From contig VGJO01000001.1 in NCBI GenBank assembly GCA_016867415.1, positions 7,823 to 71,822 on the forward strand: a stretch of DNA of 64,000 bases, given 5' to 3'. The stretch's first letter is position 1, and every line of letters starts with the position of its first letter. The translations under genes and the position numbers were made by a program. This document shows positions 1 through 64,000 of this stretch, one piece after another. Origin of the DNA: Candidatus Harrisonbacteria bacterium (GTDB taxonomy: Bacteria > Patescibacteriota > Minisyncoccia > UBA6257 > UBA11618). The notes under the pieces were generated by a model, which saw only the letters and a program-made list of their open reading frames with translations, ran no database searches and had not been told where the DNA came from.

Positions 1-1634
1 GAATAATTCTTATCACTAATCTCTCGACCGAGGAAAGTCATCTCGTCGTTTAGATATGCCACAGGACCAATCTTCTCAGACATCCCGTACCGAGCGACTA
101 AGTCCCGCGCAAGCATCGCCGCCTTCTTCAAATCATTTGACGCTCCTGTCGACATATCAGAAAACACCGTCTCCTCAGCCGCGTACCCACCCATAATCAT
201 AGTAAGATCTGAAAGAAACTGGGATCGCGTCCGTAATCTGTTCTCTTCATTTGGTAGTTTCAAGGTATACCCCCCGGCAAACCCTCGCGACACGATCGAG
301 ACCTTATGCACCGGATCTGAGTTCTCAAGTGATGCTGCCACCAGTGCATGCCCTGCCTCATGATATGCGGTCACCTTTCGCTCCTTGTCCGATATGATCC
401 GCCCCTTCCGCTCGGGCCCAAGCATCACTTTCTCGACCGATTCAAGCAAATCCACCTCGCTCACTTTTTGCTTTCCTATCCGAGCTGCAAGAATCGCCGC
501 CTCGTTTGCAAGATTCGCTAAGTCCGCCCCCGAAAACCCTGGAGTCCGAATCGCCACTTTCCGAAGAGAAAGTCCCTCCTCAATTGGCTTCCCCTTCAAA
601 TGAATCGCGAGAATCTCCTCCCGATCGTTCATGTCCGGCATATCCAAAACTACCCGCCGATCAAACCGCCCTGGTCGAAGTAAAGCCGCATCCAAAACAT
701 CTGGCCTATTAGTAGCCGCGAGCACAATGAGCTGCGTATCCCGCTCAAAGCCATCCATCTCCGTCAGGATCTGGTTCAGTGTCTGCTCCCGCTCGTCATT
801 GCCACCCCCCATCCCCACGCCACGCTGCCGACCCACCGCATCAATTTCATCAATAAAAAGAATCGCTGGCGCCGCCTTCTTAGCTGTAGCAAAAGCGTCT
901 CTCGTCCGCGCCGCGCCCACTCCCACAAACATCTCCACAAACTCCGATGCCGAAATCGAAAAGAAGGGGACTCCGCTCTCTCCAGCCACCGCTCGTGCGA
1001 GCAATGTCTTCCCCGTCCCTGGCGCCCCTACTAGAAGCACCCCGCGCGGAATCTTCGCTCCCATATCCAAAAACTTCTTTGGATTTTTCAAAAAATCCAC
1101 CACCTCAAAAAGCTCCTGCTTAGCCTCCTTGAGCCCCGCCACCTCGGCAAATGTCGTCTGATCTTTCTCCCCACCCGCAAATAAGCGGATATTAGACCGA
1201 CCAAAAGTAAAGGCCTGCGCCGCCCCCTGCCGCGCCTGCCGAAAAAGAAACCAAAAGATGAGCCCCATCACAAGAAGTGGCAACAAAGTCGGCACCACAA
1301 TCTCCCAAAGAAAACGTGCTCCGCTCTCATCCTTCACTGAGATCACAACCTCGGAGAGTCGCTCCGGCGCTACTCCATAATTGCGAAAAGTCGTCGACAA
1401 AGCCTCACCTTCCTCCTTCCGCCCTGTCGCCTCAGATTCATCTTTCATAGTAAGTGACAAATTACTCCCCGATATTTCAATCGATTTCACCTGACTTGCA
1501 TTCACCGCCGCCGCAATCTCCGAAATTGAAAGCTTTTTTTGCTCCACCATCGTGGAAAAAAGCATGGAAAACAAATATGCCGCCAAAAATAATCCAAAAA
1601 TAGCCCACAAAAAATTCTTCGTCAGTATCTTCAT
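1..1634 (-). CDS. ftsH: ATP-dependent zinc metalloprotease FtsH (3' end outside window)
   Basis: Minus frame from ATG at 1634 ([16 protein letters not shown]...) has two TM segments, Walker A GAPGTGKT, Walker [38 protein letters not shown] and the HEAGH zinc motif; open to the window edge. Not in the ORF track because it is truncated. Confidence 0.97.
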
Positions 1635-1874
1635 ATGTCGCCAATAATAAAATATTTTTGCTCAGAGGTCAAAATAAAAAATCACCACGACCTCCATCTC
1701 TCATCTACATTTACCCCAAGATCCGTTGACTCTTCCGCCACGACTTTCTGCAAATAATAGAAATTCCAAAAAAATCCGGCGGTAAGGGACTGCCCTCCTC
1801 GCGCATCTGTGACTTCCCTGAAGTCAGTTTTCTATAAAAAAACTAAAAACCTTATTTTACTTGCTAAAAAAGAT

Positions 1875-1905
1875 TGTCGCACAATATTAATAATATTGTG
1901 CGACA
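1875..1905. promoter_or_regulatory. Perfect 31-bp palindrome (candidate Xer binding/dif-like site or operator)
   Basis: TGTCGCACAATATTA-A-TAATATTGTGCGACA, 15-bp perfect arms, 35 bp upstream of the tyrosine recombinase start. Confidence 0.6.
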
Positions 1906-1940
1906 TTTTTTTAAAAAAAATGCTATCTTAAAGAAAAGAT

Positions 1941-2843
1941 ATGGGTCTCCGCCAAAGGTCCTCCCTCCGCGAACTCGCCGACGATTTTCTCACTCATCTC
2001 ACCTTAGAAAAAGGAAGGAGTAAAAAAACCATCGAAAATTACAATCGTTACCTCAACCACCTCTTCACTTTTACGGGAAGCGGTAAGGTAGGGGATATCA
2101 CCCTTGACTCAATCCGCCGCTTTCGCCTCCATCTAGAAAGTAAAGGCTTAAAAAAAATAACGCAAAACTACTATCTCATTGCCCTCCGCAGTTTCCTAAA
2201 GCATTTGCAAAAAAACGACCTCGACTGCCTCGCCCCCGAGAAGATTGATCTGCCCAAAGTCGAGTCCCGCACCCTCGACATCCTCCCCGTCCGCGACCTC
2301 GAACGCATTTTAGACTTCTTAAAGAAAAAAGATGATCTTATCGGCCGCCGCGACCACGCCTTAATCGAAACCTTCTTCTCTACCGGTCTTCGCCTCTCCG
2401 AGCTCGTCGCTCTCGACCGCTACCTTGACCTCGACCACCCCGAGCTCACTGTAAAAGGTAAAGGAGGCAAAGTCCGTCTCGTCTTCTTCTCTGATACGGC
2501 CATTACCGCAATTCGTCTCTACCTCGCGACCCGCGTCGACCTCGATCCCGCCCTCTTTATCTCAATAAAAGGCAAAAAAGTCTTAGGCCGCATCACCCCC
2601 CGCTCGGTGGAGCGCATCATCTCTCGCCGCGCCCGCGAAGCCGGCGTCATGCACCGCATCACCCCCCACATGCTCCGCCATGAATTCGCCACTGATCTCT
2701 TGAGTAACGGCGCCGACATCCGCTCCGTTCAGGAACTCCTGGGCCACAGCAGTATCACCACCACCCAGATCTACACCCACGTCACCAACCGCGCCCTAAA
2801 GCGCGTCCACACCTCCTACCACCGCCACCCCTCAGAAAAATAA
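1941..2843 (+). CDS. XerC/XerD-family tyrosine recombinase
   Basis: N-terminal SAM-like domain; catalytic motifs TGLRLSEL, KGKGGK, HMLRHEFAT, LLGHSSITTTQIYTH. Confidence 0.95.
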   Translation: MGLRQRSSLRELADDFLTHLTLEKGRSKKTIENYNRYLNHLFTFTGSGKVGDITLDSIRRFRLHLESKGLKKITQNYYLIALRSFLKHLQKNDLDCLAPEKIDLPKVESRTLDILPVRDLERILDFLKKKDDLIGRRDHALIETFFSTGLRLSELVALDRYLDLDHPELTVKGKGGKVRLVFFSDTAITAIRLYLATRVDLDPALFISIKGKKVLGRITPRSVERIISRRAREAGVMHRITPHMLRHEFATDLLSNGADIRSVQELLGHSSITTTQIYTHVTNRALKRVHTSYHRHPSEK

Positions 2844-2887
2844 TTTCTCTTTTTCACTAAAAAATGCTTAAATAACCTAGATTTTAC

Positions 2888-2968
2888 GGGCAGGTGGTGA
2901 AACGGCAGACACGCCAGCTTTAGGAGCTGGTGCCGCAAGGCGTGGAGGTTCAAGTCCTCTCCTGCCCA
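2888..2968 (+). tRNA. tRNA-Leu(UAG)
   Basis: GGGCAGG/CCTGCCC acceptor stem, anticodon arm CCAGC-TTTAGGA-GCTGG, long variable arm GCC-GCAA-GGC, GGTTCAAGTCC T-arm; CCA not encoded. Confidence 0.95.
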
Positions 2969-2992
2969 CAAAAAAAGTTTATTTAAAGAAAC

Positions 2993-3023
2993 AAAAAATC
3001 GCGCCTCACTGCGCGATTTTTTT
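2993..3023. terminator. Intrinsic terminator after tRNA-Leu
   Basis: AAAAAATCGCGC-CTCACT-GCGCGATTTTTTT hairpin with A and T tracts. Confidence 0.8.
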
Positions 3024-3062
3024 ACTGAATTTTCTTATAATACTGCACTTGGTAAAGACATA

Positions 3063-3184
3063 AGCACAGGATTTTTGAGAAGATTTTGGATTTTCTTTCT
3101 GAGTACGCATCGGAGCATACTAGTGCTCAAGTATGTGAGAAGCGAACGGAAGAAAAAAATTAAAAATCTTCCAAAATACCATCG
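3063..3184 (+). repeat. Dispersed hairpin element family 1, copy A
   Basis: GCACAGGATTTTT...GAGTACGCATCGGAGCATAC-loop-GTATGTGAGAAGCGAACGGAAG...AAAATACC; aligns by eye with copies at 12974, 23651, 52963. Confidence 0.85.
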
Positions 3185-3538
3185 TTAGCGTACACCAAAA
3201 AAACTTCGGATAACGGGGATAACTGAATAGGAAAGCAATGCCACTATTATACCAATAATCGCGTACGTTAAAATTTTTCTAGCGTCTTCCGTCTTTCCAT
3301 TTCCCAACCAGTTAGCGCTCACGAAGAGAAATGCGGAATAGAGAATCGCTCCCACTGCGATTGTGAGCACAAACACGCGAAAAAAAGCAATGATTCGATC
3401 AATAAGTGAAAGAAATGCTCTCTCATCTTGCACCACCACTTGCCCGCTACTATTAAACTGCCCTGGAAGCTGAGCCATCGCTAACATAGGAAGCACCAAA
3501 TAGGCGCTCGTCATCAAACTAAAAAAAAACTTTTTCAT
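3185..3538 (-). CDS. TrbC/VirB2-like pilin
   Basis: Signal peptide (..AMAQ) and two hydrophobic helices separated by a short basic loop (EDARKILTYAIIGIIVALLSY), typical of VirB2-like pilins. Confidence 0.75.
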   Translation of the reverse strand: MKKFFFSLMTSAYLVLPMLAMAQLPGQFNSSGQVVVQDERAFLSLIDRIIAFFRVFVLTIAVGAILYSAFLFVSANWLGNGKTEDARKILTYAIIGIIVALLSYSVIPVIRSFFGVR

Positions 3539-3646
3539 TAATATAGCAATGAAAGTCTACGACCTTTATTATTATTCTCATTATACCAAATCCTCCTCAC
3601 CTCGTTGTGGAAAAAATATTATTTATAAAAAAATCACATGTCGTCA

Positions 3647-3842
3647 CGCGAAGTAATTTTGAACTTCTTTTTGTTCTTCTTTCCTAAAAAGGTACTAAGA
3701 GCTACCTGCGGGAAGTTTATGAGAAACATCCTTAGAAAAAAAGATGGGCCTCCACTACTTCTAGATTAAAAAAAGAAGAAAGAGAAGCATCAGCTAAGAT
3801 GGGGTCGGCTACACAAGCAAAAGAAGGCAAAAGTATGAGCAC
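3647..3842 (+). repeat. Degenerate/expanded family 1 element
   Basis: Ends CGCGAAGTAATTTTG... and ...AAAAGTATGAGCAC match the ends of copy B (12974); interior diverged. Confidence 0.55.
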
Positions 3843-3858
3843 GTCGCAAACAGAGAAA

Positions 3859-4209
3859 TTAACCACACTTCACCTGATACCACGGATATGGACTCCCTCC
3901 AGTAATAGCAAGGAAAAAAGAAGAGATAATCACCCACGATGCCATCACAATAATAAGGCCAATTAGAGCTGTCTTAATAATATTTTTACCAGCTTTTATA
4001 CGCTCTTGTGATTCACCACTAGTGAGAATGACAAGACCGCCCCACATCATAAACATCCCGGCGAGAATAGGTGCCAACGTGGCAAAAAGTTTTATAAAGT
4101 TATCGAGAAGTTTCAGGAGATCACAAAGAGTGCAAAAAGCTTCTCCATTTGGCAAAGGCCGGCCAGAACACTTAGGAAGAAGAGGTCCGACAAATTGAAA
4201 AAGAAACAT
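3859..4209 (-). CDS. TrbC/VirB2-like pilin with N-terminal cysteines
   Basis: C..CTLCDL motif followed by 'WGGLVILTSGESQERIKAGKNIIKTALIGLIIVMASWVII', the pattern of CPR pilin-family proteins. Confidence 0.78.
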   Translation of the reverse strand: MFLFQFVGPLLPKCSGRPLPNGEAFCTLCDLLKLLDNFIKLFATLAPILAGMFMMWGGLVILTSGESQERIKAGKNIIKTALIGLIIVMASWVIISSFFLAITGGSPYPWYQVKCG

Positions 4210-4261
4210 TATATTTATAGTATATCACAAAAAAAATTGTAAAATGATATACTAAAGAAAG

Positions 4262-4846
4262 ATGAAATACTTTTCTTTTTTAGCTTTTTTTCTTTTTTTT
4301 ATTTCTTTCCAAGCAGTTTTTGCTGAATCATATTTTCCAGGAGGAAGTTCTGGTAGAAGACCTTTCCAAGAAGTTCGGAATCCAAAGTATGACACTTCGA
4401 AAAATAGATTTGTACCAGTACCACAGCAAGATCCTTGGTATATTCAGGTTCCTAACATCCCTACCACCCAGCAATCAGGGCCAATGGGACCGGGAGTATT
4501 TACTCCAGGAGCAGGGATGAATACTCCAGGAGCAGGGATAAATACTCCAGGAGCAGGGATGCAAGATATCAATCTCTCGCAATCATTCCCATATTCATTC
4601 TCTAATATCGGAGAGCTCGCAACTAAATTAGCGAATTTTCTCTTCCTCCTCGCCGCCCCCCTTGTGATTATTACTATTCTCTATGGTTCGTTTGTCTTAA
4701 TTTTCGCAGGAGCAATTCCTGCAAACATTAGTAAAGGATGGAGCATAATCCGTTACGCCGTTTTAGGCTACGTCATCATTGTTGTCGCTCGCCTCATCGT
4801 CTCCTTCATCACCACCTTCTTCGCCACTGCAAACTATCTAAGCTAA
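4262..4846 (+). CDS. Pilin-like (VirB2-type C-terminus) protein with repeat-containing N-terminal extension
   Basis: Signal peptide, TPGAG(M/I)N repeats, C-terminal 'AGAIPANISKGWSIIRYAVLGYVIIVVA'. Confidence 0.7.
   Translation: MKYFSFLAFFLFFISFQAVFAESYFPGGSSGRRPFQEVRNPKYDTSKNRFVPVPQQDPWYIQVPNIPTTQQSGPMGPGVFTPGAGMNTPGAGINTPGAGMQDINLSQSFPYSFSNIGELATKLANFLFLLAAPLVIITILYGSFVLIFAGAIPANISKGWSIIRYAVLGYVIIVVARLIVSFITTFFATANYLS
4501..4561 (+). repeat. 21-bp in-frame tandem repeat x~3
   Basis: TACTCCAGGAGCAGGGAT(G/A)AA units encoding TPGAGMN/TPGAGIN. Confidence 0.9.
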
Positions 4847-4878
4847 GCAATCTAAAGCAATATAGATTAAATAAAAAT

Positions 4879-6153
4879 ATGAAATGGAAGATAATTCTAT
4901 TTAGTGTATTTGGGTTAATAGCAATAACTTTACTCCTCGCATATTTGCAAATAATTCCCGGAATTTTCCGGAAGGACATCGAGCAGATCTCCCTCACCGT
5001 TGTCGGTCCGGAAGATAATCGTGCCATGTATGATGTCATTGATCTCTATCAAGCCGAGCACCCAAACGTAAAAATCACCTACCTTCAAAAAAATCCGGAT
5101 AATTACGAACAAGAGTTGCTAAATCTCCTCGCCTCCGGCGAAAAGGTAGACGCCATGTATTTCAAAAGTTCCTGGCTTTCCAAACATTTCAATAAAATCA
5201 TCCCAGCAAGAGAGGAGGAGATGACCCTTACCCGCTTCGAAAATATTTTCCCTACCGTAGTCCGCCAAGATTTTGCTCCTGACAACTATGTCTTTGGTCT
5301 TCCTCTCTATCTCGATACTCTGGGAGTCATCTACAACAAAAATCTCTTTGACGCCGCAAGTGTCGCCACTCGTCCCAAGACCTGGGTCGATTTCCAAGAT
5401 GCAATTCTCAAAGTCCGTAAACTCGGCAAGAAAAATATGATTGAAGTCGCCGGAGCCGCAATCGGCGGCAATGACACAAATACCCTCCGTGGACCCGAAG
5501 TCCTCCAGACGCTCATGATGCAATCTGGCGCCGTCATGGTAGATCGCGTGGGTGGGGGAGTCACTTTTGATCGCGAAGGTTTGCCCGGACTCAACTTCTA
5601 CCTTTCCTTCACTGACCCAAAAAACACCTACTATACCTGGAACTCAAAAGAGCTCGACGCCCCCACTCTCTTCTCCCAAGGTAAGCTCGGAATGCTCTTT
5701 GGTTACTTTGAAGACTACCGCACCCTCGCCCGCGCCTTCCCAAATATTGAGATAGGTTCTTTTGCCATGCCTCAACCCTTTAATACCGAGAAGCCTCTCA
5801 CTCTTGCTGATTACTATGGTCTCGCCGTCTCCGCCGCCTCCAAAAATCAAGCCGAAGCCTGGAAATTCATCGTCTTTGCCACCACTAATTCCTCCGCCAT
5901 CCAGAGCTACTTAAACGCCACCGGCCACATCCCCGCCCTCCGCGAATACTTGAGTCTCGCCGTCAACAATCCCGAAATGAGTGAGTTCGCTTCCCAAGCT
6001 TTAATAGCCCGAAGTTGGATCCGCCCCGATGACTCTGTCGTCCGCTCCGCCTTCAACAGGCTCATTCAAGAAGCCGGTAGTGGGAGAATTCGCGAAGATC
6101 AAGCCCTCGAACAAGCCGCCTCAACCATCTCCTCCTCCTTCCGCTATCAGTGA
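4879..6153 (+). CDS. Extracellular solute-binding protein (sugar ABC family 1-like), membrane anchored
   Basis: Likely start at MKWKII (4879) with an N-terminal TM; GLPLYLDTLGVIYNKNLF, FSQGKLGM and EAWKFI motifs of SBP_bac_1. Confidence 0.85.
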   Translation: MKWKIILFSVFGLIAITLLLAYLQIIPGIFRKDIEQISLTVVGPEDNRAMYDVIDLYQAEHPNVKITYLQKNPDNYEQELLNLLASGEKVDAMYFKSSWLSKHFNKIIPAREEEMTLTRFENIFPTVVRQDFAPDNYVFGLPLYLDTLGVIYNKNLFDAASVATRPKTWVDFQDAILKVRKLGKKNMIEVAGAAIGGNDTNTLRGPEVLQTLMMQSGAVMVDRVGGGVTFDREGLPGLNFYLSFTDPKNTYYTWNSKELDAPTLFSQGKLGMLFGYFEDYRTLARAFPNIEIGSFAMPQPFNTEKPLTLADYYGLAVSAASKNQAEAWKFIVFATTNSSAIQSYLNATGHIPALREYLSLAVNNPEMSEFASQALIARSWIRPDDSVVRSAFNRLIQEAGSGRIREDQALEQAASTISSSFRYQ

Positions 6154-6176
6154 CAGCCGCCGTTAGGCGGCTGTCA
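6151..6176. terminator. GC-rich perfect hairpin at end of SBP gene
   Basis: TGACAGCCGCC-GTTA-GGCGGCTGTCA; no clear U tract. Confidence 0.5.
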
Positions 6177-6200
6177 TCCCAGACTTGATCTGGGATCCAA
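6173..6200 (+). repeat. REP/RPE-like short palindrome (family 3)
   Basis: GTCATCCCAGACTTGATCTGGGATCCAA. Confidence 0.75.
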
Positions 6201-6275
6201 TCAATGTATTATTCCAAACACAAATATTCTGCTCGTTTCGCGAAGCGGATAATCAGAATATTTCCCTAATCTAAT

Positions 6276-6506
6276 TCAGTGCAACCCCGATCTCTTTCTT
6301 AATTTGTATGTATTTCCATATCTCAACAATCCCTTATACGAACTAACCCATCTTTCATTGTCATCCAACCTTACATTTCTTATCATCCTCCTTTTTGTCA
6401 CCGTCCGCAGCACTCGATGATCCGGAAAATGCACCCAGCCTAAAAAATCCACTCCCGCCGCCACGGTCCGAATAAAAACCTTATCTGGATAAAGATTAAA
6501 AATCTT
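6276..6506 (-). pseudogene. C-terminal remnant of a DGR-type reverse transcriptase
   Basis: Frame reads LYPDKVFIRTVAAGVDFLGWVHFPDHRVLRTVTKRRM...SYKGLLRYGNTYKL (RT7 'GVDFLG' plus thumb 'SYxGLL'); in-frame stop upstream at 6507-6509; no YxDD catalytic region. Confidence 0.8.
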
Positions 6507-6555
6507 TTACTCAGCCCGCCTACTTCACCGCCCCCAACTAATTCTGGCATCACAA

Positions 6556-6729
6556 GAAATTATCACCTTACCCCTGAATGACCTTCTGGAGAAAAGAAGT
6601 ATGGCTTTTTTATGGTGTTGTTTTATCCTCTTGTTCCCCAAAAACAACACCATGAAAAATTCTTTTTGAGGACTGAATGAAAGTCCGCAGGGACTTTCAT
6701 GTGTCATGAAGGGGTAAGGTGAGAATTTC
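6556..6729. repeat. Dispersed ~173-bp element family 2, copy 1 (MITE-like)
   Basis: Terminal IR GAAATTATCACCTTACCCCT/AGGGGTAAGGTGAGAATTTC (19/20) and two internal hairpins; homologous to 16201-16373 and 28729-28901. Confidence 0.85.
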
Positions 6730-6781
6730 AAAAAAACTATCCACCCGCGAAAGAAGAATAAAAAAAGGCTTTCGCCCTTTT

Positions 6782-9253
6782 TTATTCTTCTTTTCCGTTA
6801 ATTTCTTTTAAGCATATAGACCCGATAATATAATCTGCGTCGTTCAACGACATTAGTCGGACTCCCTGCGTCGCCCGCGACGCCTCCCGTACGCTCTCAA
6901 GGGTCGTCCGAATCATCTGCCCCTTCGCCGAGAGCACAAAAAGATCCTTCTCCTCGGTAATAAGATGCGCCGAAATCAATTTTCCCGTCTTATTGGTAAT
7001 CTTCGCCGTTAAGATTCCCGAGCCGCCTCTTCCTTGCGTCTTATACTCGCTCATCCTTGTCTTCTTCCCATACCCCTTATCCATAATCACGAGAAACTTG
7101 GCTTTCTTAGCTGCTTCTTTGTCAATCACAGTGAGCGAGCTCACCATGTCTCCCGCATGAAGCCGGATCCCCGTCACTCCCGCCGCTACTCTCCCCATTG
7201 CCCGGATATCATCCTCCGAAAATCGGATCGCCTGCCCAAGCACGGTTGTGAGCACCACCTCATCCTTCCCTGTTGATCGCTTCACAAAGTGGAGCATATC
7301 CCCCTCATGGAGACTGATCGCGATGATTCCGCCCCGCCGCACGTTGGCAAAATCCGACAACGCCGTCTTCTTTACGACTCCTTTTTCCGTCGTCATCACA
7401 AGATACCCATCTGATTCCTGATCCGAGTAAGAGACTAAAGCCGTCACCTCCTCTGAAGAGGGAATCTCAAGAAAGCTCTGAATTGCTTTTCCTTTTGAAG
7501 TCCGGAGCGCTACTGGAATCTCCCACACTTTGGTCTGAAAGACTCGTCCGCGGCTCGTAAAGAAAAGGATATTATCGTGCGTATTTGCGTGCGTGATATG
7601 TGAGATGAAGTCCTCCTCCGCTACCTCTGAGCCTATAAGCCCCTTCCCGCCCCGATGCTGTGATTTATATGTGTCCGGTGCTAGCCGCTTGATATACCCT
7701 CCGCGAGAAAGAGTGATAATCGCCTCCTCCTCCGCAATCAAGTCTGCCTCCGAAAATTCCTTAAGCCCCGACATGACGACCTTGGTCCGCCGTGCATCGG
7801 CAAATCGCTCCTTAAGATCCATCATCTCATCCTTGATGAGCGCCAAAATCTTTTTCTCACTTTTCAAAAGCGCTTCCAAGTCCGCAATCAGCTGATGCTT
7901 TTCCTTAAGTTCATCAATAATCTTTTGTACCTCGAGATTTGCGAGTGTTGAAAGCCGCATTTCAAGAATCGCCCCCGCCTGAATTTCCGTAAAGTCAAAC
8001 TTCTTCATGAGGTTAATACTCGCTTCCTCCCGATCCGCAGATTTCTTAATAGTCTTAATCACCGCGTCAATGTCATCGAGCGCCCGCTTGAGTCCCTCGA
8101 GAATATGAGCTCGCTCCTTTGCTTTTTTGAGATCAAACTCCGCCCGCCTGCGTACGACCACTTTCCTATGGCTAATATGCGCACCGATAATATCAAGAAG
8201 AGTGTGAATCCGTGGCTGGATCCCTTCATGAAGGGCCAGCATATTAAAGTGAAAACTCTTCTGCAAATCCGTGTGCTTATAAAGAAGATTGAGGATCTTC
8301 TGTGGCACCGCATCGCGCTTCAATTCAATCACGATCCGCACGCCATCCTTGTCTGTCTCATTACGCACATCCCGGATGCCCTCAATCTTCTTTTCATTGA
8401 CGAGCTCCGCGATCTTTATGAGAAAATCCGAAATATTCGTCTGATAGGGAAATTCCGAAATAATAATCTCCGAGTCCTCAATCTCCGTCACGCCACGGCA
8501 GACTACTGATCCGCGACCAGTGAGATACGCCTGCTGAATGTCTTTTTTATTGTAAATAATGCCTCCTGTAGGGAAATCTGGTCCCTTTACATATTGAAGT
8601 AAATCCTCGCCGGTACACTCTGGGTTTTCGATCATGTGTATAGTGGCATCGATTACTTCACCAAGATTGTGGGGCGGAATAGAGGTAGCCATTCCGACCG
8701 CAATACCAATACCACCGTTTATTAAAAGATTTGGCACCTTCGCTGGCAAAACTCTCGGCTCCTTGAGTCGTCCGTCATAATTATCTACCCAATCAACCGT
8801 CTCTTTCTCAATATCAATCAAGAGCTCCTCTGAGATCTTGCTCATCTTGCACTCGGTATACCGCATAGCGGCCGCGGCATCACCCTCTGGAGAGCCCCAA
8901 TTGCCCTGACCTACAAGAAGGGGATAACGTAGGGAAAAATCCTGCACCATTCTCGTTATCGTGTCATACACTGCCTGATCCCCATGTGGGTGATAGCTTC
9001 CAAGTACTTCTCCAACTACATTTGCCGACTTACGCAACTTGGCCGTGGAAGTAATCCCGAGACCCCACATCGCCCACAAGACTCTCCGGTGCACTGGCTT
9101 CATTCCATCTCGCACGTCAGGAAGCGCCCGCGAAACAATCACCGACATTGCATAGTCAAGATATGACTGTTTAAGCTCATCCGTAATCTCTCTTGGTTCA
9201 ATCCGTCCAAGAATAATCCCTTCCTCCTGCCCTTTTTCCTTCTTAATCGCCAT
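6782..9253 (-). CDS. gyrA: DNA gyrase subunit A
   Basis: SYLDYAMSVIVSRALPDVRDG, YHPHGD, AAMRYTE, GyrA-box QHRGGKG, C-terminal beta-pinwheel repeats. Confidence 0.98.
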   Translation of the reverse strand: MAIKKEKGQEEGIILGRIEPREITDELKQSYLDYAMSVIVSRALPDVRDGMKPVHRRVLWAMWGLGITSTAKLRKSANVVGEVLGSYHPHGDQAVYDTITRMVQDFSLRYPLLVGQGNWGSPEGDAAAAMRYTECKMSKISEELLIDIEKETVDWVDNYDGRLKEPRVLPAKVPNLLINGGIGIAVGMATSIPPHNLGEVIDATIHMIENPECTGEDLLQYVKGPDFPTGGIIYNKKDIQQAYLTGRGSVVCRGVTEIEDSEIIISEFPYQTNISDFLIKIAELVNEKKIEGIRDVRNETDKDGVRIVIELKRDAVPQKILNLLYKHTDLQKSFHFNMLALHEGIQPRIHTLLDIIGAHISHRKVVVRRRAEFDLKKAKERAHILEGLKRALDDIDAVIKTIKKSADREEASINLMKKFDFTEIQAGAILEMRLSTLANLEVQKIIDELKEKHQLIADLEALLKSEKKILALIKDEMMDLKERFADARRTKVVMSGLKEFSEADLIAEEEAIITLSRGGYIKRLAPDTYKSQHRGGKGLIGSEVAEEDFISHITHANTHDNILFFTSRGRVFQTKVWEIPVALRTSKGKAIQSFLEIPSSEEVTALVSYSDQESDGYLVMTTEKGVVKKTALSDFANVRRGGIIAISLHEGDMLHFVKRSTGKDEVVLTTVLGQAIRFSEDDIRAMGRVAAGVTGIRLHAGDMVSSLTVIDKEAAKKAKFLVIMDKGYGKKTRMSEYKTQGRGGSGILTAKITNKTGKLISAHLITEEKDLFVLSAKGQMIRTTLESVREASRATQGVRLMSLNDADYIIGSICLKEINGKEE

Positions 9254-9376
9254 AAAAATTAGGTAGCCCCATTATTACAAAAAAAACCTCTTTAGGCAAT
9301 CTACTCAAACCAATGCTTTATTAATCAAAAAAAGAATAAGTGGCCCAAACAGTAATAGTTTTTGAGAGTTTTCGGT

Positions 9377-9406
9377 TGTCATTCCGGCCTCCGAGCCGGA
9401 ATCCAG
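9377..9406 (+). repeat. REP/RPE-like short palindrome (family 3)
   Basis: TGTCATTCCGGCCTCCGAGCCGGAATCCAG, identical to 17880-17909. Confidence 0.85.
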
Positions 9407-9463
9407 TTCATTTCCTTTAAACTTCTTCTTAATATTATAAATCGAAAAAAGACCAAAAATTAT

Positions 9464-9862
9464 TTACGGAAGATTAGTATCTGGCACTTTCTCTAAACCA
9501 TCATAAGAAAAATCTAATTGATCAGCCTTCGGAAAAATCCGTGGACTTGATTTCTCAACGTTCACCTGTGGATCCAAAAAATCCTTAAAAAAAACAAAAC
9601 TATTCGCCAAGCCATAGCTTGTCGTCTCCGATATTTTTTGGAAACCAAAAGCTACAATTTTTACCGGATCCGGCCGCAGATCCGATTCCTTCACCACTCC
9701 ATTTTGGTCCGCCACCGCGAGCACCTTGTGATCCATCTGATAGAGGAAAATAACGAGCGCTAAAAGTCCTCCTAAAGTAGAAAAAGAGACAAGCCACAGC
9801 CACTTTGTCCTCTCATCCTGATCCCGCAACTCCTTTATATGCCGAATCACCGATCTCATCAC
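9464..9862 (-). CDS. Hypothetical single-pass membrane protein
   Basis: 132-aa ORF with a basic N-terminus (IKELRDQDERTK) and one TM helix. Confidence 0.7.
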   Translation of the reverse strand: MMRSVIRHIKELRDQDERTKWLWLVSFSTLGGLLALVIFLYQMDHKVLAVADQNGVVKESDLRPDPVKIVAFGFQKISETTSYGLANSFVFFKDFLDPQVNVEKSSPRIFPKADQLDFSYDGLEKVPDTNLP

Positions 9863-10065
9863 TTCTAATTGTACCTGATAATAAAAATCCTAAAAACACC
9901 CTCTCAAAAACCTTAACCCCAAATTTTTCATTTATCAGCTCAAATGTAGTAAATACAAAATTTTAAATAGGTAATACAGTGTACTTTCTATCAAATATTA
10001 GAAAAAATAGGCAAGAAAATCATCATATTTTGTCTTTTTCTAATAAAATTGCTACTTTGTAGGGC

Positions 10066-10569
10066 ATGGTTATGCAAACTTTTTCCGGCGACGGCGTAAG
10101 ACTTCAGTCCGGCGGGATTGATATCATATTCGAGCCCAAAGAAGGCGCTATTCCCGCCCGCACCAAAACCAACATTTTTATAAAATCAAAAAGACCCTTC
10201 GAGACCGATGAGCTAAAAGACATAGCAGACAGAGTGATTGCCGGTCCCGGCGAATATGATGTGAAAGGAATTGAGATGTGGGGGTCTCCCGACTGGAGCT
10301 ATCTTCTGCGCGCCGAAAATATCTATATAGGTTTCCTAGGAAGCGAAGAGGGAAATGAGTTGATCGCCAAGGCCGAAGTAATCTTCTTGAAGAACAAAGC
10401 TAAAATGGCCGCATTTAGCAAGCAATTTGAAGCTAAAGTCATAATTGTCCTCGACGACAAAGCTGATCAAGTAGAAAAAGAATTAGGCCTCAAAGCCGAA
10501 TCTTTAGAAAAAATCACCTTAAAAAAGAAAGACCTTGCAAGCGAAGTAAAGCTCTACATATTAAAATAA
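10066..10569 (+). CDS. Degenerate metallo-beta-lactamase-fold (Lactamase_B_3-like) protein
   Basis: 'IAGPGEYDVKGI' and C-terminal 'LEKITLKKKDL' seen in CPR MBL-fold proteins; His metal ligands absent. Confidence 0.65.
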   Translation: MVMQTFSGDGVRLQSGGIDIIFEPKEGAIPARTKTNIFIKSKRPFETDELKDIADRVIAGPGEYDVKGIEMWGSPDWSYLLRAENIYIGFLGSEEGNELIAKAEVIFLKNKAKMAAFSKQFEAKVIIVLDDKADQVEKELGLKAESLEKITLKKKDLASEVKLYILK

Positions 10570-10611
10570 AAAGTAAGAAAGATTTGCATCTAAAATACTT
10601 AAAAGCCTCAT

Positions 10612-10895
10612 AAAAAAACTCCTTGCTCTCATAAAGAAAACAAGGAGTAATTCTATACATTCCGGGCAGAAGTATTTCTACTTCAATTAGATGAGAAAGT
10701 AAGAAAACTCGAAACACCCCTCTCACCCTAAACCCACATTTTTTGAACTAAGGAAGGGAAGACCAGAGTCCAAGAAAAACCTGCCGCGAGGCGAGTCGTT
10801 TCAATAAGAAAGGGTCATTCTTATCTATCCCTCGGAAGACCACTCTACGCCTTACATCGGGAAGTATATAGAATTTTTCACCAAAGAACTAAAAA
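10612..10895 (-). ncRNA. Candidate structured ncRNA (minus strand) with terminator
   Basis: Closing helix 10649-10664/10858-10875 (G-U pairs only on minus strand); terminator ACTCCTTGTTTTC-TTTAT-GAGAGCAAGGAGT-TTTTTT; upstream TTTACT-N18-TAGAAT; no credible ORF. Confidence 0.45.
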
Positions 10896-10991
10896 CACCC
10901 TTACTATTCTATAATTATTTTATTTAAAAAGTAAAAATGTACTATTTATAAAGGTTATTGACTATATTGAGAGATATGATATATTTATAAA

Positions 10992-11296
10992 GTTACTTGG
11001 AATCATGTAGCCGGGTTGGGGTGCTCAACTTCCTCTTTTAATAAAGGATATCCGTGTTGATCCGCGATCACCCGTAGTCGTTCCTTGGTTTCTCCCTCTT
11101 TTTTTTTGAATTCACCCAGCGCCCGAAATGGTGCCTCGGCCAAATAGTCAAATAAACAAAGATTTTGGTCGAGAGAATGAAGGCAGACCATGAAGATTCG
11201 TCGTCTCCTCATTCCTCCGTAGTACTTGACTGCGGACCCCCTCTTACCCTCCGCTTCACGTATTCCCCTCAAAGGAACGTGAAGCGGTATTTTTTT
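10992..11296 (+). other. Orphan transcription unit (ncRNA or decayed gene)
   Basis: TTGACT-N16-TATATT promoter at 10958-10985; strong terminator CCGCTTCACGT...ACGTGAAGCGG-TATTTTTTT at 11251-11296; only short or broken ORFs between. Confidence 0.35.
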
Positions 11297-11412
11297 AGCA
11301 AAAATCCCTTGCAAAACCCCCGAAAATACTCTATAATAAGCCCAACTTCTTTTTCTTTAGAAAATTTTCATAACAAACCTAATAAAAGAATAAAGAAGCC
11401 AATTACAAACCA

Positions 11413-12507
11413 ATGAAAATACTTTCCGCAAAGAAAAATGCCTCTCCCTTGGCCAAGATAGTAAAGGAGAATCCCAATGCAGTCGTGGTGCTCAAGACCG
11501 ATGAGCACGTTGAAGCCAAATATTTAAAAAAGACCAACAAAGCCGCTTTTTTTGATCTCGGTCGCCATGGCACTGGCGTCATCTATGGCTTTGAGCTCAT
11601 CAATTCTCAAGACGCACTCAAAGAAGTGAATCCTGGCGACACTCTCCTTGTGAAAGTGGTCGACGTGGAAAACGAAGATGGCTACATTGAGCTCTCCCTC
11701 CGCGAGACTCATAAGCAAAAGGCCTGGGACAAAGTGAAGGAACTCAAAGAAGTCGGCGAGCCGATCATGGTTCGTATTGAAGGTGCCAATACTGGCGGCC
11801 TCATCACCGATCTCCACGGCCTCAAAGCCTTCCTCCCTGTCTCCCAGCTCTCGGCCGAACATTACCCCGATATTGGCGAAGGTGATAAGAGTAAACTCCT
11901 CGAAGAGCTAAAAAAGTTTGTCGGCGAGACCTTCAAGGTCAAGATTCTTGATCTTAATCCTCGCACCAACAAGCTCATCATCTCCGAGCGCGCACTCATG
12001 GCAGTGAATCTCGTCGAGCGCCTCTCTACCTACAAAATAGGAGACATCATCGACGGCATCGTGACCGGCGTCGCTGACTTCGGCGCTTTTGTGAAGTTTG
12101 CAAACGACACCGATCTTGAAGGTCTCATTCACATCTCCGAGCTCTCCCACAGCCTTATCGAAAATCCGAAGGAGATCTTAAAGATTGACGATGTGGTCAA
12201 AGCCAAGATCGTCGATATCAAAGATGGCCGCGTCTCCCTTTCCTTAAAAGCCTTAGTGCCTAATCCTTGGGATGAAGTCGGGAGCAAGTTTAAAGCTGGT
12301 GACGTTGTGGAAGGTGTTGTGAATCGCTTCAATCCTTTTGGCGCCTTCATCGGCCTTAAAAAGAATATCCAGGGCTTGATCCACGTCTCTGAATTCGGAT
12401 CTGTGGAAGAGATGAAAAAGAAGCTCGAAATCGGCAAGAATTATCACTTCACCGTCGAAGTAGTGAAACCCGAAGAAAAAAGAATTGTGCTTAAATTAAA
12501 AAAATAA
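11413..12507 (+). CDS. rpsA: 30S ribosomal protein S1 (four S1 domains)
   Basis: Repeated S1 motifs: AFLPVSQL, FGAFV...EGLIHISELS, FGAFI...GLIHVSEF. Confidence 0.92.
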   Translation: MKILSAKKNASPLAKIVKENPNAVVVLKTDEHVEAKYLKKTNKAAFFDLGRHGTGVIYGFELINSQDALKEVNPGDTLLVKVVDVENEDGYIELSLRETHKQKAWDKVKELKEVGEPIMVRIEGANTGGLITDLHGLKAFLPVSQLSAEHYPDIGEGDKSKLLEELKKFVGETFKVKILDLNPRTNKLIISERALMAVNLVERLSTYKIGDIIDGIVTGVADFGAFVKFANDTDLEGLIHISELSHSLIENPKEILKIDDVVKAKIVDIKDGRVSLSLKALVPNPWDEVGSKFKAGDVVEGVVNRFNPFGAFIGLKKNIQGLIHVSEFGSVEEMKKKLEIGKNYHFTVEVVKPEEKRIVLKLKK

Positions 12508-12511
12508 ATTC

Positions 12512-12772
12512 ATGTTAAGTCCTCGACAAAAGAAAAACGTCATGAAAGACATTTCTATTCATGACAAAGATACTGGTTCTACTGGCGTCCAGATCGGCCT
12601 GATCACCAAGTCGGTCAACGAGCTCGTCTCTCACTTAAAGAAAAACCCAAAAGACAATCACTCCCGACGGGGCCTCTTGAAGATGGTTGGCAAGCGCCGC
12701 CGCCTCCTAAAGTATATGGAGACGCATGACGAAAAAGGCTACAAAGCCCTCATCAAAAAGCTCGATCTCTAA
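12512..12772 (+). CDS. rpsO: 30S ribosomal protein S15
   Basis: DTGSTGVQI, KDNHSRRGLLKMVGKRRRLLKY. Confidence 0.98.
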   Translation: MLSPRQKKNVMKDISIHDKDTGSTGVQIGLITKSVNELVSHLKKNPKDNHSRRGLLKMVGKRRRLLKYMETHDEKGYKALIKKLDL

Positions 12773-12973
12773 TTCTTTTTTTCTTCAGTAGATCTGTTTC
12801 ACCCAGGAATTTTTCCCTTCAGAAAAATTCCTGCCCCGTGACCGTTTTTTCAAGCTATTAATTTTCCCTTTTAAAACCTGAAAGAATTTTCATTAAAAAA
12901 AAATTATAAAATAATATCTGCATTACCTCCCTCATTTAAAAACATAAAAAAGGGGAAATAATGCGCGTACACA

Positions 12974-13096
12974 TGCGAAGTAATTTTGGAGGACTTTTCG
13001 ATTTTATTTCTGAGCAGCGAACGGAACATACTGGAGCCAAGTCTGTGAGCACGCAACGCAAGAAAAAAATCGAAAAGAGCCCAAAAGTACGAGCAC
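12974..13096 (+). repeat. Dispersed hairpin element family 1, copy B
   Basis: CTTTTCGATTTTATTTCT...GAGCAGCGAACGGAACATAC-loop-GTCTGTGAGCACGCAACGC...AGAAAAAAATCGAAAAG. Confidence 0.85.
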
Positions 13097-13103
13097 TAAA
13101 TAT

Positions 13104-13955
13104 ATGATAAAAAATCGTGAACAGAGAGTTGGAATTTTTATTGATATCCAAAACCTCTACCACTCCTCAAAAAACCTCTACTCTGCAAGAGTAAATTATA
13201 AAGAACTCATGGACACGCTTGTCGCAGATAGGAAGCTCGTCCGGGCTATTGGCTATGTCGTCAAGACCGAATCCACTCTTGGCGAATCCTCCTTCTTTGA
13301 TGCCTTGGTAAAGTCCGGTATTGATCTTCGGATGAAAGATATCCAGATCTTCCCTGATGGCATGAAAAAAGCCGACTGGGATGTCGGCCTCGCTATCGAT
13401 GCCGTCCGCTTAAGTAACGCCCTCGACGTCGTCGTCCTCGTGACCGGCGATGGCGACTTCGTCCCACTCGTCGAGTATCTCCGCTGGGGCCTTGGTAAGA
13501 CCGTTGAGGTCGCCGCTTTTGGTCGCAGCGCTTCAAGTAAGCTCAAAGAATCCGCCGACGAATTTATTAATATGGATGAGTTAAACAAAGTCGTCATGCG
13601 CCGACCTGATATCTTTAATAGCAGAAACAATAACAACCAAAACCAATCTTTTGATCGTTTTCCAAGACGCACAAGCTCTCTCCGAAATGAAGGAGGGGAT
13701 CTTTCTTTTGCTAAATCAAAATATCGGGAAGACATCTCTCGCCTTTCAAGAGATGATGAAGAGTATGTGAGAAAGATAGAGACCGGAGAAGCCTCTCAAG
13801 ATGCGGGAAATAAGAAAAAACCCGCCCGCCGTATCCGGGGAAAAAGTGCTCTCACAGAAAAAAAGTCTGAAGCTAAAAATCCCATCCGCACCCGCAAGAA
13901 AATAAATGAAGATAAAAAAACCAACGAATCATATCTCAATGAACGCAACAACTAA
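13104..13955 (+). CDS. NYN-domain (LabA/DUF88) protein with disordered C-terminal tail
   Basis: FIDIQNL, KADWDVGLAIDA, LVTGDGDFVPLV, LKESADEFI. Confidence 0.92.
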   Translation: MIKNREQRVGIFIDIQNLYHSSKNLYSARVNYKELMDTLVADRKLVRAIGYVVKTESTLGESSFFDALVKSGIDLRMKDIQIFPDGMKKADWDVGLAIDAVRLSNALDVVVLVTGDGDFVPLVEYLRWGLGKTVEVAAFGRSASSKLKESADEFINMDELNKVVMRRPDIFNSRNNNNQNQSFDRFPRRTSSLRNEGGDLSFAKSKYREDISRLSRDDEEYVRKIETGEASQDAGNKKKPARRIRGKSALTEKKSEAKNPIRTRKKINEDKKTNESYLNERNN

Positions 13956-16035
13956 AAAAGTTTTTAAGACTGAATTTGCCGGCCGACCTCTCGAATTTGA
14001 AGTGGGGGAACTCGCTTTTCGCGCCACCAAAGCCGTTCTTGGCCGATACGGTGACACCGAAGTTTTAGTCACCGTCGTGATGGGGGAGTTGGACACTAAT
14101 TTAGATTACATGCCTCTCACCGTAGATTTCGAAGAGCGTTTCTATGCCATCGGCAAGATCCTTGGGAGTCGTTACACTCGCCGCGAAGGAAAATCTTCTG
14201 ATGAAGCTGTCCTCTCCGGCCGGGTCATCGATCGCACCATTCGCCCCCTCTTTGATCAGCGCCTCCGCCGTGAGATCCAAGTCGTCGTCACCACTCTCGC
14301 TCTCGATGGCGAGAATGATCACAATTTTCTTTCTTTAGTAACTGCTTCTCTTGCCCTTCACCTCTCCTCTATTCCTTGGCAAGGACCAGTCGCCGGCGTA
14401 AATCTCGCCGAAGTTGATAACAAAATCCTCGTAAACCCCAAAAATTCAGAAAGCGTCGAAAATACCTTTGAGGGTTTTATCTCTGGTCCCAAAGGCCGGA
14501 TTAATATGATTGAGATCGAAGGCCTAAATGCTCATGAAGAAAAAATCCTCACTGCTTTCAAAGCGGGTCAGGAAGCTATTGATAGCTTGATCGATTTTCA
14601 GGAAAGTATTCGCAAAGAAATCGGCGATAAAAAAATAGATGCCGTACTTGCTTCTTCAAATGCTGATTTGAAAAAAGAAATAAAAGAAAAATTAGGCAAT
14701 GACCTAGAAGCCGCTCTCTTTTTAGGAAAGCGCGACGCAAGCGAAAAGGGAGTAAAAGAGCTTCTTGTAAATCTTATAAAAAGTTATGAAGACAATGGAG
14801 CCGATGAAAAAAGCATAAAAGAACTCTCGCATATTTTCGAAGAACTTTCTGATGAGCTCGTCCACCAAAACGCCTTAGAAAAAAATCTCCGCCCTGATAA
14901 CCGCGGCTTTGAGGAAATCCGCCCTCTAGAGGGGAAAGTCTCCGTCATCAAGCGTGCTCACGGCTCCGCTCTCTTCACGCGCGGCGAGACTCAATCTCTT
15001 GCAGTAGTCACCCTTGCTTCTCCCGACTCCGAAAAAATCGTCGAATCCATTGAAGGCATTCAAAACAAGAGCTTCATGCTTCACTATAATTTTCCGCCAT
15101 ATTCCACGGGTGAAGTCGGTCGGATGCGCGGCCCTGGTCGCCGCGAAATCGGTCATGGCTCTTTAGCCGAAAAAGCTCTCCGCCGCTTAATTCCAAAAAA
15201 AGAGCTCTTCCCATATATCATTCGAATAGTCTCTGAAATCCTTTCTTCCAACGGCTCCTCTTCCATGGCCTCAGTCTGCGCGGGCACGCTCGCGATGATG
15301 GACGCCGGCATTCCTCTTCTTGCTCCCGCCGCCGGTATTGCTATTGGCCTCATGAGTAATGAAAAAGGGGATTATAAGATTTTGACCGACATTCAAGGCG
15401 CAGAGGATCACTATGGAGATATGGACTTCAAAGTTGCCGGCACCGAAACTGGTATTACCGCCATCCAGCTTGATACTAAAGTTTCAGGCATCACTCTTAA
15501 TACCATAAAAGACGCCCTAGAAGCGGGGAAAAAAGCCCGTAAGGAAATTCTCGAAACAATCATCTCAACAATTAGTGCCCCCCGTGCCGCTCTTTCTCCC
15601 TTTGCCCCCTCAGTCTTTTCAGTCTCTATCAATCCCGACAAGATTGGCTTATTGATCGGCCCCGGCGGCAAGACTATTAATAGCATCATTGCCGATACTG
15701 GCATCGATAATATTGATGTGAATCAAGATGGTAAGATCTATGTCTACGCGAGCAACCAAGAAAAAGGCTGGCGCGCCAGAGAACGGATCGAACAACTAAC
15801 GAAAGACTATTCAATAGGCGACATCGTCACTGGCAAAATCGTCCGTATCTTTGAATTCGGCGCTATTCTCGAATTCGCTCCTGGTAAAGACGGTATGATC
15901 CACGTCTCCGAACTCAAAGATGGTTTCGTTAAAAAAGTAGAAGATGTGGTAAAGCTTGGCGAAGAAGTCACGGCCAAAATCGTAAAAATGGAAGGCGACA
16001 AAATCGGCCTCTCCCTCAAAGCCCTCAAAAAGTAG
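13939..16035 (+). CDS. pnp: Polyribonucleotide nucleotidyltransferase
   Basis: RREIGHG, SNGSSSMAS, GDMDFKVAGT, KH (IGPGGKTI) and S1 domains; start taken at MNATT. Confidence 0.97.
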   Translation: MNATTKKVFKTEFAGRPLEFEVGELAFRATKAVLGRYGDTEVLVTVVMGELDTNLDYMPLTVDFEERFYAIGKILGSRYTRREGKSSDEAVLSGRVIDRTIRPLFDQRLRREIQVVVTTLALDGENDHNFLSLVTASLALHLSSIPWQGPVAGVNLAEVDNKILVNPKNSESVENTFEGFISGPKGRINMIEIEGLNAHEEKILTAFKAGQEAIDSLIDFQESIRKEIGDKKIDAVLASSNADLKKEIKEKLGNDLEAALFLGKRDASEKGVKELLVNLIKSYEDNGADEKSIKELSHIFEELSDELVHQNALEKNLRPDNRGFEEIRPLEGKVSVIKRAHGSALFTRGETQSLAVVTLASPDSEKIVESIEGIQNKSFMLHYNFPPYSTGEVGRMRGPGRREIGHGSLAEKALRRLIPKKELFPYIIRIVSEILSSNGSSSMASVCAGTLAMMDAGIPLLAPAAGIAIGLMSNEKGDYKILTDIQGAEDHYGDMDFKVAGTETGITAIQLDTKVSGITLNTIKDALEAGKKARKEILETIISTISAPRAALSPFAPSVFSVSINPDKIGLLIGPGGKTINSIIADTGIDNIDVNQDGKIYVYASNQEKGWRARERIEQLTKDYSIGDIVTGKIVRIFEFGAILEFAPGKDGMIHVSELKDGFVKKVEDVVKLGEEVTAKIVKMEGDKIGLSLKALKK

Positions 16036-16068
16036 ATTGTCATTCCGGAATCTATAATCCTAAATAAA

Positions 16069-16160
16069 AAGGCTGGGACGTGGCACCGGCCCTCCAAAGG
16101 GGTGAATCTCTTTTATAAAAAAGTTGAAGACTTTTTATTCGCCCCTCCACCTCCCCTCTG
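16069..16160 (+). repeat. Family 4 segment preceding a family 2 element
   Basis: GGCCCTCCAAAG(G/A)GGTG(A/G)ATCT...CCCTCCACC shared with 28579-28692. Confidence 0.6.
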
Positions 16161-16200
16161 ATCTCCCTAATATCCCTTTTTCTCTAATAATGCGCTAAGA

Positions 16201-16373
16201 GAAACTTTTTATTTCCCTTGAATGGCTTTCTGGAGGAGAAAAGCATGGTTTTTTCATGATATTATTTTTTTCTTCTTATTCCCCAAAAATAACATCGTGA
16301 AAAATTTTCTCTGAAGCCTAAATAAAAAATTACTGGAGTTTTTATGGGTCATGAAGGGGAAAGAAAAAGTTTC
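16201..16373. repeat. Dispersed ~173-bp element family 2, copy 2
   Basis: Terminal IR GAAACTTTTTATTTCCCTT/AAGGGGAAAGAAAAAGTTTC; same internal layout as copy 1. Confidence 0.85.
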
Positions 16374-16411
16374 TAAAAAAATTTAAATAATATGATAAAA
16401 TAATTACTACT

Positions 16412-17878
16412 ATGGACATGGATCCCAAAAAAAATAATCCTGACCCAAGTTCTTGGGACTCTTTTTTCAAAGAAGGCACTGTTCCGCCGACTTCTCCTGC
16501 CTCTGAATCTCCTAAAGAAATCCTTCCCCAATCTACTGAAACATCCCCACCCTTCAATCCTTTCGCCTCAGTAAATAACACCTCTCAACCTTCTCCTGCT
16601 CCCACCCCTGAGCCCATGAAAGAAACTGCCGCTCCGCCTTCCCGAATTCCTTTTGAAAACAGTAAATTTTTCGATCCTAAGTCTATCTCTTCTACTCCTG
16701 AACCTATTAAACCTATTGAAGAATCTCATTCCGAACCTATCGAAGAAATAAAAATCACTCCTAAAGTTCCAAACGAGCATTCACCCTTCTTTGCTCCCGA
16801 AAATCCTTTCAACTTTCCTAATAGCTCAGTAAATAATCCATTTAAAGACGCTAAAGAAAATCAGCCTAAAGCCCAGAGCATTGAAGCCGGCCTTCCCGAA
16901 ACTCGCAGCCTTCCCGAAATGCAGCTTCGCACCATGAGTTCCGACCTTGCTTCAATAAAAAGCTCCGGCGGCAACCTCCCCGAAGCTCTCATAGTTAGCG
17001 AAAAAGAGCTCGACACTAAAAGCCCTCTTTTCAAACCCGAGACCACCATTCCCCAAAGTCCCGCGAATGACATTTTAGTAGAAAAAAAATCAGGCCTAAG
17101 TCTCCCGATAAAAACCCTCCTAATTTTCCTCGCACTGATCGTCCTAGGTGGTCTCGGCTTTATTATCTACTTCCTCATGAAAGACCTCTTCTTTCCCGAA
17201 ACCTTAGATCTTTCTCCTTCAGTTAATATCGAGCCAAATACTCCCGCAATGACTATTGATCGCATGCCGCCAGAGACAAGAGAGGAGCCGACCATGCTTC
17301 CTCACACCTCCGCCTTTGGCCTCACCCCCGAGTCAAAAGATCTCGCCGTTATTCAGATCAATAATTATAATCTCGTCGACATCCTATCCGCCTTCCAGGG
17401 TAAAGTTAACCTCACTCGCCCCGAAGACACTCTCCAAGAAATTGTCGTTGGTACTCCGGAAGGTCAGGCTATTTTCTCTAAATATTTCCTCACCCTCCTC
17501 CCCGAGCTCCAAGGCGCGCCCTTAAGCGCCGCTCTCGAGACCTACTTCGACAAAGACTTCACTGCCTTCCTCTACTACGAAAAAGGAAAAGCCTATCCAG
17601 GCCTCATCGCCAAAAAACTGCCCAATAGCAACTTCGATCCCGAACTTCTCAAAAATATCGAATCTGCTTCCTTAAAAAATCTCTACCTCGCTCTGCCCAA
17701 GGGAGAGATCAGCCCTTTCAAGGATAGTGTCATCGCTGGCGTCACCACCCGCTATGGAAGTTTCTTCGAAGATCGTCCCGCCGCGGTCAACTACGGTCTC
17801 TTCGGTGATAATCTCATTATCACTACTACCAACAAATCCCTCTTCAAAGTCCTCGATCTCCTCCGCGCCTCCAACTGA
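16412..17878 (+). CDS. Hypothetical membrane protein with Pro-rich disordered N-terminus
   Basis: 488 aa; Pro/Ser-rich first half, 'LRTMSSDL' motif, single TM, globular C-terminal domain. Confidence 0.85.
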   Translation: MDMDPKKNNPDPSSWDSFFKEGTVPPTSPASESPKEILPQSTETSPPFNPFASVNNTSQPSPAPTPEPMKETAAPPSRIPFENSKFFDPKSISSTPEPIKPIEESHSEPIEEIKITPKVPNEHSPFFAPENPFNFPNSSVNNPFKDAKENQPKAQSIEAGLPETRSLPEMQLRTMSSDLASIKSSGGNLPEALIVSEKELDTKSPLFKPETTIPQSPANDILVEKKSGLSLPIKTLLIFLALIVLGGLGFIIYFLMKDLFFPETLDLSPSVNIEPNTPAMTIDRMPPETREEPTMLPHTSAFGLTPESKDLAVIQINNYNLVDILSAFQGKVNLTRPEDTLQEIVVGTPEGQAIFSKYFLTLLPELQGAPLSAALETYFDKDFTAFLYYEKGKAYPGLIAKKLPNSNFDPELLKNIESASLKNLYLALPKGEISPFKDSVIAGVTTRYGSFFEDRPAAVNYGLFGDNLIITTTNKSLFKVLDLLRASN

Positions 17879-17879
17879 T

Positions 17880-17909
17880 TGTCATTCCGGCCTCCGAGCC
17901 GGAATCCAG
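17880..17909 (+). repeat. REP/RPE-like short palindrome (family 3)
   Basis: TGTCATTCCGGCCTCCGAGCCGGAATCCAG. Confidence 0.85.
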
Positions 17910-17940
17910 TACATTTTCTATCAAATTAATTTTAAAAAGA

Positions 17941-17970
17941 AAAAAGCGGCGACCTTACAGCCACCGCTTG
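17941..17970 (-). terminator. Intrinsic terminator of the 18003-18716 gene
   Basis: Minus strand AAGCGGTGGCT-GTA-AGGTCGCCGCTTTTT with G-U pairs and U tract. Confidence 0.75.
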
Positions 17971-18002
17971 TTTGAGATTTTTCCGTCTTCCCGTGATGCG
18001 CC

Positions 18003-18716
18003 TCAGGTCGCGACGGTATCATTAGCTACAGCAGTTGCCGAAGCCACTTCTTCCGTCTCAGCGTCCTGAGCTTCTTTCGCCGCCTTGAGAATATCCCGCC
18101 GTGTGCAAGGCGAAATATGCTCCTTCTTGCGCAATCCTCGCACCTGGGAGACTCGGAGACCAGCGATTTTGGCGATCATCGTGTCCGGCAACTTGCCCAA
18201 GAACGGCCGAATCTTCTTTTCGATATCGACCACCTCCGGAAATCCGTAGATAATCCCAATCGAAGTAAACGCATTCCGAAGCGTCCCGTGATGCACGATG
18301 GTGCTGTGATAGAGCGCCGGATCCTCCCGCCTGAAAGCGTCAGGATCCAACACCTCTTTCCCACGCAATCGAGCGAGCGACTGGCTAGCGCAAAAAAAGG
18401 GCACTTCCATCGCCGACACCAACTCTTGCCACACAAGCTTCGGCGGAAAGCGATGGCCACATCTCGTACAAGTAGTGTTAAGATCGTTCGGATCATCCAC
18501 AAATCCTTTGAGGATCTCGGCCGGCGTCAAAGACCGATTGCATTTGGGACAAAGCGCCTGCGGCCGAAACTTCTCATGACCATGGATAGCGCCCACCAAT
18601 TCCAATCGCATACTGAGCATCTGCGCCTGGCAGAGCATCCGCTGTGCCTGCGTCATCCGCTGTGCCTGCGTCATCCGCTGTTCCATTGAATGGTGCTGAG
18701 AAAAAGTAAGCATCAT
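18003..18716 (-). CDS. Orphan zinc-binding protein with C-terminal HTH-like motif
   Basis: 237 aa; Gln-rich N-terminal repeats (QRMTQA), CPKC...CTRC zinc ligands, 'LGKLPDTMIAKIAGLRVSQVRGLRKKEHI' HTH-like segment; own promoter, GAAGGA RBS and terminator. Confidence 0.85.
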   Translation of the reverse strand: MMLTFSQHHSMEQRMTQAQRMTQAQRMLCQAQMLSMRLELVGAIHGHEKFRPQALCPKCNRSLTPAEILKGFVDDPNDLNTTCTRCGHRFPPKLVWQELVSAMEVPFFCASQSLARLRGKEVLDPDAFRREDPALYHSTIVHHGTLRNAFTSIGIIYGFPEVVDIEKKIRPFLGKLPDTMIAKIAGLRVSQVRGLRKKEHISPCTRRDILKAAKEAQDAETEEVASATAVANDTVAT

Positions 18717-18788
18717 AATTCAAATTCCTTCACAAAGAAGAAGAGGGGAGAAACCAACTTTTCAAAGTCCTTTCAGACTAACACACCT

Positions 18789-18817
18789 GTTATAGCACAC
18801 TAAAAATCCAATGTCAA
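18789..18817 (-). promoter_or_regulatory. sigma70 promoter for the zinc-binding protein
   Basis: Minus strand TTGACA-N17-TATAAC with extended TG; followed by boxA-like GGACTTTGAAAA (18770-18759). Confidence 0.8.
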
Positions 18818-18860
18818 TATTTTGTCAACTTGACAAAAATAGATAAAAACCAATAGGGTA

Positions 18861-18888
18861 TTGACATAGGCTGTGGATATGCTATAAT
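18861..18888 (+). promoter_or_regulatory. sigma70 promoter for the large ncRNA candidate
   Basis: TTGACA-N16-TATAAT with extended TG; both hexamers perfect. Confidence 0.85.
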
Positions 18889-18894
18889 AGTTTT

Positions 18895-19499
18895 AGAACT
18901 TAGAAATAAGACGCTTCTTACCTAATCCTAAAAAGCTTTCGCAGATCTACTCTTGAGATCTTTTTAGGATTAGGTAAGTTAGCGTAAAGACGAATGCTTG
19001 CTTTCCTGAATCTTTTCTTGAACCTACTTGTCACTGGTATTAGGCAACCGTTCTGGATAAGTCGATGAACTTATTCTCCCTGAGCGCGTCTCAGGCAAGA
19101 GAATACCCGTTCGCGGGGTACGGTGAAGACCATCTGTTCGGTTATAAGCTCCGCCAGGACCGACTGGTTAAGCGACAAGGCTTGAGGAAACTCGTACGCT
19201 ACTTGAATATTCTTTTTGTAAGTGGAACCGGTTTCACTTCAAAAAGGAGAGGTCAAGCAAAGCGCGGGTACAGCCGTTCTCCCCAGCAGGGTACAGAACG
19301 TACAAAGAAGTGGGAATCCTCAGAGAAAAATGCAGATCCCTCTGGATCTGCTAATACTCAATCCACTTTCAAAGGTGTGAAAGCACCATCCCAAAAGCTC
19401 ATCACGTGAGAGCATGGGAAAAGGGCACTGCCAAGCGTCGTCTTCTAGCGAAAGCTAGGCGAGCCGGTTTTGTGGGTAATCCCCAAAACCGGTTTTTTT
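18895..19499 (+). ncRNA. Candidate large (~600 nt) structured non-coding RNA
   Basis: Promoter and terminator bracket more than 12 helices with GNRA/UUCG loops and a long-range closing helix (18987-19000/19432-19444); the only ORF is internal and implausible. Confidence 0.75.
19463..19499 (+). terminator. Intrinsic terminator of the ncRNA candidate
   Basis: GCCGGTTTTGTGGG-TAAT-CCCCAAAACCGGT-TTTTTT. Confidence 0.8.
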
Positions 19500-19563
19500 A
19501 TACTTAATTTTGTACAAAAATTATTTCAAGAAAAATATTCAAGTTCAACGTTGCGTTACGCCA

Positions 19564-19682
19564 AGCGCAGGATTTTTTCTTCAGGGCTAGGAGAAAGCGA
19601 GGCTTGCGAGGAAGCATACGTAAGCTGTATGTTGACGAGCAAACGGAGCTTTCGACAACGCCCTGGAGGAAAAAGACAAGCT
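19564..19682 (+). repeat. Dispersed hairpin element family 1 (subtype b), copy E
   Basis: AGCGCAGGATTTTTTCTTCAGGGC...GAGGAAGCATAC-loop-GTATGTTGACGAGC...GCCCTGGAGGAAAAAGACAAGC. Confidence 0.8.
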
Positions 19683-19684
19683 CA

Positions 19685-21700
19685 TCAATCTTTCTTATCA
19701 GCAGCCTTTCGGGGATCGGTCCACGTCGCATTGTCACATTGCGGATATCTACTACATCCAAAAAATAACCTCCTCCCTTTCTTCGTAAATCTCTTCATCA
19801 TCTCTCCCTCCCCGCACTTATCACACTTCACTCCCGTACTCCTATTATCTGCCTCCGGCTCAATCACCGCTCCCGATTCAGTTTTTACTTCTCCAGTAAT
19901 CTTCTTCGCATTCTTGCACTCCGGAAATCCTGAGCACGCTAAAAATTTTCCATACCGCCCCGCACGCACCACCATTTTTTTCCCGCACTTATCACAAATC
20001 TCATTTGTCTCAATTGGCTCCGGCCGCTCTGCCCGCGCTACCGACTCATACTTTTCCGCTAGATTCTTCGCAAACGGATCATAAAAATCTTTCAGGAGTT
20101 TTTTCCAAGCAATCTTTTTCTCCGCGACGTCATCCAAACCTTCCTCCATCCCTGCTGTAAAACCGACATCCACTATAGTCGGGAAGTGTTCTTCAAGAAG
20201 CGTTGTTACTTTTTCCCCGATCTCCGTCGGGTGAAATCGCCGCTCAATCTTCTCCACGTAGCCTCGCGCCTCAATCGTGCTGATCGTCGGCGCATAGGTC
20301 GACGGTCGCCCCACCCCATTCTCTTCCAAAGCTTTAATAAGAGTCGCTTCACTGTAGCGCGCCGCCGGCTCGGTGAAGTGTTCCTCATACTTCACTTCCT
20401 TTACATCCATCTCCTCCTTTTCTTCCAAAGTTGGCAAAATTACATCCTCTGTCTTTGATGGGTATACCTTAAGAAATCCCGGGAAAAGCATCTGGCTCCC
20501 AGTCGTCTTCAAGATGTGCGGCCCCGCCTCAAAAAGAATCGTCATCTGGTTAAATCGGGCCGGCGGCATCTGTGACGCCAAAAACCTCTTACTAATAAGG
20601 TCATACACCTTCCGCATCGAAGGCTCAAGCGCCTCAATATCCGCCGCGCTCCGATTGAGATGCGTCGGCCGGATCGCCTCGTGCGCTTCCTGCGCCCCTT
20701 TTGACTTCGTCGCGAATCGCCGCGGCGCGTCAGCCGCATACTCCGCTCCCAACTCTTTTTCTAAATATTCCTTCGCCATTGAAAGCGCTTCCGAGGCGAT
20801 ATTTACCGAGTCCGTTCTCATGTAAGTGATCCAACCATTTTCATACAACTTCTGCGCCGCAAACATTGTCTTCTTTGCCGCGTAGCCGAGCTTATTCGCC
20901 GCTGTCTGCGTAAGCGTGCTCGTAGTAAAAGGCGGTGACGGATGCCGTTTCACCTCTTTTTGGGTAATTTCTTTGACTCGTACCGTCGCCACCTTGATAT
21001 CGTCTACAATTTTCTTAGCCGCCGCTTCATCCTGCAGCTCCAGTCGATCCACCTGCTTTCCATACGCTGAAAAAAGCTCCGCAAGGCACGTTGCGGCCGG
21101 ATCTGTCTTCTTCGTAAGCTCCGCCACCACCGAAAAATATCTCGTCGGCACAAACGCCCGAATCTCCCGCTCCCGATCCACAATCAGCCGAAGAGTTACC
21201 GACTGCACCCGTCCCGCCGAGAGTCCTCGCGCCACCTTCTGCCATAAAAACGGCGAGAGTTTATATCCCACGATTCTATCCAAAATTCTTCGGGCTTGCT
21301 GAGCATCTACAAGGCTCATATCGATCCGCCGTGGCGACTTGAGCGCCTCCTGGATCGCTCGCTCCGTGATCTCATGAAAGACAATTCTCTCCGTCTTCTC
21401 TGCATCCAAGCCTAAAGCCGCGGCAAGATGCCAGGCAATCGCTTCTCCCTCTCGGTCTTCGTCAGTGGCAAGCACTACCGCGTCCGCTTTACCCGCCTCT
21501 TTTTTGAGCTTCTTCACCGTCTCTCGCGCTTTAGCTGGAATCATGTACTTCGGCTCAAAATCATTCTCAAGATCCACCCCGATTTTTGACTTTGGTAAAT
21601 CCCGAATGTGGCCAAAAGACGACAAGAGTTCATACCCCTTACCTAAAAATTTTCCGATCGTCTTTGCCTTTGTCGGACTCTCTACAATAATAAGTTTCAT
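19685..21700 (-). CDS. topA: DNA topoisomerase I
   Basis: IVESPTKAKTI, ATDEDREGEAIAWH, SAGRVQS, ITYMRTDS, two C-terminal zinc ribbons. Confidence 0.98.
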   Translation of the reverse strand: MKLIIVESPTKAKTIGKFLGKGYELLSSFGHIRDLPKSKIGVDLENDFEPKYMIPAKARETVKKLKKEAGKADAVVLATDEDREGEAIAWHLAAALGLDAEKTERIVFHEITERAIQEALKSPRRIDMSLVDAQQARRILDRIVGYKLSPFLWQKVARGLSAGRVQSVTLRLIVDREREIRAFVPTRYFSVVAELTKKTDPAATCLAELFSAYGKQVDRLELQDEAAAKKIVDDIKVATVRVKEITQKEVKRHPSPPFTTSTLTQTAANKLGYAAKKTMFAAQKLYENGWITYMRTDSVNIASEALSMAKEYLEKELGAEYAADAPRRFATKSKGAQEAHEAIRPTHLNRSAADIEALEPSMRKVYDLISKRFLASQMPPARFNQMTILFEAGPHILKTTGSQMLFPGFLKVYPSKTEDVILPTLEEKEEMDVKEVKYEEHFTEPAARYSEATLIKALEENGVGRPSTYAPTISTIEARGYVEKIERRFHPTEIGEKVTTLLEEHFPTIVDVGFTAGMEEGLDDVAEKKIAWKKLLKDFYDPFAKNLAEKYESVARAERPEPIETNEICDKCGKKMVVRAGRYGKFLACSGFPECKNAKKITGEVKTESGAVIEPEADNRSTGVKCDKCGEGEMMKRFTKKGRRLFFGCSRYPQCDNATWTDPRKAADKKD

Positions 21701-21794
21701 CGTGAAAATAAAAACAAAACAATTTCCTTCTATAGTAACATTCAGAGATTTTACCTACTCCAAAATAAATGCAGGATCTACAAAGATAAAAATC

Positions 21795-22679
21795 TTAGCG
21801 AACAAGATTATAGCCATTTCTCCCCTCAAAAACCTGATCATTAAGTATAAACTTTGATAAAATAACGCTAACTGAATGAGCCTCTAGTTTAGTAATTTCG
21901 CAAATTTTGTCAATCGATATATCATCCGAACTCTCCGAAAGGATAGTAAACACCAATCTCTCTTCCGGCGTAAAAAGCTCCAATTGTTTCGCATTCACCC
22001 CCTTCTTTTCCTTTTCTTTATCCGGCTTCACAATCCCTAAGCACTCCAGTATTTGAGTAGGGGAAAGGGCTACCTGCGCCCCATCCCGAATAAGCATATT
22101 TGACCCTTCGTAATTCCGATCAAAGATCTTCCCCGGCACCACAAAGACATCCAGCCCTATTTGCAAAGCATGGCTCGCCGTATTGAGCGCCCCTGACGCC
22201 TTCGGCGCTTCTATCACAATCACCGCCCGAGAGATCCCAGCCACGATCCGATTCCGTTCCAAGAAAGAATACACTCGAGCCGACTCCTTCGCCTCATACT
22301 CCGAAAGGGCCAAACCACCTCCTTTTACTATCTCTTGATAAAGCCGAAGATTTTCCTTGGGATATACATTGGAAAGACCACTAGGCAAAACCGCAATTGT
22401 TTTTCCCGAAGCCATAAGCGCCGCCCGATGCGCCGCCGCATCCACGCCATAAGCAAGGCCAGAAACGATCGTGATTCCCGCCTCAGCGAGCGTCCGCGAA
22501 AACCACTCCGTCGCCTTAAGCCCATACTCCGAGACCCGCCTCGTCCCCACGATCGCTACCCGGATTTCTTGCGGGGATAGCAATTCCACATTCCCTTCAA
22601 AACTCATTTTCCGCAATAGCGGAGTGATAATATCAAAGGCCGCCTCCTTAGAAATATCCCGCTTGCTTTCGTCAACCAT
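21795..22679 (-). CDS. dprA: DNA-processing protein DprA
   Basis: VAIVGTR, IVSGLAYGVDAAAH, ERNRIVAG, SGALNTA; C-terminal winged helix; short N-terminus. Confidence 0.95.
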   Translation of the reverse strand: MVDESKRDISKEAAFDIITPLLRKMSFEGNVELLSPQEIRVAIVGTRRVSEYGLKATEWFSRTLAEAGITIVSGLAYGVDAAAHRAALMASGKTIAVLPSGLSNVYPKENLRLYQEIVKGGGLALSEYEAKESARVYSFLERNRIVAGISRAVIVIEAPKASGALNTASHALQIGLDVFVVPGKIFDRNYEGSNMLIRDGAQVALSPTQILECLGIVKPDKEKEKKGVNAKQLELFTPEERLVFTILSESSDDISIDKICEITKLEAHSVSVILSKFILNDQVFEGRNGYNLVR

Positions 22680-22733
22680 GATATACTTTGTATAAATGTA
22701 GGTACTTATAAAGCATCAAATATTTTTTGGCAA

Positions 22734-23258
22734 ATGACCTCTTTTTTTAAAACAAAAATTTCCCTATCTCTTCTTTATCCTTCCCTTATCGCTCTTTTTC
22801 TCATTCTCTGCTTTTTCTTTCTCGTAATTCTCACAAGAAACAGCGTAAAAAATATCTCTCTTCTCAAAGATGCGCTCGCTGCTCGCAAGTCCGATAATCA
22901 GTCTTTCCTCCTCCTCACTGCCTCCAAAGACGCTGCCGCTCTCACAAGCTCTCGCCTTGGTTCCATCCTTCCCATTACCGATAATTTGATCAAACTCCCC
23001 CAAGATATCAAAGCCCTTGGCGCTACACTCGGCGTAAATGCCGCTCTCATCTTTGGCAATGAACGCGAAGGGAAAGCGGCCGAACCCGGCTCCATCATTT
23101 TTACCCTCATTGCCGAAAGCTCCGATCCGCAAGCTCTTCTCGCCTTTCTGCATAAACTCGAGACTTCCCGCTACCTCATCCACTTTGACAAAGTAAACCG
23201 AGGAAAAAATGGAATAAACTACAAAATCATCGTCAATGGCCAAATTTACACTCAATAA
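22734..23258 (+). CDS. PilO-like membrane protein
   Basis: N-terminal TM, coiled coil, 'LLAFLHKLETSRYLIHF' resembling the PilO/GspM fold. Confidence 0.5.
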   Translation: MTSFFKTKISLSLLYPSLIALFLILCFFFLVILTRNSVKNISLLKDALAARKSDNQSFLLLTASKDAAALTSSRLGSILPITDNLIKLPQDIKALGATLGVNAALIFGNEREGKAAEPGSIIFTLIAESSDPQALLAFLHKLETSRYLIHFDKVNRGKNGINYKIIVNGQIYTQ

Positions 23259-23451
23259 AAAAGAAACTCCTTATATAATAGGAAGCCTTGCCATAAGTGC
23301 AGGCTTGATTGCCTTTATTATCTTCTTCCTCTTCTTCCTCACCGAAAACATTAATTCTCTCGTCAGCTCTCGCTCCTTGAATAACTCACTAAAAAATGTT
23401 AGATTTAACCTCGAATCCGCCGAATCTATCCTAAAAAATCGAGGATTTTAG
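23236..23451 (+). CDS. Small hypothetical membrane protein
   Basis: 71 aa, one TM, overlaps the stop of the upstream gene. Confidence 0.65.
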   Translation: MAKFTLNKKETPYIIGSLAISAGLIAFIIFFLFFLTENINSLVSSRSLNNSLKNVRFNLESAESILKNRGF

Positions 23452-23455
23452 TATG

Positions 23456-23482
23456 GTCATTCCAGGCTCGACCTAGAATCTA
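23456..23482 (+). repeat. REP/RPE-like short palindrome (family 3, degenerate)
   Basis: GTCATTCCAGGCTCGACCTAGAATCTA. Confidence 0.6.
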
Positions 23483-23650
23483 TACAAACAAATAATCCTT
23501 CATTTACGTTTTTGATAAAGCAATAGCATCCCCAAGCATAAAAGCCCTAGGATTTTTTTCTTAGTACGAGGAGAAAATACAGTAAAGAAAAATATCCTTT
23601 GCATAAAAGCGAAGTGATGCCAAAATCCCTCTAAATATAACAATGCGTAA

Positions 23651-23771
23651 AGCGCCGGATTTTTGGAGGGCATTTCGTCTTTTCTTCTGAGTATGGGACG
23701 GAGCATACTGTGGAAAGTATGTGAGTACCTAACGGAAGAAAAAAGATAAAATGCACCCCAAAATACCAGCG
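23651..23771 (+). repeat. Dispersed hairpin element family 1, copy C
   Basis: AGCGCCGGATTTTTGG..GCATTTCGTCTTTTCTTCTGAGTATGGGACGGAGCATAC-loop-GTATGTGAGTACCTAACGGAAGAAAAAAGATAAAATGC..CCAAAATACCAGCG. Confidence 0.85.
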
Positions 23772-23781
23772 AAAACCAGAG

Positions 23782-23853
23782 GGGCGTGTAGCTCAGTGGT
23801 AGAGCACAGTCCTGATAAGACTGGGGTCGGAAGTTCGATCCTTCCCACGCCCA
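23782..23853 (+). tRNA. tRNA-Ile(GAU)
   Basis: GGGCGTG/CACGCCC acceptor, D-arm GCTCAGTGGTAGAGC, anticodon arm CAGTC-CTGATAA-GACTG, GTTCGATC T-loop; CCA not encoded. Confidence 0.95.
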
Positions 23854-24009
23854 CAAAATAAAAATACCCGCAAGGGTATTTTTATTTGGCGTGGGAAGGG
23901 TCGGGAAGGGTATTTAATACCCTTCCCGTGTCAGATATATGTGAAACCGAGGGTTTCGCAAAATAAATATCTGCAAAATTTTATTTTTAATATTTCCTTC
24001 CCACGCCCA
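23854..24009. mobile_element. Small tRNA-associated element bounded by a duplicated tRNA 3' end
   Basis: TCCTTCCCACGCCCA at 23839-23853 repeated exactly at 23995-24009; antisense copy GGCGTGGGAAGG at 23888-23899; internal hairpins. Confidence 0.6.
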
Positions 24010-24206
24010 TATTCCTTATTCCTCTTTTTTCTGATATCTAATAAGACTTGTCCGCTCTCCCGGCATTCCTTTTCTTTGTCCTAAAGGGGAAAAAATACTC
24101 GGCTTCTTATAGCTATTAGCGAAGATGGGTCACTTTTATGTACACAAAAAACAATGTATCGCGACAACGCAGAAAAAAATCGCAAAATCAGTCAAACAAG
24201 CTAGCT

Positions 24207-25160
24207 CTAAAAATGCTTAACTAGGGGATTCTCTGCGCCTAGTACTTCAAAATGCAAATGGCACCCCGTTACCCCATGTGTCTTACCTGTATTCCCCATG
24301 AGCCCCAACTTTTCCCCCTGAGAAACCTTAGTTCCTAAGACTACTTCCATATTTTTCAAGTGTGCATACCGAGTCTCAATTCCTTCCGGACTCATCACTA
24401 TTACAATAGTCCCATAGCCATTATTCCATCCCACCTCCGCTCGAATCACCTCTCCCTCTGTCGCTGCAAAGACCGGCGTCCCACACTCATTGGCAATATC
24501 CACCGCATTATTATAGTGAAGAGCGCCCCAGTTCCATCCCGAAGCGGGAATAGCAATCGTCGCCTTTCCATCCCGCACGAGAATCGTGTTTTCACTCACC
24601 AAAATTCCCTTTGGCACAAATATAGTTACCCCCTCTTTTATCTTCTGATTTTTATTGTACGCTTCAAGCTCTAAAAGAGTCAGTCCATACCGTGACGCGA
24701 TCATCACCGCATCCTCTCGACTTTTTACTGTATAAAAAATACCGTTCATCGGGGGAATTACCACTCTCTCCCCGCCTAAAGTCTTTGCCTCATGCATAAG
24801 TTCCGGATTCGCCGCTACAATCGTCTCAAGCGACACTCCGTATCGTGCCGCAATCTCTCCTGCTGTTTCTCCAGCTCTCGCCTTATAAAAAATAGTCCTC
24901 TCCCGTTCTGCTCCCTCACTCACTTCTCCACTTAAAAAAAATCCTGATCTAAGAGAAAAAACGCTTGTCGATAAAATTTGCTCTGAATTATCTTTTAAAA
25001 ACACCTCGGAAAAAAGAGCCTGCTCCTCCGGACCTCCTAAAATCTGACTCTCTGCCACTTTCGTAGGAAAATCTGTGATACAATCATATCCTATCAGTGC
25101 CGCAAACGCCGCAATGATTATGATGCGCCGACTCACCACTGCAAATGGCAAGCGCCGCAT
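24207..25160 (-). CDS. LysM / M23 peptidase family protein
   Basis: Two LysM-like repeats; M23 motifs H-x3-D (HYNNAVDIA), YAHL and HLHFEV. Confidence 0.92.
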   Translation of the reverse strand: MRRLPFAVVSRRIIIIAAFAALIGYDCITDFPTKVAESQILGGPEEQALFSEVFLKDNSEQILSTSVFSLRSGFFLSGEVSEGAERERTIFYKARAGETAGEIAARYGVSLETIVAANPELMHEAKTLGGERVVIPPMNGIFYTVKSREDAVMIASRYGLTLLELEAYNKNQKIKEGVTIFVPKGILVSENTILVRDGKATIAIPASGWNWGALHYNNAVDIANECGTPVFAATEGEVIRAEVGWNNGYGTIVIVMSPEGIETRYAHLKNMEVVLGTKVSQGEKLGLMGNTGKTHGVTGCHLHFEVLGAENPLVKHF

Positions 25161-25280
25161 ATATGTAAGGAATGTATCAATAGCTCAGCCATTCTAGCAC
25201 ATCCTAAACCCCTATTGCAAAGCCTAAAAAATAGCAGATTTTCTTCTAGATTTTGCCAATATAAACAGGCGTCTTCAGTT

Positions 25281-25405
25281 CCGAAAAATAATTTTTGATA
25301 AAGTTTCGTGATTCTTTTCGAGCAGCGAGCCGAAAATACATAGCGAACGGTATGCGAGCATACAGCACAGAAAAAACCGTGAAATTTGCCAAAAATACGA
25401 GCGCC
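25281..25405 (+). repeat. Dispersed hairpin element family 1, copy G (diverged)
   Basis: ATTTTTG.AAAGTTTCGTG...GAGCAGCGAGCCG..ATAC-loop-GTATGCGAGCA...GTGAAATTTGCCAAAAATACGAGCGCC. Confidence 0.7.
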
Positions 25406-25419
25406 ATCAAAATCGTACA

Positions 25420-27219
25420 ATGCTCAAAAATCCCAAGTACAACGATAAGCAATTAGAAGCCATCAACCATGGAAATGGTCCTTTATTAATCCTCGCCGGC
25501 GCCGGTAGTGGCAAGACGAGCACCTTAGTCGGCCGGATCATCCACCTCCTCGAGCAGGGAACTCCGCCCGAAAGCATCTTAGCCATCACCTTCACTAATA
25601 AAGCCGCCCGAGAAATCCGCGAACGAGTAAAAAAAGTCCTCCACAATAAAGATCCTGAGATCGCCAGAAACATCTTCCTTGGCACCTTCCACTCCTTTGG
25701 TGCCCTCCTCCTTCGAAAACTTGCCCCCCACGCCCGCCGCACTCCCAGCTTCACCATCTATGACAGCTCCGACTCTGAAGGCCTGGTCAAAAAAATCCTA
25801 AAAGAACTCAATCTCCCCGAAAATCCCTCTCGCAAGCCCGCCAAAGTCCTTGGAGAATTTTCTCGCATCAAAAGCCGCCGCGAAGAATCTACCGACGAAC
25901 TCATAAACAATCTCTTTAAGACCTATGAAGAGCGCCTCGAGCGCAATAACGCCTTTGACTTTGATGACTTGATAGTAAAACCCATCGAGATTCTTGAGAG
26001 AGAAGAGAATCTCGCCGCCCGCTACCACTCTCTCTACGACTATATCCTGATCGATGAGTTTCAAGATACCAACACCGCCCAATATTCCTTAATTCGTCTC
26101 TTAGCCGGCAAAGGGAATGTAAATGTCGTCGGCGACGACGCTCAATCCATCTATGGCTGGCGCCACGCCGACTACCGTATTTTTCTAAATTTCGAATCCG
26201 ACTGGCCCGGCACAAAAATCGTCAAACTCGAAGAAAATTACCGCTCCACCGGCACCATCTTGAAAGCCGCCAATCATCTAATCGGTTTCAATAAATTCCA
26301 AAAAGAAAAAACTCTCTTCACTAAAAATCCCGAAGGAAAAGAAATTAAAGTGGTGATTGCCGATGGCCCCGAATCCGAAGCTGATTATATAGTAGGGGAG
26401 ATTCGCAATATGGTCCGCGATGGAGAAAGTATGCAGGAAATCGCCCTTCTCTACCGTACCAATGCCCAATCCCGCGCTCTTGAGCAAGCTCTCTTAGGTG
26501 AAGGTATTCCATACCAAATCTTTGGCGGCTTAAAATTTTACGAACGCATGGAAATCAAAGACATCTTAGCCGGCCTTCGGTTGATCGCGAATCCCACCGA
26601 CTCTGCCTCCTTCGACCGCCTCGAAAAAAACCTTGGCAAACGCATTACTAAAAAAGTAGTGGGACGCTTGAAAGAAAAATCTGGTGCCGACAGTCCCGCC
26701 CCTCTTATTAATTTCTTTCTTGAAGTTAGTGACTACGTCCAATCCTTAAAAACAGAAAAAAATGCCCTCGACCGCTTAGAAAACATCCAAGAGCTTATCA
26801 AGTATGCCGAAGGAAAGTCTGATCTTGTGAGTTTCTTAGAAGAGGTCAGCCTCGTCCAAAGCGTTGATGACCCTTCCGGGTCACGGCTCCCGGGCGTCAA
26901 TCTGCTCACCATTCATCTTGCAAAAGGCCTTGAGTTTAATCGCGTCTTTGTAGTCGGCTGCGTCGACGGCATCCTCCCGCACGAACGTTCCTTGAGCTCT
27001 CACATTGATATTGAGGAAGAACGTCGCCTTATGTATGTCGCGATCACTAGAGCCCGCCATGAGCTAGTGATCACCATCTATGGTATTCCCTCCCGCTTCC
27101 TAAATGAGCTCCCGCAAGAAGTCCTTTCTCTCCAAAGCCTCGCTCCCCGCCGCCGTTTCAGCGACTCCCGTTCCTTTGATGACCTCGAAGAAGACGCTTG
27201 GCTCTCCTATGATAATTAA
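25420..27219 (+). CDS. uvrD: UvrD/PcrA DNA helicase
   Basis: AGAGSGKT, TFTNKAA, IDEFQDTN, VGDDAQSIYGWR, LEENYRS, TIHLAKGLEF, EERRLMYVAITRA. Confidence 0.95.
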   Translation: MLKNPKYNDKQLEAINHGNGPLLILAGAGSGKTSTLVGRIIHLLEQGTPPESILAITFTNKAAREIRERVKKVLHNKDPEIARNIFLGTFHSFGALLLRKLAPHARRTPSFTIYDSSDSEGLVKKILKELNLPENPSRKPAKVLGEFSRIKSRREESTDELINNLFKTYEERLERNNAFDFDDLIVKPIEILEREENLAARYHSLYDYILIDEFQDTNTAQYSLIRLLAGKGNVNVVGDDAQSIYGWRHADYRIFLNFESDWPGTKIVKLEENYRSTGTILKAANHLIGFNKFQKEKTLFTKNPEGKEIKVVIADGPESEADYIVGEIRNMVRDGESMQEIALLYRTNAQSRALEQALLGEGIPYQIFGGLKFYERMEIKDILAGLRLIANPTDSASFDRLEKNLGKRITKKVVGRLKEKSGADSPAPLINFFLEVSDYVQSLKTEKNALDRLENIQELIKYAEGKSDLVSFLEEVSLVQSVDDPSGSRLPGVNLLTIHLAKGLEFNRVFVVGCVDGILPHERSLSSHIDIEEERRLMYVAITRARHELVITIYGIPSRFLNELPQEVLSLQSLAPRRRFSDSRSFDDLEEDAWLSYDN

Positions 27220-27460
27220 ATTTCCATAGGCCGCGTGGGCGTAATCGCCTTTACAGGCCCATAGGCGACGTGAGAATTATGTACTCATATTTCTTTTTCG
27301 TCGTCATTCCGGGCTTGTATTACCTCACCATATCATAATCGCAGCGGCGGGTTATTCCAGATGGCAGATTAAAAATATTGTCAAATACAAAAAAAAACTT
27401 TATTCTATAAAAAATTTCCTTGCGCCAACTACTAATTACTAAATACTAACTACTATTCTC

Positions 27461-28237
27461 ATGCCTCGTCTCGGCCAACATTTCCTCAAAAATAAAGAGG
27501 TGATCAAAAAAATCATCAATAGTCTTTCCTTACAAGCAGGGGGGACCGTGCTCGAAATCGGTCCTGGCGAAGGCGCGTTGACCGGTGAACTTCTCACAAA
27601 AAATATTCACCTTCTCGCTATCGAAAAAGACCGCGATCTCATCCACCACCTCACAAGAAACTTTAAAAAAAGTAATTTCGACCTAAAAAGCGGCGATGTT
27701 CGCGACCTTCTCTCCGAAGTTACAGAAAGTATAAGAGGGGAGTACAAACTTGTCGGCAATCTTCCGTATTATTTGACCGGCAGCCTTCTTCGCGATCTCG
27801 TCGACCTCAAAAACAAACCTACTCTTGCTATCTTTATGATCCAACGTGAAGTCGCTGATCGCCTCACAGCTCAAAAAGGCGAGCAAAATCTCCTCTCCGC
27901 CGCCATAAGCTACGCCTATGAATCCCACTTCCTCTTCTCCGTTCCCGCCCGAGATTTTACCCCTCCGCCCAAAGTCGATTCCGCCGTCATCTCCCTCACC
28001 CCTCGCGCAACTCCTCTCACCCCCGAAAAAGACCCTTATTTCAAACTTATTAAAGTCATCTTCAAACAACCTAGGAAAACCCTAGTAAACAATCTCTGTG
28101 ACGGCCTCCACCTTGGCAAAAACGACGTTTCCGAGCTCGTAAAAACCCATCACCTCGCCCTAAACGCCCGCCCCCAAGACCTCTCCCTCAATAATATCCT
28201 TGATTTACTTACCTCTCTCCTCTTCCTTTTAAAATAA
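27461..28237 (+). CDS. rsmA: 16S rRNA dimethyltransferase RsmA/KsgA
   Basis: LGQHFL, EIGPGEGALT, GNLPYY, MIQREVA, FTPPPKVDSAV. Confidence 0.96.
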   Translation: MPRLGQHFLKNKEVIKKIINSLSLQAGGTVLEIGPGEGALTGELLTKNIHLLAIEKDRDLIHHLTRNFKKSNFDLKSGDVRDLLSEVTESIRGEYKLVGNLPYYLTGSLLRDLVDLKNKPTLAIFMIQREVADRLTAQKGEQNLLSAAISYAYESHFLFSVPARDFTPPPKVDSAVISLTPRATPLTPEKDPYFKLIKVIFKQPRKTLVNNLCDGLHLGKNDVSELVKTHHLALNARPQDLSLNNILDLLTSLLFLLK

Positions 28238-28260
28238 AGGAATATTATCGTTCTGGATTT

Positions 28261-28346
28261 GTCCGCCGTAGCTTTAGCAGAGGCGAGTCATCCTAAACTT
28301 GCTTTACCCCGCTTTAACTTCAACACAAGTGGGATTCAGGATCCAG
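28261..28346 (+). repeat. Cluster of adjacent/nested short palindromes
   Basis: GTCCGCCGTAGCTTTAGCAGAGGCGA followed by family 3 GTCATCCTAAACTTG[insert]ATTCAGGATCCAG. Confidence 0.6.
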
Positions 28347-28578
28347 TAATTCACTTCTGGGAGGTACTTATAAATCCCTTTCCTTTTTCTGTATTTAACA
28401 TAAAAAAACCTTATTCTACCTAAATTATTGAGACTTTCCATCCTCCCTAAAAAGCAAGAGAAATGTCCGACACTGGTTAAAACTTCGGTTTTTTCTGACC
28501 TCCCTCATATCCCTATGAACTTGATCACTCGTGGGGATTTTTATTCTTTAAACAATAAAAAGGCCAGAGCGCAGCGAA

Positions 28579-28692
28579 GGCCCTCCAAAGAGGTGGATCT
28601 TTGTTTTCTAAACAGAGGATAGAAATATCGATTGAGTATAATCGACATTTCTATAAAAAGATTTTCAATCTTTTTATCTCCCCTCCACCCTC
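28579..28692 (+). repeat. Family 4 segment preceding a family 2 element
   Basis: GGCCCTCCAAAGAGGTGGATCT...CCCTCCACC with an extra internal hairpin ATAGAAATATCGATT..AATCGACATTTCTAT. Confidence 0.6.
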
Positions 28693-28728
28693 TTTTTTTC
28701 ATCACCTCTGAATCTCTACACTGCTAAA

Positions 28729-28901
28729 GAACCCTCACCCCTTCCATGAGTGACCTTTTGGAGAAAAGAAGCATAGTTTCTTGTAGTGATGTATTACCTG
28801 GATTCATCTCCTCAATACATAGCCATAAAAAATTATTTTCAAAAATTGCATGAAAGTTCGCTGGAACTTTCATGCATCTTGAAGGAAAGAGGTGAAGATT
28901 C
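28729..28901. repeat. Dispersed ~173-bp element family 2, copy 3
   Basis: TGACCTT(C/T)TGGAGAAAAGAAG core and ATGAAAGTTC-GCTG-GAACTTTCAT hairpin shared with copy 1; terminal IR. Confidence 0.85.
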
Positions 28902-28949
28902 TAAAAAACACCCTAATCCCCATATCCATATATGCTAAAATACTAACTA

Positions 28950-29762
28950 ATGAAGCCGCCAAAAAAACTTATTTTTGGTATGGGAATTTTTTTAGCTGGT
29001 TTTGTATCCCTTATTATCTTCGGCAACCTCATTTCTCCTCCTCCCTCCACCCTTCCTTCCCAAAAATCCACTCAAGAAAATCATATAAATACTAAAAAAA
29101 TCTTCGAAAATTCATCTTCTTCCACCCCTCTCTATGAATCCCTCTCTGCCCTCAAAGAAGAGGGGACTAGCTCCACCCCCTCCGAGCTTAGCAAAGCCGA
29201 ATCCGCCATTAACCAAAAAATCGCCCAAGTTCTCACTTCCTTAAATCCCGAAGGGCCAATGAAATATGGAGATGAAGAGCTCTTGAAAGTCGAAGACCCT
29301 GAAGTCTTCGTAGATAAATATTTAAAAACCGAATTGAGCAAAATCACCGACATCATCGCTAAAGAATCCTTCCCCATAGTCTCTTTCCCTCAAGAAAAAA
29401 TTATTACAGCCTCCGATTCCTCTACTCTTCTTTCCTCTCTTCTCTTCCTCAAATCCTCGCTTGAAAAACATGAGCCAAAAGACGTGGATATGGAAAACAT
29501 TCTCACCGCCTACCAAAATCTGAAAATTGATTTGAAAAGTCGCCCCCTTTCCGAATCTCTCGTTCCTTTCTACGAACGCGAGCTCTCCCTGATCGAGCAA
29601 GATATAAAAAATATCATCCGCATCCAAAATGCCAAGCAGAGTCCCTTTGAAGCGATTATTGCTTATAAAAAACGAGAAGAAGTATTAAGTGCTTTCATGA
29701 CGCTAAAAAATGACATTAATACATTCGCCAAAAAAAATAAGCTTTCCTTTGAATGGCTATGA
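28950..29762 (+). CDS. Hypothetical membrane-anchored protein (first gene of T4SS-like cluster)
   Basis: N-terminal TM, helical C-terminus; overlaps the next gene. Confidence 0.8.
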   Translation: MKPPKKLIFGMGIFLAGFVSLIIFGNLISPPPSTLPSQKSTQENHINTKKIFENSSSSTPLYESLSALKEEGTSSTPSELSKAESAINQKIAQVLTSLNPEGPMKYGDEELLKVEDPEVFVDKYLKTELSKITDIIAKESFPIVSFPQEKIITASDSSTLLSSLLFLKSSLEKHEPKDVDMENILTAYQNLKIDLKSRPLSESLVPFYERELSLIEQDIKNIIRIQNAKQSPFEAIIAYKKREEVLSAFMTLKNDINTFAKKNKLSFEWL

Positions 29763-31147
29763 CCTCCACCCTTAAAAAAATTATTCTCTCCTTTCTTCTC
29801 TGTGGCCTTATCATTCCATTAGTTGTAAAGCCTCAAAAAGCGCACGCCATCTTCGGCCTCGGCATCGACGCCGTCGTTGAGCAGGTCTTTCGTAGTGCTT
29901 TGGAGGCTGCAAAGCGCCAAGCCCTCGCTCACATTACAAACAATATCATCGACTGGATTGAAAACGGTGGCTCCCCCCGCTTCATCACTAATTGGGAAAG
30001 CTTCTTCTCTGAAATCACTAATTCCATCACCACTCAATTTGTTGGCGAGCTCGGCCTCGGCTTCCTATGTTCTCCCTTTGGTTTCAATATCCAAATAAGC
30101 ATTAATCGCGCGCCCCGCTTTGCCACCTACGCCGCCTGTACTCTTGATACAGTCGTGAGCAACATTGAAAATTTTTATAATGATTTCCGAAATGGCGGCT
30201 GGATCGCCTTTGCTGAATCCTGGCAACCGCAAAATAATTACTATGGCTCCGTCCTTCTTGCTCTCCAGGAGCGTGATCGCCGCATTGCTCAGGAAGGTTT
30301 GACCGGCGCTATCAAATCCCTCGCCAATCAAGGCTTCCTATCCACGGAAAGCTGCCAAATCTTCAACGGCCGCGTGAATTGCCATATTACCACTCCCGGC
30401 CCTCAAGTCGCCGCCCTCTTATCCAAAGCCATGGGCACCGACATTGATTACATTGTTAATTCCCAGGAACTCTCCGTCTACGCCGCCGCCATCGCCGACG
30501 CCTTGATCAATCGCGCTATCCGTGCCGGCGCCGAAGGCATCTTAGGTCTTAAGGTCCAAAGGGCTGATGTCGTTACCGTCCTAAACACTGATCCCTGCTC
30601 CGGCCTCTCTGGTCCCAGCCTCCGTGATTGCCGCAAAGTCCCACCTCTTGAGCTCCAAGGCCTCTCTTTCGTCCAATCCGCATATATCCAAGAGATCGAC
30701 GCTACTCTCGCTCCTTTAAGCGAAGCGGAGTCCGCCTTGATCGACTCGGCCTACAGCACCGAAGAAGTAATAAATGATCTTACAAATCTCACCGCCTGCT
30801 CTACCCGCTACAATTTCACATCCAAAATAAATCTTATGGCGGAATTAATCTCAGAAACCACTAAACTTAATAATCTCCGTGCCGAAATCACTTCCCTCGA
30901 CGGCAACGTCCGCAGTCTCTTAAATGCCCGAGGATTTATCGGGAACGCTTCCCCGGGCGTCGGCGGCGCCGATGCAGTTGCCACCAATTTCTACAACGTC
31001 TCCGGCCTCCTCGATCCTAATCGGGCAATTTCTCTCTTGGAGACGAAGAGCGGCCAGTCTCTCAGCATCATCACTGAAAACAATCAGAAACTTATTAAAA
31101 TCCGAAGCGAGCTCAACGCCTGCCTCGCTTCTAGGCTAGGTCAATAA
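29753..31147 (+). CDS. Secreted Cys-containing hypothetical protein of the CPR T4SS-like cluster
   Basis: Signal peptide (PQKAHA), 'GSPRFITNW', 'LCSPF', 'ACTLD...FRNGGW', 'ITTPG' motifs, C-terminal coiled coil. Confidence 0.8.
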   Translation: MAMTSTLKKIILSFLLCGLIIPLVVKPQKAHAIFGLGIDAVVEQVFRSALEAAKRQALAHITNNIIDWIENGGSPRFITNWESFFSEITNSITTQFVGELGLGFLCSPFGFNIQISINRAPRFATYAACTLDTVVSNIENFYNDFRNGGWIAFAESWQPQNNYYGSVLLALQERDRRIAQEGLTGAIKSLANQGFLSTESCQIFNGRVNCHITTPGPQVAALLSKAMGTDIDYIVNSQELSVYAAAIADALINRAIRAGAEGILGLKVQRADVVTVLNTDPCSGLSGPSLRDCRKVPPLELQGLSFVQSAYIQEIDATLAPLSEAESALIDSAYSTEEVINDLTNLTACSTRYNFTSKINLMAELISETTKLNNLRAEITSLDGNVRSLLNARGFIGNASPGVGGADAVATNFYNVSGLLDPNRAISLLETKSGQSLSIITENNQKLIKIRSELNACLASRLGQ

Positions 31148-31149
31148 CC

Positions 31150-33147
31150 ATGAAAACCATCTTCCGTTTTCTAAAAATATTCGCCCCCGCTCTCGCCCTC
31201 CTCCCTAATTTTGCCTTCGCCGCCCCGATGGATTGGTTTGGCAGCCAAATCTTGGCTGGTGGTATGGCTCTTGCGGTTCGCGTTATTCTCTTCATCTACT
31301 ATGTCTTAGGACAGATGGCCTCCGCCATCTTTGCCTTTAGCGCCGCCTTAGTTGAGCTTGCCGTTGACTTGAATTCCCGCATCATTCTCTCTCCTATAGT
31401 CCAAAACGGCTGGCTCATCATGCGTGACTTCACCAATCTCGGGATTGTGATCGCTCTTATCTTCATCGCCTTTGCCACGATGCTCAATATCGAAAATTAT
31501 GACCTGAAAAAAATCATCCCAAAGCTTGTCATCATCGGTATTCTTATTAATTTTTCCCTCTCCATCGCCGGTAGCTTAATCGATGGCACCGGCATCATCA
31601 GCAACTTCTTCGTTTATAAGATCAATGGGGGAGTAACGAGCACCGGCGGCCTAAGCAAGCTCACGGAAAATATTGGAACCGCTTTTCAACTTGAAAGCCT
31701 TCAGAAAACCACAACCCCCGAAGCCATTAAAAACTCTTCTTTTGATGATTTTTCCGCCGGCGCTCTTGGTCTCATCTTAAGCCTCTTTTTCGTCACCGCC
31801 TTCTCACTCTTAGGCGCTCTTGTAATGGGCATGATCGCCGCCCTCTTTATCGTCCGCTACATCTGGCTCATTCTTCTTTTAGTCGTCATGCCCATAGTCT
31901 GGCTTACTTTTGTCGTCCCTACCTGGAACAGGTACTGGAAAATCTGGTGGGAAAATTTTATCGGCCAACTTTTCTACGTACCGATCTCTCTCTTCTTTGT
32001 TTTCATCTCCATCCTTCTTGTCACTAATTATAAAAATGATCCTAATTCTATTATCCAGCTCTCTCAAGGTTTAAATATTAAAAATGAATTTTTCAATAAA
32101 AATTTCCTTATTAGAATTCAAGACTTCGCCGCCTCTGCCGGCCAAATGGTCATGGTTATGGGCCTTATGTATGGTAGTATTATTTTTTCCAAAAGTATTA
32201 GCAGTATGGGATCAGTAGCCATAGTTGGCGCTTTTGATCGAGCCGCTAAGTATGGCTTTAATAAGTCTAAGTCCTTTGCTAAAAATACCGCAATCGGCGC
32301 CGGCCGAGGAATTAAGACCTCCGTCTACAACACCACTGCGAAACCCTTTCTTCAATCCAATCTCGCCCAGTCTCTTGCAAATCGTTCTGCAGGTACGCCC
32401 GGACTCCGTGGCTTAGGCAGCTCCTTAAGCAACGCCATCACAAATCAGAAAGAAGCTGTAAATAGTCAGGTTACCGCCTATCAAAACAGCTATCTCAAAA
32501 ACCTTCCCTCAAGCAGCGCTGTCGCAAGTTATAGTGAAGGCACTGAAATAGAGCGTCTCGCTAAAGTTAGTGAGCTAAGCTCCCGTGAGAAAGGGGACAT
32601 AAGTGCCATCTTCGCCGGCCTAAAAGGCCCCGCCCTTAATAAAAAATTAACCTCCTACGTCGACTCCGCTAAAAATGCCGGAAATAAAGCCGCTGCCACC
32701 GCCCTCACTAAATTCTTCTTGAGAAACAAAACTCTTTTTGATGCAAAAACTCAGACTACTACCATGAATCGCCTTCTCGACCTTAATCGCGACCTAAAGA
32801 CCGACAAAGAGCTCTTAAAAACCAGCCCACATCTTGCAACCGAATTCGGCAAAAATATTGCCGAAGAAGTAAAGAAGATTAAACCGAGAGACATTATTGA
32901 GCTGGAGCGTGACGCCTTCGAAAATAATGAAGTGATCACCGCCCTCGAGAACTCTCAACTCTCCGAACTCGGTAAAAACGCCACTCCCGAAATCAAAGAT
33001 ATTATCCACACCCAGGTAAAAACCCTCCTTGCGAAAAAAGACACCATGACTCCCGAGCTCCAAGCTAAGCTTAATACTCTTGGCAAAATCATGAATACCC
33101 CCGCCTGGACCACTACAATCACAGTAGCTAAAAATCCTTCTCCTTAA
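31150..33147 (+). CDS. VirB6/TrbL-like polytopic membrane protein
   Basis: 'GWLIMRDFTN', 'LINFSL', 'RYIWLILLLVVMPI..WKIWW' and many TM helices; large soluble C-terminus. Confidence 0.75.
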   Translation: MKTIFRFLKIFAPALALLPNFAFAAPMDWFGSQILAGGMALAVRVILFIYYVLGQMASAIFAFSAALVELAVDLNSRIILSPIVQNGWLIMRDFTNLGIVIALIFIAFATMLNIENYDLKKIIPKLVIIGILINFSLSIAGSLIDGTGIISNFFVYKINGGVTSTGGLSKLTENIGTAFQLESLQKTTTPEAIKNSSFDDFSAGALGLILSLFFVTAFSLLGALVMGMIAALFIVRYIWLILLLVVMPIVWLTFVVPTWNRYWKIWWENFIGQLFYVPISLFFVFISILLVTNYKNDPNSIIQLSQGLNIKNEFFNKNFLIRIQDFAASAGQMVMVMGLMYGSIIFSKSISSMGSVAIVGAFDRAAKYGFNKSKSFAKNTAIGAGRGIKTSVYNTTAKPFLQSNLAQSLANRSAGTPGLRGLGSSLSNAITNQKEAVNSQVTAYQNSYLKNLPSSSAVASYSEGTEIERLAKVSELSSREKGDISAIFAGLKGPALNKKLTSYVDSAKNAGNKAAATALTKFFLRNKTLFDAKTQTTTMNRLLDLNRDLKTDKELLKTSPHLATEFGKNIAEEVKKIKPRDIIELERDAFENNEVITALENSQLSELGKNATPEIKDIIHTQVKTLLAKKDTMTPELQAKLNTLGKIMNTPAWTTTITVAKNPSP

Positions 33148-33260
33148 AAACCTAACTCGAACAATAACCCCAGCCAATTCACCGACAAAGGCCTCGGCAT
33201 CTAACCATGAAGGCATTATAAGATCATTAAACGTTTTTCTTTTTTGCATTCTTAAATGTA

Positions 33261-33290
33261 CTGGATTCCGGCTCGGTGGCCGGAATGACA
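33261..33290 (-). repeat. REP/RPE-like short palindrome (family 3, inverted)
   Basis: Reverse complement TGTCATTCCGGCCACCGAGCCGGAATCCAG. Confidence 0.85.
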
Positions 33291-33399
33291 ATCCCTTCAA
33301 AACACTATATATGCCTTGTCTTGCCATAGCGTACTCACGAAGGAGGAGAGGATTTTACGATTTTCTTTATAAATAAATTAAAAATATAGCCCGTCGCCA

Positions 33400-33578
33400 A
33401 GCGCAGGATTTTTGAGTCGAGTTTACGATTTATTTCTGAGGACAAGCCCGGGAGCACTACTAAGAAAAAGGTATGTCGAAGGTATGGAGTACTCTCCGTA
33501 CCGGAGATCTCGAGTGCTCTCGAGGTGAAGGACTTACTGGAAGAAAAAATCGCAAAATTGGCCAAAAAGACAAGCGCC
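33400..33578 (+). repeat. Dispersed hairpin element family 1, copy F (with internal insertion)
   Basis: AGCGCAGGATTTTTG...CGATTTATTTCTGAG...GAAGAAAAAATCGC...CAAAAAGACAAGCGCC; extra ~55 nt with small palindromes. Confidence 0.8.
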
Positions 33579-33612
33579 CTACAAGCTAATCAAATATAGT
33601 ATAATACTACTA

Positions 33613-34515
33613 ATGAACCTCGCTTTAGCCTTCCTCTCCCTCCCCGAACCCGTAAAAGATTGGTTTGGCTCGCTCGAGCTCGCTGATCGGCTTTCTGATG
33701 TAAACAACTCTCTTGGTCTGGTAGGGGATAACGAATCTCTTTTAAGCAATCTTCTCCTCCGCATCATCACCCTTGATCTCGATATCCGCGACCTTATAAA
33801 CGAGCTTGGTCTTCTCCTGCAAATAAATGAAGGGAAAGCAAAAGAAATTGCCGCCACTCTCATAAAAACCACTCTCACCCCCATAGAAAAAGAATTAATT
33901 CCTTTAGGAATTAATGTGAGGGACGGACTCGCAAACCCCAGCCTTCCCGACTCCAGACTTTCCACTTTTGGTAATACCCCCCGCCCAATAACACCGGAAA
34001 TAAATCCGCTCGCTACCCCTCTTTCTCCTAAATCCGAAGCTTTCTTTAAAAACATTCCTCTTCCGCAATCTCCCCCTTCCTTTAAAGAAGGGGATTCTCC
34101 TTCTAAAGCCTTCTCCAAAACCCCGATTACTCTCCCTCCTATCTTCGAATTTAGCGAGAACAGACAAGAAGAAAAAAAAGAAAAAAATTTCACCCCTCCC
34201 GAAAATCTTCCCTTAGTTCACCAAAAAGAAGCCTCGCCCTTTATTCTCCATGAAGAGAAGGCAGAGCAAACAATAAATATCTCTCAAACCCCTTCGTTTA
34301 CATACACCCCTTCCATCACCGAAATCCCTAAAAAAGAAGAGGTAATAGTCAGCTCTATAGAAGGTTTAGCTCCCGTAATTCCGCCCACCGCCCAAAAAGT
34401 CATTCATTATACCTCCTACAAGACCGAGCTTAATCACGCCTTTTCCTCCATTCCATCCGCTAAAAAAGATCTGGAATCGAAAATAAAAAAACCTCTTTCT
34501 CATTGGTTTATATGA
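33613..34515 (+). CDS. Hypothetical protein (helical N-domain, Pro-rich linker)
   Basis: 300-aa ORF; 'SPFILHEE' and 'KVIHYT' segments; overlaps the PrgI-like gene. Confidence 0.8.
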   Translation: MNLALAFLSLPEPVKDWFGSLELADRLSDVNNSLGLVGDNESLLSNLLLRIITLDLDIRDLINELGLLLQINEGKAKEIAATLIKTTLTPIEKELIPLGINVRDGLANPSLPDSRLSTFGNTPRPITPEINPLATPLSPKSEAFFKNIPLPQSPPSFKEGDSPSKAFSKTPITLPPIFEFSENRQEEKKEKNFTPPENLPLVHQKEASPFILHEEKAEQTINISQTPSFTYTPSITEIPKKEEVIVSSIEGLAPVIPPTAQKVIHYTSYKTELNHAFSSIPSAKKDLESKIKKPLSHWFI

Positions 34516-34994
34516 ATTTCCAAGTCCCTCAATTCATCGATATTGAAGATCGGATTATTGGTCCGCTCACATTAAAGCAATTCGGCTATCTCGCCATCGC
34601 TTTTCTTCTCTCTTTCTTCTCTTTTTTTATCTTCACTTTTCTTATCTGGGTACTCATCACTCTCCTTGTAGCCGCAATCAGCATTCTCTTCGCCTTCATC
34701 CGCTACAACGAGCGCCCTTTTTCTATTCTTTTCCTCTCCGTCGTTTCATTTGCCTTTCATAAAAAGAAATATCGCAAAAATATTAGCGGAGAAGAGGAGG
34801 GTAAAAAAGAGATTCCTCAAAGCCACCTCGGCGATCTCACTCTCGCCCTAGAGACGAGTACCGCCCCGATGAAAAACGAACGCTCCTTTTTAAAACCCTT
34901 CCTTGATTCCTTACGTGAAGAAAAAGACCGCTACGAAATCCTAAAAAAGATCACTGGAGAAAAAGAGGTCGCAAGAAGAATTGATTACCGATAA
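34512..34994 (+). CDS. PrgI-family (VirB3-like) membrane protein
   Basis: MNFQVPQFIDIEDRIIGPLTLKQF, two TMs, 'YNERPF'. Confidence 0.85.
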   Translation: MNFQVPQFIDIEDRIIGPLTLKQFGYLAIAFLLSFFSFFIFTFLIWVLITLLVAAISILFAFIRYNERPFSILFLSVVSFAFHKKKYRKNISGEEEGKKEIPQSHLGDLTLALETSTAPMKNERSFLKPFLDSLREEKDRYEILKKITGEKEVARRIDYR

Positions 34995-34998
34995 AGTC

Positions 34999-35628
34999 AT
35001 GGACAATAAAAATACACTCGGATCAGCCTTTGATCTCTTCCCAATCAAAGAAATCAAAAATAACATCATCTTCCTCAATGATGGCGGTCTCCGTAAAATC
35101 CTCCTCGTCTCCGGCGTTAATTTTGAATTAAAGTCTGAACAAGACCAAAATGTCTTAATCTATACTTTCCAAGACTTTCTAAACTCTCTCAAATTCCCGC
35201 TTCAAATCATCATTCATTCCCGAAAATTAAACATTGCTTCATATCTCGAAAATATCCGCGCCGTTGAGAATATGGAAAAAAACAAACTCCTCCAAAGCAT
35301 CATGAAAGATTATGGGAACTTTGTCGGTGATTTTGTGAAAAATAATCCTATAATGGAAAAAACCTTTTTTGTCGTCGTTCCGTATGATTCCTTTTCGCTA
35401 AGTAGCGCTAAGGCTTCTTTAAAAACATTATTTGGTAAAAAAATAACAGCCACCGAAGAGTCTGAGAACGAACACAAAGAAAAGGTAAAAAATATCGGTC
35501 TTCGCATCGATGAAGTGATGGCTGGGTTAAGCCGTATTGGTCTCCGCTCCGTCGCCTTGGAAACTGAAGAGTTAATTGAATTATTTGAAAACTTTTCTCA
35601 TCCAAAAACTATCGAAAATCATTCTTAG
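34999..35628 (+). CDS. TraC/VirB4 N-terminal-like protein
   Basis: 'VSGVNFELKSEQDQ', 'FLNSLKFPLQIIIHSRKLNI', 'FFVVVP', 'GLSRIGL..LETEELIELF'. Confidence 0.75.
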   Translation: MDNKNTLGSAFDLFPIKEIKNNIIFLNDGGLRKILLVSGVNFELKSEQDQNVLIYTFQDFLNSLKFPLQIIIHSRKLNIASYLENIRAVENMEKNKLLQSIMKDYGNFVGDFVKNNPIMEKTFFVVVPYDSFSLSSAKASLKTLFGKKITATEESENEHKEKVKNIGLRIDEVMAGLSRIGLRSVALETEELIELFENFSHPKTIENHS

Positions 35629-35645
35629 AATTAATCTTAAAAATA

Positions 35646-35766
35646 TTGTCCATCCAAAAGCCCATGAAACGCGAACCAAAAGATAAGTTTGAAATCAAAG
35701 AGAACCCTCGTTCATTAGGAAAGAAATGAATTCTTTTATCTAGGTTTAGTGAGCTGACGATGACAA
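35646..35766. other. Multibranch hairpin upstream of VirB4
   Basis: TTGTCATC/GATGACAA, AACC/GGTT and AGATAA/TTATCT nested helices enclosing three small hairpins. Confidence 0.5.
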
Positions 35767-35846
35767 AATAAAATAATGCTTCAAATAACTTCTGTTAAAA
35801 TACTTTATCTATTTTTTGTGGTATTTTTGAGATGAGTTCTAGATAA

Positions 35847-37538
35847 ATGGAAAATACAAACGAAGTAAAAAATAAAATCACTCCCGAATCTCTTGATATC
35901 TACTCGAGTAAGCTTAAGGTAGGGGATAAATTTGTAAAAATTATTTTCCTCTTAAATTATCCTCGCTACGTCAGCGTAGGCTGGTTTTCACCCATCGTAA
36001 ACGCACCGGAACTCATGGACATCTCCCTACATTTTGATCCGGTCGAAACTGCAGCCGCTCTAAAAAATCTCAAAAAAAAGACAGCGCAGATCGAAGCCCA
36101 GATCTTCGAACGGGAAGAGCAAGGCCTTATTCGCTCGCCCGAGCTGGAAACCGCCCACCACGATATTGAGACTCTTCGCGACGTTCTTCTCCAAGCCACG
36201 GAAAATCTTTTCAAAGTCAGCGCTTATATTGCTCTTTATGCGGACGATGAATCCTCATTAAACCGCCTGGAAAATAAAATCAGCAACATACTCGAAAGCC
36301 GCCTTATTAATGTAAAAACCGCTATCTTCGAACAACTCTCTGGCTTTCGCTCTATTCTCCCTTTAAATAAAAATGAATTAGAAGTTTCTGCTTTTTTCAA
36401 CTCCTCTCCCGCTTCCTCTTTCTTTCCGTTTGTGAGCGCCACTCTCACTTCTAATAAAGGTGTTCTGCAGGGTATTAATCTTGAAAATAATACTCTTATT
36501 ATTTTTGATCGCTTCTCTTTGGAAAATGCTAATAAAGTCATCTTCGCTACCTCCGGCTCCGGTAAATCCTACGCTGCCAAACTCGAAGCCCTCCGTGAGC
36601 TTATGTTTGGCACCGACGTCATCATCATTGATCCGGAAAATGAATATAAAAAACTCGCCGAATCCGTCGGCGGCACCTTTATTAATATTTCCTTAGCTAG
36701 TAAGGAACATGTAAACCCTTTTGATATTCCTATCATCCCCGAAGATGAAAATCCTGCCGACGTTCTAAAGTCTCACATAGTAAATCTCGCGGGCCTAATC
36801 AAGATGATGCTTGGTAAAATCGAGCCCGAAGAAGAAGCCTTAATCGACAGAGCTATCTCCGAGACCTATGCCGCTTTTGATATCTACCCCGGCAGCAACC
36901 TTAAGAATATTAAGACCCCCCTCCTTTCCGACCTCGAATCCGTCCTGAGAAATCTTGAAGGTGGAGAAAAAATCGCCAGCCGCCTCTACCGGTTTACGAA
37001 CGGCAGCTACGCCGGTTTTAGCAATAAAGAAACAAATATTAATATTAATAATCGGCTCGTCGTCTTCTCTATCCGAGATCTTGAGGAAGAACTCCGTCCG
37101 ATTGCTATGTATGTGATCTTAAACTACATCTGGAATCTTATTAAAAGCGAAAAGAAGAAACGTATCCTAATCGTTGATGAAGCCTGGTGGATGATGAAAT
37201 ATCCTGACGGTGCTTCCTTCCTCTTTGGTCTTGTAAAGCGCGCCCGCAAGTATTATCTAGGAGTCACCACCATCACCCAAGATGTTGAAGATTTCCTCCT
37301 CTCCTCATACGGCCGACCAATCCTGACCAACTCCTCTCAAAAGCTTCTGTTAAAGCAGCAGCCCGCTATGATTGACACTCTGGTTAAGACCTTCAATCTC
37401 ACCGAGAATGAAAAAATTCTCCTCCTCGACGCCGAGGTGGGGGAGGGCCTTTTTTTTGCCGGCTTAAAGCATGTGGTAATCAAAATTGTCGCCTCCGACC
37501 TTGAAGATGAAATAGTAAGCACTAAACCTGCCTCATGA
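35847..37538 (+). CDS. virB4: VirB4-like T4SS ATPase
   Basis: 'IIFDRFSLENAN', Walker A ATSGSGKS, IIDPENEY, Walker B IVDEAW, KRARKY, ITQDVEDF, VGEGLFFAG. Confidence 0.9.
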   Translation: MENTNEVKNKITPESLDIYSSKLKVGDKFVKIIFLLNYPRYVSVGWFSPIVNAPELMDISLHFDPVETAAALKNLKKKTAQIEAQIFEREEQGLIRSPELETAHHDIETLRDVLLQATENLFKVSAYIALYADDESSLNRLENKISNILESRLINVKTAIFEQLSGFRSILPLNKNELEVSAFFNSSPASSFFPFVSATLTSNKGVLQGINLENNTLIIFDRFSLENANKVIFATSGSGKSYAAKLEALRELMFGTDVIIIDPENEYKKLAESVGGTFINISLASKEHVNPFDIPIIPEDENPADVLKSHIVNLAGLIKMMLGKIEPEEEALIDRAISETYAAFDIYPGSNLKNIKTPLLSDLESVLRNLEGGEKIASRLYRFTNGSYAGFSNKETNININNRLVVFSIRDLEEELRPIAMYVILNYIWNLIKSEKKKRILIVDEAWWMMKYPDGASFLFGLVKRARKYYLGVTTITQDVEDFLLSSYGRPILTNSSQKLLLKQQPAMIDTLVKTFNLTENEKILLLDAEVGEGLFFAGLKHVVIKIVASDLEDEIVSTKPAS

Positions 37539-37828
37539 AGAAAATATTCTTAGCCGAAGCCGCCCCTCTCATTATCTTTTCTGTTATTATCGATCTTATT
37601 GAGCTCACCGCCGTTGGTGGCCTCTTTACCAGTATTCCCTCAATTATCCTATTCATTATTATTCGCGAGTATCTTAATATAAAAGGAGCAAAGAAAAATT
37701 ACCTCTTCTGGCTATCCTTCTTTGACTATTTCCCAATCATAAACATCCTCCCTTTAAAAACCACAGCACTTGTGATTTCCATAACCTTCCATAATCATGC
37801 GGCTGCTAAATTTAACTCTGCTTCCTAA
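37535..37828 (+). CDS. Small hypothetical membrane protein
   Basis: Hydrophobic 97 aa, 'FPIINILPLKT'; start overlaps the VirB4 stop (ATGA). Confidence 0.75.
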   Translation: MKKIFLAEAAPLIIFSVIIDLIELTAVGGLFTSIPSIILFIIIREYLNIKGAKKNYLFWLSFFDYFPIINILPLKTTALVISITFHNHAAAKFNSAS

Positions 37829-38453
37829 ATCACTCCTTTTTTTCACTATTCTTTCTTCCATTTTTTTGTTGCCAAAAAATAGCCTGGCCACTCCCTCCCT
37901 TTTTATTAATTGGAAAGCCTTAACCCTTTCCTCTGATTCCTATTCCGGTAAAAATCTTCCCACTCCCGGCTCTCAAGTAGAGCTTGGAATCTTTGCTTTA
38001 GATGGCAATCAACTAACAAATCTAAAAACCGCCGATGTTTTCTGGTACCAAAATGAAAATCTTATTAAGAAAGGCTCAGGCCTTTCTCATATCACCCTCA
38101 CTCTTGATGAGTCCGGCACCCCAACTACCATCAGAGTGAAAGTAAAAAAGGACGACACTATTATCGAAGGACTTACTATCATAAACCCGGTCTCATCCAA
38201 TCTCTACATTGAAGTGAAAAAAACTATCTCTAAAAGCTCCGTCTTTTTTGCTCGCCCTCTCTTCTTTAATGTTAATAATCTAGAAAATCTTTCCTTTGAA
38301 TGGGAAGCGGGCGGAAAGAAAGTGGTCGGACCCAGTTCTCTTACTCTAAGCGTCCCTCCGGAAATTGATTCTATTCTCTTAAAAAGCACGGTAAAAAATA
38401 AAACTCGCAAAGTGGAGCAAGTAAGTGAAACTATTTCCCTTAAAAATGGCTAA
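37797..38453 (+). CDS. Secreted hypothetical protein (Ig-like beta domains)
   Basis: Signal peptide; 'WKA...YSGKNLPTPGS', 'ARPLFF..LSFEW' beta-rich segments. Confidence 0.75.
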   Translation: MRLLNLTLLPKSLLFFTILSSIFLLPKNSLATPSLFINWKALTLSSDSYSGKNLPTPGSQVELGIFALDGNQLTNLKTADVFWYQNENLIKKGSGLSHITLTLDESGTPTTIRVKVKKDDTIIEGLTIINPVSSNLYIEVKKTISKSSVFFARPLFFNVNNLENLSFEWEAGGKKVVGPSSLTLSVPPEIDSILLKSTVKNKTRKVEQVSETISLKNG

Positions 38454-39243
38454 ACATTATCTTTATATACTTCTTTTTTGTCTTTCCTTTGCCCTAATGA
38501 ATCTAGGAGGGGTAGTCTTAGCCCAGACTAAAGCCTGCGGCCCTAATGGCTTAAACTACACGCTCTGTGTTCCTCTACCAGGTCAAAAATCCCCCACTGT
38601 ATCTGGTCTTGATCAATACATCGCCGCCATCTTCACCCTTGCCCTCTCTATTGCCGGCCTCCTCGCCTTCATGCGCCTCCTCTATGGTGGCATCATCTAT
38701 ATTATCTCTTCGAGTAGTGTGGTTAAAAAAGACTATGCCAGAGAGGTAATGAACAAATCCCTCTTGGGTCTCCTTCTTTTATTTGCCGGAACTCTCATTC
38801 TTTATTTTATTAATCCCGATCTTCTCTACGTCGGCCGTATTTTCTCCGACGCTAATCGTATTGGTATCACTGGTCTCGATGATCTAAAAGTAAAACGCAT
38901 TGAAGAATTTAAAGCCACTAATGAAGCGGCAAAAATACAAGAAGAGCAAGATCGGGCTGAATGGATGTTTCGCTACCAAAAAGAGACAGAGTCTCTTAGT
39001 CGGGAAAAAGAATCCTTAAGCGACAATCTTTCATATCTTATGAATAGCTATGGGCAAAATATAAGTAGTAGGGGGAGCGCCGCCGAACGTACCCGCCTCG
39101 AAAGCGAAATTAAGGCTCGCAACACCGAGCTCCTTAAGGTTCACTCCACTCTTCAAGGCATCGAGCAGGAATATCGTCTCTATAATAATAAAAAAGATTC
39201 TATCATTCCCATTGAATTCGACATTTCTAATATTCGGCCATAA
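38446..39243 (+). CDS. VirB2-like pilin domain fused to a C-terminal coiled coil
   Basis: Signal peptide, 'LLYGGIIYI..KDYAREVM..LLGLLLLF..ILYFINPDL', then a charged helical tail. Confidence 0.75.
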   Translation: MAKHYLYILLFCLSFALMNLGGVVLAQTKACGPNGLNYTLCVPLPGQKSPTVSGLDQYIAAIFTLALSIAGLLAFMRLLYGGIIYIISSSSVVKKDYAREVMNKSLLGLLLLFAGTLILYFINPDLLYVGRIFSDANRIGITGLDDLKVKRIEEFKATNEAAKIQEEQDRAEWMFRYQKETESLSREKESLSDNLSYLMNSYGQNISSRGSAAERTRLESEIKARNTELLKVHSTLQGIEQEYRLYNNKKDSIIPIEFDISNIRP

Positions 39244-39245
39244 CC

Positions 39246-40361
39246 ATGAAAAAATATCTTATTAGTATCGGTTTCATAATAATCTTCCTTGGACTTCTTT
39301 ATTCTGCTTATCTTCTCACTAAAGAAACCTCAGAAAACACTTCAAAAGAAGACGTGGCAGTGATAGTGGAAGAAAAAAAAGAAGCTATTCCTACCGAAAA
39401 TATAATAAAACTTAAAGCTTCACTTCTCTCTGAGAGTCCTGTGGTCTGGTACTCTCCTTTCTCTTTTACCTCTACCCCCGGAACTACTACCATCGACACT
39501 CTCTCTCCCTCCGCCACTGATCAAAATATTCTTTCTTTATCCCGATCTCTACCAATATCCGACTTTACCTTAAGCCCTTCTGGCCGCTTCTCTCTTATTG
39601 AGCTGGGCAACAGCCCAATCCACACCCTGACCGTCTTCGACCGAAAAACAAACTCTCTTATCTCTCTTGGCGCGACCCCAATAAGCGCCGCCTTCATTCC
39701 CGGCTCCGATACCGAAGTTTTCGTCCTAGAAAAAAATATTGGAATAAAAAGAGTAAACCTCGAAAAAAAGACTGAAAAAATTCTCTTAAGCCTCGATCTT
39801 GTGGAAGCCGATATTACTCCGCTCTCCGTCTCCGAAATCCTTGTTTCTGAAAAAGCCGATCCTGACACAAAAGAAAAAACTTTTCTCGTAAACACAGTAA
39901 ATCAGACTGTCACCCTTATTAACGAAGCTCCTGTAAGCCTCTATAAAAATATCAACGCCTTCTATCTCGAGTATAAAGAGGCCGACAACACTCCCGAAAT
40001 CATTCTTAAAGATTCCATCACTAAAAAAGAAATTATCAACTTTAAAAACGCCCTAGGCGGCGAGAATAATTTCACCCTCCCCTCAAAATGTGCTGGTAAA
40101 GACGCGCTCGTCATCTGTGCCTTCCCTCAAGAAGTAATTAATAAAAATAATTTTAGCAACCGCTACACTCGTGGCGAAGAATACCCTAGAGACGATCTCT
40201 ACTCCTTCGAGATTCGCAAAGGAGAGGGGATAGTGAAACGCCACCTTATCTTCTCCTCCACCGACTCCGAATCCTACCAATTCAAAAATCTCTTCATCCT
40301 CAACTCCACTCTCTACTTCATTAACCACCAAACCGACCTCCTCCACTCCCTCCCCCTCTAA
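39246..40361 (+). CDS. Membrane-anchored hypothetical protein (probable beta-propeller)
   Basis: N-terminal TM, 'LSPSG', 'TLPSKC..CAFP' motifs. Confidence 0.75.
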   Translation: MKKYLISIGFIIIFLGLLYSAYLLTKETSENTSKEDVAVIVEEKKEAIPTENIIKLKASLLSESPVVWYSPFSFTSTPGTTTIDTLSPSATDQNILSLSRSLPISDFTLSPSGRFSLIELGNSPIHTLTVFDRKTNSLISLGATPISAAFIPGSDTEVFVLEKNIGIKRVNLEKKTEKILLSLDLVEADITPLSVSEILVSEKADPDTKEKTFLVNTVNQTVTLINEAPVSLYKNINAFYLEYKEADNTPEIILKDSITKKEIINFKNALGGENNFTLPSKCAGKDALVICAFPQEVINKNNFSNRYTRGEEYPRDDLYSFEIRKGEGIVKRHLIFSSTDSESYQFKNLFILNSTLYFINHQTDLLHSLPL

Positions 40362-40438
40362 TAAAGTTAATATCCACCAGATATTACTCCAGTGGTCATT
40401 TACCTTTTATTATTCTAAAATTTATATAAATAAAAAAA

Positions 40439-40867
40439 CTAAATAGGCTTAATAACCACTCTTCTATTCTTACCCTCTCCTTCACTTTCCGTCTTCACAT
40501 CCGGCCGTATTGAAAGCTCCTCATGCACAATCCTCCTCTCATATGCATTCATCACCGGCAACTTCACTTCTCCTTTAGAAAACACTGCTTTCTTCGCCGC
40601 CGCTTTCGCAAGATCTGAAATAATCCGCTCCCGCTCTTTCCGATAATTATTCACATCAATCCGGATCGGCTCCCGATTTTCCTTAGTGGCCTTAAGTCGT
40701 TCTAAAAGCAATAAAGATCCCACAATCTCCGAAAGCCACCGCTTCAACCATTCTCCTTCATAAAGAAAGATGAGAAGCCTATTTTCTTCCAGATCAAAAT
40801 CAATCGAAAAATCGCTAAACCCCGCTTGTTGGAATAGATTCTGATAAAAGCCCTTGATCTTGTCCAT
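40439..40867 (-). CDS. Jag/KhpB-like R3H-domain RNA-binding protein
   Basis: IDVNNYR, PVMNAYERRIVH, TESEGEGKNRRVVI; canonical position after yidC. Confidence 0.9.
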   Translation of the reverse strand: MDKIKGFYQNLFQQAGFSDFSIDFDLEENRLLIFLYEGEWLKRWLSEIVGSLLLLERLKATKENREPIRIDVNNYRKERERIISDLAKAAAKKAVFSKGEVKLPVMNAYERRIVHEELSIRPDVKTESEGEGKNRRVVIKPI

Positions 40868-41546
40868 AAATTATTCTCGTAATATACACCTGTTGGACTA
40901 AAGAAAAAAGGGTGCTCGTAAGCCAATAAAGGCCCACTGCCGAAGGTAAGGTTCCTAAGATAAGTAAGGTAAGAATTGGTCCAATAACCATCATTTTCTT
41001 CGCTATATTCCGAGCTTGTGCACCCTCCTTGGTCCCAGTATCTTTTGGTAATGACACCATTCCTAAGAAGTATTGAGCCGCCGCGGTAATAAGAGTCAAC
41101 GCATAACTCCGTTCTGAAAGATTAAGAATAGATAAAAAATTAGTTATGATTATTTCTGGCCGGCTTATAAACGAGTATAAATTTTGATCCAGAGTCGCTG
41201 GAGTAACTCCCGCAAGAAATACATTATAAATAGCGATAAAAATAGGAATCTGAATAAGAATAATAAGAAAACCAGAAAAAGGGTTAATTTTATATTCTTT
41301 ATAAAGAGCCATGATTTTTTCCGTCTGCACCTGGCGATCATCTTTATGTTTTTCCTGAATCTCTTTAATCATCGGCTGAATCTTAGTTATTAAAACCTGA
41401 TTCTTCATACTCTTATAAAAGAGAGGGTAAAGAATCAGACGAATAAGGATAGTGATAAGAATAATTGCGAAGCCAAAATCACCTAAAAGATTATTAAGTA
41501 CTACAAGCGCATTAAATATTGGTTGAGTTAAAAGTTGATTAAACAT
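40815..41546 (-). CDS. yidC: Membrane protein insertase YidC
   Basis: GFAIILITILIRLILYPL, IQP..KEIQEKHK, LIQIPIF, LYWLTSTLF. Confidence 0.95.
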   Translation of the reverse strand: MFNQLLTQPIFNALVVLNNLLGDFGFAIILITILIRLILYPLFYKSMKNQVLITKIQPMIKEIQEKHKDDRQVQTEKIMALYKEYKINPFSGFLIILIQIPIFIAIYNVFLAGVTPATLDQNLYSFISRPEIIITNFLSILNLSERSYALTLITAAAQYFLGMVSLPKDTGTKEGAQARNIAKKMMVIGPILTLLILGTLPSAVGLYWLTSTLFSLVQQVYITRIIYGQDQGLLSESIPTSGV

Positions 41547-41850
41547 AAAAGAGACTTGATAAGTCTTTAATTATTTCCTCTTGATTTCCAGTTTTCTGGA
41601 TAATAATAAAGTATTTTCCTGAAGGAAGCGATAGGAATTTTTCTTGAATAATCCTATAAATAAGTCGCTTTAAAATATTCCGATCAACCGCCTTTAAAAC
41701 CACTTTTTTCGCCACCGACACTGCAAATCTCGCTCGACCTTCTTTTTCAGGATACTTTTTTAACAAGAAAAAAGACGCCTTCGAATATTTTCTCTCAAAT
41801 CCTCGTAAAGGAAGAGATTGAATTGGAAAGCGCCTTTCTTTTGAAAGCAT
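41539..41850 (-). CDS. rnpA: Ribonuclease P protein component
   Basis: MLSKERR, RFAVSVAKKV.KAVDRNILKR; synteny rpmH-rnpA-yidC. Confidence 0.9.
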   Translation of the reverse strand: MLSKERRFPIQSLPLRGFERKYSKASFFLLKKYPEKEGRARFAVSVAKKVVLKAVDRNILKRLIYRIIQEKFLSLPSGKYFIIIQKTGNQEEIIKDLSSLFYV

Positions 41851-41853
41851 TTA

Positions 41854-41988
41854 TTAAACAGTAAGCTTTGCTCGACCCTTCGCCCGCCGTCGTGCTAAAA
41901 CCTTCTTACCACTCGCACTCTTTGAACGTTTTAAAAATCCGTGAGTCCGTGCTCGCTTCTTCTTTTTTGGTTGATATGTCGTTGACAT
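41854..41988 (-). CDS. rpmH: 50S ribosomal protein L34
   Basis: Manual translation [44 protein letters not shown]. Confidence 0.97.
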
Positions 41989-42090
41989 AATAAAAGATTA
42001 TAGCATAAAAAAAAGTTTTCCACAAATAATCCCCAAAAAAATATTTTCTTCTTTTTTGACCTTATCTGAGTTCTATCTAAAATAGAGTCT

Positions 42091-43449
42091 ATGAACGAAA
42101 CCCAACTCTGGGAAAAGGCACTGAGCGATCTCGAACTAGAAATTCCTCGGCCGAACTTTCTTACGTGGTTAAAGAATAGCCAAATTGTAGAAATGACTGA
42201 TGGAGGAGTAAAAGTTGGACTCGCCAGTCGCTTTGCTCAAAGTTGGGTAGAAAAACATTATCCAATTATTATTTTAAAAGCTCTTCGGAATTTAAATGAT
42301 TCTATTAAGAGGGTAGAGTTTACTGTCATCACTAAGAATATAAATCGTTCCCAACTCCCAAAGGTAGAAACTCGCCTCGATGATTACCAACAAACTTTTG
42401 AGCCCGCCACCGATCCCGAAACTTCTCTTAATCCTAAATACACCCTAAAGTCCTATGCTGTTGGTTCTTCAAATGAAATGGCTTTTGCCGCTATAAATGC
42501 AATTATCGAAAACGTCGGAAAAAAATATAACCCCCTCCTTATCTATGGTGGTGTTGGTGTTGGTAAGACTCACCTTATTCAGGCAGCCGGTAATGAAATA
42601 AAAAATCGCTATGGCACTAAATGTAAGATTCGCTATGTTCACGCTGAAAAATTCATTAATGATGTAGTCCATGCGATGCGTACTCAAAATATGCATACAG
42701 TTAAAAGCCGTTACCGGGATATTAATGTTCTTATAATCGACGATATTCAATTCATCGCTGGTAAGGCAAAAACAGAAGAAGAATTCTTCTATACCTTCAA
42801 CACCCTTAAAGAAGATAATAAACAAATAATTATTTCCTCCGATCGACCTCCTAAATCCATGCCTAATCTCGAAGAACGCCTTCGTTCTCGTCTCGATTCT
42901 GGTATGATTATTGATATTTCCCCACCAGATTATGAGCTCCGCATTGCTGTTTTAAAAAATAAATTAGAAGAAAAAAACCTCTCTCTCGATCCAGTTATTA
43001 TTAGTGAAATTGCTACTAAAGCCGAAAAAAGCCTCCGAGATCTCGAAGGAATAGTAAATAAAATTCAGTTCTATAAAGATCATAAAAAAGCAGAGATTAC
43101 CTCTAAAGTTATTAATGAAATTATCGGAAATAGTTCTCTTCAAAAAATTAATAAACTCGCCAATCCTAATGAAATAATTAAAATTGTCTCTAATTATTTT
43201 GAAATCACCACCCAAGACATTATTGGTCGATCCCGAAAACAAGAAATAGTCGAGCCTAGGCAAATCGCTATTTTTCTCTTACGAGATATTCTTAATATGT
43301 CTTATCCCGCTATAGCCGGAAAATTAGGAAAACGCGATCACACGACCGCTATCTATGCCTACGACAAAATTAAAAAAGAAATTGAACAAAATCAGTCCCT
43401 TAACCAAAAAATAATCTCTATTAAAGATCTTATAGAATCCTCTTGTTAA
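42091..43449 (+). CDS. dnaA: Chromosomal replication initiator DnaA
   Basis: YNPLLIYGGVGVGKTHL, IIDDIQF, EEFFYTFN, SDRPP, KRDHTT. Confidence 0.98.
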   Translation: MNETQLWEKALSDLELEIPRPNFLTWLKNSQIVEMTDGGVKVGLASRFAQSWVEKHYPIIILKALRNLNDSIKRVEFTVITKNINRSQLPKVETRLDDYQQTFEPATDPETSLNPKYTLKSYAVGSSNEMAFAAINAIIENVGKKYNPLLIYGGVGVGKTHLIQAAGNEIKNRYGTKCKIRYVHAEKFINDVVHAMRTQNMHTVKSRYRDINVLIIDDIQFIAGKAKTEEEFFYTFNTLKEDNKQIIISSDRPPKSMPNLEERLRSRLDSGMIIDISPPDYELRIAVLKNKLEEKNLSLDPVIISEIATKAEKSLRDLEGIVNKIQFYKDHKKAEITSKVINEIIGNSSLQKINKLANPNEIIKIVSNYFEITTQDIIGRSRKQEIVEPRQIAIFLLRDILNMSYPAIAGKLGKRDHTTAIYAYDKIKKEIEQNQSLNQKIISIKDLIESSC

Positions 43450-43780
43450 AAATTCTTATTTATTAATTATTTTTTCTTAATTATAAATGAAGATTTTTTT
43501 ATTTAATAAAGTACTTTTAATAAAAAATATAAGAAAAAAGAATGTTTGTACAAGTTGTTAATAAGAAGTATAGAAAGAAGGGAAAGTCTGGGGAAAAAAA
43601 AGAAAAGACCAAGATAATTTGAAAAAGAAAAGAGAATGTGGAAAAGTATCAGTAGTTATAGACAAGATACTTTTAGAAAAAACTTCGATTTTACAATAAA
43701 GAAAATCACTTTTCCACATATTCTCACCCCCTAATAATCCTAAAGTTTTAAAAATAAAAAAAACAAAAAATACGTAGAAA
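43450..43780. other. Probable oriC (dnaA-dnaN intergenic)
   Basis: Very AT-rich 43450-43540; DnaA-box-like TGTGGAAAA (43637), TTTTCCACA (43710), TGGGGAAAA (43589); another TTTTCCACA at 42016. Confidence 0.7.
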
Positions 43781-44890
43781 ATGAAAATTATTGTTTTAAA
43801 AAATAATCTTAAAGAAGCCTTATCGGTTATTGAACATGGCGTAGGAGATAATAATGCTCTCCCTATTCTTAAAAACGTTCTTATCCAAACAGAAAATGAA
43901 AAAATAGTCCTCCGGACCACTAATCTCGAATTAGCCATTAAAAAAACTCTTTCCGGAAAAATAATTGAACCAGGAGCTATTACCGTCCCTCTTTCTGTTT
44001 TATATTCAATTATTAGCAATCTTTCTGATGAAAAAGTTTCTCTTGATACGAAAGATACCACTCTCCTTATTAGTACAGAAAAATATCAAGCTAAAATTCA
44101 AGGAGTAAAAGATGATGAATTTCCGGTAATTCCCAAAATAGAGACAGAAAGTGTTCTTATTATCGCTTCTCAGGTTCTTAAGAAAGCTATTAGTAAGGTA
44201 TTTTATGCCGCTGAACTTTCCGAGATTCGCCCTGAGATTGGTGGTGTTTTATTTGATTTTCTTACCTCGAATCTTAAATTAGTTGCTACTGATAGTTTTC
44301 GCCTCGCGGAAATGATTGTAAAAAAAGAATTATTTTCTTTTTCCGGTACTTCGGGCTTTAAAGCTATTATCCCTTTAAAAACCGTTCAAGAAATTATCCG
44401 AATTTTTCCCGAAGATGAGATGATAAAAATTTCTTTTGATCCAACTCAGGTATTTCTTCAATCTTCTTCTATTGAACTTATTTCTCGTCTCTTAGAAGGA
44501 GAATATCCAGATTATGAGCAAATAATTCCCAAGACATTTATAACAGAAGTTATTCTTAAAAAAGAAGATTTAGGAAATGCGGTGAAGGTAGTAAGTACGT
44601 TTAGTGGTAAGAATAATGATGTAAATCTTTCATATAGTGATGCTGGTGATATGTCTTTATACTCCTTAAATCAGGTAATTGGTGAAAATAAGTATTCTTT
44701 TTCCGTTTCTGGAAAAGGAGAATCATTTGAAAATATTGCTTATAATTGGCGATTTATTCAAGATGGCCTACGTGCTCTTGAAGGCCCCACTATTTTTTTT
44801 GGTGTGAATGGTTCTGATCGTCCTTCGCTTATAAAAAGCACTGAAAGTGATATTTTTTTTTCATATATCGTAATGCCAATAAAAAAATAA
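43781..44890 (+). CDS. dnaN: DNA polymerase III beta clamp
   Basis: LPILKNVL, TNLE, VATDSFRLAE, SRLLEGEYPDYEQIIP, YIVMPI. Confidence 0.97.
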   Translation: MKIIVLKNNLKEALSVIEHGVGDNNALPILKNVLIQTENEKIVLRTTNLELAIKKTLSGKIIEPGAITVPLSVLYSIISNLSDEKVSLDTKDTTLLISTEKYQAKIQGVKDDEFPVIPKIETESVLIIASQVLKKAISKVFYAAELSEIRPEIGGVLFDFLTSNLKLVATDSFRLAEMIVKKELFSFSGTSGFKAIIPLKTVQEIIRIFPEDEMIKISFDPTQVFLQSSSIELISRLLEGEYPDYEQIIPKTFITEVILKKEDLGNAVKVVSTFSGKNNDVNLSYSDAGDMSLYSLNQVIGENKYSFSVSGKGESFENIAYNWRFIQDGLRALEGPTIFFGVNGSDRPSLIKSTESDIFFSYIVMPIKK

Positions 44891-44904
44891 AAAGAGAGAT
44901 TTTT

Positions 44905-47271
44905 TTAACGATAAAGAATAAGGTTATTTTCTATTATCTTTTTATTAGAAGTGGTTAATCGTATAGTGAGTTGATTTTGACTTTCTATATTAGAAAGAGA
45001 TATTAATTCTGAAAAAGTAAAATCATTCCCATAATTTCTCATTTCAGTAAATAAGGTAAGTGAATTAAGAAGTATTTCTATAGATATTACAGGATTAATA
45101 CCTTTATAAGTGAATTGTATGGGAATTTGATTATTCTGGATGAAGATTCCAGTCTTAGGTGAAATAAGGGTAAGATTATTATTTCCGGAATTTTCAGAAG
45201 TATTTATATTTTCCCTCTGATTTCCTTGAAATCCTGGATGATTATCTAACCATTCTTGAAGAGATCCTTCCCAACCAGAAAATTGAGAGTCTCGTTCAGG
45301 GTTAGTAGGTGGTAATCCGCGGGGATCCGCTTTATTTATATAGTAAAGCGTATCATGGATTTCTCCATTAATTATATATTTTCCTTCTAAAATTGGCTTA
45401 CCAGTAATATCTTCTTGAGATTTAGGAAATATTTCACTCTCTTGGGTAAGTAAAGCTTCTTTCATAAACGCATTCCAGATAGGAAGTGCTGCTAAGATGC
45501 TTCCTCCTTGTTTTTGCATTGCGTTATTATTATTATTTCCCACCCATACCCCTGTTACTAATGAGGGAGTATAACCGATTGTCCAAGCATCTCTATAATC
45601 GTTTGTTGTTCCGGTCTTAATTGCTACCTCATAGCCCGGGAAAAGAGTTAGTCCTAGGCTTCCGTGATATAATTCTTTCCTTGCATTAATATCAGTTAAA
45701 ACATCATTGAGTTTTCGTATAGGTTCTGCGTCTACTACTCGTTCTTCTTTATCTTTATATTTTTCTAAGACTATTCCTTTAGTATCTTGGATTTCAAGAA
45801 TAATAGCTGGTTTATGTTTTACCCCATCATTAGAAAATACTGAGTATGCTCCAACGAGTTCAATAAGTTTTATTTCTCCGCCTCCGAGTGCTAGTGATAA
45901 ACCGTAGCGGTTTTTTTCAGTGAGAGTGGTGATACCTAATTTTTCCGCCATACTTAAGACATTATTAATTCCCGTAAGGTAAAGAGTTTTTACAGCGGGT
46001 ACGTTAAGGGATTGAGCTAGAGAGTGCCGCATATCCACTGGTCCTCGAAAAGTGTTATCAAAGTTTTGTGGAGTATATGGATTTATTCCAGAAGTATCAA
46101 AATCTGTTGGTGTATCAAAGAGAATAGTGTTTGGGGTATAACCTCGGGTAAAGGCAGTGAGGTAGACAATCGGCTTAATAGCTGATCCTGGCTGCCGTAA
46201 TCCTTGTGTTGCTACATTAAAATTTCCATCATTCTTAATATCAAAATAATCATATGATCCGACCATTACTAAGACCTCGCCCGTCTTAGAATTCATTACC
46301 ACCATCGAAGCGTTAGTGCCTTTATAAAGCCGAGTATTTCGTTCCGCCCCTTCTCTAACCGCCTTTTCTGCTATTTGCTGTAAATCATAATCTAGAGTAG
46401 AAATCACTTTTAATCCAGCTTTCCGGACATAATCTTCCCCATATTTATTTATTAAATATTCTTGAATAAGAATAGAAAAATGTGGCGCCTTTATTCCATA
46501 AGATTGTGGTGTAAACGATAATATTTCTACTTTCGCTTCCTGCCGCTCTTCACTTGTGATATACCCTTCTTTTTCCATTTGTAAAAGTACTATATCTCGC
46601 CGCCTTAAAAGCTGGTCTATATGGCTTCCATAAGGAGAATAGTAACTTGGTGCTTGCGGTAAACTTACAAGAAGTGCCGCTTCATTAAGAGTAAGATCCC
46701 GCGCGTTTTTATTAAAAAAAGTCTGACTCGCTGCTTGGATACCATACGCGTTTGACCCATAAGGAATCTGGTTAAGGTAGAAATTAAGAATCTCATCTTT
46801 AGAATATTTTCTTTCTAGTTGATAAGCGATCACTGCTTCTTTAAGTTTACGAGTTAAAGTTTTTTCCGTACTTAAGAAAGCATTTTTTGCTAACTGTTGG
46901 GTAATTGTTGATCCTCCTTGTGTTATTTCCCCGGAAGAAATATTAGTGAAGAGTGCTCGGAGAATAGATCGGTAATTAAGCGCGGAATGATTATAAAAAG
47001 TAGCGTCTTCAATTGCTACTGTCGCCCGCTTTACATTTTCTGGTATTTCCTCAAAGGGGATTACCGTTCTTTTTTCCTCTCCATAAATTTCATAAAGAAC
47101 CACTTTTCCAGTTCTATCTAAAATCTTTGTTGATTGGTTTATTTGTCGGGTATCAAAAAGTTCTGGTCGAGGTAAATCTTTTAGAATAAAAAAAACATAA
47201 GCCGTTCCCGAAGCCCCTAAAAATAAAAGAATACTAATAAGGAGTGGTGTCTTCTTTAAAAAATTATACAT
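44905..47271 (-). CDS. Class A penicillin-binding protein (PBP1A family)
   Basis: AIEDATFY, QGGSTITQQL, RKLKE, QPGSAIKP, SLN, KTGT; start taken at MYNFL. Confidence 0.95.
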   Translation of the reverse strand: MYNFLKKTPLLISILLFLGASGTAYVFFILKDLPRPELFDTRQINQSTKILDRTGKVVLYEIYGEEKRTVIPFEEIPENVKRATVAIEDATFYNHSALNYRSILRALFTNISSGEITQGGSTITQQLAKNAFLSTEKTLTRKLKEAVIAYQLERKYSKDEILNFYLNQIPYGSNAYGIQAASQTFFNKNARDLTLNEAALLVSLPQAPSYYSPYGSHIDQLLRRRDIVLLQMEKEGYITSEERQEAKVEILSFTPQSYGIKAPHFSILIQEYLINKYGEDYVRKAGLKVISTLDYDLQQIAEKAVREGAERNTRLYKGTNASMVVMNSKTGEVLVMVGSYDYFDIKNDGNFNVATQGLRQPGSAIKPIVYLTAFTRGYTPNTILFDTPTDFDTSGINPYTPQNFDNTFRGPVDMRHSLAQSLNVPAVKTLYLTGINNVLSMAEKLGITTLTEKNRYGLSLALGGGEIKLIELVGAYSVFSNDGVKHKPAIILEIQDTKGIVLEKYKDKEERVVDAEPIRKLNDVLTDINARKELYHGSLGLTLFPGYEVAIKTGTTNDYRDAWTIGYTPSLVTGVWVGNNNNNAMQKQGGSILAALPIWNAFMKEALLTQESEIFPKSQEDITGKPILEGKYIINGEIHDTLYYINKADPRGLPPTNPERDSQFSGWEGSLQEWLDNHPGFQGNQRENINTSENSGNNNLTLISPKTGIFIQNNQIPIQFTYKGINPVISIEILLNSLTLFTEMRNYGNDFTFSELISLSNIESQNQLTIRLTTSNKKIIENNLILYR

Positions 47272-47319
47272 CCTAGTTTTTATAGGATATATAATAACAC
47301 ACCTTATTTTTATTGACAA

Positions 47320-47505
47320 TTAATAGTTATCTCCCCCTTCTTCAAATGAAGGTTCTACATCATCATCATCATCATATAAATCAATCTCATCTTCCTCGTC
47401 ATCCTCTCCATCATCTATATCATCATCTTCCTCCTCCTCTTCTTCTATCGCTTCATCTTCCTGTAAAGTAAGCAGCTCTCGCGTATATAATTCTAATGGA
47501 TTCAT
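47320..47505 (-). CDS. Small highly acidic protein
   Basis: 61 aa, mostly Asp/Glu after residue 14; upstream TTGACA-N16-TATACT on the minus strand. Confidence 0.6.
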   Translation of the reverse strand: MNPLELYTRELLTLQEDEAIEEEEEEDDDIDDGEDDEEDEIDLYDDDDDVEPSFEEGGDNY

Positions 47506-47607
47506 TTTTGTAAAATGCTTTTTTATAAAGTGTAAAAAAAGTATATTCGATGAAAATTGTCTGTCAAGATAAAAAAAGAGTGGAAAAAAGAATATTTTTT
47601 ATATTTA

Positions 47608-48075
47608 TTATCTTTCCTGAAATGCCGCTGAAATAGCGATAGCAATCGCATCAGTGGTGTCATCAATATAATTAAATCTTGGCAATCCTAAGAGCCTCGC
47701 TGTCATTATAGCTACTGCTTTCTTATCTGCTGATCCATAATTAGTTACCGCCGCCTTGATTTGATTTGGAGTGAATTCTACCACCTTTGCTCCACTTCGA
47801 TACGCTAAAAAAAGAATTACTCCCCGCGCCTGGGCAACCTCGATCGCTGTTTTAATATTCCGTTGAAAAAAAATCTTTTCAATTGCAATCACATCCGGTC
47901 GTATTTCTGTAAATAATAATTCAAACGCTGTGCCGATATGCCGGATCTTCCCTTCCATATCTTGTTTTTTATTTTCAATAATATCCGCCATAGTAAGCGT
48001 TATCTTCCCTTTTTCTTTAGTAAGTAAGGCATATCCTGCCCGCGCGCTCCCCGGATCAATTCCTAATATTTTCAT
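47608..48075 (-). CDS. ruvC: Holliday junction resolvase RuvC
   Basis: ILGIDPG, AIEKIFF, AQARGV, DDTTDAIAIA. Confidence 0.95.
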   Translation of the reverse strand: MKILGIDPGSARAGYALLTKEKGKITLTMADIIENKKQDMEGKIRHIGTAFELLFTEIRPDVIAIEKIFFQRNIKTAIEVAQARGVILFLAYRSGAKVVEFTPNQIKAAVTNYGSADKKAVAIMTARLLGLPRFNYIDDTTDAIAIAISAAFQER

Positions 48076-48182
48076 TTAATTAAGCGAAGTGAAATACAAT
48101 TATTTCGTAATAATAATTAAATAGATTATTCCATATCTATTATTATGAAGTCACCTTTATTTTAGAATCGAAGTAGGTTACC

Positions 48183-48725
48183 TTATTCTTCCCCAGTTAT
48201 TTCTTTATATTGGGCAGGATCTATATTCATTTTTATTTCCTGGGTGTCTGGATATTCGTGAAGAGCTTCGTAAAGTTTGCTGAATTTTTGTAGATCCACC
48301 TCAGGAAGAGTTTGAAAAAACTGTGGCGCTTCTCCCTGAAAAATCCATTGTACTGATCCTTGTTCCGCCATCCGTGCTCCAAAATCCGAGAGAAGTTTCC
48401 GGAGTTCTGATATTGTCCGATTACTATTATCGGTAATACAGGGGATAAGAAGAGCTACACCCCCCGTTCCATATGCTTCGATAATAATCTCTAAAAGTGG
48501 CCGTTCACTCATCTTATGAATAGCCCGCTCAATATTATCTTGAGGAAGAGATGCCGCCCGCGCCTTCTCAATCAAGCTCCGGAGCCGAGGATTAAACTGC
48601 GGATTTTTTTCTTCTCGAGCCGCTAAAGTAATCGCCGCTAAGATCTTGGAAAAAACCCTATTTTTCTTTTTATCCACTACTTCTTTCCGGTTTTTTATCT
48701 GTTTCCATTTATTATGCCCCGCCAT
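48183..48725 (-). CDS. YebC/PmpR family protein (short form)
   Basis: MAGHNKW, NPRLR, EAYGTGGVA, TDNSNRT; adjacent to ruvC. Confidence 0.92.
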   Translation of the reverse strand: MAGHNKWKQIKNRKEVVDKKKNRVFSKILAAITLAAREEKNPQFNPRLRSLIEKARAASLPQDNIERAIHKMSERPLLEIIIEAYGTGGVALLIPCITDNSNRTISELRKLLSDFGARMAEQGSVQWIFQGEAPQFFQTLPEVDLQKFSKLYEALHEYPDTQEIKMNIDPAQYKEITGEE

Positions 48726-48769
48726 ATCTCTTAAAAAGTATCCTACTTTAAATTATAAATCCGCTTCTT

Positions 48770-48900
48770 AATCTGTTTCTTCTTTATTTCGAGCGAGCCG
48801 CTTTTTCTGAAGCGAAGTACTACCAAATAAAAAAAGGTAACATAAACTGAAGAAAAAGATGGCGCAGCCGAAAGAAGTAGAAATAGGTAAGAATAGGATC
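48770..48900 (+). repeat. Diverged family 1-like hairpin element
   Basis: TCTGTTTCTTCTTT...TTTTTCT..TAC-loop-GTA..AGAAAAAG...AAAGAAGTAGAAATAG imperfect long hairpin. Confidence 0.45.
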
Positions 48901-48962
48901 TTGTAATTCAAAGTATAATAATGAGGCCAAAAAGAAAAGCGTAATAAGGTATAATAGTGTAA

Positions 48963-50714
48963 ATGGGAGTTATCGAAGAAAAGTTAAAGCGCATGAAGCG
49001 TGAAGCCGAAGAGCGCCAAGTCGCCTATCTTGCTCTTACTCATAATTTTAATTATCAAGATCCGAAGGATTTGATTATTAAAACCGAAATAAAAAATATT
49101 TTTGAAAAAAATAGAGAAAGCTTTACTCATGCTCTTCCCTTGCAATTCGCCGACAATCGTCTCGTCTGTGCAATAAAAAATCCATCCGATTGGCAAGCCG
49201 TTTCTATTCCTACCCATATTCTCCCTTTAGGCGCCCCGCCTACTGCCGTCCTCGTCTCCACGACTACCTTCACGGAATTAAAAAATCAATTATCCGATGA
49301 GCCTAATGGAGGATCAGAAGAAAAATCAGAAAGTGAGACACATAATGAGGAAAAACCCGTTCTTCTTCCCGACACTCTTCTTCCCGCTTCAAAAGAGACG
49401 CCTTCGGAAGGAGAGTTAGAAAAAGAAAAGGAATATGAGTTTAATCCAAAAAATCTTTTCGCTTCCATTAAAAGCCTTTTTGATCTCCGCGATTTCTTTG
49501 CCCGGGAAAAAAATGTAATTTCCATCACCGATCTTGTTGGTATTCTTCTTGTAAGCGGAGTTTCTTTAGGCGCCTCTGATATTCACCTTGAAGCGGGAAG
49601 AGATGCTTTTAAAGTTCGCTACCGCCTCGATGGCCGCCTCCTCGACGCTCTTGATAATCTTGAGTACAACTATCACAATCTTGTCACCCGTATAAAACTT
49701 CTCGGTGGGCTTAAAATTGATATCACTGCCCGTCCCCAAGATGGCCACTTCTCTTTCAGTATTGGTGATCGCGCCGTTGATTTCCGCGTCTCCTCGATTC
49801 CTACCGAACTTGGTGAAAATATTGTTCTCCGCATTCTCGATCCGCAATCGATTAAAGTATCCTTAAACGATCTTGGTCTCCGCCCTGATGATCTCATAAT
49901 TATCAAAAAATATATTAAGGCGCCCAATGGCTTGATTGCTCTCACTGGACCTACTGGTTCTGGTAAGACTACTACTCTCTACAGTTTCTTAGAGGAACGT
50001 AAAACTGATTCGGTAAAAATTATCACCATTGAAGATCCAATCGAGTATCATGTAGGCGGTATTGAGCAGACTGAAGTGAATATCTCCTCGGGTTATACCT
50101 TCGCTTCCGGCCTTTCCGCCATCCTCCGCCAGGATCCTGATATTATCTTCGTCGGTGAGATTCGCGACAATAAGACCGCTGATATTGCTCTCCAAGCCGC
50201 TCTCACTGGTCACCTTGTCTTTACGACCGTCCACGCCAACGATGCTGCAGGCGCGATTCCTCGTTTTATAAATCTTGGCGCCATTCCACTCGTCTTAGGG
50301 CCAGCTCTTAGGATTATAATTGCCGAACGTCTCCTCCGTCGCCTCTGTCCTTATTGTAAAAAAGAGCAGGTACTTTCTCCGGAGTTTTTGGCTCAGTTAC
50401 AATCTTTAATAAAAGGATTACCATCTAGGGTAATTCGATCTCACGATAGTCCTTTTTCAGTATTTGAGCCCGTTGGTTGTGATAAGTGTAATGGCGAAGG
50501 TTTTAAAGGCCGCATCGGCATCTTCGAGCTCATCGAGCGCACGCCCGATCTTGAATCAGCGATTGAGCGTGGAGCAGGGGAGTCCGAACTTCGCATTATT
50601 GCCAAGAAAAATAGTTTCGTCAGCATGCAGGAAGATGGCCTCCTTAAAGTTCTCTCAGGTATCACAAGCCTCTCCGAACTCGAACTCACAACCGGCCCCC
50701 TTTCCCTCGAATAA
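48963..50714 (+). CDS. GspE/PilB-type pilus assembly ATPase
   Basis: ASDIHLE, RPQDG, TGPTGSGKTTTLY, TIEDPIEY, LRQDPD, GEIRD, TGHLV, tetracysteine motif. Confidence 0.95.
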   Translation: MGVIEEKLKRMKREAEERQVAYLALTHNFNYQDPKDLIIKTEIKNIFEKNRESFTHALPLQFADNRLVCAIKNPSDWQAVSIPTHILPLGAPPTAVLVSTTTFTELKNQLSDEPNGGSEEKSESETHNEEKPVLLPDTLLPASKETPSEGELEKEKEYEFNPKNLFASIKSLFDLRDFFAREKNVISITDLVGILLVSGVSLGASDIHLEAGRDAFKVRYRLDGRLLDALDNLEYNYHNLVTRIKLLGGLKIDITARPQDGHFSFSIGDRAVDFRVSSIPTELGENIVLRILDPQSIKVSLNDLGLRPDDLIIIKKYIKAPNGLIALTGPTGSGKTTTLYSFLEERKTDSVKIITIEDPIEYHVGGIEQTEVNISSGYTFASGLSAILRQDPDIIFVGEIRDNKTADIALQAALTGHLVFTTVHANDAAGAIPRFINLGAIPLVLGPALRIIIAERLLRRLCPYCKKEQVLSPEFLAQLQSLIKGLPSRVIRSHDSPFSVFEPVGCDKCNGEGFKGRIGIFELIERTPDLESAIERGAGESELRIIAKKNSFVSMQEDGLLKVLSGITSLSELELTTGPLSLE

Positions 50715-50907
50715 AAAAATCCCCAAGAAACTTCTTCTAAGAAGGGAAATCTTTTTGATAAATCCACCGAGAAAATTTTATTTTTTCTTTCGTCACATCA
50801 TCACCCAGCGTAAGCGAAGTATTTTTATTTTATCTTCTCGTATTTATATGAACATAAAAGAATTTTCAATTTATTTCATCAGTGCTGGCGTACAATACGT
50901 AAAAGTA

Positions 50908-51072
50908 TAGGATTTTTCCTTAGGGCTAGGGGAAAGAGAATAATAAGAGGAGGTATACTGGGCTAATGTATTTACTGCAAGTAGTGAGTGCTCTCTCTGG
51001 TGTAGGCCCCAAGTACTCGAGGTATAAGACGAGAAATCAGAGCCTCTGATAATGCCCTAAAGAAAAAAATAG
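50908..51072 (+). repeat. Family 1 subtype b element with internal insertion
   Basis: AGGATTTTTCCTTAGGGCTAGGGGAAAG..GAGGAGGTATAC...GACGAGAAATCAGAGC...GCCCTAAAGAAAAAAAT parallels copy E. Confidence 0.7.
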
Positions 51073-51085
51073 TAAAGATGAATAA

Positions 51086-51275
51086 AGGCCATTGATCTGT
51101 GGGCACAGTCACGAAATATAAATATATGTGACATAACCAATTCCCTTTTAATAAATAAAAGAGTTAGAATCTCCTTGAGGAGTAGCCCAGCCGAAACCAA
51201 GCTATCCGGGTGCTAAAAGAAATTCCCGCCCACAGATCAATAGCCTCTATTTCTAGTGATTTTCAAGCTCCTAAC
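51086..51275 (-). ncRNA. Candidate structured ncRNA (~190 nt)
   Basis: 19-bp closing helix (51086-51104/51228-51246) enclosing four hairpins including UAGCUUGGU-UUCG-GCUGGGCUA; G-U pairs form only on the minus strand; promoter directly upstream. Confidence 0.6.
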
Positions 51276-51281
51276 CATTTG

Positions 51282-51310
51282 ATCATAGCATAGTAAAATT
51301 CATTTGTCAA
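51282..51310 (-). promoter_or_regulatory. sigma70 promoter
   Basis: Minus strand TTGACA-N17-TATGAT with extended TG; followed by boxA-like GAGCTTGAAAAT. Confidence 0.75.
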
Positions 51311-51479
51311 TAATTCCGCCTTTTTTTAAAAAAAACTATAAAAACTGGAAAATGAGTTTTTCCTTCATTTCTTCCTTAATTTTCCTAAAAACATTACACT
51401 CTAAAAAAGCCGAAGCGGAGAAAACGTGATTTTTTGTAATCAAAATATTTTTCGTTCTACGAGCACTAAAAAGGAAAAC

Positions 51480-52460
51480 ATGGATAACATAACTGTTGAT
51501 ACCCTTTTAAGGCCTACCGACTGGAATGACTACATTGGCCAAGAAAAAGTGAAAAAAAACCTCCGGATCATCATCGACGCCGCCAAAAAACGCGGTGAAT
51601 CCGCCGACCACCTTCTCTTTCATGGTCAAGCCGGCTTAGGCAAGACTACCTTGGCTCACCTTGTTGCTCATGATCTTCAGGCTAATTTAAAGATCACCAC
51701 CGGCCCCGCCTTAGAAAAAATGGGAGATCTTGCCGCTGTGCTAAGCAATCTTGAAGATCGCGATGTCCTTTTTATCGACGAGATTCACCGACTCAACAAA
51801 TCAATTGAAGAGGTGCTCTACCCGGCCATGGAGAGCCGCAAGCTTCATATTATTGTTGGAAAGGGTCCTGGCGCCCGCACCGTCTCCCTTGATCTCCCTC
51901 CTTTCACCATCATCGCCGCTACGACCAAGCCCCATCTTGTCTCCGGGCCACTCCGTTCTCGCTTTGGCGCCAGCTTCAAACTCGATTTTTACGAACTTAC
52001 TGATATTGAGCGGATTATCGCTCGCTCCGCTGAGACTCTTTCCTTATCTATCGACCCTGAGGCTATTCATGAGCTTGCACTTGCTTCCCGAGCTACTCCT
52101 CGCGTTGCCAACCGGCTCTTAAAGCGCGTCCGTGACTACGCCGAGGTCCATAACCATTCCATAATTAATAAAGAAGTAGTAAGAAAAACTCTTGAAGTTC
52201 TTGATATTGATTCTATTGGCCTCGAGCCTATGGACCGGCGTCTCATCGAGCTTATTATCTCTAATTTCAACGGCGGGCCCGTCGGCGTTAATTCTCTTGC
52301 CGCCGCCTTGAACGATGACGTGGGAAATATCGAAGACGTCTATGAGCCTTTCCTTATTTCTCTTGGATTTCTTATCCGTACCCCTTCTGGAAGGATTGCG
52401 ACCGACGCCGCCTATCACCACCTTGGTCTTCCCGAGAAAGAAAATCGCTTCATTAAATAA
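51480..52460 (+). CDS. ruvB: Holliday junction branch migration helicase RuvB
   Basis: LRP..DYIGQ, GLGKTTLA, FIDEIHRL, LYPAME, RATPRVANRLL, GGPVG. Confidence 0.97.
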   Translation: MDNITVDTLLRPTDWNDYIGQEKVKKNLRIIIDAAKKRGESADHLLFHGQAGLGKTTLAHLVAHDLQANLKITTGPALEKMGDLAAVLSNLEDRDVLFIDEIHRLNKSIEEVLYPAMESRKLHIIVGKGPGARTVSLDLPPFTIIAATTKPHLVSGPLRSRFGASFKLDFYELTDIERIIARSAETLSLSIDPEAIHELALASRATPRVANRLLKRVRDYAEVHNHSIINKEVVRKTLEVLDIDSIGLEPMDRRLIELIISNFNGGPVGVNSLAAALNDDVGNIEDVYEPFLISLGFLIRTPSGRIATDAAYHHLGLPEKENRFIK

Positions 52461-52471
52461 ATACTTCCCAC

Positions 52472-52900
52472 ATGATAAAAAATTTCCACTCTGATTCTCT
52501 TTCTGACACTGATGTAATTGCCGGGGAAATCCTCTCCGAATTTCCCGCTCGTATCTACGCACTTATTGGTGACCTTGGTTCCGGTAAGACCACTCTTGCT
52601 AAATCCCTTCTCTACAGAGCTGGAGTAAAAGACGAGGTCACGAGCCCTACCTTTATTATCTTTAAAAAATATCCAGTCGGCGACCGTATATACCTGCACA
52701 TGGATTGTTACCGTCTAGAGTCCCTTGAAGAACTCAAGCCTCTTCACTTTAAAAAAGAATTGGCCGACCCTAAAAATATCTGTATTATTGAGTGGGCTGA
52801 TAAAATAGAAGAAATTCTCCCCAAAGACCGAGTGGAAATCCGTTGCACCCCCGGCCCCCACCCCGACTCCCGAATCTTCACAGTTATTCAACTTCCTTAA
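52472..52900 (+). CDS. tsaE: tRNA threonylcarbamoyladenosine biosynthesis ATPase TsaE
   Basis: GDLGSGKTT, VTSPTF, HMDCYRL, IEW. Confidence 0.95.
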   Translation: MIKNFHSDSLSDTDVIAGEILSEFPARIYALIGDLGSGKTTLAKSLLYRAGVKDEVTSPTFIIFKKYPVGDRIYLHMDCYRLESLEELKPLHFKKELADPKNICIIEWADKIEEILPKDRVEIRCTPGPHPDSRIFTVIQLP

Positions 52901-52962
52901 TTCGCTACATTTTTAGACAAGTTTAAATTAGAGGAGGTATTTAAAAATCGTTGCATCACACA

Positions 52963-53083
52963 TGCGCAGGATTTTTGAGAAGAGTTTGGATTTTCTTTAC
53001 GAGTACCGAACGGAGCATGCTCTAAAAGTCTGTGAGTACGGAACACAGTAAAAAAATTCAAAATATTCCAAAAATACAAGCTT
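52963..53083 (+). repeat. Dispersed hairpin element family 1, copy D
   Basis: TGCGCAGGATTTTTGAGAAG..TTTGGATTTTCTTTACGAGTACCGAACGGAGCATGC-loop-GTCTGTGAGTACGGAAC..GTAAAAAAATTCAAA..CAAAAATACAAGC. Confidence 0.85.
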
Positions 53084-53089
53084 AACCCC

Positions 53090-53962
53090 ATGAAAAAGAC
53101 TCTTATTTTAATAGATACTTTCGGCCTAGTCTTTCGCTTCTTCTTCGCCCTGCCGCCCTTAAGTACCAAAGATGGCCGCGTCGTAAATGTCGTCTTCGGC
53201 CTCGCCAATCTCCTCCTTAAAATTCGCAAAGAACAGCACCCTGATTATTTAGCCGCCGCCTTTGATCTCCCTGCCCCTACTTTCCGGGATAAGCTCTATG
53301 ATCAGTATAAGATTCACCGTCCCACTCCGCCGAATGATCTGATTTCTCAAATTCCGCTCGTACGCAAACTTCTCGAGATTTTCCGTATCCCCATCCTTTC
53401 TGCTGAGGGTTTTGAAGCTGATGATGTTTTAGGGAGTGTTACTGAAAAATTTCTCTCCGAGCCGAATCTTATTCAGATTATTTTCTCTGGCGACAAAGAT
53501 CTTCTTCAGCTTATTAAGGACGATAAAGTGCTGGTTAAATTTTTAAAAAAAGGTATTTCGGACAGCGATTTATATAATGAATCTTCCGTAGTCAGTCACT
53601 TAGGTGTCGCCCCGAAAGCCATCCCTGATCTTAAAGGTCTTCTAGGGGACTCTTCCGATAATCTTCCTGGTGTAAAAGGAATAGGGGATAAGACCGCCGT
53701 CCCACTCATCCTTAAATATGGATCCTTAGAAAAAGTATACGAAAATCTCTGGGAAATTCCGGAAAAAATCAGTAAGAAACTCGAAGTTGGTAAAGAATCC
53801 GCTTTTATTACTAAAGAACTTGCTACTATAAGAAAAGATGTCCCACTCTCTTTATCTTTAGAGAATCTTAAAAATTATCCACTTGATAAGGCAGCTCTCG
53901 GTACCTTTTTTCATGAACTCGATTTCATTAGTCTTGAAAATAAGTTGTCTTTTACAGATTAA
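53090..53962 (+). CDS. 5'-3' exonuclease (PolA N-terminal domain as a separate gene)
   Basis: LID..FRFFFALP, GFEADDVLG, SGDKDLLQL, GDSSDNLPGVKGIGDKTA. Confidence 0.93.
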   Translation: MKKTLILIDTFGLVFRFFFALPPLSTKDGRVVNVVFGLANLLLKIRKEQHPDYLAAAFDLPAPTFRDKLYDQYKIHRPTPPNDLISQIPLVRKLLEIFRIPILSAEGFEADDVLGSVTEKFLSEPNLIQIIFSGDKDLLQLIKDDKVLVKFLKKGISDSDLYNESSVVSHLGVAPKAIPDLKGLLGDSSDNLPGVKGIGDKTAVPLILKYGSLEKVYENLWEIPEKISKKLEVGKESAFITKELATIRKDVPLSLSLENLKNYPLDKAALGTFFHELDFISLENKLSFTD

Positions 53963-53979
53963 ATTCTATATTCAAATAA

Positions 53980-55278
53980 ATGTTTGAAGAAGAAAAACAA
54001 AAAATAGCTAATTGGCTTTTAAACCCCGATCATCCAGAGTCTCTTTCTTTAGAAGAAGCGGAGGAAAGGCTTCGCACTCTTTCTCTGTGGAAAGTGTACG
54101 AAGAAATTGAAGTGCCTTTATTCCCGATTTTAAAAGACATGTCAGCGACCGGCATTCGTCTCGATCATAGTCGTCTTGCTTCGCTCGCTAAAGAATTAAA
54201 AGATGAGATTGCTAAAGAAACCAAGGAGATTTTTGCCTTAGCTGGTGGGGAATTTAATCTTAATTCTCCCAAGCAGGTTGCAGATATCCTTTTTACTAAT
54301 CTCGGCTTAAAGCCGTTGAAAAAAAACAGTAAATCCGGCACCTCCTCCACCGATTATGAAACTTTAGTGAGTCTTAAGGCTGCCCACCCCATCGTCGAGC
54401 ATCTCCTTAAATCCCGAGAGCTTATAAAAATAGAAGGCACGTACGTAAGTAAACTCCTTTCTGCTCCCGAGCGCATTCATGCGGTTTTTAATCAGATGGG
54501 CGCCGCTACTGGCCGCTTCAGTTCCCACGACCCTAACATGCAAAATATTCCTCCAGTAGTGAAGCAGGTGTTTATTCCTAGCGATGGCTTTACTTTTGTC
54601 TCCCTCGATTATTCTCAAATCGAACTTCGCTTAATCGCTAGTCTTTCAGGGGATGAGACGATGATTGCTGCTTTCAAGAAAGGCATAGATATTCATCGCC
54701 TTACCGCCTCTAAGATATTCAAAATTCCCCTGCAAGAAGTAGATGATAGAATGCGCGGGATGGCGAAGACTTTAAACTTTGGCATTATCTATGGCATGGG
54801 CAGCGTTGCTTTTAGTAAACAAGCTGGCGTCACCCGCAAGGAAGCCGAAGCATTCATTAAAGAATATTTCAAAAATTTCAGCGCCATTAAAAACTATGAA
54901 GAAGATATTGTGATGCAAGCCTTGCAAGTCGGTTATACCGAGAATATTCATGGTCGTAAACGTTTCCTTCCTGACCTGGCTTCAAGAAATTCTTTCTTGG
55001 CAAATAATGCTCGCCGAGCCGCTATTAATATGCCGGTCCAAAGTCTTGGTGCTGATGTCATCAAGCTCGCCATGATTAAGTTTTGGGAAAAGTACCATGC
55101 CAACAGCTCAGTAAAACTTCTTCTTTCTATTCACGATGAACTTCTTTTTGAAATAAAAGACAGCAAGATAGATTTAGTGATTCCTGATCTAATAAAAATT
55201 ATGGAAAGCGTCCTCTCTCTTTCTGTTCCTCTAAAAGTAGATGTAGCTAAAGGAAAACGCTGGTCTGATCTCTCGTAA
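53980..55278 (+). CDS. polA: Family A DNA polymerase domain (split PolA)
   Basis: ATGRFSSHDPNMQNIP, DYSQIELR, AKTLNFGIIYG, AINMPVQ, IHDELL. Confidence 0.93.
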   Translation: MFEEEKQKIANWLLNPDHPESLSLEEAEERLRTLSLWKVYEEIEVPLFPILKDMSATGIRLDHSRLASLAKELKDEIAKETKEIFALAGGEFNLNSPKQVADILFTNLGLKPLKKNSKSGTSSTDYETLVSLKAAHPIVEHLLKSRELIKIEGTYVSKLLSAPERIHAVFNQMGAATGRFSSHDPNMQNIPPVVKQVFIPSDGFTFVSLDYSQIELRLIASLSGDETMIAAFKKGIDIHRLTASKIFKIPLQEVDDRMRGMAKTLNFGIIYGMGSVAFSKQAGVTRKEAEAFIKEYFKNFSAIKNYEEDIVMQALQVGYTENIHGRKRFLPDLASRNSFLANNARRAAINMPVQSLGADVIKLAMIKFWEKYHANSSVKLLLSIHDELLFEIKDSKIDLVIPDLIKIMESVLSLSVPLKVDVAKGKRWSDLS

Positions 55279-55312
55279 TAATCTGGTACAATACAAGGTG
55301 AACTAGTTTTTT

Positions 55313-55370
55313 TCATTCCGGACTCGCTGTGCTCCGCTGAAGCTTCAGCGTAAGTAGGATTAGGAATCTA
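55313..55370 (+). repeat. Family 3 palindrome interrupted by a CGCTGAAGCTTCAGCG palindrome
   Basis: TCATTCCGGACTCG[...CGCTGAAGCTTCAGCG...]ATTAGGAATCTA. Confidence 0.55.
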
Positions 55371-55389
55371 TGTAAATAATTAACTCCAC

Positions 55390-56511
55390 ATGAGTTTTTT
55401 TTCTAAAAAATCCCCCCCTTCCCCTCCTTGGAGCTTTGAAAAAGGTGCTCTTCTCTCTCTTCTTGAAGCGCTCGATGTAAACGCCGCCATTGTCTATGCG
55501 CCGGATTTTACCATTCTTTCTGTAAACTCCACCGCCGAAAAAATTTTTTCCATTAAAAAAGAAGATCTTGTTGGTAAGATTTTTTCTCTTGATATTGCAA
55601 AGAATTTTCCTTCTAGGCTCTTTGCCGAGGTTATGTATATCTCTTTGGCACCAAGCGTTATCCGACATTCTGATCCAGGAGTTTTCCCACAAATTCTTGA
55701 GCTTTCCTTAGAAAATCCGCAAAGAAATCTGAGAGTTGTGACGAGCGAGATTCGTGATGGAGAGGGAAGACTCTGGGGTTTTGTGAAGGTGGTGAGTGAT
55801 AGCACGGAGACCGTGGCCTTGAGCCGGGCAAAGAGTGACTTTATTGCCATTGCCGCTCACCAACTTCGGACGCCTACGATTGCCGTCAGTTGGGCTATTG
55901 ATTCTCTTATCTCCGCTTTAGGGAATCCCGCTGACAAGGAAATCGCTATGATAGCCAAGACTGCTACGCAAAATCTCTTAAAGATCATCAATGATCTCCT
56001 TCGTGCCGCCGAGATTGATGAGGGTCGTTTCGGCTACGAGTTTGCCGAGTTTGATCTTATTCCTTTCTTAGAAAAAATTCTTTTAGACGCCGAGCTCATT
56101 AGTCGGGAATTTGGCGTGAGACTCTACTTTAAAAAAGCTATTGAAGATAAAGTGCTTATAAAAGGGAACAGTACTCAGCTTGGTCTCTGCTTTGCCTCCT
56201 TGATCGATAATGCGATTAAGTACAATGTGAAAAATGGCGAGGTCTGGGTTGGAGCTAGACCTACTCCCGATAATAAGTACATTGAAGTCGCTATCAAAGA
56301 CACTGGCGTGGGTATCTCTGATGAAGATCAGAAAAAAATCTTTACTAAATTTTTCCGAGCTCCAAGCGTAGTCAAAGCGGAAACTACCGGCAGCGGACTC
56401 GGCCTCTATTTAGCCAAAAATATCATTGAGCGCCATGGTGGTACAATCTCTTTTACTTCCATCCTCGGCCGAGGCACCACCTTCTTGATTAAGTTGCCCT
56501 TAGCCTTATAA
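55390..56511 (+). CDS. Cytoplasmic PAS-domain sensor histidine kinase
   Basis: PAS-like N-terminus, AAHQLRTP, DNAIKYN, DTGVGI, GSGLGL; no TM segment. Confidence 0.93.
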   Translation: MSFFSKKSPPSPPWSFEKGALLSLLEALDVNAAIVYAPDFTILSVNSTAEKIFSIKKEDLVGKIFSLDIAKNFPSRLFAEVMYISLAPSVIRHSDPGVFPQILELSLENPQRNLRVVTSEIRDGEGRLWGFVKVVSDSTETVALSRAKSDFIAIAAHQLRTPTIAVSWAIDSLISALGNPADKEIAMIAKTATQNLLKIINDLLRAAEIDEGRFGYEFAEFDLIPFLEKILLDAELISREFGVRLYFKKAIEDKVLIKGNSTQLGLCFASLIDNAIKYNVKNGEVWVGARPTPDNKYIEVAIKDTGVGISDEDQKKIFTKFFRAPSVVKAETTGSGLGLYLAKNIIERHGGTISFTSILGRGTTFLIKLPLAL

Positions 56512-56521
56512 TTCCAGGGCA

Positions 56522-57373
56522 ATGCCCGAGCTTCCCGAAGTTGAAACCACTGTCCGTGACCTAAAAAGAATTCTCATCGGCCGGAAAATTACCTCCGTCT
56601 GGTTTGATGTGCCTAAATTCAAATCCATCGCTAAGACCAAAGGCTTAAAGATCGAAGGAATCACTCGCCAAGGGAAAAACATCCTCTTTTCTTTAAGTGG
56701 AGGTCATGTCCTTCTCGTCCATATGAAGATGACCGGCCATCTCCTTCTAGGGAAGTGGCGGATAGGCAAAAAAGGCGTTGAGCCCATCTCACCTGCCGTT
56801 ATTAAAGAGCGGGTGAATAGCTATATTCACTTCATCCTCTCCTTTGATAAAGGGCCGATGCTCGGCTTTTCTGATCTTAGAAAATTTGGGAATGTTAAAT
56901 TTGGCAAGGCTGATAGTGTTGCTGCTGGAAAAGATCTCACCTCTCTCGGTCCCGACGTTCTTATAGTTGATTCTAAAGTATTCAGTGATCGTATCCGCGC
57001 TCGCAAGAAAAAGATCTACCAAATCCTCCTCGATCAGACCGTCATCTCCGGCCCGGGAAATATTTATGTGAACGAATCCCTTTTTCTTTCCGGCATTCAT
57101 CCGGAGACCGTGTCTTCTCAAATTTCTCCAGCGCTCCTAAAGCGCCTCCATAGTAAGCTCGCTGAGATTCTTACAGTGGGAGTCAATCTCGGCGGTACCT
57201 CTCTTGATGATTATCGCCGCCCAAACGGAGAAAGGGGATTCTTTGGTAATAAAATCCAGATCTATGGCCGAGAAAAGCTTCCTTGTATGGTTTGCGGTAC
57301 TATTATTATGAGAAAAAAGATCGGCGCCCGCTCTGCCTTCTTCTGTCTCAAATGCCAAAAACCAAAAAGATAA
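56522..57373 (+). CDS. mutM: Formamidopyrimidine-DNA glycosylase
   Basis: MPELPEVET, HMKMTG, DLRKFG, LLDQ..GNIY, C-terminal zinc finger. Confidence 0.96.
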   Translation: MPELPEVETTVRDLKRILIGRKITSVWFDVPKFKSIAKTKGLKIEGITRQGKNILFSLSGGHVLLVHMKMTGHLLLGKWRIGKKGVEPISPAVIKERVNSYIHFILSFDKGPMLGFSDLRKFGNVKFGKADSVAAGKDLTSLGPDVLIVDSKVFSDRIRARKKKIYQILLDQTVISGPGNIYVNESLFLSGIHPETVSSQISPALLKRLHSKLAEILTVGVNLGGTSLDDYRRPNGERGFFGNKIQIYGREKLPCMVCGTIIMRKKIGARSAFFCLKCQKPKR

Positions 57374-57376
57374 TGA

Positions 57377-57404
57377 TCATTCCGGACTCCGAGCCGGAAT
57401 CTAG
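57377..57404 (+). repeat. REP/RPE-like short palindrome (family 3)
   Basis: TCATTCCGGACTCCGAGCCGGAATCTAG. Confidence 0.75.
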
Positions 57405-57416
57405 TTCTTACTTAAT

Positions 57417-58184
57417 ATGATTTTCCTTCTCTACGGCACCGACTCTTATAAAAAAGAGGAAAACCTCCAAGTCATAGTCTCGGAGTTTAAGCGCCGCCAC
57501 GGCAACCCCCTCACCATCAACTTCTTTGACGACAAAAATACCGATCTCGAGTCCGAGCTTCTCTCTCATGCCCGGAGCCAATCCCTCTTCAGCGCTCCGC
57601 GGGCTCTTATCCTTCGCGAGCCCTTTGCCCTCAAAAAAGACGCGCTTCTTATTCCTATATTCAAGCAAGCGATTGATGACCCTAAGCTCATCCTGATTCT
57701 AGTAAGCGAAGCCGCTCCTGATAAAAAATTATCCTTCCTCTTAGAAAAGCCAGTGGTGGTAAAAAGCTACGAGATCCCCGAAGGCAAAGCCTGGCTTGAT
57801 TATGTTCTCCGCGAGATGAAAAAAAGAGGAGTAGAGCCAAAGAAGGGGATAGAGAGGACTCTTGCCACCTATTTTGTGGGCGACCCTTGGGGTCTCGTGA
57901 CCGAGCTTGATAAGCTCTCCCTTGGCGCCTCTCTCGGTAATTATGAGCTTGATACCGCCGGCCTTTTTAACCAAATATTCAGCCTCCGCCCCAGTGCCCG
58001 CTCTCCTCGCAGCCGCCTCGCCACCCTTTACAAGCTATTAAAAAAAGAAGACGCCGCCAAAGTCTTCAATCTCCTCGCCTATCAAAAAGGTGGTCTCCCA
58101 AAAAGCTTTTTCGCCCACGAAGACGTCCTAATCAAGCTCGGTAAGACCGATCACTCCCTCTCCCTCCTTAAAGCCATTTTATAG
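57417..58184 (+). CDS. DNA polymerase III delta subunit-like (HolA)
   Basis: MIFLLYGTDSY, SLFS, ELDKL, DVLIKLG; lies convergent with rpsT, a common holA context. Confidence 0.75.
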   Translation: MIFLLYGTDSYKKEENLQVIVSEFKRRHGNPLTINFFDDKNTDLESELLSHARSQSLFSAPRALILREPFALKKDALLIPIFKQAIDDPKLILILVSEAAPDKKLSFLLEKPVVVKSYEIPEGKAWLDYVLREMKKRGVEPKKGIERTLATYFVGDPWGLVTELDKLSLGASLGNYELDTAGLFNQIFSLRPSARSPRSRLATLYKLLKKEDAAKVFNLLAYQKGGLPKSFFAHEDVLIKLGKTDHSLSLLKAIL

Positions 58185-58188
58185 AAAC

Positions 58189-58214
58189 AAAAAACCCGCA
58201 CACAAGGTGCGGGG
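58189..58214 (-). terminator. Intrinsic terminator of rpsT
   Basis: Minus strand CCCGCAC-CTTGT-GTGCGGG-TTTTT. Confidence 0.75.
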
Positions 58215-58236
58215 AAAAACGAAAGTCTGAACTCTT

Positions 58237-58500
58237 TTACTTAATCTTCGAAATAGCCTTAGTCAGACGAGATTTCAATCTTGCCGCCTTATTCTTCTTA
58301 ATAAGATTCGTCTTCGCCGCCTTATCGAGCTTCTTATAGACTATTGGCAAGTTCTTTAAAGCCTCATCTTTCTTAGAAGAAGCTGTACTCTTGCGCACTT
58401 CTCGGATTAAGTCTTTCAAGACCTTCCGCTGGCTGTCATTATGCTCTCTCCGGGTCTTATTTTTCCGGATATTCTTTTTCGCTGTTCGTGTATTTGGCAT
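58237..58500 (-). CDS. rpsT: 30S ribosomal protein S20
   Basis: MPNTRTAKK, LDKAAK, IKKNKAARLKSRL. Confidence 0.96.
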   Translation of the reverse strand: MPNTRTAKKNIRKNKTRREHNDSQRKVLKDLIREVRKSTASSKKDEALKNLPIVYKKLDKAAKTNLIKKNKAARLKSRLTKAISKIK

Positions 58501-58584
58501 TTGTCCAATATAATAAACATCTTTCTCTAAAAAATCAAGCTTCCTTTAATTTCTAATTATTTTCCAGTAAAGTTAGTCATAATA

Positions 58585-59172
58585 ATGATCTATAGTCTTT
58601 CTGGTAAAATAACAAAAATAACCGATTCCTACGCCGTTATAAATGTCTCCGGTGTCGGCTATAAAGTTTTCATTCCCAAGCGCACCGCCGACTTTTTACG
58701 CTCCTCCGCCCTTTCCGAAACCACGCTCTATACCTATCTTGCCGTAAAAGATGATGCCCTTGACCTCTATGGCTTTCTCGAAGACTATGAACTCGCTTTT
58801 TTTGAAAAGCTCATCTCGGTAAATGGCGTTGGTCCCAAAAGCGCGCAGGGGATAATGTCTATCTCGAGCGTCGATGAGCTTGTTGGCGCGATTGTGAGCG
58901 AGAGAGTTGAGCTTCTCACCCGCGCCTCCGGCATCGGAAAGAAGACCGCCGAGCGCATTATTCTCGAGCTTCGCGGTCGTCTCGAGCATCTCGGAGAGCA
59001 AGCCTCCGTCACCTCTCTTGAAAACGATCTTGAGCTCGAAGAAGTGCTTTCTGGCCTAGGTTACAGCCGCTTTGATATAAAGAAACTCCTTAGTGAAAAT
59101 AAAGAAAAAATTACCGGCGACACCCTCCAAATCCGCTTAAAGTCCGCCTTAAAGCTTCTTAAAAAACAATGA
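58585..59172 (+). CDS. ruvA: Holliday junction DNA-binding protein RuvA
   Basis: GVGY, LYGF, ISVNGVGPKSA, GIGKKTAERIILEL. Confidence 0.96.
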   Translation: MIYSLSGKITKITDSYAVINVSGVGYKVFIPKRTADFLRSSALSETTLYTYLAVKDDALDLYGFLEDYELAFFEKLISVNGVGPKSAQGIMSISSVDELVGAIVSERVELLTRASGIGKKTAERIILELRGRLEHLGEQASVTSLENDLELEEVLSGLGYSRFDIKKLLSENKEKITGDTLQIRLKSALKLLKKQ

Positions 59173-60371
59173 TCCTCATAAACTTTTTGCGCAAAATCGC
59201 TCGCAAGACCGGCCTCATTAGTCTCTATCATTACGCGTGGGCGCTTGGCTCCGCCATCCTCTATGGCTTCCCTGGCAAGGACCTCGTCGTGATCGGTGTC
59301 ACGGGTACGAAAGGCAAGACTACTACCATCTCCCTTCTTAAGCATATCTTTGAATATGCCGGCCACCCCTCCGCCATGGTTACTTCCTCCGATATCTGCA
59401 TAGAGGATCAGTGTGAAAAAAATCTTCTGGGTAATTCCATGCCCGGCCGATTTTTTCTCCAAAAATTTCTCGCTCGCGCCAAGCGCGCCGGCGTAGAATA
59501 TGTCTTCGTCGAAGTCACTTCCGAAGGTGTCCGTTTCTTTCGTAATTATTTCCTCCACTTTTCTGGAGCGGTCTTTCTAAATCTTACTAAAGAACACATT
59601 GAGTCTCATGGTTCTTTTGAAAAATATAAAGACGCCAAACTCTCTTTTTTCCGCCGGGCCAAAAAAGAAAATTCCTCTACCAAATTTTTCATAAACAAAA
59701 ATGACTATTTTTCCTCCAAGTTTCTTCTCGCCGCGGGAGGCCAAGCTTTTATTTTTGAAAAAAGCGATCTAGAAAGCCAGCTCTTTGGTGAGCATAATAA
59801 GTGTAATATCGGCGCGGCTACGAGTGTCGCTCACGCCTTTGATATTAATGAATCCCTTATCGAAGAAGCCACCGCAAGTTTTCCTGGAGTCTCTGGCCGG
59901 ATGGATCTTGTCTTTAATAAAGATTTCAAGGTCTTTGTAGATTATGCCCACACCCCAGATTCTCTCTGGGCCGCTTTAGTAGCTGGAGAGGAACAGGCGA
60001 AAAAAAATATTCTAGTAGTAATCGGTGCCGCCGGTGGTGGTCGGGATCGTTGGAAGCGAAAAGAAATTGGTAAAGTAGCCGCTACGTTTGCTAATACTGT
60101 CGTGATCACGAATGAAGATCCTTTTGATGAAGATCCTCGTGCCATCATGGAAGAAATTAATGCCGGTGCCCTTGAGGTCATCGAGAAAAAAGACCACGTC
60201 CGAATAATCGAAGACCGTAAAGAGGCAATTCTCTTTGCCCTTAAAGAAGCGAAAAAAGGTGACGTTGTCCTCGTGACTGGTAAAGGCAGCGAACCCTGGA
60301 TCCGGGTAAAAAATGGTAAAAAAATCCCCTGGAGCGACCATCAAATTATCCACGACTTTTTCAAAAAATAG
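59169..60371 (+). CDS. murE: MurE-like Mur ligase
   Basis: GVTGTKGKTT, EVTSEG, NLTKEH, GRMD, VDYAHTPD, GGGRDRWKR, EDP, GKGSE; lacks the N-terminal domain. Confidence 0.85.
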   Translation: MILINFLRKIARKTGLISLYHYAWALGSAILYGFPGKDLVVIGVTGTKGKTTTISLLKHIFEYAGHPSAMVTSSDICIEDQCEKNLLGNSMPGRFFLQKFLARAKRAGVEYVFVEVTSEGVRFFRNYFLHFSGAVFLNLTKEHIESHGSFEKYKDAKLSFFRRAKKENSSTKFFINKNDYFSSKFLLAAGGQAFIFEKSDLESQLFGEHNKCNIGAATSVAHAFDINESLIEEATASFPGVSGRMDLVFNKDFKVFVDYAHTPDSLWAALVAGEEQAKKNILVVIGAAGGGRDRWKRKEIGKVAATFANTVVITNEDPFDEDPRAIMEEINAGALEVIEKKDHVRIIEDRKEAILFALKEAKKGDVVLVTGKGSEPWIRVKNGKKIPWSDHQIIHDFFKK

Positions 60372-60544
60372 TTTTTGTTTCACTGAAAATTTTATTTAAT
60401 AAGGATAATCGTTTCAGCTCCGCGCATGATTTTTTGTCCCTATGATGAGTCTCCGCTAGGAATAGTAGGCTTTAAAAGAAAAAATCAAAGCTTTATTTAA
60501 GAATGAATAAAAAAAGATAAAGTGAACGAAAATAAGTAAGTATT

Positions 60545-60624
60545 AGCAGGAGGTATACATAATCAGTATGTTGACGAGCAAACGAAAGCTTAGACATGCG
60601 TCAGAGGAAAAAAAGACAAGCGCC
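60545..60624 (+). repeat. Right half of a family 1 subtype b element
   Basis: GGAGGTATAC-loop-GTATGTTGACGAGCAAACG..GAGGAAAAAAAGACAAGCGCC closely matches 19610-19682. Confidence 0.75.
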
Positions 60625-60652
60625 TAAAATAGCTCATGGTAAAATTAAGGAG

Positions 60653-62002
60653 ATGAAACTCAGATTTATTGGAGGAGCCGGCGAGGTCACTGGTGCCTGC
60701 TATCTTCTCGAAGGTACAGCAACCAAAATCCTAATCGACTGTGGCCTCCGTCAAGGCAGCGCCGAGACAGAAATAAAAAACTGGAATCCTTTCCCTTTTC
60801 CACCCGAATCCCTTGATGCGGTTCTAATCACTCACTCTCATATTGATCACATAGGCCTTCTTCCGCGACTTTCTCGTGGTAATTTTCGTGCCAAGATTTT
60901 TTCCACCGAACCCTGCCGGGAGTTTTCTGAAATCCTCCTCTTTGATTCTATGCGTCTTATTAATGAAGATGGTCTTCGTCGCGGCCTCGGTGAGCTTTAT
61001 ACAGAATCCAATATTTATAAAGCCATGGATCACTGGCAAGCCGTGGAGTATTACAAGACTTTCACGATTGGAGAGTTTTCTATCACTTTTTATAATGCCG
61101 GCCACATTCTTGGCTCTTCTTTTATTCTTGTGACCGATGGGAAAAAAAGGATCGTCTTTTCTGGAGATCTGGGTAATAGCCCCGCTCCACTTATCGGTAG
61201 CAAAGATTCCCTTCCCTATTGTGACTACTGCTTGATCGAATCCGCATATGGCGATCGCCTCCACGAAAATTCTCTTTCCCGCCGCGAAATAATTGAGGAC
61301 GTTATCGAAGATGTGGTTCTGAGTAAGGGTGTTCTCCTTATTCCGTCCTTCGCTATGGAACGCACCCAGCAACTCTTATTTGAAATAGATCAGCTCTTTG
61401 AAGAGGGAAGAGTGCCTCGCGTCCCGGTGTATGTCGATAGCCCTCTTGCCTTAAAGCTTACCGAAGTCTACAAGCGCTTTAAGAAATATTGGAGCGGCGA
61501 AACGCAGATGTTAAAATCCTCCGATGGATCGCTCTTTAGTTTTTCTGGTCTCCATAAATCATTTTCTAGTGAAGATTCAAAAAGAATTGACACTGCTCCG
61601 AATCCTAAAGTAATTATTGCTGGTTCTGGTATGTCTCATGGCGGCCGGATCCTCCGTCATGAAAAACTCTATCTCAATAATCCTCGAACATTTCTCTTCA
61701 TTGTCGGCTATCAAGGAATTGGTTCTATTGGCCGCGCTATTTTAGAAGGAAAAAAATCCATTAAAATCCAAGGTGAGGAAGTATCTATTCAGGCCAAAGT
61801 AGTAGCAACGAGCGGCTATAGCGCTCACGCCGATCAAGCCCAGCTTCTTGCATGGTTAAAGCCCCAGAGTCAGGGTATGCGCCAAGTATTTATTGTCCAA
61901 GGAGAGGCTTTGAGTGGTGTTGCTCTCGCAGTAAAGATTAGAGATGAACTTGCTCTTGATGCTATTATCCCCAAAGAAAATGAAGTCCGTGATATTATCT
62001 AA
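60653..62002 (+). CDS. MBL-fold beta-CASP ribonuclease
   Basis: GGAGEVTG, THSHIDHIG, AGHILGS, FSGDLG, SGMSHGGRI, YSAHAD; AAGGAG RBS before 60653. Confidence 0.93.
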   Translation: MKLRFIGGAGEVTGACYLLEGTATKILIDCGLRQGSAETEIKNWNPFPFPPESLDAVLITHSHIDHIGLLPRLSRGNFRAKIFSTEPCREFSEILLFDSMRLINEDGLRRGLGELYTESNIYKAMDHWQAVEYYKTFTIGEFSITFYNAGHILGSSFILVTDGKKRIVFSGDLGNSPAPLIGSKDSLPYCDYCLIESAYGDRLHENSLSRREIIEDVIEDVVLSKGVLLIPSFAMERTQQLLFEIDQLFEEGRVPRVPVYVDSPLALKLTEVYKRFKKYWSGETQMLKSSDGSLFSFSGLHKSFSSEDSKRIDTAPNPKVIIAGSGMSHGGRILRHEKLYLNNPRTFLFIVGYQGIGSIGRAILEGKKSIKIQGEEVSIQAKVVATSGYSAHADQAQLLAWLKPQSQGMRQVFIVQGEALSGVALAVKIRDELALDAIIPKENEVRDII

Positions 62003-62025
62003 GTAAAATATTTCCATTTATTATC

Positions 62026-62631
62026 ATGCCTTCTACCAAAGGTCTCCCATCTCTCAAAAAAGTAATTCGGGAAGTGAATCGCAGTAAATATAAGATCTGT
62101 GTCTCCGGTGCCGCGGAGACTGGTCACTGCAGCGCCGAAGCCTTAAAAAATGCTGAGCTTATTGGTCGAGAGATTGCCAAAGCCGGTATTGTCTTAGTGA
62201 CCGGCGCCACCACTGGCACCCCTTATTGGGCTGCCAAAGGTGCTAAAAGCGAAGGTGGATTTGTTGTTGGTATTTCTCCAGCCACCTCCGAAGCCGCCCA
62301 TATCAAGTCTTACCGCCTTCCTATCGACTACCATGATATGATTATCTATACTGGTTTTGATTACTCCGGTCGCAATCTCCTTCTTACTCGTTCCGCCGAC
62401 GCCATCATCACGATCTGCGGTCGCGTAGGCACGCTCAATGAATTCACTATCGGCTTTGAAGATAATAAACCCGCTGGCGTCTTAGAAGGTTCTGGTGGCG
62501 CCGCCGATCATATTCAGTCCTGGCTGAAAGAGCTCCATCGAGGATTAGGTAAGACCGTTTTTTCTAGTGATCCAAAAGAGCTTCTTCGTTTAGTGATTGG
62601 GATGATTGATGAAGAAAAAATCCGAGAGTAA
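62026..62631 (+). CDS. LOG/SLOG family Rossmann-fold protein
   Basis: LVTGATTG, GRNLLL, GRVGTLNEF. Confidence 0.85.
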   Translation: MPSTKGLPSLKKVIREVNRSKYKICVSGAAETGHCSAEALKNAELIGREIAKAGIVLVTGATTGTPYWAAKGAKSEGGFVVGISPATSEAAHIKSYRLPIDYHDMIIYTGFDYSGRNLLLTRSADAIITICGRVGTLNEFTIGFEDNKPAGVLEGSGGAADHIQSWLKELHRGLGKTVFSSDPKELLRLVIGMIDEEKIRE

Positions 62632-63759
62632 ATGACTCCTTTCGTAAAGGATAAGGTATTGCCCACTTCAATCATGGTTAGCTCCTTGATTGGCGCTGGT
62701 ATTTTTTCACTGCCCTATATTGTAAGTCAAATTGGTTTTTTATTTTCTCTTCTTCTTCTCCTCATCGCTTTCATTACCATGCTCTCTTCCTCGTTCTTTT
62801 ATGCCGAGCTCCTTAAAAATAATGTTGATTCGGGAAATATTATTAGCCTAGCTCATCGCTACTTCGGCCGAGAGGGGAGTATTATCGCTTTCTGTATCTC
62901 TGTTTTTCAGATGATTATTGGTCTTATGATTTATCTTGTCCTTGGAGAAAAATTTCTCTCTGTAATTATCCCGGGCAATCCTTTTAATTGGACATATCTC
63001 TATATTTTAGCCACTCCATTAATCTTCATTTCTCTTCGCCGATTAGAAGAATTAGAGTTTGTTATTGCTTTTGGAAAAGTAAGTGTAATTTTCCTTATCT
63101 TTTTTTTCTCTCTCTCACTTGTAAATCCCGCAACTTATTTCCCTGTGGAGATTCAACTGCCTTTCTCGCGCCTCTTCCTTTTTTTAGGGCCAATGCTTTT
63201 TGCCTTAAATGGGCGCGTTGCCATCGCTGAAATTTTAAGAGTGGTTAATAAACGTCTTTATCTTACGAAAGCGGCAATTGGTAAGGGTTTATGCATTGTA
63301 GCTCTAGCATATCTTATCTTCTCCTATGCAGTAGTGATCGGAAGCCCGATCGTTTCAAGTGATACCATCACTGGTCTTACCACATCTTTCCCTCTTGTTA
63401 TTTTTGTTATCATTGCGGCTTTGGGTTGGTGCAATATGTGGAGTTCATATGTTCTTTTTGGATATGAAATAAACGATGTTTTAAAACTCGATTTCAAATT
63501 CCGTCCTCTCCTCCGCTTTTTTCTTATTGCCACGTTGCCCATATTTTTCTTTTATCTGGGTTTTAAAGACTTTTTAGGATTAGTTGGTTTTGCTGGTGGT
63601 ATCCTAGGCTCCTGTGAAGGTTTTTTCATCGGCTGCATGTACCTGAAGCATAAAAAGTATCAATTTTCTCCCGCTCTCGCTTTCACTCTTATTGTTTTCT
63701 CTTCGGTTTTCCTAGTAGAAATAGCAAATTATCTAGGATATTTTCCCCAGGTGGGGTAA
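62632..63759 (+). CDS. Aromatic amino acid permease-like transporter
   Basis: IGAGIFSLPY motif, about 11 TM helices. Confidence 0.85.
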   Translation: MTPFVKDKVLPTSIMVSSLIGAGIFSLPYIVSQIGFLFSLLLLLIAFITMLSSSFFYAELLKNNVDSGNIISLAHRYFGREGSIIAFCISVFQMIIGLMIYLVLGEKFLSVIIPGNPFNWTYLYILATPLIFISLRRLEELEFVIAFGKVSVIFLIFFFSLSLVNPATYFPVEIQLPFSRLFLFLGPMLFALNGRVAIAEILRVVNKRLYLTKAAIGKGLCIVALAYLIFSYAVVIGSPIVSSDTITGLTTSFPLVIFVIIAALGWCNMWSSYVLFGYEINDVLKLDFKFRPLLRFFLIATLPIFFFYLGFKDFLGLVGFAGGILGSCEGFFIGCMYLKHKKYQFSPALAFTLIVFSSVFLVEIANYLGYFPQVG

Positions 63760-63772
63760 ACTAAAGAAAGTT

Positions 63773-64000
63773 ATGAGTCTTTACTTAGTTGGTATTTTTC
63801 TCATTCGGAGTTTTGTATTCAGGATTTTTGGGTTCTTTCATCACTGGTATGGCCATACTTTTATCATTCTCCGACGCATAATTGACCGCTTCCCTTCAGG
63901 AAGTGCTTCTCGTTTTTGCGTCTCAATTCTCCTTTTCTTTTTTTATTGTCTCTGGTCGATGATTCCTCTGTATCTCATCCTCCGTTTTTTCTATGAGGTA
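63773..64000 (+). CDS. Small membrane protein (runs to window edge)
   Basis: Manual translation MSLYLVGIFLIRSFVFRIFGFFHHWYGHT..., open to position 64000. Confidence 0.6.
   Translation, partial: MSLYLVGIFLIRSFVFRIFGFFHHWYGHTFIILRRIIDRFPSGSASRFCVSILLFFFYCLWSMIPLYLILRFFYEV

Follow-up and report, generated by a model that had tools for sequence, protein, structure and literature searches.

Folded repeats keep to the C-rich strand around a Candidatus Harrisonbacteria chromosome

The Candidatus Harrisonbacteria genome under study (G000; 12 contigs, 99.85% complete) carries a non-coding hairpin repeat of approximately 125 nucleotides, hereafter family 1, at 66 loci across the genome, 65 of which lie on the C-rich strand. 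Merged with its sister families, the repeat amounts to 132 elements, 131 of them on that strand, which is one and the same strand around the chromosome, the opposite strand being depleted in cytosine. An earlier note on a 64,000-nucleotide stretch of this genome (the window) had seen all copies facing one way; with a single exception this holds genome-wide and speaks against random orientation, and the polarity passes unchanged through both dnaA and the inferred terminus (in contig C2 at ~30 kb, where gene direction converges). Our leading explanation, held at somewhat below even confidence, is that these fold-back repeats likely spread as single-stranded DNA by means of an enzyme acting in trans and are locked to the C-rich strand by a likely one-way process that runs atop two-way replication.

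Family 1, its sisters and their fold

The window holds five clear copies of the dispersed family proposed earlier, which a covariance model (R1) matches with E-values of 3e-25 to 9e-16 and which are also part of its training alignment; as a chance control, an HMM run against the genome in reverse reached no better than E 0.002 (Table 1). Four window copies fold better than 200 shuffles (z −3.4 to −5.0), and the copy at 19564 has no folding excess over 200 shuffles (z −1.4). The remaining copies had been placed in the same family, and here the grouping changes: those at 19562, 50913 and 60534 belong to a sister family, F2, with the same ends and another core, and of the weaker copies one belongs to a third small family, F6, one is composite, and the two at ~24050–24205 and 51414 have no model match and resemble right-end remnants only. 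The copy given as 60545 is real, but its left start is nearer 60420. F4, a multi-stem sister family of ~160 nucleotides, lies on the C-rich strand in 19/19 cases.

Table 1 Repeats and selected genes in the window
Feature	Position	Strand	Context or basis
XerC/D-type tyrosine recombinase	1941–2843		Pfam only
Family 1 hairpin	3061–3186	+	R1; flanked by tRNA-Leu (+) and a minus-strand gene, with the stop codon of the latter ~1 nt beyond the 3′ end
Composite, decayed family 1 arm and second module	3644–3840	+	184 nt identical to C2:52926–53109, left foot differs
F4 copy	6571–6727	+	multi-stem sister family
Family 1 hairpin	12972–13097	+	R1; ATG of NYN-domain gene 9 nt downstream
F4 copy	16215–16374	+	multi-stem sister family
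F2 sister hairpin	19562–19684	+	flush with topA stop
Family 1 hairpin	23649–23773	+	R1; tRNA-Ile ~10 nt downstream
Probable decayed remnant	24050–24205	+	right end alone family-like; no model match
Family 1 hairpin	25280–25405	+	R1; between divergent genes; uvrD-like ATG 17 nt on
F4 copy	28744–28902	+	multi-stem sister family
Long family 1 variant, longer apical part	33398–33578	+	95.6% identity to C1:109030–109211, other foot module at both ends
dnaA	42091–43449	+	dnaN then at 43781
F6 small sister family copy	48757–48903	+	F6 on C-rich strand in 4/4
Decayed long F2 variant	50913–51068	+	F2 sister family
Probable truncated remnant before ruvB	51414–51476	+	no model match
Family 1 hairpin	52961–53084	+	R1; 5′–3′ exonuclease (polA N-part) ATG 8 nt downstream
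Composite F2 copy	60420–60620	+	model match 60534–60620; left boundary read from sequence

Comparison with Rfam models returned no repeat match: tRNAs alone reach the gathering score, and the best E for a repeat is 0.07, for one copy. The literature searched, mostly papers outside subscription, holds no description of such a pattern. The hairpin class was found in 37 of the 151 genomes searched within the order, and in Alistipes; viral contigs gave no match, and a metagenome scan returned the same population only, without a close relative.

Pairing is kept while the sequence drifts, as had been claimed from the window. In the alignment, 90.6% of cells are paired, against 76.4 ± 0.6 in shuffled controls, and 250 changes are two-sided against 80 ± 8; slid-register controls pair at most 52%. 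The pairs counted had been selected on this very alignment, and the copies share ancestry. The hairpin contains three conserved G-N-A/G-A asymmetric internal loops, two A·A mismatches and two bulges (A21 and C37). Read on the plus (C-rich) strand, mismatches are G·A in 115 cases versus T·C in 29, and one G·T pair is present in 39/45 copies. This strand is more stable than its complement in 40/45 copies, and the C-rich strand is likewise the more stable one in 19/21 copies in G078, the second genome discussed below, and 27/31 in Alistipes. Mismatch types and strand stability support a single folded strand, as suggested earlier, and from the type of mismatch the C-rich strand is probably the one that folds and is recognised. 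A sarcin–ricin (loop E) motif, also suggested, is not supported: the central position of AGYA shows Watson–Crick covariation (columns 46:94: C–G 15, T–A 14, G–C 7, A–T 2; n = 45), AGTA is found in 15/45 copies with a literal GAA opposite in 10 of those, in another register, and the internal loops are G-N-A/G-A with no invariant AGUA/GAA.

Strand lock, base skew and the relatives

The lock holds in both replichores, with 36/36 merged elements on the right and 68/69 on the left following the C-rich strand. By the usual rule, copies in the right replichore should sit on the other strand. Within G000, a short REP-like family shows no such lock (9 versus 3). G078, a second genome from a different family, has the same strand lock as G000.

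Among relatives, G009 and G002, with about one copy each (one detected in G009, with model R2), flip at dnaA while their gene order is collinear with that of G000. G042 has at least 24 copies and its hairpins nevertheless flip across dnaA, which means that the lock is not a product of copy number. In Alistipes G159, hairpins and skew flip together on contig C1 at ~120 kb, and in G070 both of the two clear matches are on the C-rich strand; in G042, G070 and the Alistipes contig, the orientation of the sister hairpins follows the local strand. In G001, a small sample gives weak evidence of a missing flip, with the sign opposite, and the hairpin search there found none; G097 has three matches left of dnaA on the unexpected strand.

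An unlikely reading makes the hairpins themselves the cause: as nicking, loading or priming sites, they would start one-way synthesis or unwinding, each site mutating one strand and giving rise to further copies that point the same way as itself, so that a single polarity eventually extends over the whole chromosome. The skew offset does rank with copy number across G009, G078 and G000, and G000 shows a weak dependence on how far away the next element lies in the 3′ direction (logistic slope −0.077 per doubling; bootstrap range −0.109 to −0.043). However, no local mutation halo is seen at 1 kb in G000, nor any in G078; the skew is at full strength across 19 kb of C2 in which no element was detected; the global offset in G078 is equal more than 16 kb from any hairpin; the skew is not reversed beside the sole reversed copy; and the copy-rich G042 flips at dnaA.

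Less probable again is that the chromosome replicates in one direction from near dnaA, hairpins and skew following a single fork and the difference between left and right being a relic. This would be the simplest account of the 36/36, it agrees with hairpins tracking the replichore in G042, G070 and Alistipes, and skew patterns of the one-way kind are known from 77 of 16,103 large replicons (PMC7858055, excerpt) and from 31 genomes, none of them CPR (PMC7111523, Table S7). Pseudoalteromonas chromids, which replicate unidirectionally, have a one-signed GC skew over the replicon (PMC7858055, excerpt); unlike these, the replicon here is the main, dnaA-bearing chromosome, and a replichore step is kept at origin and terminus. 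The skew steps at both places without a sign flip at either, from approximately −0.21 to −0.08 at dnaA, and genes whose replichore differs between G000 and G078 bear the skew of the one they now occupy, both of which argue against a single fork. So does the decomposition of skew at four-fold sites into global/replichore terms (log2), which gives C +1.50/−0.48 and G −1.73/+0.36 in G000, C +0.67/−0.18 and G −0.70/+0.14 in G078, C +0.04/−0.41 in G009 and C −0.08/−0.29 in G002. The replichore amplitudes for C and G are as large as in relatives, whereas the global offset is 3–5 times the replichore term and has a different spectrum. G-run 7-mers also still flip between replichores, with the KOPS-like AGGGGAG at +19/−6 on the right and +6/−56 on the left. 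A point against our leading explanation is that the global offset does not fit plain C-to-T damage: C is exchanged for G in G078, and G000 has a shift in A as well. CTCCGCC, tried as a polar signal, was rejected, having no excess beyond base composition.

Ends, signs of movement and candidate enzymes

The 3′ end of the elements is sharp and the 5′ leader spans 23–31 nucleotides; no fixed word was seen in either the 3′ flank or the leader, with ends that can be placed only to within a few bases. A gene boundary lies within 15 nucleotides on the 3′ side in 58/97 elements versus 2/97 on the 5′ side, in line with the earlier remark that right ends lie at the next gene boundary, and neighbours of mixed direction (46 −/−, 31 +/+, 11 convergent and 9 divergent) support an orientation independent of flanking genes. 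Target duplications, proposed as a check, were not found, either statistically (4.21 versus 4.07 ± 0.15 shuffled, n = 39) or by eye in recent duplicates. No empty sites were seen; the search found no close relative, and run X8 provided one replaced stretch, in which 712 other letters stand in place of 18884–19686 and end at the 3′ end of the F2 copy. The few, unpolarised SNPs of this run were left out of the analysis.

Signs of recent copying favour the spread of non-autonomous, structure-selected repeats that had been proposed from the window. Copies of 184–233 nucleotides with 98.7–100% identity lie in unrelated flanks in G000, hybrid ends with other foot modules swapped in occur among its copies, and copies 95–99% identical lie at different gene junctions in Alistipes MAGs. 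Cargo enrichment 5′ of the elements was dropped as not significant.

An IS200/IS605 or RAYT enzyme in cis, of the kind to which the mechanism had been likened earlier, is not supported, with PF01797 at 0 in G000 and 0 in five Alistipes genomes with sister hairpins; a Y1/RAYT enzyme could formerly have been present and since lost. The proposed co-occurrence with Y1/RAYT, GIY-YIG or reverse transcriptase genes is likewise not seen in G000. Reverse transcriptase (PF00078) is at 0 in G000 and G159 and found in G160–G162, and UvrC is the only GIY-YIG protein in G000, where no Ssn/NTS-type small GIY-YIG flanked by repeats was found. The window had been described as free of transposases; none is found among the 37 window proteins scanned, but a tyrosine recombinase is present (Table 1). 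SMC–ScpAB seemed specific in comparison with G009 and was discarded, as ScpB is present in 40/41 genomes. UDG and endonuclease IV fall within a gap in G009 that also lacks rpoB, so their absence there carries no information.

A weak lead is an integrated Rep-like gene at C2:1199–2269, present in 5/12 copy-rich versus 3/139 other genomes, kin among them not being independent, and on the same strand as the local hairpins in 5/5. Its protein reaches 0.97 to ESM Atlas clusters with PF05144 on 25–31% of their members, and PF05144 is found on some of its homologues; the protein itself has no Pfam or PHROG match, no PDB match by sequence or Foldseek (RepDE at E 0.23, not significant) and no viral relative that we found. 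A genome search with PF05144 is insensitive, missing even G000, and uninformative on Alistipes. G070 and G057 carry the gene yet flip normally, G128 is nearly skew-free, and the module has no hairpin inside and a skew opposite to that of its host.

It is improbable that the lock reflects strand selection during DNA uptake, in which a single-strand nuclease or binding protein would read the folded hairpin on incoming DNA, leading to the cutting of one strand while its partner enters the chromosome, stays single-stranded for a while and loses C. The genome carries ComEC-type, DprA and pilus ATPase genes, SsnA acting on Neisseria NTS repeats is a precedent (PMC11893778, excerpt), and a sharp junction at the hairpin side, as uptake predicts, is seen in run X8 and Alistipes L044/L047, with variable DNA on one side. 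Set against this, G000 has no small GIY-YIG, and the GIY-YIG adjoining a hairpin of G078 resembles a common housekeeping type that G009 has as well; conservation of the genes 5′ of elements is not significantly lower (86/130 versus 96/131, p 0.23); and taking up short pieces does not on its own couple orientation over 600 kb. A role as RNA (terminators, mRNA stabilisers or small RNAs) is very improbable: the purine-rich internal loops, the flush placement past stop codons and the better fold of the plus strand with RNA parameters (37/45) would suit it, but orientation ignores the neighbours, Rfam gives no match, and the chromosome-wide lock and skew would be left unexplained. An assembly artefact or large inversion at the origin, conceivable for a genome in 12 contigs, is almost certainly not the answer, given non-flips inside single contigs (C1 at dnaA, and C2 where gene direction converges), a gene order around dnaA that is collinear with those of G009, G002 and G001, and the same pattern in G078.

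Known systems and a possible second process

No mobilising enzyme for the repeats was found in G000. Rolling-circle plasmids and filamentous phages have single-strand origins and priming signals that are long imperfect hairpins active on one strand only; these are single-copy, belong to small replicons and lie on the displaced, usually G-rich strand, unlike the repeats here, which number more than 100 on the chromosome and lie on the C-rich strand. The orientation of bcr1 in the Bacillus cereus group is fixed relative to replication, whereas the hairpins ignore replichores in two genomes. Elements of bcr1, ~155 bp long, are dispersed and non-autonomous with compensatory changes, and no mobilising enzyme is reported for them (PMC3184786, PMC6199540). 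Both kinds are dispersed and non-autonomous with a fold kept by compensatory changes, but bcr1, in the same two reviews, has a cruciform-like shape of two stem-loops and is flanked by 5-bp TTTAT repeats, and the element here is one long hairpin for which no duplication was found. Unlike attC sites, the hairpins are not in cassette arrays and lie genome-wide beside housekeeping genes of either direction. The attC R box is RYYYAAC/GTTRRRY, and neither the consensus nor the alignment columns hold a GTT/AAC core or R box at the hairpin foot. Shared with attC are a folded single-strand substrate, little sequence conservation, extrahelical bases and a variable tip (PMC5371416, excerpt). The bulged A21 and C37 and the three asymmetric loops correspond to the extrahelical bases and unpaired spacer of attC. 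The active attC strand in sedentary arrays is mostly the leading-strand template (25/30; PMC5371416, excerpt), the side on which the strand that probably folds here also lies in ordinary genomes.

IS200/IS605 and REP/REPIN–RAYT systems are likewise hairpin-recognised, single-stranded and replication-polarised without target duplication, but the repeats here showed no GTAG-type foot at ends placed to within a few bases and have a 125-nucleotide hairpin rather than stems of 20–65 nucleotides, and the active strand of those systems is the lagging-strand template, opposite to the strand that appears to fold here (PMC6006769, excerpt). Oriented hairpin repeats read as single-stranded DNA are shared with Ssn/NTS/SRM systems, whose repeats are ~30 nucleotides versus 125 here, and no Ssn-like gene was found (PMC11893778, excerpt). 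Short CGTC/TGTC-type repeats are likewise present in G000 (F5 and F7).

Under our leading explanation, a strand-exposing process of the strand-displacement or rolling-circle type would run one way atop ordinary two-way replication. The opposite, G-rich strand would be the exposed template, losing C and taking in incoming copies much as a lagging-strand piece is joined. Cutting or joining at the 3′ foot would trim spacer DNA until a gene end halts the trimming, and recombination would exchange modules between copies. In most relatives the exposed template would be the lagging-strand template, hence hairpins flipping at the origin. If DnaA forks are still active, some right-replichore copies would be expected on the other strand; with 0/36 there, insertion only in the one-way process must be assumed, which weighs against this explanation.

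We hold more tentatively that in some small-genome bacteria a second, one-way process rounds the main chromosome, independent of origin and terminus, with the hairpins as its cis-acting sites. Such a process would expose one fixed strand and reshape synonymous base use in most genes, and the widespread G-N-A/G-A hairpin class, found from this bacterial order to Alistipes, would serve it or ride on it.

Strand asymmetry on the scale of a bacterial chromosome is taken for the imprint that replication leaves between origin and terminus, and serves for assembly checks and origin placement. In these two genomes, from different families, a larger asymmetry ignores origin and terminus while the normal print is still visible, and in G000 more than 100 structured repeats follow it almost perfectly. 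The relatives are natural controls: some share the gene order but lack the lock, and in others these hairpins flip at the origin. The partner enzyme of the hairpin class would be a strand- and structure-specific DNA tool.

Hairpin families and their fold

The hairpins listed in the earlier note are present in the sequence where it placed them, but its single family of about 12 copies holds only in part. Five belong to the main family of about 125 nt (family 1) and one is a long variant; the others fall into a sister family (three), a third family (one) and a composite (one), and no model run on the window gave a match at about 24050 or 51414. The window spans C1:7823-71822 of the source assembly, which has 631,534 bases in 12 contigs and is 99.85% complete. 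There, an HMM iterated from four window copies found 86 match pieces at E ≤ 0.05, with a best E of 0.002 in the reversed genome as control. The covariance model of family 1, R1, built from 45 full copies, was scored on 150 of 1013 candidates and matched 73 times at E ≤ 1e-4. Seven of these matches are hairpins read a second time on the reverse strand, so the loci number 66.

Family 1 copies have a mean pairwise identity of 67%, and mutual information picks out nested Watson–Crick pairs, for example 41:100, 53:88, 51:90, 33:107 and 46:94. Across 40 named pairs, 90.6% of cells are paired versus 76.4 ± 0.6 after shuffling, with 250 two-sided changes versus 80 ± 8, while pairing with slid partners reaches at most 52%; compensatory changes thus keep the fold, as had been proposed. 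This covariation is strong, short of a formal test, as the pairs were chosen on the same alignment and the copies are kin. Fixed features include a 3×2 loop with G-N-A opposite G-A, occurring three times, two A·A mismatches, bulged A21 and C37, and a conserved G·T pair (39 of 45 copies). The sarcin–ricin (loop E) reading is rejected because the middle base of AGYA pairs and covaries with its partner. G·A mismatches are commoner than T·C (115 versus 29), and in 40 of 45 copies it is the + strand that gives the better fold; we therefore take the C-rich strand to be the folded one; without the conserved pair, sporadic G·T exceeds A·C by just 96 to 78.

Features located in the window, the source genome (contigs C1, C2 and C6) and fetched loci (L numbers)
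Feature	Location	Observation
F4, multi-stem repeat, about 160 nt	window 6571-6727, 16215-16374, 28744-28902	19 copies in all, C-rich strand; further conserved hairpin module often upstream
Short TGTC-type REP-like repeats	window 9376-9407, 17879-17910, 33260-33291, 57377-57405	not strand-locked (9 vs 3), unlike the similar family F5
Sole full family 1 copy on opposite strand	L014:15653-15775 = C2:55035-55157	surrounding skew unreversed
Small integrated module	L012:1199-4689 (C2)	at tRNA gene; Rep-like protein, excisionase-like HTH, large serine recombinase
PIF1-like helicase with HTH domain, PD-(D/E)XK nuclease	L007:5202-6854, L003:5448-6257	possible strand-processing candidates
dif-like or operator-like palindrome	window about 1875-1915	just upstream of xer-like gene at 1941
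Four further dif-like palindrome copies	C1:169059, C1:198660, C2:9867, C6:23164	
Glycan gene island	C1:127922-147361	element-free, weaker skew; consistent with recent arrival
Promoter-bearing stretch	window 18862-19560	perfect TTGACA-17-TATAAT promoter, then about 640 nt structured DNA; doubtful ORF, terminator-like end
Polymorphic gene	window 18003-18716	unusually polymorphic in metagenome run X8
Split polA	window 53090-55278	two adjacent ORFs (5′-3′ exonuclease, then polymerase domain); hairpin directly before

Strand lock and skew across the origin

The window contains dnaA at 42091. On a scaffold of about 500 kb (C2–C3–C7–C1), joined by end overlaps and synteny, gene directions converge at about 30 kb of C2, which we take to be the terminus. 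GC skew stays negative or close to zero along the whole length, stepping from about −0.22 on the left to −0.08 on the right, and 65 of the 66 R1 loci lie on the C-rich strand of their own contig. Several other intergenic families are locked to that strand too (F2/F3 26/26, F4 19/19, F5 16/16, F6 4/4). Merged, 131 of 132 elements follow it, 36/36 in the right replichore and 68/69 in the left. The lock thus disregards both origin and terminus, and the single orientation noted in the window holds genome-wide with one exception.

R1 had no match in 16 genomes of the same family and one weak match in 150 of the order. In two relatives, G009 and G002, the skew flips at dnaA over genes collinear with the source, so misassembly or an inversion can be ruled out at that place. 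A genome of another family, G078, carries 22 sister hairpin matches (E ≤ 0.001), every one of them on the C-rich strand; its contigs each have one-signed skew, with no flip at dnaA (about 714 of 716 kb); by overlaps and synteny, its contigs can be read as a one-signed circle. The model of the sister family, R2, finds matches in 37 of 151 genomes of the order (at most 24 scored in each), and 12 of these genomes have at least six. G009 and G002 have one match each. In G042 two matches flank dnaA on opposite strands; G070 has a normal flip and two clear matches on the local C-rich strand (100 kb sampled), and in G097 three matches to the left of dnaA are not on the strand expected there. Among GTDB genomes, the hairpin tip motif occurs at 15 loci, 13 labelled Alistipes and one each labelled Bacteroidetes and Archangiaceae. 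The Alistipes genome G159 has 35 matches (E ≤ 0.001) over 361 kb. Most lie on the C-rich strand, and the hairpins flip along with the skew at about 120 kb of its first contig. Tandem copies occur in G159, in a second Alistipes genome (G160) and in G078. Around dnaA on contig C3 of the relative G001 (L089-L092), the skew is weak, non-flipping and of opposite sign, and no hairpin of the known families was found.

Four-fold sites were split by gene strand and replichore, with terms in log2. In the source genome the global offset amounts to C +1.50, G −1.73, A −1.11 and T +0.39, and the replichore term to C −0.48 and G +0.36. The offset in G078 is C +0.67, G −0.70; G009 and G002 show almost no offset, with C replichore terms of −0.41 and −0.29, and in G001 a small sample gives a weak offset with the sign reversed. 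The replichore terms are kept, and therefore the normal replication print is retained beneath the global offset.

Insertion sites and candidate enzymes

Measured against our own gene calls and tRNAs, 58 of 97 elements have their 3′ end at most 15 nt from the gene that follows, whatever its direction, as observed in the window, versus two of 97 for the 5′ end. Genes 5′ of elements are overall not significantly less conserved. Near-identical copy pairs of 184–233 nt stand in unrelated flanks; three also share a 5′ leader of 23–31 nt, and two have a common core and different foot modules. No target duplication was found around the elements. In run X8, which holds the same population, one contig matches the window over 17881-18883 and resumes at 19687; between these two blocks it carries 712 different letters, which may be a diverged version of the stretch they replace. 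That stretch stops at the 3′ end of the hairpin at 19562. In Alistipes, a gene of 124–127 aa is inserted directly 5′ of a hairpin in two MAGs (L044, L047) and is absent in others, including L049.

The mobility enzymes suggested as partners (Y1/RAYT, reverse transcriptase, small GIY-YIG) were not found in the source genome, where a Pfam scan covered about 180 of 566 predicted proteins; nor was an Ssn-like nuclease for F5 or the TGTC-type repeats. Forty-two proteins are common to the source genome and G078 and absent from 751 kb of DNA from G009, G001 and G002, among them a 356-aa protein resembling Phage_CRI/G2P rolling-circle initiators (Rep-like). It has relatives in 8 of 151 genomes of the order and 396 homologs in the protein database. 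The gene occurs in 5 of 12 copy-rich genomes versus 3 of 139 others, and on the hairpin strand in 5 of 5. Its module carries no hairpin and has skew opposite to the host's, and structural comparison of the protein gave no significant match. This candidate is not sufficient for the lock and is a lead only. No copy of the dif-like or operator-like palindrome was found in G078 or on C1 of G009.

Accounts of the lock

We tentatively favour, at somewhat under an even chance, a model in which non-autonomous elements move in folded, single-stranded form and become joined opposite the exposed strand, whichever that is. Its weak points are that no partner enzyme was found, that the right replichore has zero reversed copies and that the base spectrum is not plain C-to-T. 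The systems bcr1 (PMC3184786, PMC6199540), attC (PMC5371416) and IS200/REP-type elements (PMC6006769) are similar single-strand hairpin substrates, but our hairpins fail a defining test of each. Literature searches for the pattern gave general skew surveys alone; work on skew used here is PMC7111523 and PMC7858055.

That the hairpins themselves cause skew and lock is unlikely. In its favour, the source genome shows a weak gradient in the direction of the next element, but the offset does not form a local halo: in the same genome it persists over a stretch of 19 kb that lacks elements, and in G078 it stays the same at more than 16 kb from the nearest hairpin. Pure one-way replication of the chromosome is more doubtful still, as the normal print is kept and G-run words, which we take to resemble FtsK-orienting motifs, still flip between the replichores of the source genome. 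Strand selection during DNA uptake, for which Ssn nucleases and their NTS repeats (PMC11893778) are the precedent, is improbable, given that no small GIY-YIG protein was found in the source genome. A role of the repeats as RNA is very improbable, and no Rfam family matches the hairpins. An assembly artefact is scarcely credible given the flip in G009 and G002.

The favoured joining of folded single strands borrows its lagging-strand rule from single-strand recombineering. The strand usually exposed would be the lagging-strand template, placing elements on the C-rich strand and making them flip at the origin. In the source genome and G078, a second process running one way only would keep a single strand, the G-rich one, exposed throughout; this would explain both the C loss of that strand and the lock.

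Follow-up and report, generated by a model that had tools for sequence, protein, structure and literature searches.

The window, the whole 64,000-nt stretch of DNA analysed here, comes from a 631 kb genome (G000; 99.85% complete), and coordinates are window positions unless a genome is named. Both this genome size and a 16S rRNA tail that lacks CCUCC are in keeping with a CPR bacterium. On the reverse strand, 18003-18716 encodes a 237-aa protein of no known family that starts with a Gln-rich segment and contains two CxxC pairs; we found for it no Pfam domain, 7 homologues in the protein set and no structural match over TM 0.5. Diverging from this gene, a unit of about 600 nt runs on the forward strand from a promoter at 18861-18888 to a terminator at 19461-19499. 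A dispersed intergenic repeat that is not part of the RNA (19541-19681; 13 other matches in G000, and matches also in other lake contigs) separates the terminator from topA, which is convergent. Positions 18789-18836 contain the promoter of the 237-aa gene, back to back with that of the RNA, and a palindrome of 15 bp (18822-18836); the palindrome is absent upstream of a homologous copy of the RNA in another genome, G007. A short palindromic repeat at 17876-17915, with 9 other matches in G000, follows a 488-aa gene.

Architecture of the RNA unit

The original prediction read this stretch as a free-standing, ornate RNA gene, and each motif it named was found in place or within a few bases. The sigma-70-type promoter (TTGACA-16-TATAAT with an extended -10 TG) scores 12/12 and is the sole perfect one among 8 sites in 16000-22000; TTGACA and TGCTATAAT occupy the corresponding positions in G007. 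At the other end, the intrinsic terminator consists of a hairpin at 19461-19495 (pairing probability 0.97) and a U7 tail at 19493-19499, with a counterpart at G007 2011-2040; a pattern scan of 16000-22000 contained no entry for the window's terminator. The near-continuous helices proposed between the two are borne out by folding energy: the RNA stretch 18895-19500 folds at -228 kcal/mol compared with -165.8 ± 6.0 for 20 dinucleotide shuffles (z -10.5), with about 70% of bases paired in the predicted fold. After removal of the 5' hairpin and terminator, the core (18986-19445) retained a z of -4.5, and 0 of 100 shuffles folded equally well. Among non-overlapping 600-nt windows of the genome, the RNA ranks seventh by folding; the six above it are tRNA genes or repeat-like hairpin blocks (four of the six were read and two judged from tRNA coordinates).

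Folding was compared between strands at both copies. The window copy reached -228 on the forward strand and -207 on the reverse strand, with 8 and 2 confident G-U pairs, respectively; the values for the G007 copy were -252 and -180, with 23 and 4. RNase P RNA of G000 shows the same forward-strand preference with more G-U pairs. Because both copies fold better and form more confident G-U pairs on the forward strand, selection appears to act on one strand, as on an RNA and not a DNA cruciform. A MITE- or REP-like repeat was considered and rejected, the RNA stretch being single-copy in G000 and folding preferentially as forward-strand RNA. Nor is the unit the leader of anything, since its flanks are the divergent 237-aa gene and, past the dispersed repeat, convergent topA. 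At both copies a terminator is present and a same-strand downstream gene is absent; downstream of the G007 copy lie a gap and metG.

Transcription would start, judging from the -10 box, at the head of an A/U-rich leader (AGAACTT; 18895-18910). The same leader precedes protein genes in genomes G001, G005, G010 and G028, and it is a generic opening of promoter-driven cassettes in the group, not RNA-specific. As strong promoters with this leader drive small accessory protein genes here, the RNA rides in an ordinary cassette format. Across the family, many cassettes for accessory proteins in variable slots begin with a consensus promoter and AGAACTT (for example, L066 849-900, L217, L218 and L207), the leader possibly being a boxA-like signal.

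A long hairpin of about 30 bp follows (18911-18985), outside the closed core in the predicted fold. It may be a site for RNase III, which is encoded in both G000 and G007, or a guard for the 5' end. Its base belongs to the most conserved block of the RNA (18973-19008), together with the 5' strand of the closing helix and a 13-mer (18996-19008) that is invariant between the copies. The long-range closing helix of the original prediction (18987/19432) holds up: P1 pairs 18987-19000 with 19432-19444 around a multi-arm core spanning 18987-19444 (predicted p 0.83-0.87), and its counterpart in G007 pairs 1519-1530 with 1955-1966 (p 0.86-0.88). Within P1, domain A (19009-19189) is predicted to be a long branched rod, and its sequence changes fast. 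Hairpins B (19190-19269) and C (19275-19300) come next; in G007, B is much shorter and C similar.

The conserved 3' core (19301-19432) contains a UACAAA linker, domain D (19307-19369), hairpins E (19374-19387) and F (19389-19419), and a small hairpin (19424-19432), all on the forward strand. Positions 19182-19188 could form a 7-bp pseudoknot with an internal loop at 19317-19323 in both copies, a pairing that we offer as a hypothesis only, with two stronger rival partners available in G007. The tip of hairpin F is self-complementary in both copies with a different sequence in each; a self-complementary 4-nt loop arises by chance in about 1 in 16 hairpins, and several were inspected. A post-core hairpin (19444-19459), replaced by a longer one at the same place in G007, precedes the terminator.

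Some of the finer structure originally proposed fared less well. The letters of the CTTGTC/GACAAG helix are present, but its pairing probability is only about 0.2 and the helix is lost in a lake allele. GAG-GAAA-CTC occurs in the sequence but is absent from the predicted fold, and the GNRA and UUCG loops, present in the window, do not recur at matching places in G007.

A distant homologue and a lake allele

BLAST of the window DNA against 61 relatives returned 2 genomes, G000 itself and G007, which belongs to the same family and another genus; the single match elsewhere was 40 nt long and at another locus. The G007 copy folds with a z of -9.9 and repeats the layout of the window copy. Its promoter elements, TTGACA and TGCTATAAT, are followed by a long 5' hairpin and then by the closing helix, inside which come a long rod, a pair of hairpins, a domain whose internal loop is asymmetric and a further three hairpins; after the closing strand there is one more hairpin, then the terminator. 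Beyond the first 120 nt, alignment of the two sequences scores -263, which does not surpass the best of 30 shuffles (-255; mean -304).

A covariance model built from the window 3' core alone nevertheless matched the G007 core, the part that had not been used to find G007, with a weak score of 16.8 bits (E 0.006 in 53 kb). In the resulting core alignment, all 29 comparable pairs are standard in both copies, 13 of them through double and 3 through single changes, whereas slid controls were 35-54% paired; these counts are support and not statistics, coming from two rows fitted to the window structure via a model built on the window copy. With only two full copies, covariation lacks statistical power. 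In the 5' hairpin, aligned by sequence only, 47 of 48 cells are paired, and its 24 pairs include 6 double and 4 single changes. As the original prediction anticipated for a structured RNA, the homologue thus keeps its helices through compensating changes. What the two distant copies preserve is the fold, rather than the sequence or a reading frame.

A third, partial allele was recovered on one contig from a lake metagenome DNA run (X5), covering 18998-19203 at a depth of 12.5 against 19.7. It differs from the window by 18 substitutions and 7 one-base indels. Nine of the substitutions fall on predicted unpaired bases, two leave G-U pairs and one breaks a weak helix; the remaining six lie in three short helices that also bear indels, where hand reading suggests that pairing is re-formed in a shifted register. 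The invariant 13-mer is untouched from 18998 on, as are rod helices at 19021-24, 19034-38, 19043-50, 19055-58 and 19122-24. The CTTGTC/GACAAG helix is the one lost, its 5' strand changed at four places and its 3' strand unchanged.

The forward strand also carries an open reading frame of 114 codons (19065-19409). It is called as a gene in public sets, and other perfect promoters in G000 drive small proteins, so that, like the genome's other strong-promoter cassettes, the unit could be read as an mRNA, here with long structured UTRs around the frame of a 114-aa protein. However, the predicted protein has no Pfam domain and matches only itself among 5.8 billion proteins, G007 has no counterpart (its longest forward-strand frame there is 43 aa), and in the X5 allele the frame meets a stop codon at 19173 and is scrambled over 19086-19121. 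Going by these sequence comparisons, the ORF is most likely not a gene; the mRNA reading is largely refuted, and we give it almost no credence.

Comparison with known RNA families

An Rfam scan of the window returned two tRNAs only, and at E up to 10 both copies of the RNA gave only chance-level hairpin matches. We consider it very likely that the unit is a stand-alone structured ncRNA gene of ~600 nt whose family is not in Rfam. The literature describes no such RNA in CPR bacteria as far as we found, and the supplementary motif lists of large surveys (PMC8040213, PMC8632094) may hold an unnamed candidate.

The absence of RNase P, tmRNA and intron signatures, noted at the outset, was confirmed on each count. 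The RNase P motif GAGGAAAGTCC (P4 pseudoknot motifs) is not present in the RNA stretch, and the genome's own RNase P RNA lies at G000:C2:51917-52306 (64 bits, below cut-off but full length). No tmRNA match, with tRNA-like ends and a tag frame, was found at the locus, and the tmRNA gene is at G000:C1:75815-76196. G000 yielded no match to 6S or large SRP RNA, which leaves a place for a very diverged housekeeping RNA (SRP, 6S, or a second RNase P or tmRNA). Against such an RNA stand the RNase P and tmRNA genes just named, the lack of any SRP54 match over cut-off, a size three times that of 6S, and a search of 567 kb of G001 and 401 kb of G005, in which two models and a model-free screen that recovered RNase P found no counterpart; we regard this reading as highly improbable.

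Group I and group II introns had no Rfam match at either copy, the promoter-to-terminator unit has no exons, and a reverse transcriptase domain (RVT_1) was not found in G000 or G007. Omega and HEARO guide RNAs of IscB and TnpB had no Rfam match at either copy, and neither copy adjoins a nuclease gene, although a nuclease could be encoded elsewhere in the genome. A ribozyme of a new class, with invariant linkers and pseudoknot as its catalytic core, would suit the large size of the RNA, the candidate pseudoknot present in both copies and the single-stranded motifs, short and invariant, that both have around a multi-arm junction. Such a ribozyme seems distinctly unlikely: signatures of group I, group II and RNase P are absent, there are no exons or substrate, and in two copies invariance is indistinguishable from slow change.

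The CsrB/RsmZ-type sponges are likewise multi-hairpin stand-alone RNAs, and CsrA is encoded in G000. A base-pairing or protein-sponge regulator (a large, CsrB-like sRNA whose seed would be the invariant, pyrimidine-rich 13-mer) therefore deserves consideration; CsrA occurs in 10 of 16 family genomes compared with 1 of 44 other genomes of the order. However, GGA motifs are neither enriched nor exposed in the RNA, with counts at chance level (9 against 10.4 and 13 against 16.1) and all but 1 of the 22 in predicted stems, and no CsrA match was found in G007 (89% complete). For base pairing, no complement longer than 14 nt exists elsewhere in G000, and about 70% of the bases are already paired. 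We judge a regulator of either kind to be quite improbable. An anti-Shine-Dalgarno-like role for the 13-mer is also doubtful because the 16S rRNA 3' tail (G000:C1, about 177.2 kb, reverse strand) is without CCUCC. Two further observations concern CsrA itself: G000:C2:49323-49655 encodes two CsrA domains in one 145-aa frame, and in G005, which has two CsrA matches, a GGA-rich intergenic stretch precedes a terminator (L334 about 5200-5400; G005:C8) and is, from its sequence, a CsrB-like candidate.

The original prediction placed the RNA in the size class of OLE, ROOL and GOLLD and suggested that it might be new, which the lack of an Rfam family and the helices kept in G007 support. OLE RNA (presumably Rfam RF01071) has its ends joined by a closing helix, and oapA lies directly downstream of it. 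The window RNA resembles OLE in its length of about 600 nt, its closing helix and its own promoter, and differs in matching no OLE model, in having no same-strand partner gene downstream (only the repeat and convergent topA) and in sequence, which is highly conserved in OLE.

ROOL RNA (Rfam RF03087) is also a stand-alone gene of ~600 nt with many helices, patchy among close relatives and, according to the passages of PMC12286853 and PMC5643018 that describe it, with no evident protein partner. It is reported in 34 of 45 L. salivarius genomes as abundant, with no clear function in the knockout that PMC5643018 presents. Neither copy of our RNA matched the ROOL model at E up to 10; a separate ROOL model search also gave no match, a weak result alone in that its control matched nowhere either. 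With GOLLD RNA (Rfam RF02032) the window RNA shares a variable 5' part, a better kept 3' core and a lake habitat. It is shorter, however, and without a match at the locus, the best hits to the GOLLD model of the conserved 3' region being 7-10 bits elsewhere in the genomes against a cut-off of 150. Phage or prophage locations, often near tRNA islands, are given for ROOL and GOLLD in PMC12286853. By contrast, our RNA sits in a chromosomal slot with no tRNA island (the nearest tRNA is 4.3 kb away), both copies have housekeeping neighbours, and no phage copy was found.

Distribution and proposed mode of action

The full RNA gene was found in 2 of 401 genomes of the order (G000 and G007). In 15 relatives, the slot behind topA is either empty or occupied by other genes; in G005 and G010 the upstream gene extends straight up to topA. 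The permease-metG slot, which houses the RNA in G007, is without it in 14 other genomes including G000 (G012 and G016 were omitted as their contigs end there; in G012, a genus-mate of G007, an assembly gap spans the slot). Both slots hold different cassettes in other members of the family. In a near-identical strain (run X12), a single contig passes from 18883 to 19687 by way of 712 other letters instead of 803; these may be a very diverged allele or a different cassette. A unit at the topA slot of G001 looked homologous by its promoter and leader and proved to be a protein gene. The 237-aa protein was likewise rejected as a partner of the RNA: it was not found in G007, and the 2 of 200 other genomes that have it show no RNA beside it.

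Wider searches, of limited sensitivity, added no copy. A 17-nt motif with one mismatch allowed matched 6 of the 401 order genomes, the four inexact matches lacking the rest of the RNA, and short motifs searched in the family found nothing further. Model R1 matched 2 of 150 genomes, again with no further copy, and model R3, insensitive enough to miss the window's own copy, 1 of 40. G007 DNA matched 6 of 401 class genomes, five by short chance matches (three read, all five scored with R3), and 13 of 401 order genomes, 11 of them by short matches that R3 did not score. Exact patterns gave 1 match in metagenome contigs and 37 in genome contigs, of which 1 was real, both times the G007 sequence again. 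Six pattern scans of viral contigs (32, 0, 8, 27, 37 and 73 matches; two scans judged by eye only) contained none that was real, phage and plasmid BLAST found no copy, and 14-nt matches of the 5' hairpin near 62541 and 63570 were at chance level (E 1.2).

The RNA gene is thus an accessory, exchangeable cassette and not a fixed housekeeping RNA, in a family that is very small so far; bracketed by a near-ideal promoter and a terminator, it comes and goes in variable intergenic slots. Two loci in two genomes, slots that are empty or otherwise filled in relatives, and replacement in the X12 strain could also reflect a selfish or mobile RNA element, either a non-autonomous cassette or what is left of an RNA-guided element or retro-element; its fold would aid its own spread, with protein supplied in trans. 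The RNA is single-copy in G000, however; neither genome yielded a reverse transcriptase domain, and genes for a nuclease or transposase adjoin neither copy. Ordinary protein cassettes built on the same promoter and leader also come and go in these slots. A selfish element is rather unlikely.

Its closed multi-arm core, patchy presence and lack of a partner gene place the RNA nearest to ROOL and GOLLD in type, and its slot exchange, like its patchiness, resembles that of ROOL. By this analogy, if the unit is a structured ncRNA gene, the odds that it acts as a scaffold are about even. Our leading explanation, which falls just short of an even chance overall, is that the RNA represents a new family of large scaffold RNAs, abundant and acting in trans, which would work like ROOL and GOLLD without belonging to either. 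Counting against it, no phage or plasmid copy and no adjoining tRNA was found, unlike for ROOL and GOLLD, and the tetraloops are unconserved between the copies. ROOL and GOLLD are described as abundant RNAs that the cell can do without and that form RNA-only cages (PMC12286853; PMC5643018), and self-complementary loops of the kind seen at the tip of hairpin F join chains in OLE and GOLLD according to PMC12286853.

In the scaffold model, the housekeeping sigma factor would make the RNA in large amounts, and the 5' hairpin would guard the 5' end or be trimmed off. The closing helix would hold a core of six to seven arms, which the short invariant linkers and candidate pseudoknot may pack in three dimensions. 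The RNA would then act in trans as a stable scaffold, either singly or, like ROOL and GOLLD, in multimers that assemble themselves. It would bind or shelter some partner during stress or phage attack and be of use without being essential. An unlikely but broader proposal is a new class of RNA machine that needs no protein, either a ribozyme or a self-assembling particle, built around a pseudoknotted core. It would be carried on a self-contained promoter-RNA-terminator cassette that passes among ultra-small bacteria, and it might be one branch of a CPR-wide superfamily that keeps its fold but no searchable sequence.

What is new here is an RNA family that matches no catalogued family, the kind of RNA being already known; what the window RNA does is a hypothesis. 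To our knowledge, only a handful of bacterial RNA classes are so large and folded, and those recently solved are RNA-only cages. A new RNA family in 0.6 Mb genomes, where little unused is kept, is a direct candidate for cryo-EM and probing, for which two natural copies that share a fold but are unrelated in sequence are ideally suited. Even inside a single family, such RNAs can drift until sequence search no longer finds them, so CPR genomes may hide many more. Elsewhere in G000, long hairpin blocks that share words (G000:C2:158521-159120, C2:45841-46440, C8:6841-7440, C1:157201-157800 and C5:26161-26760) are a second repeat-like family.
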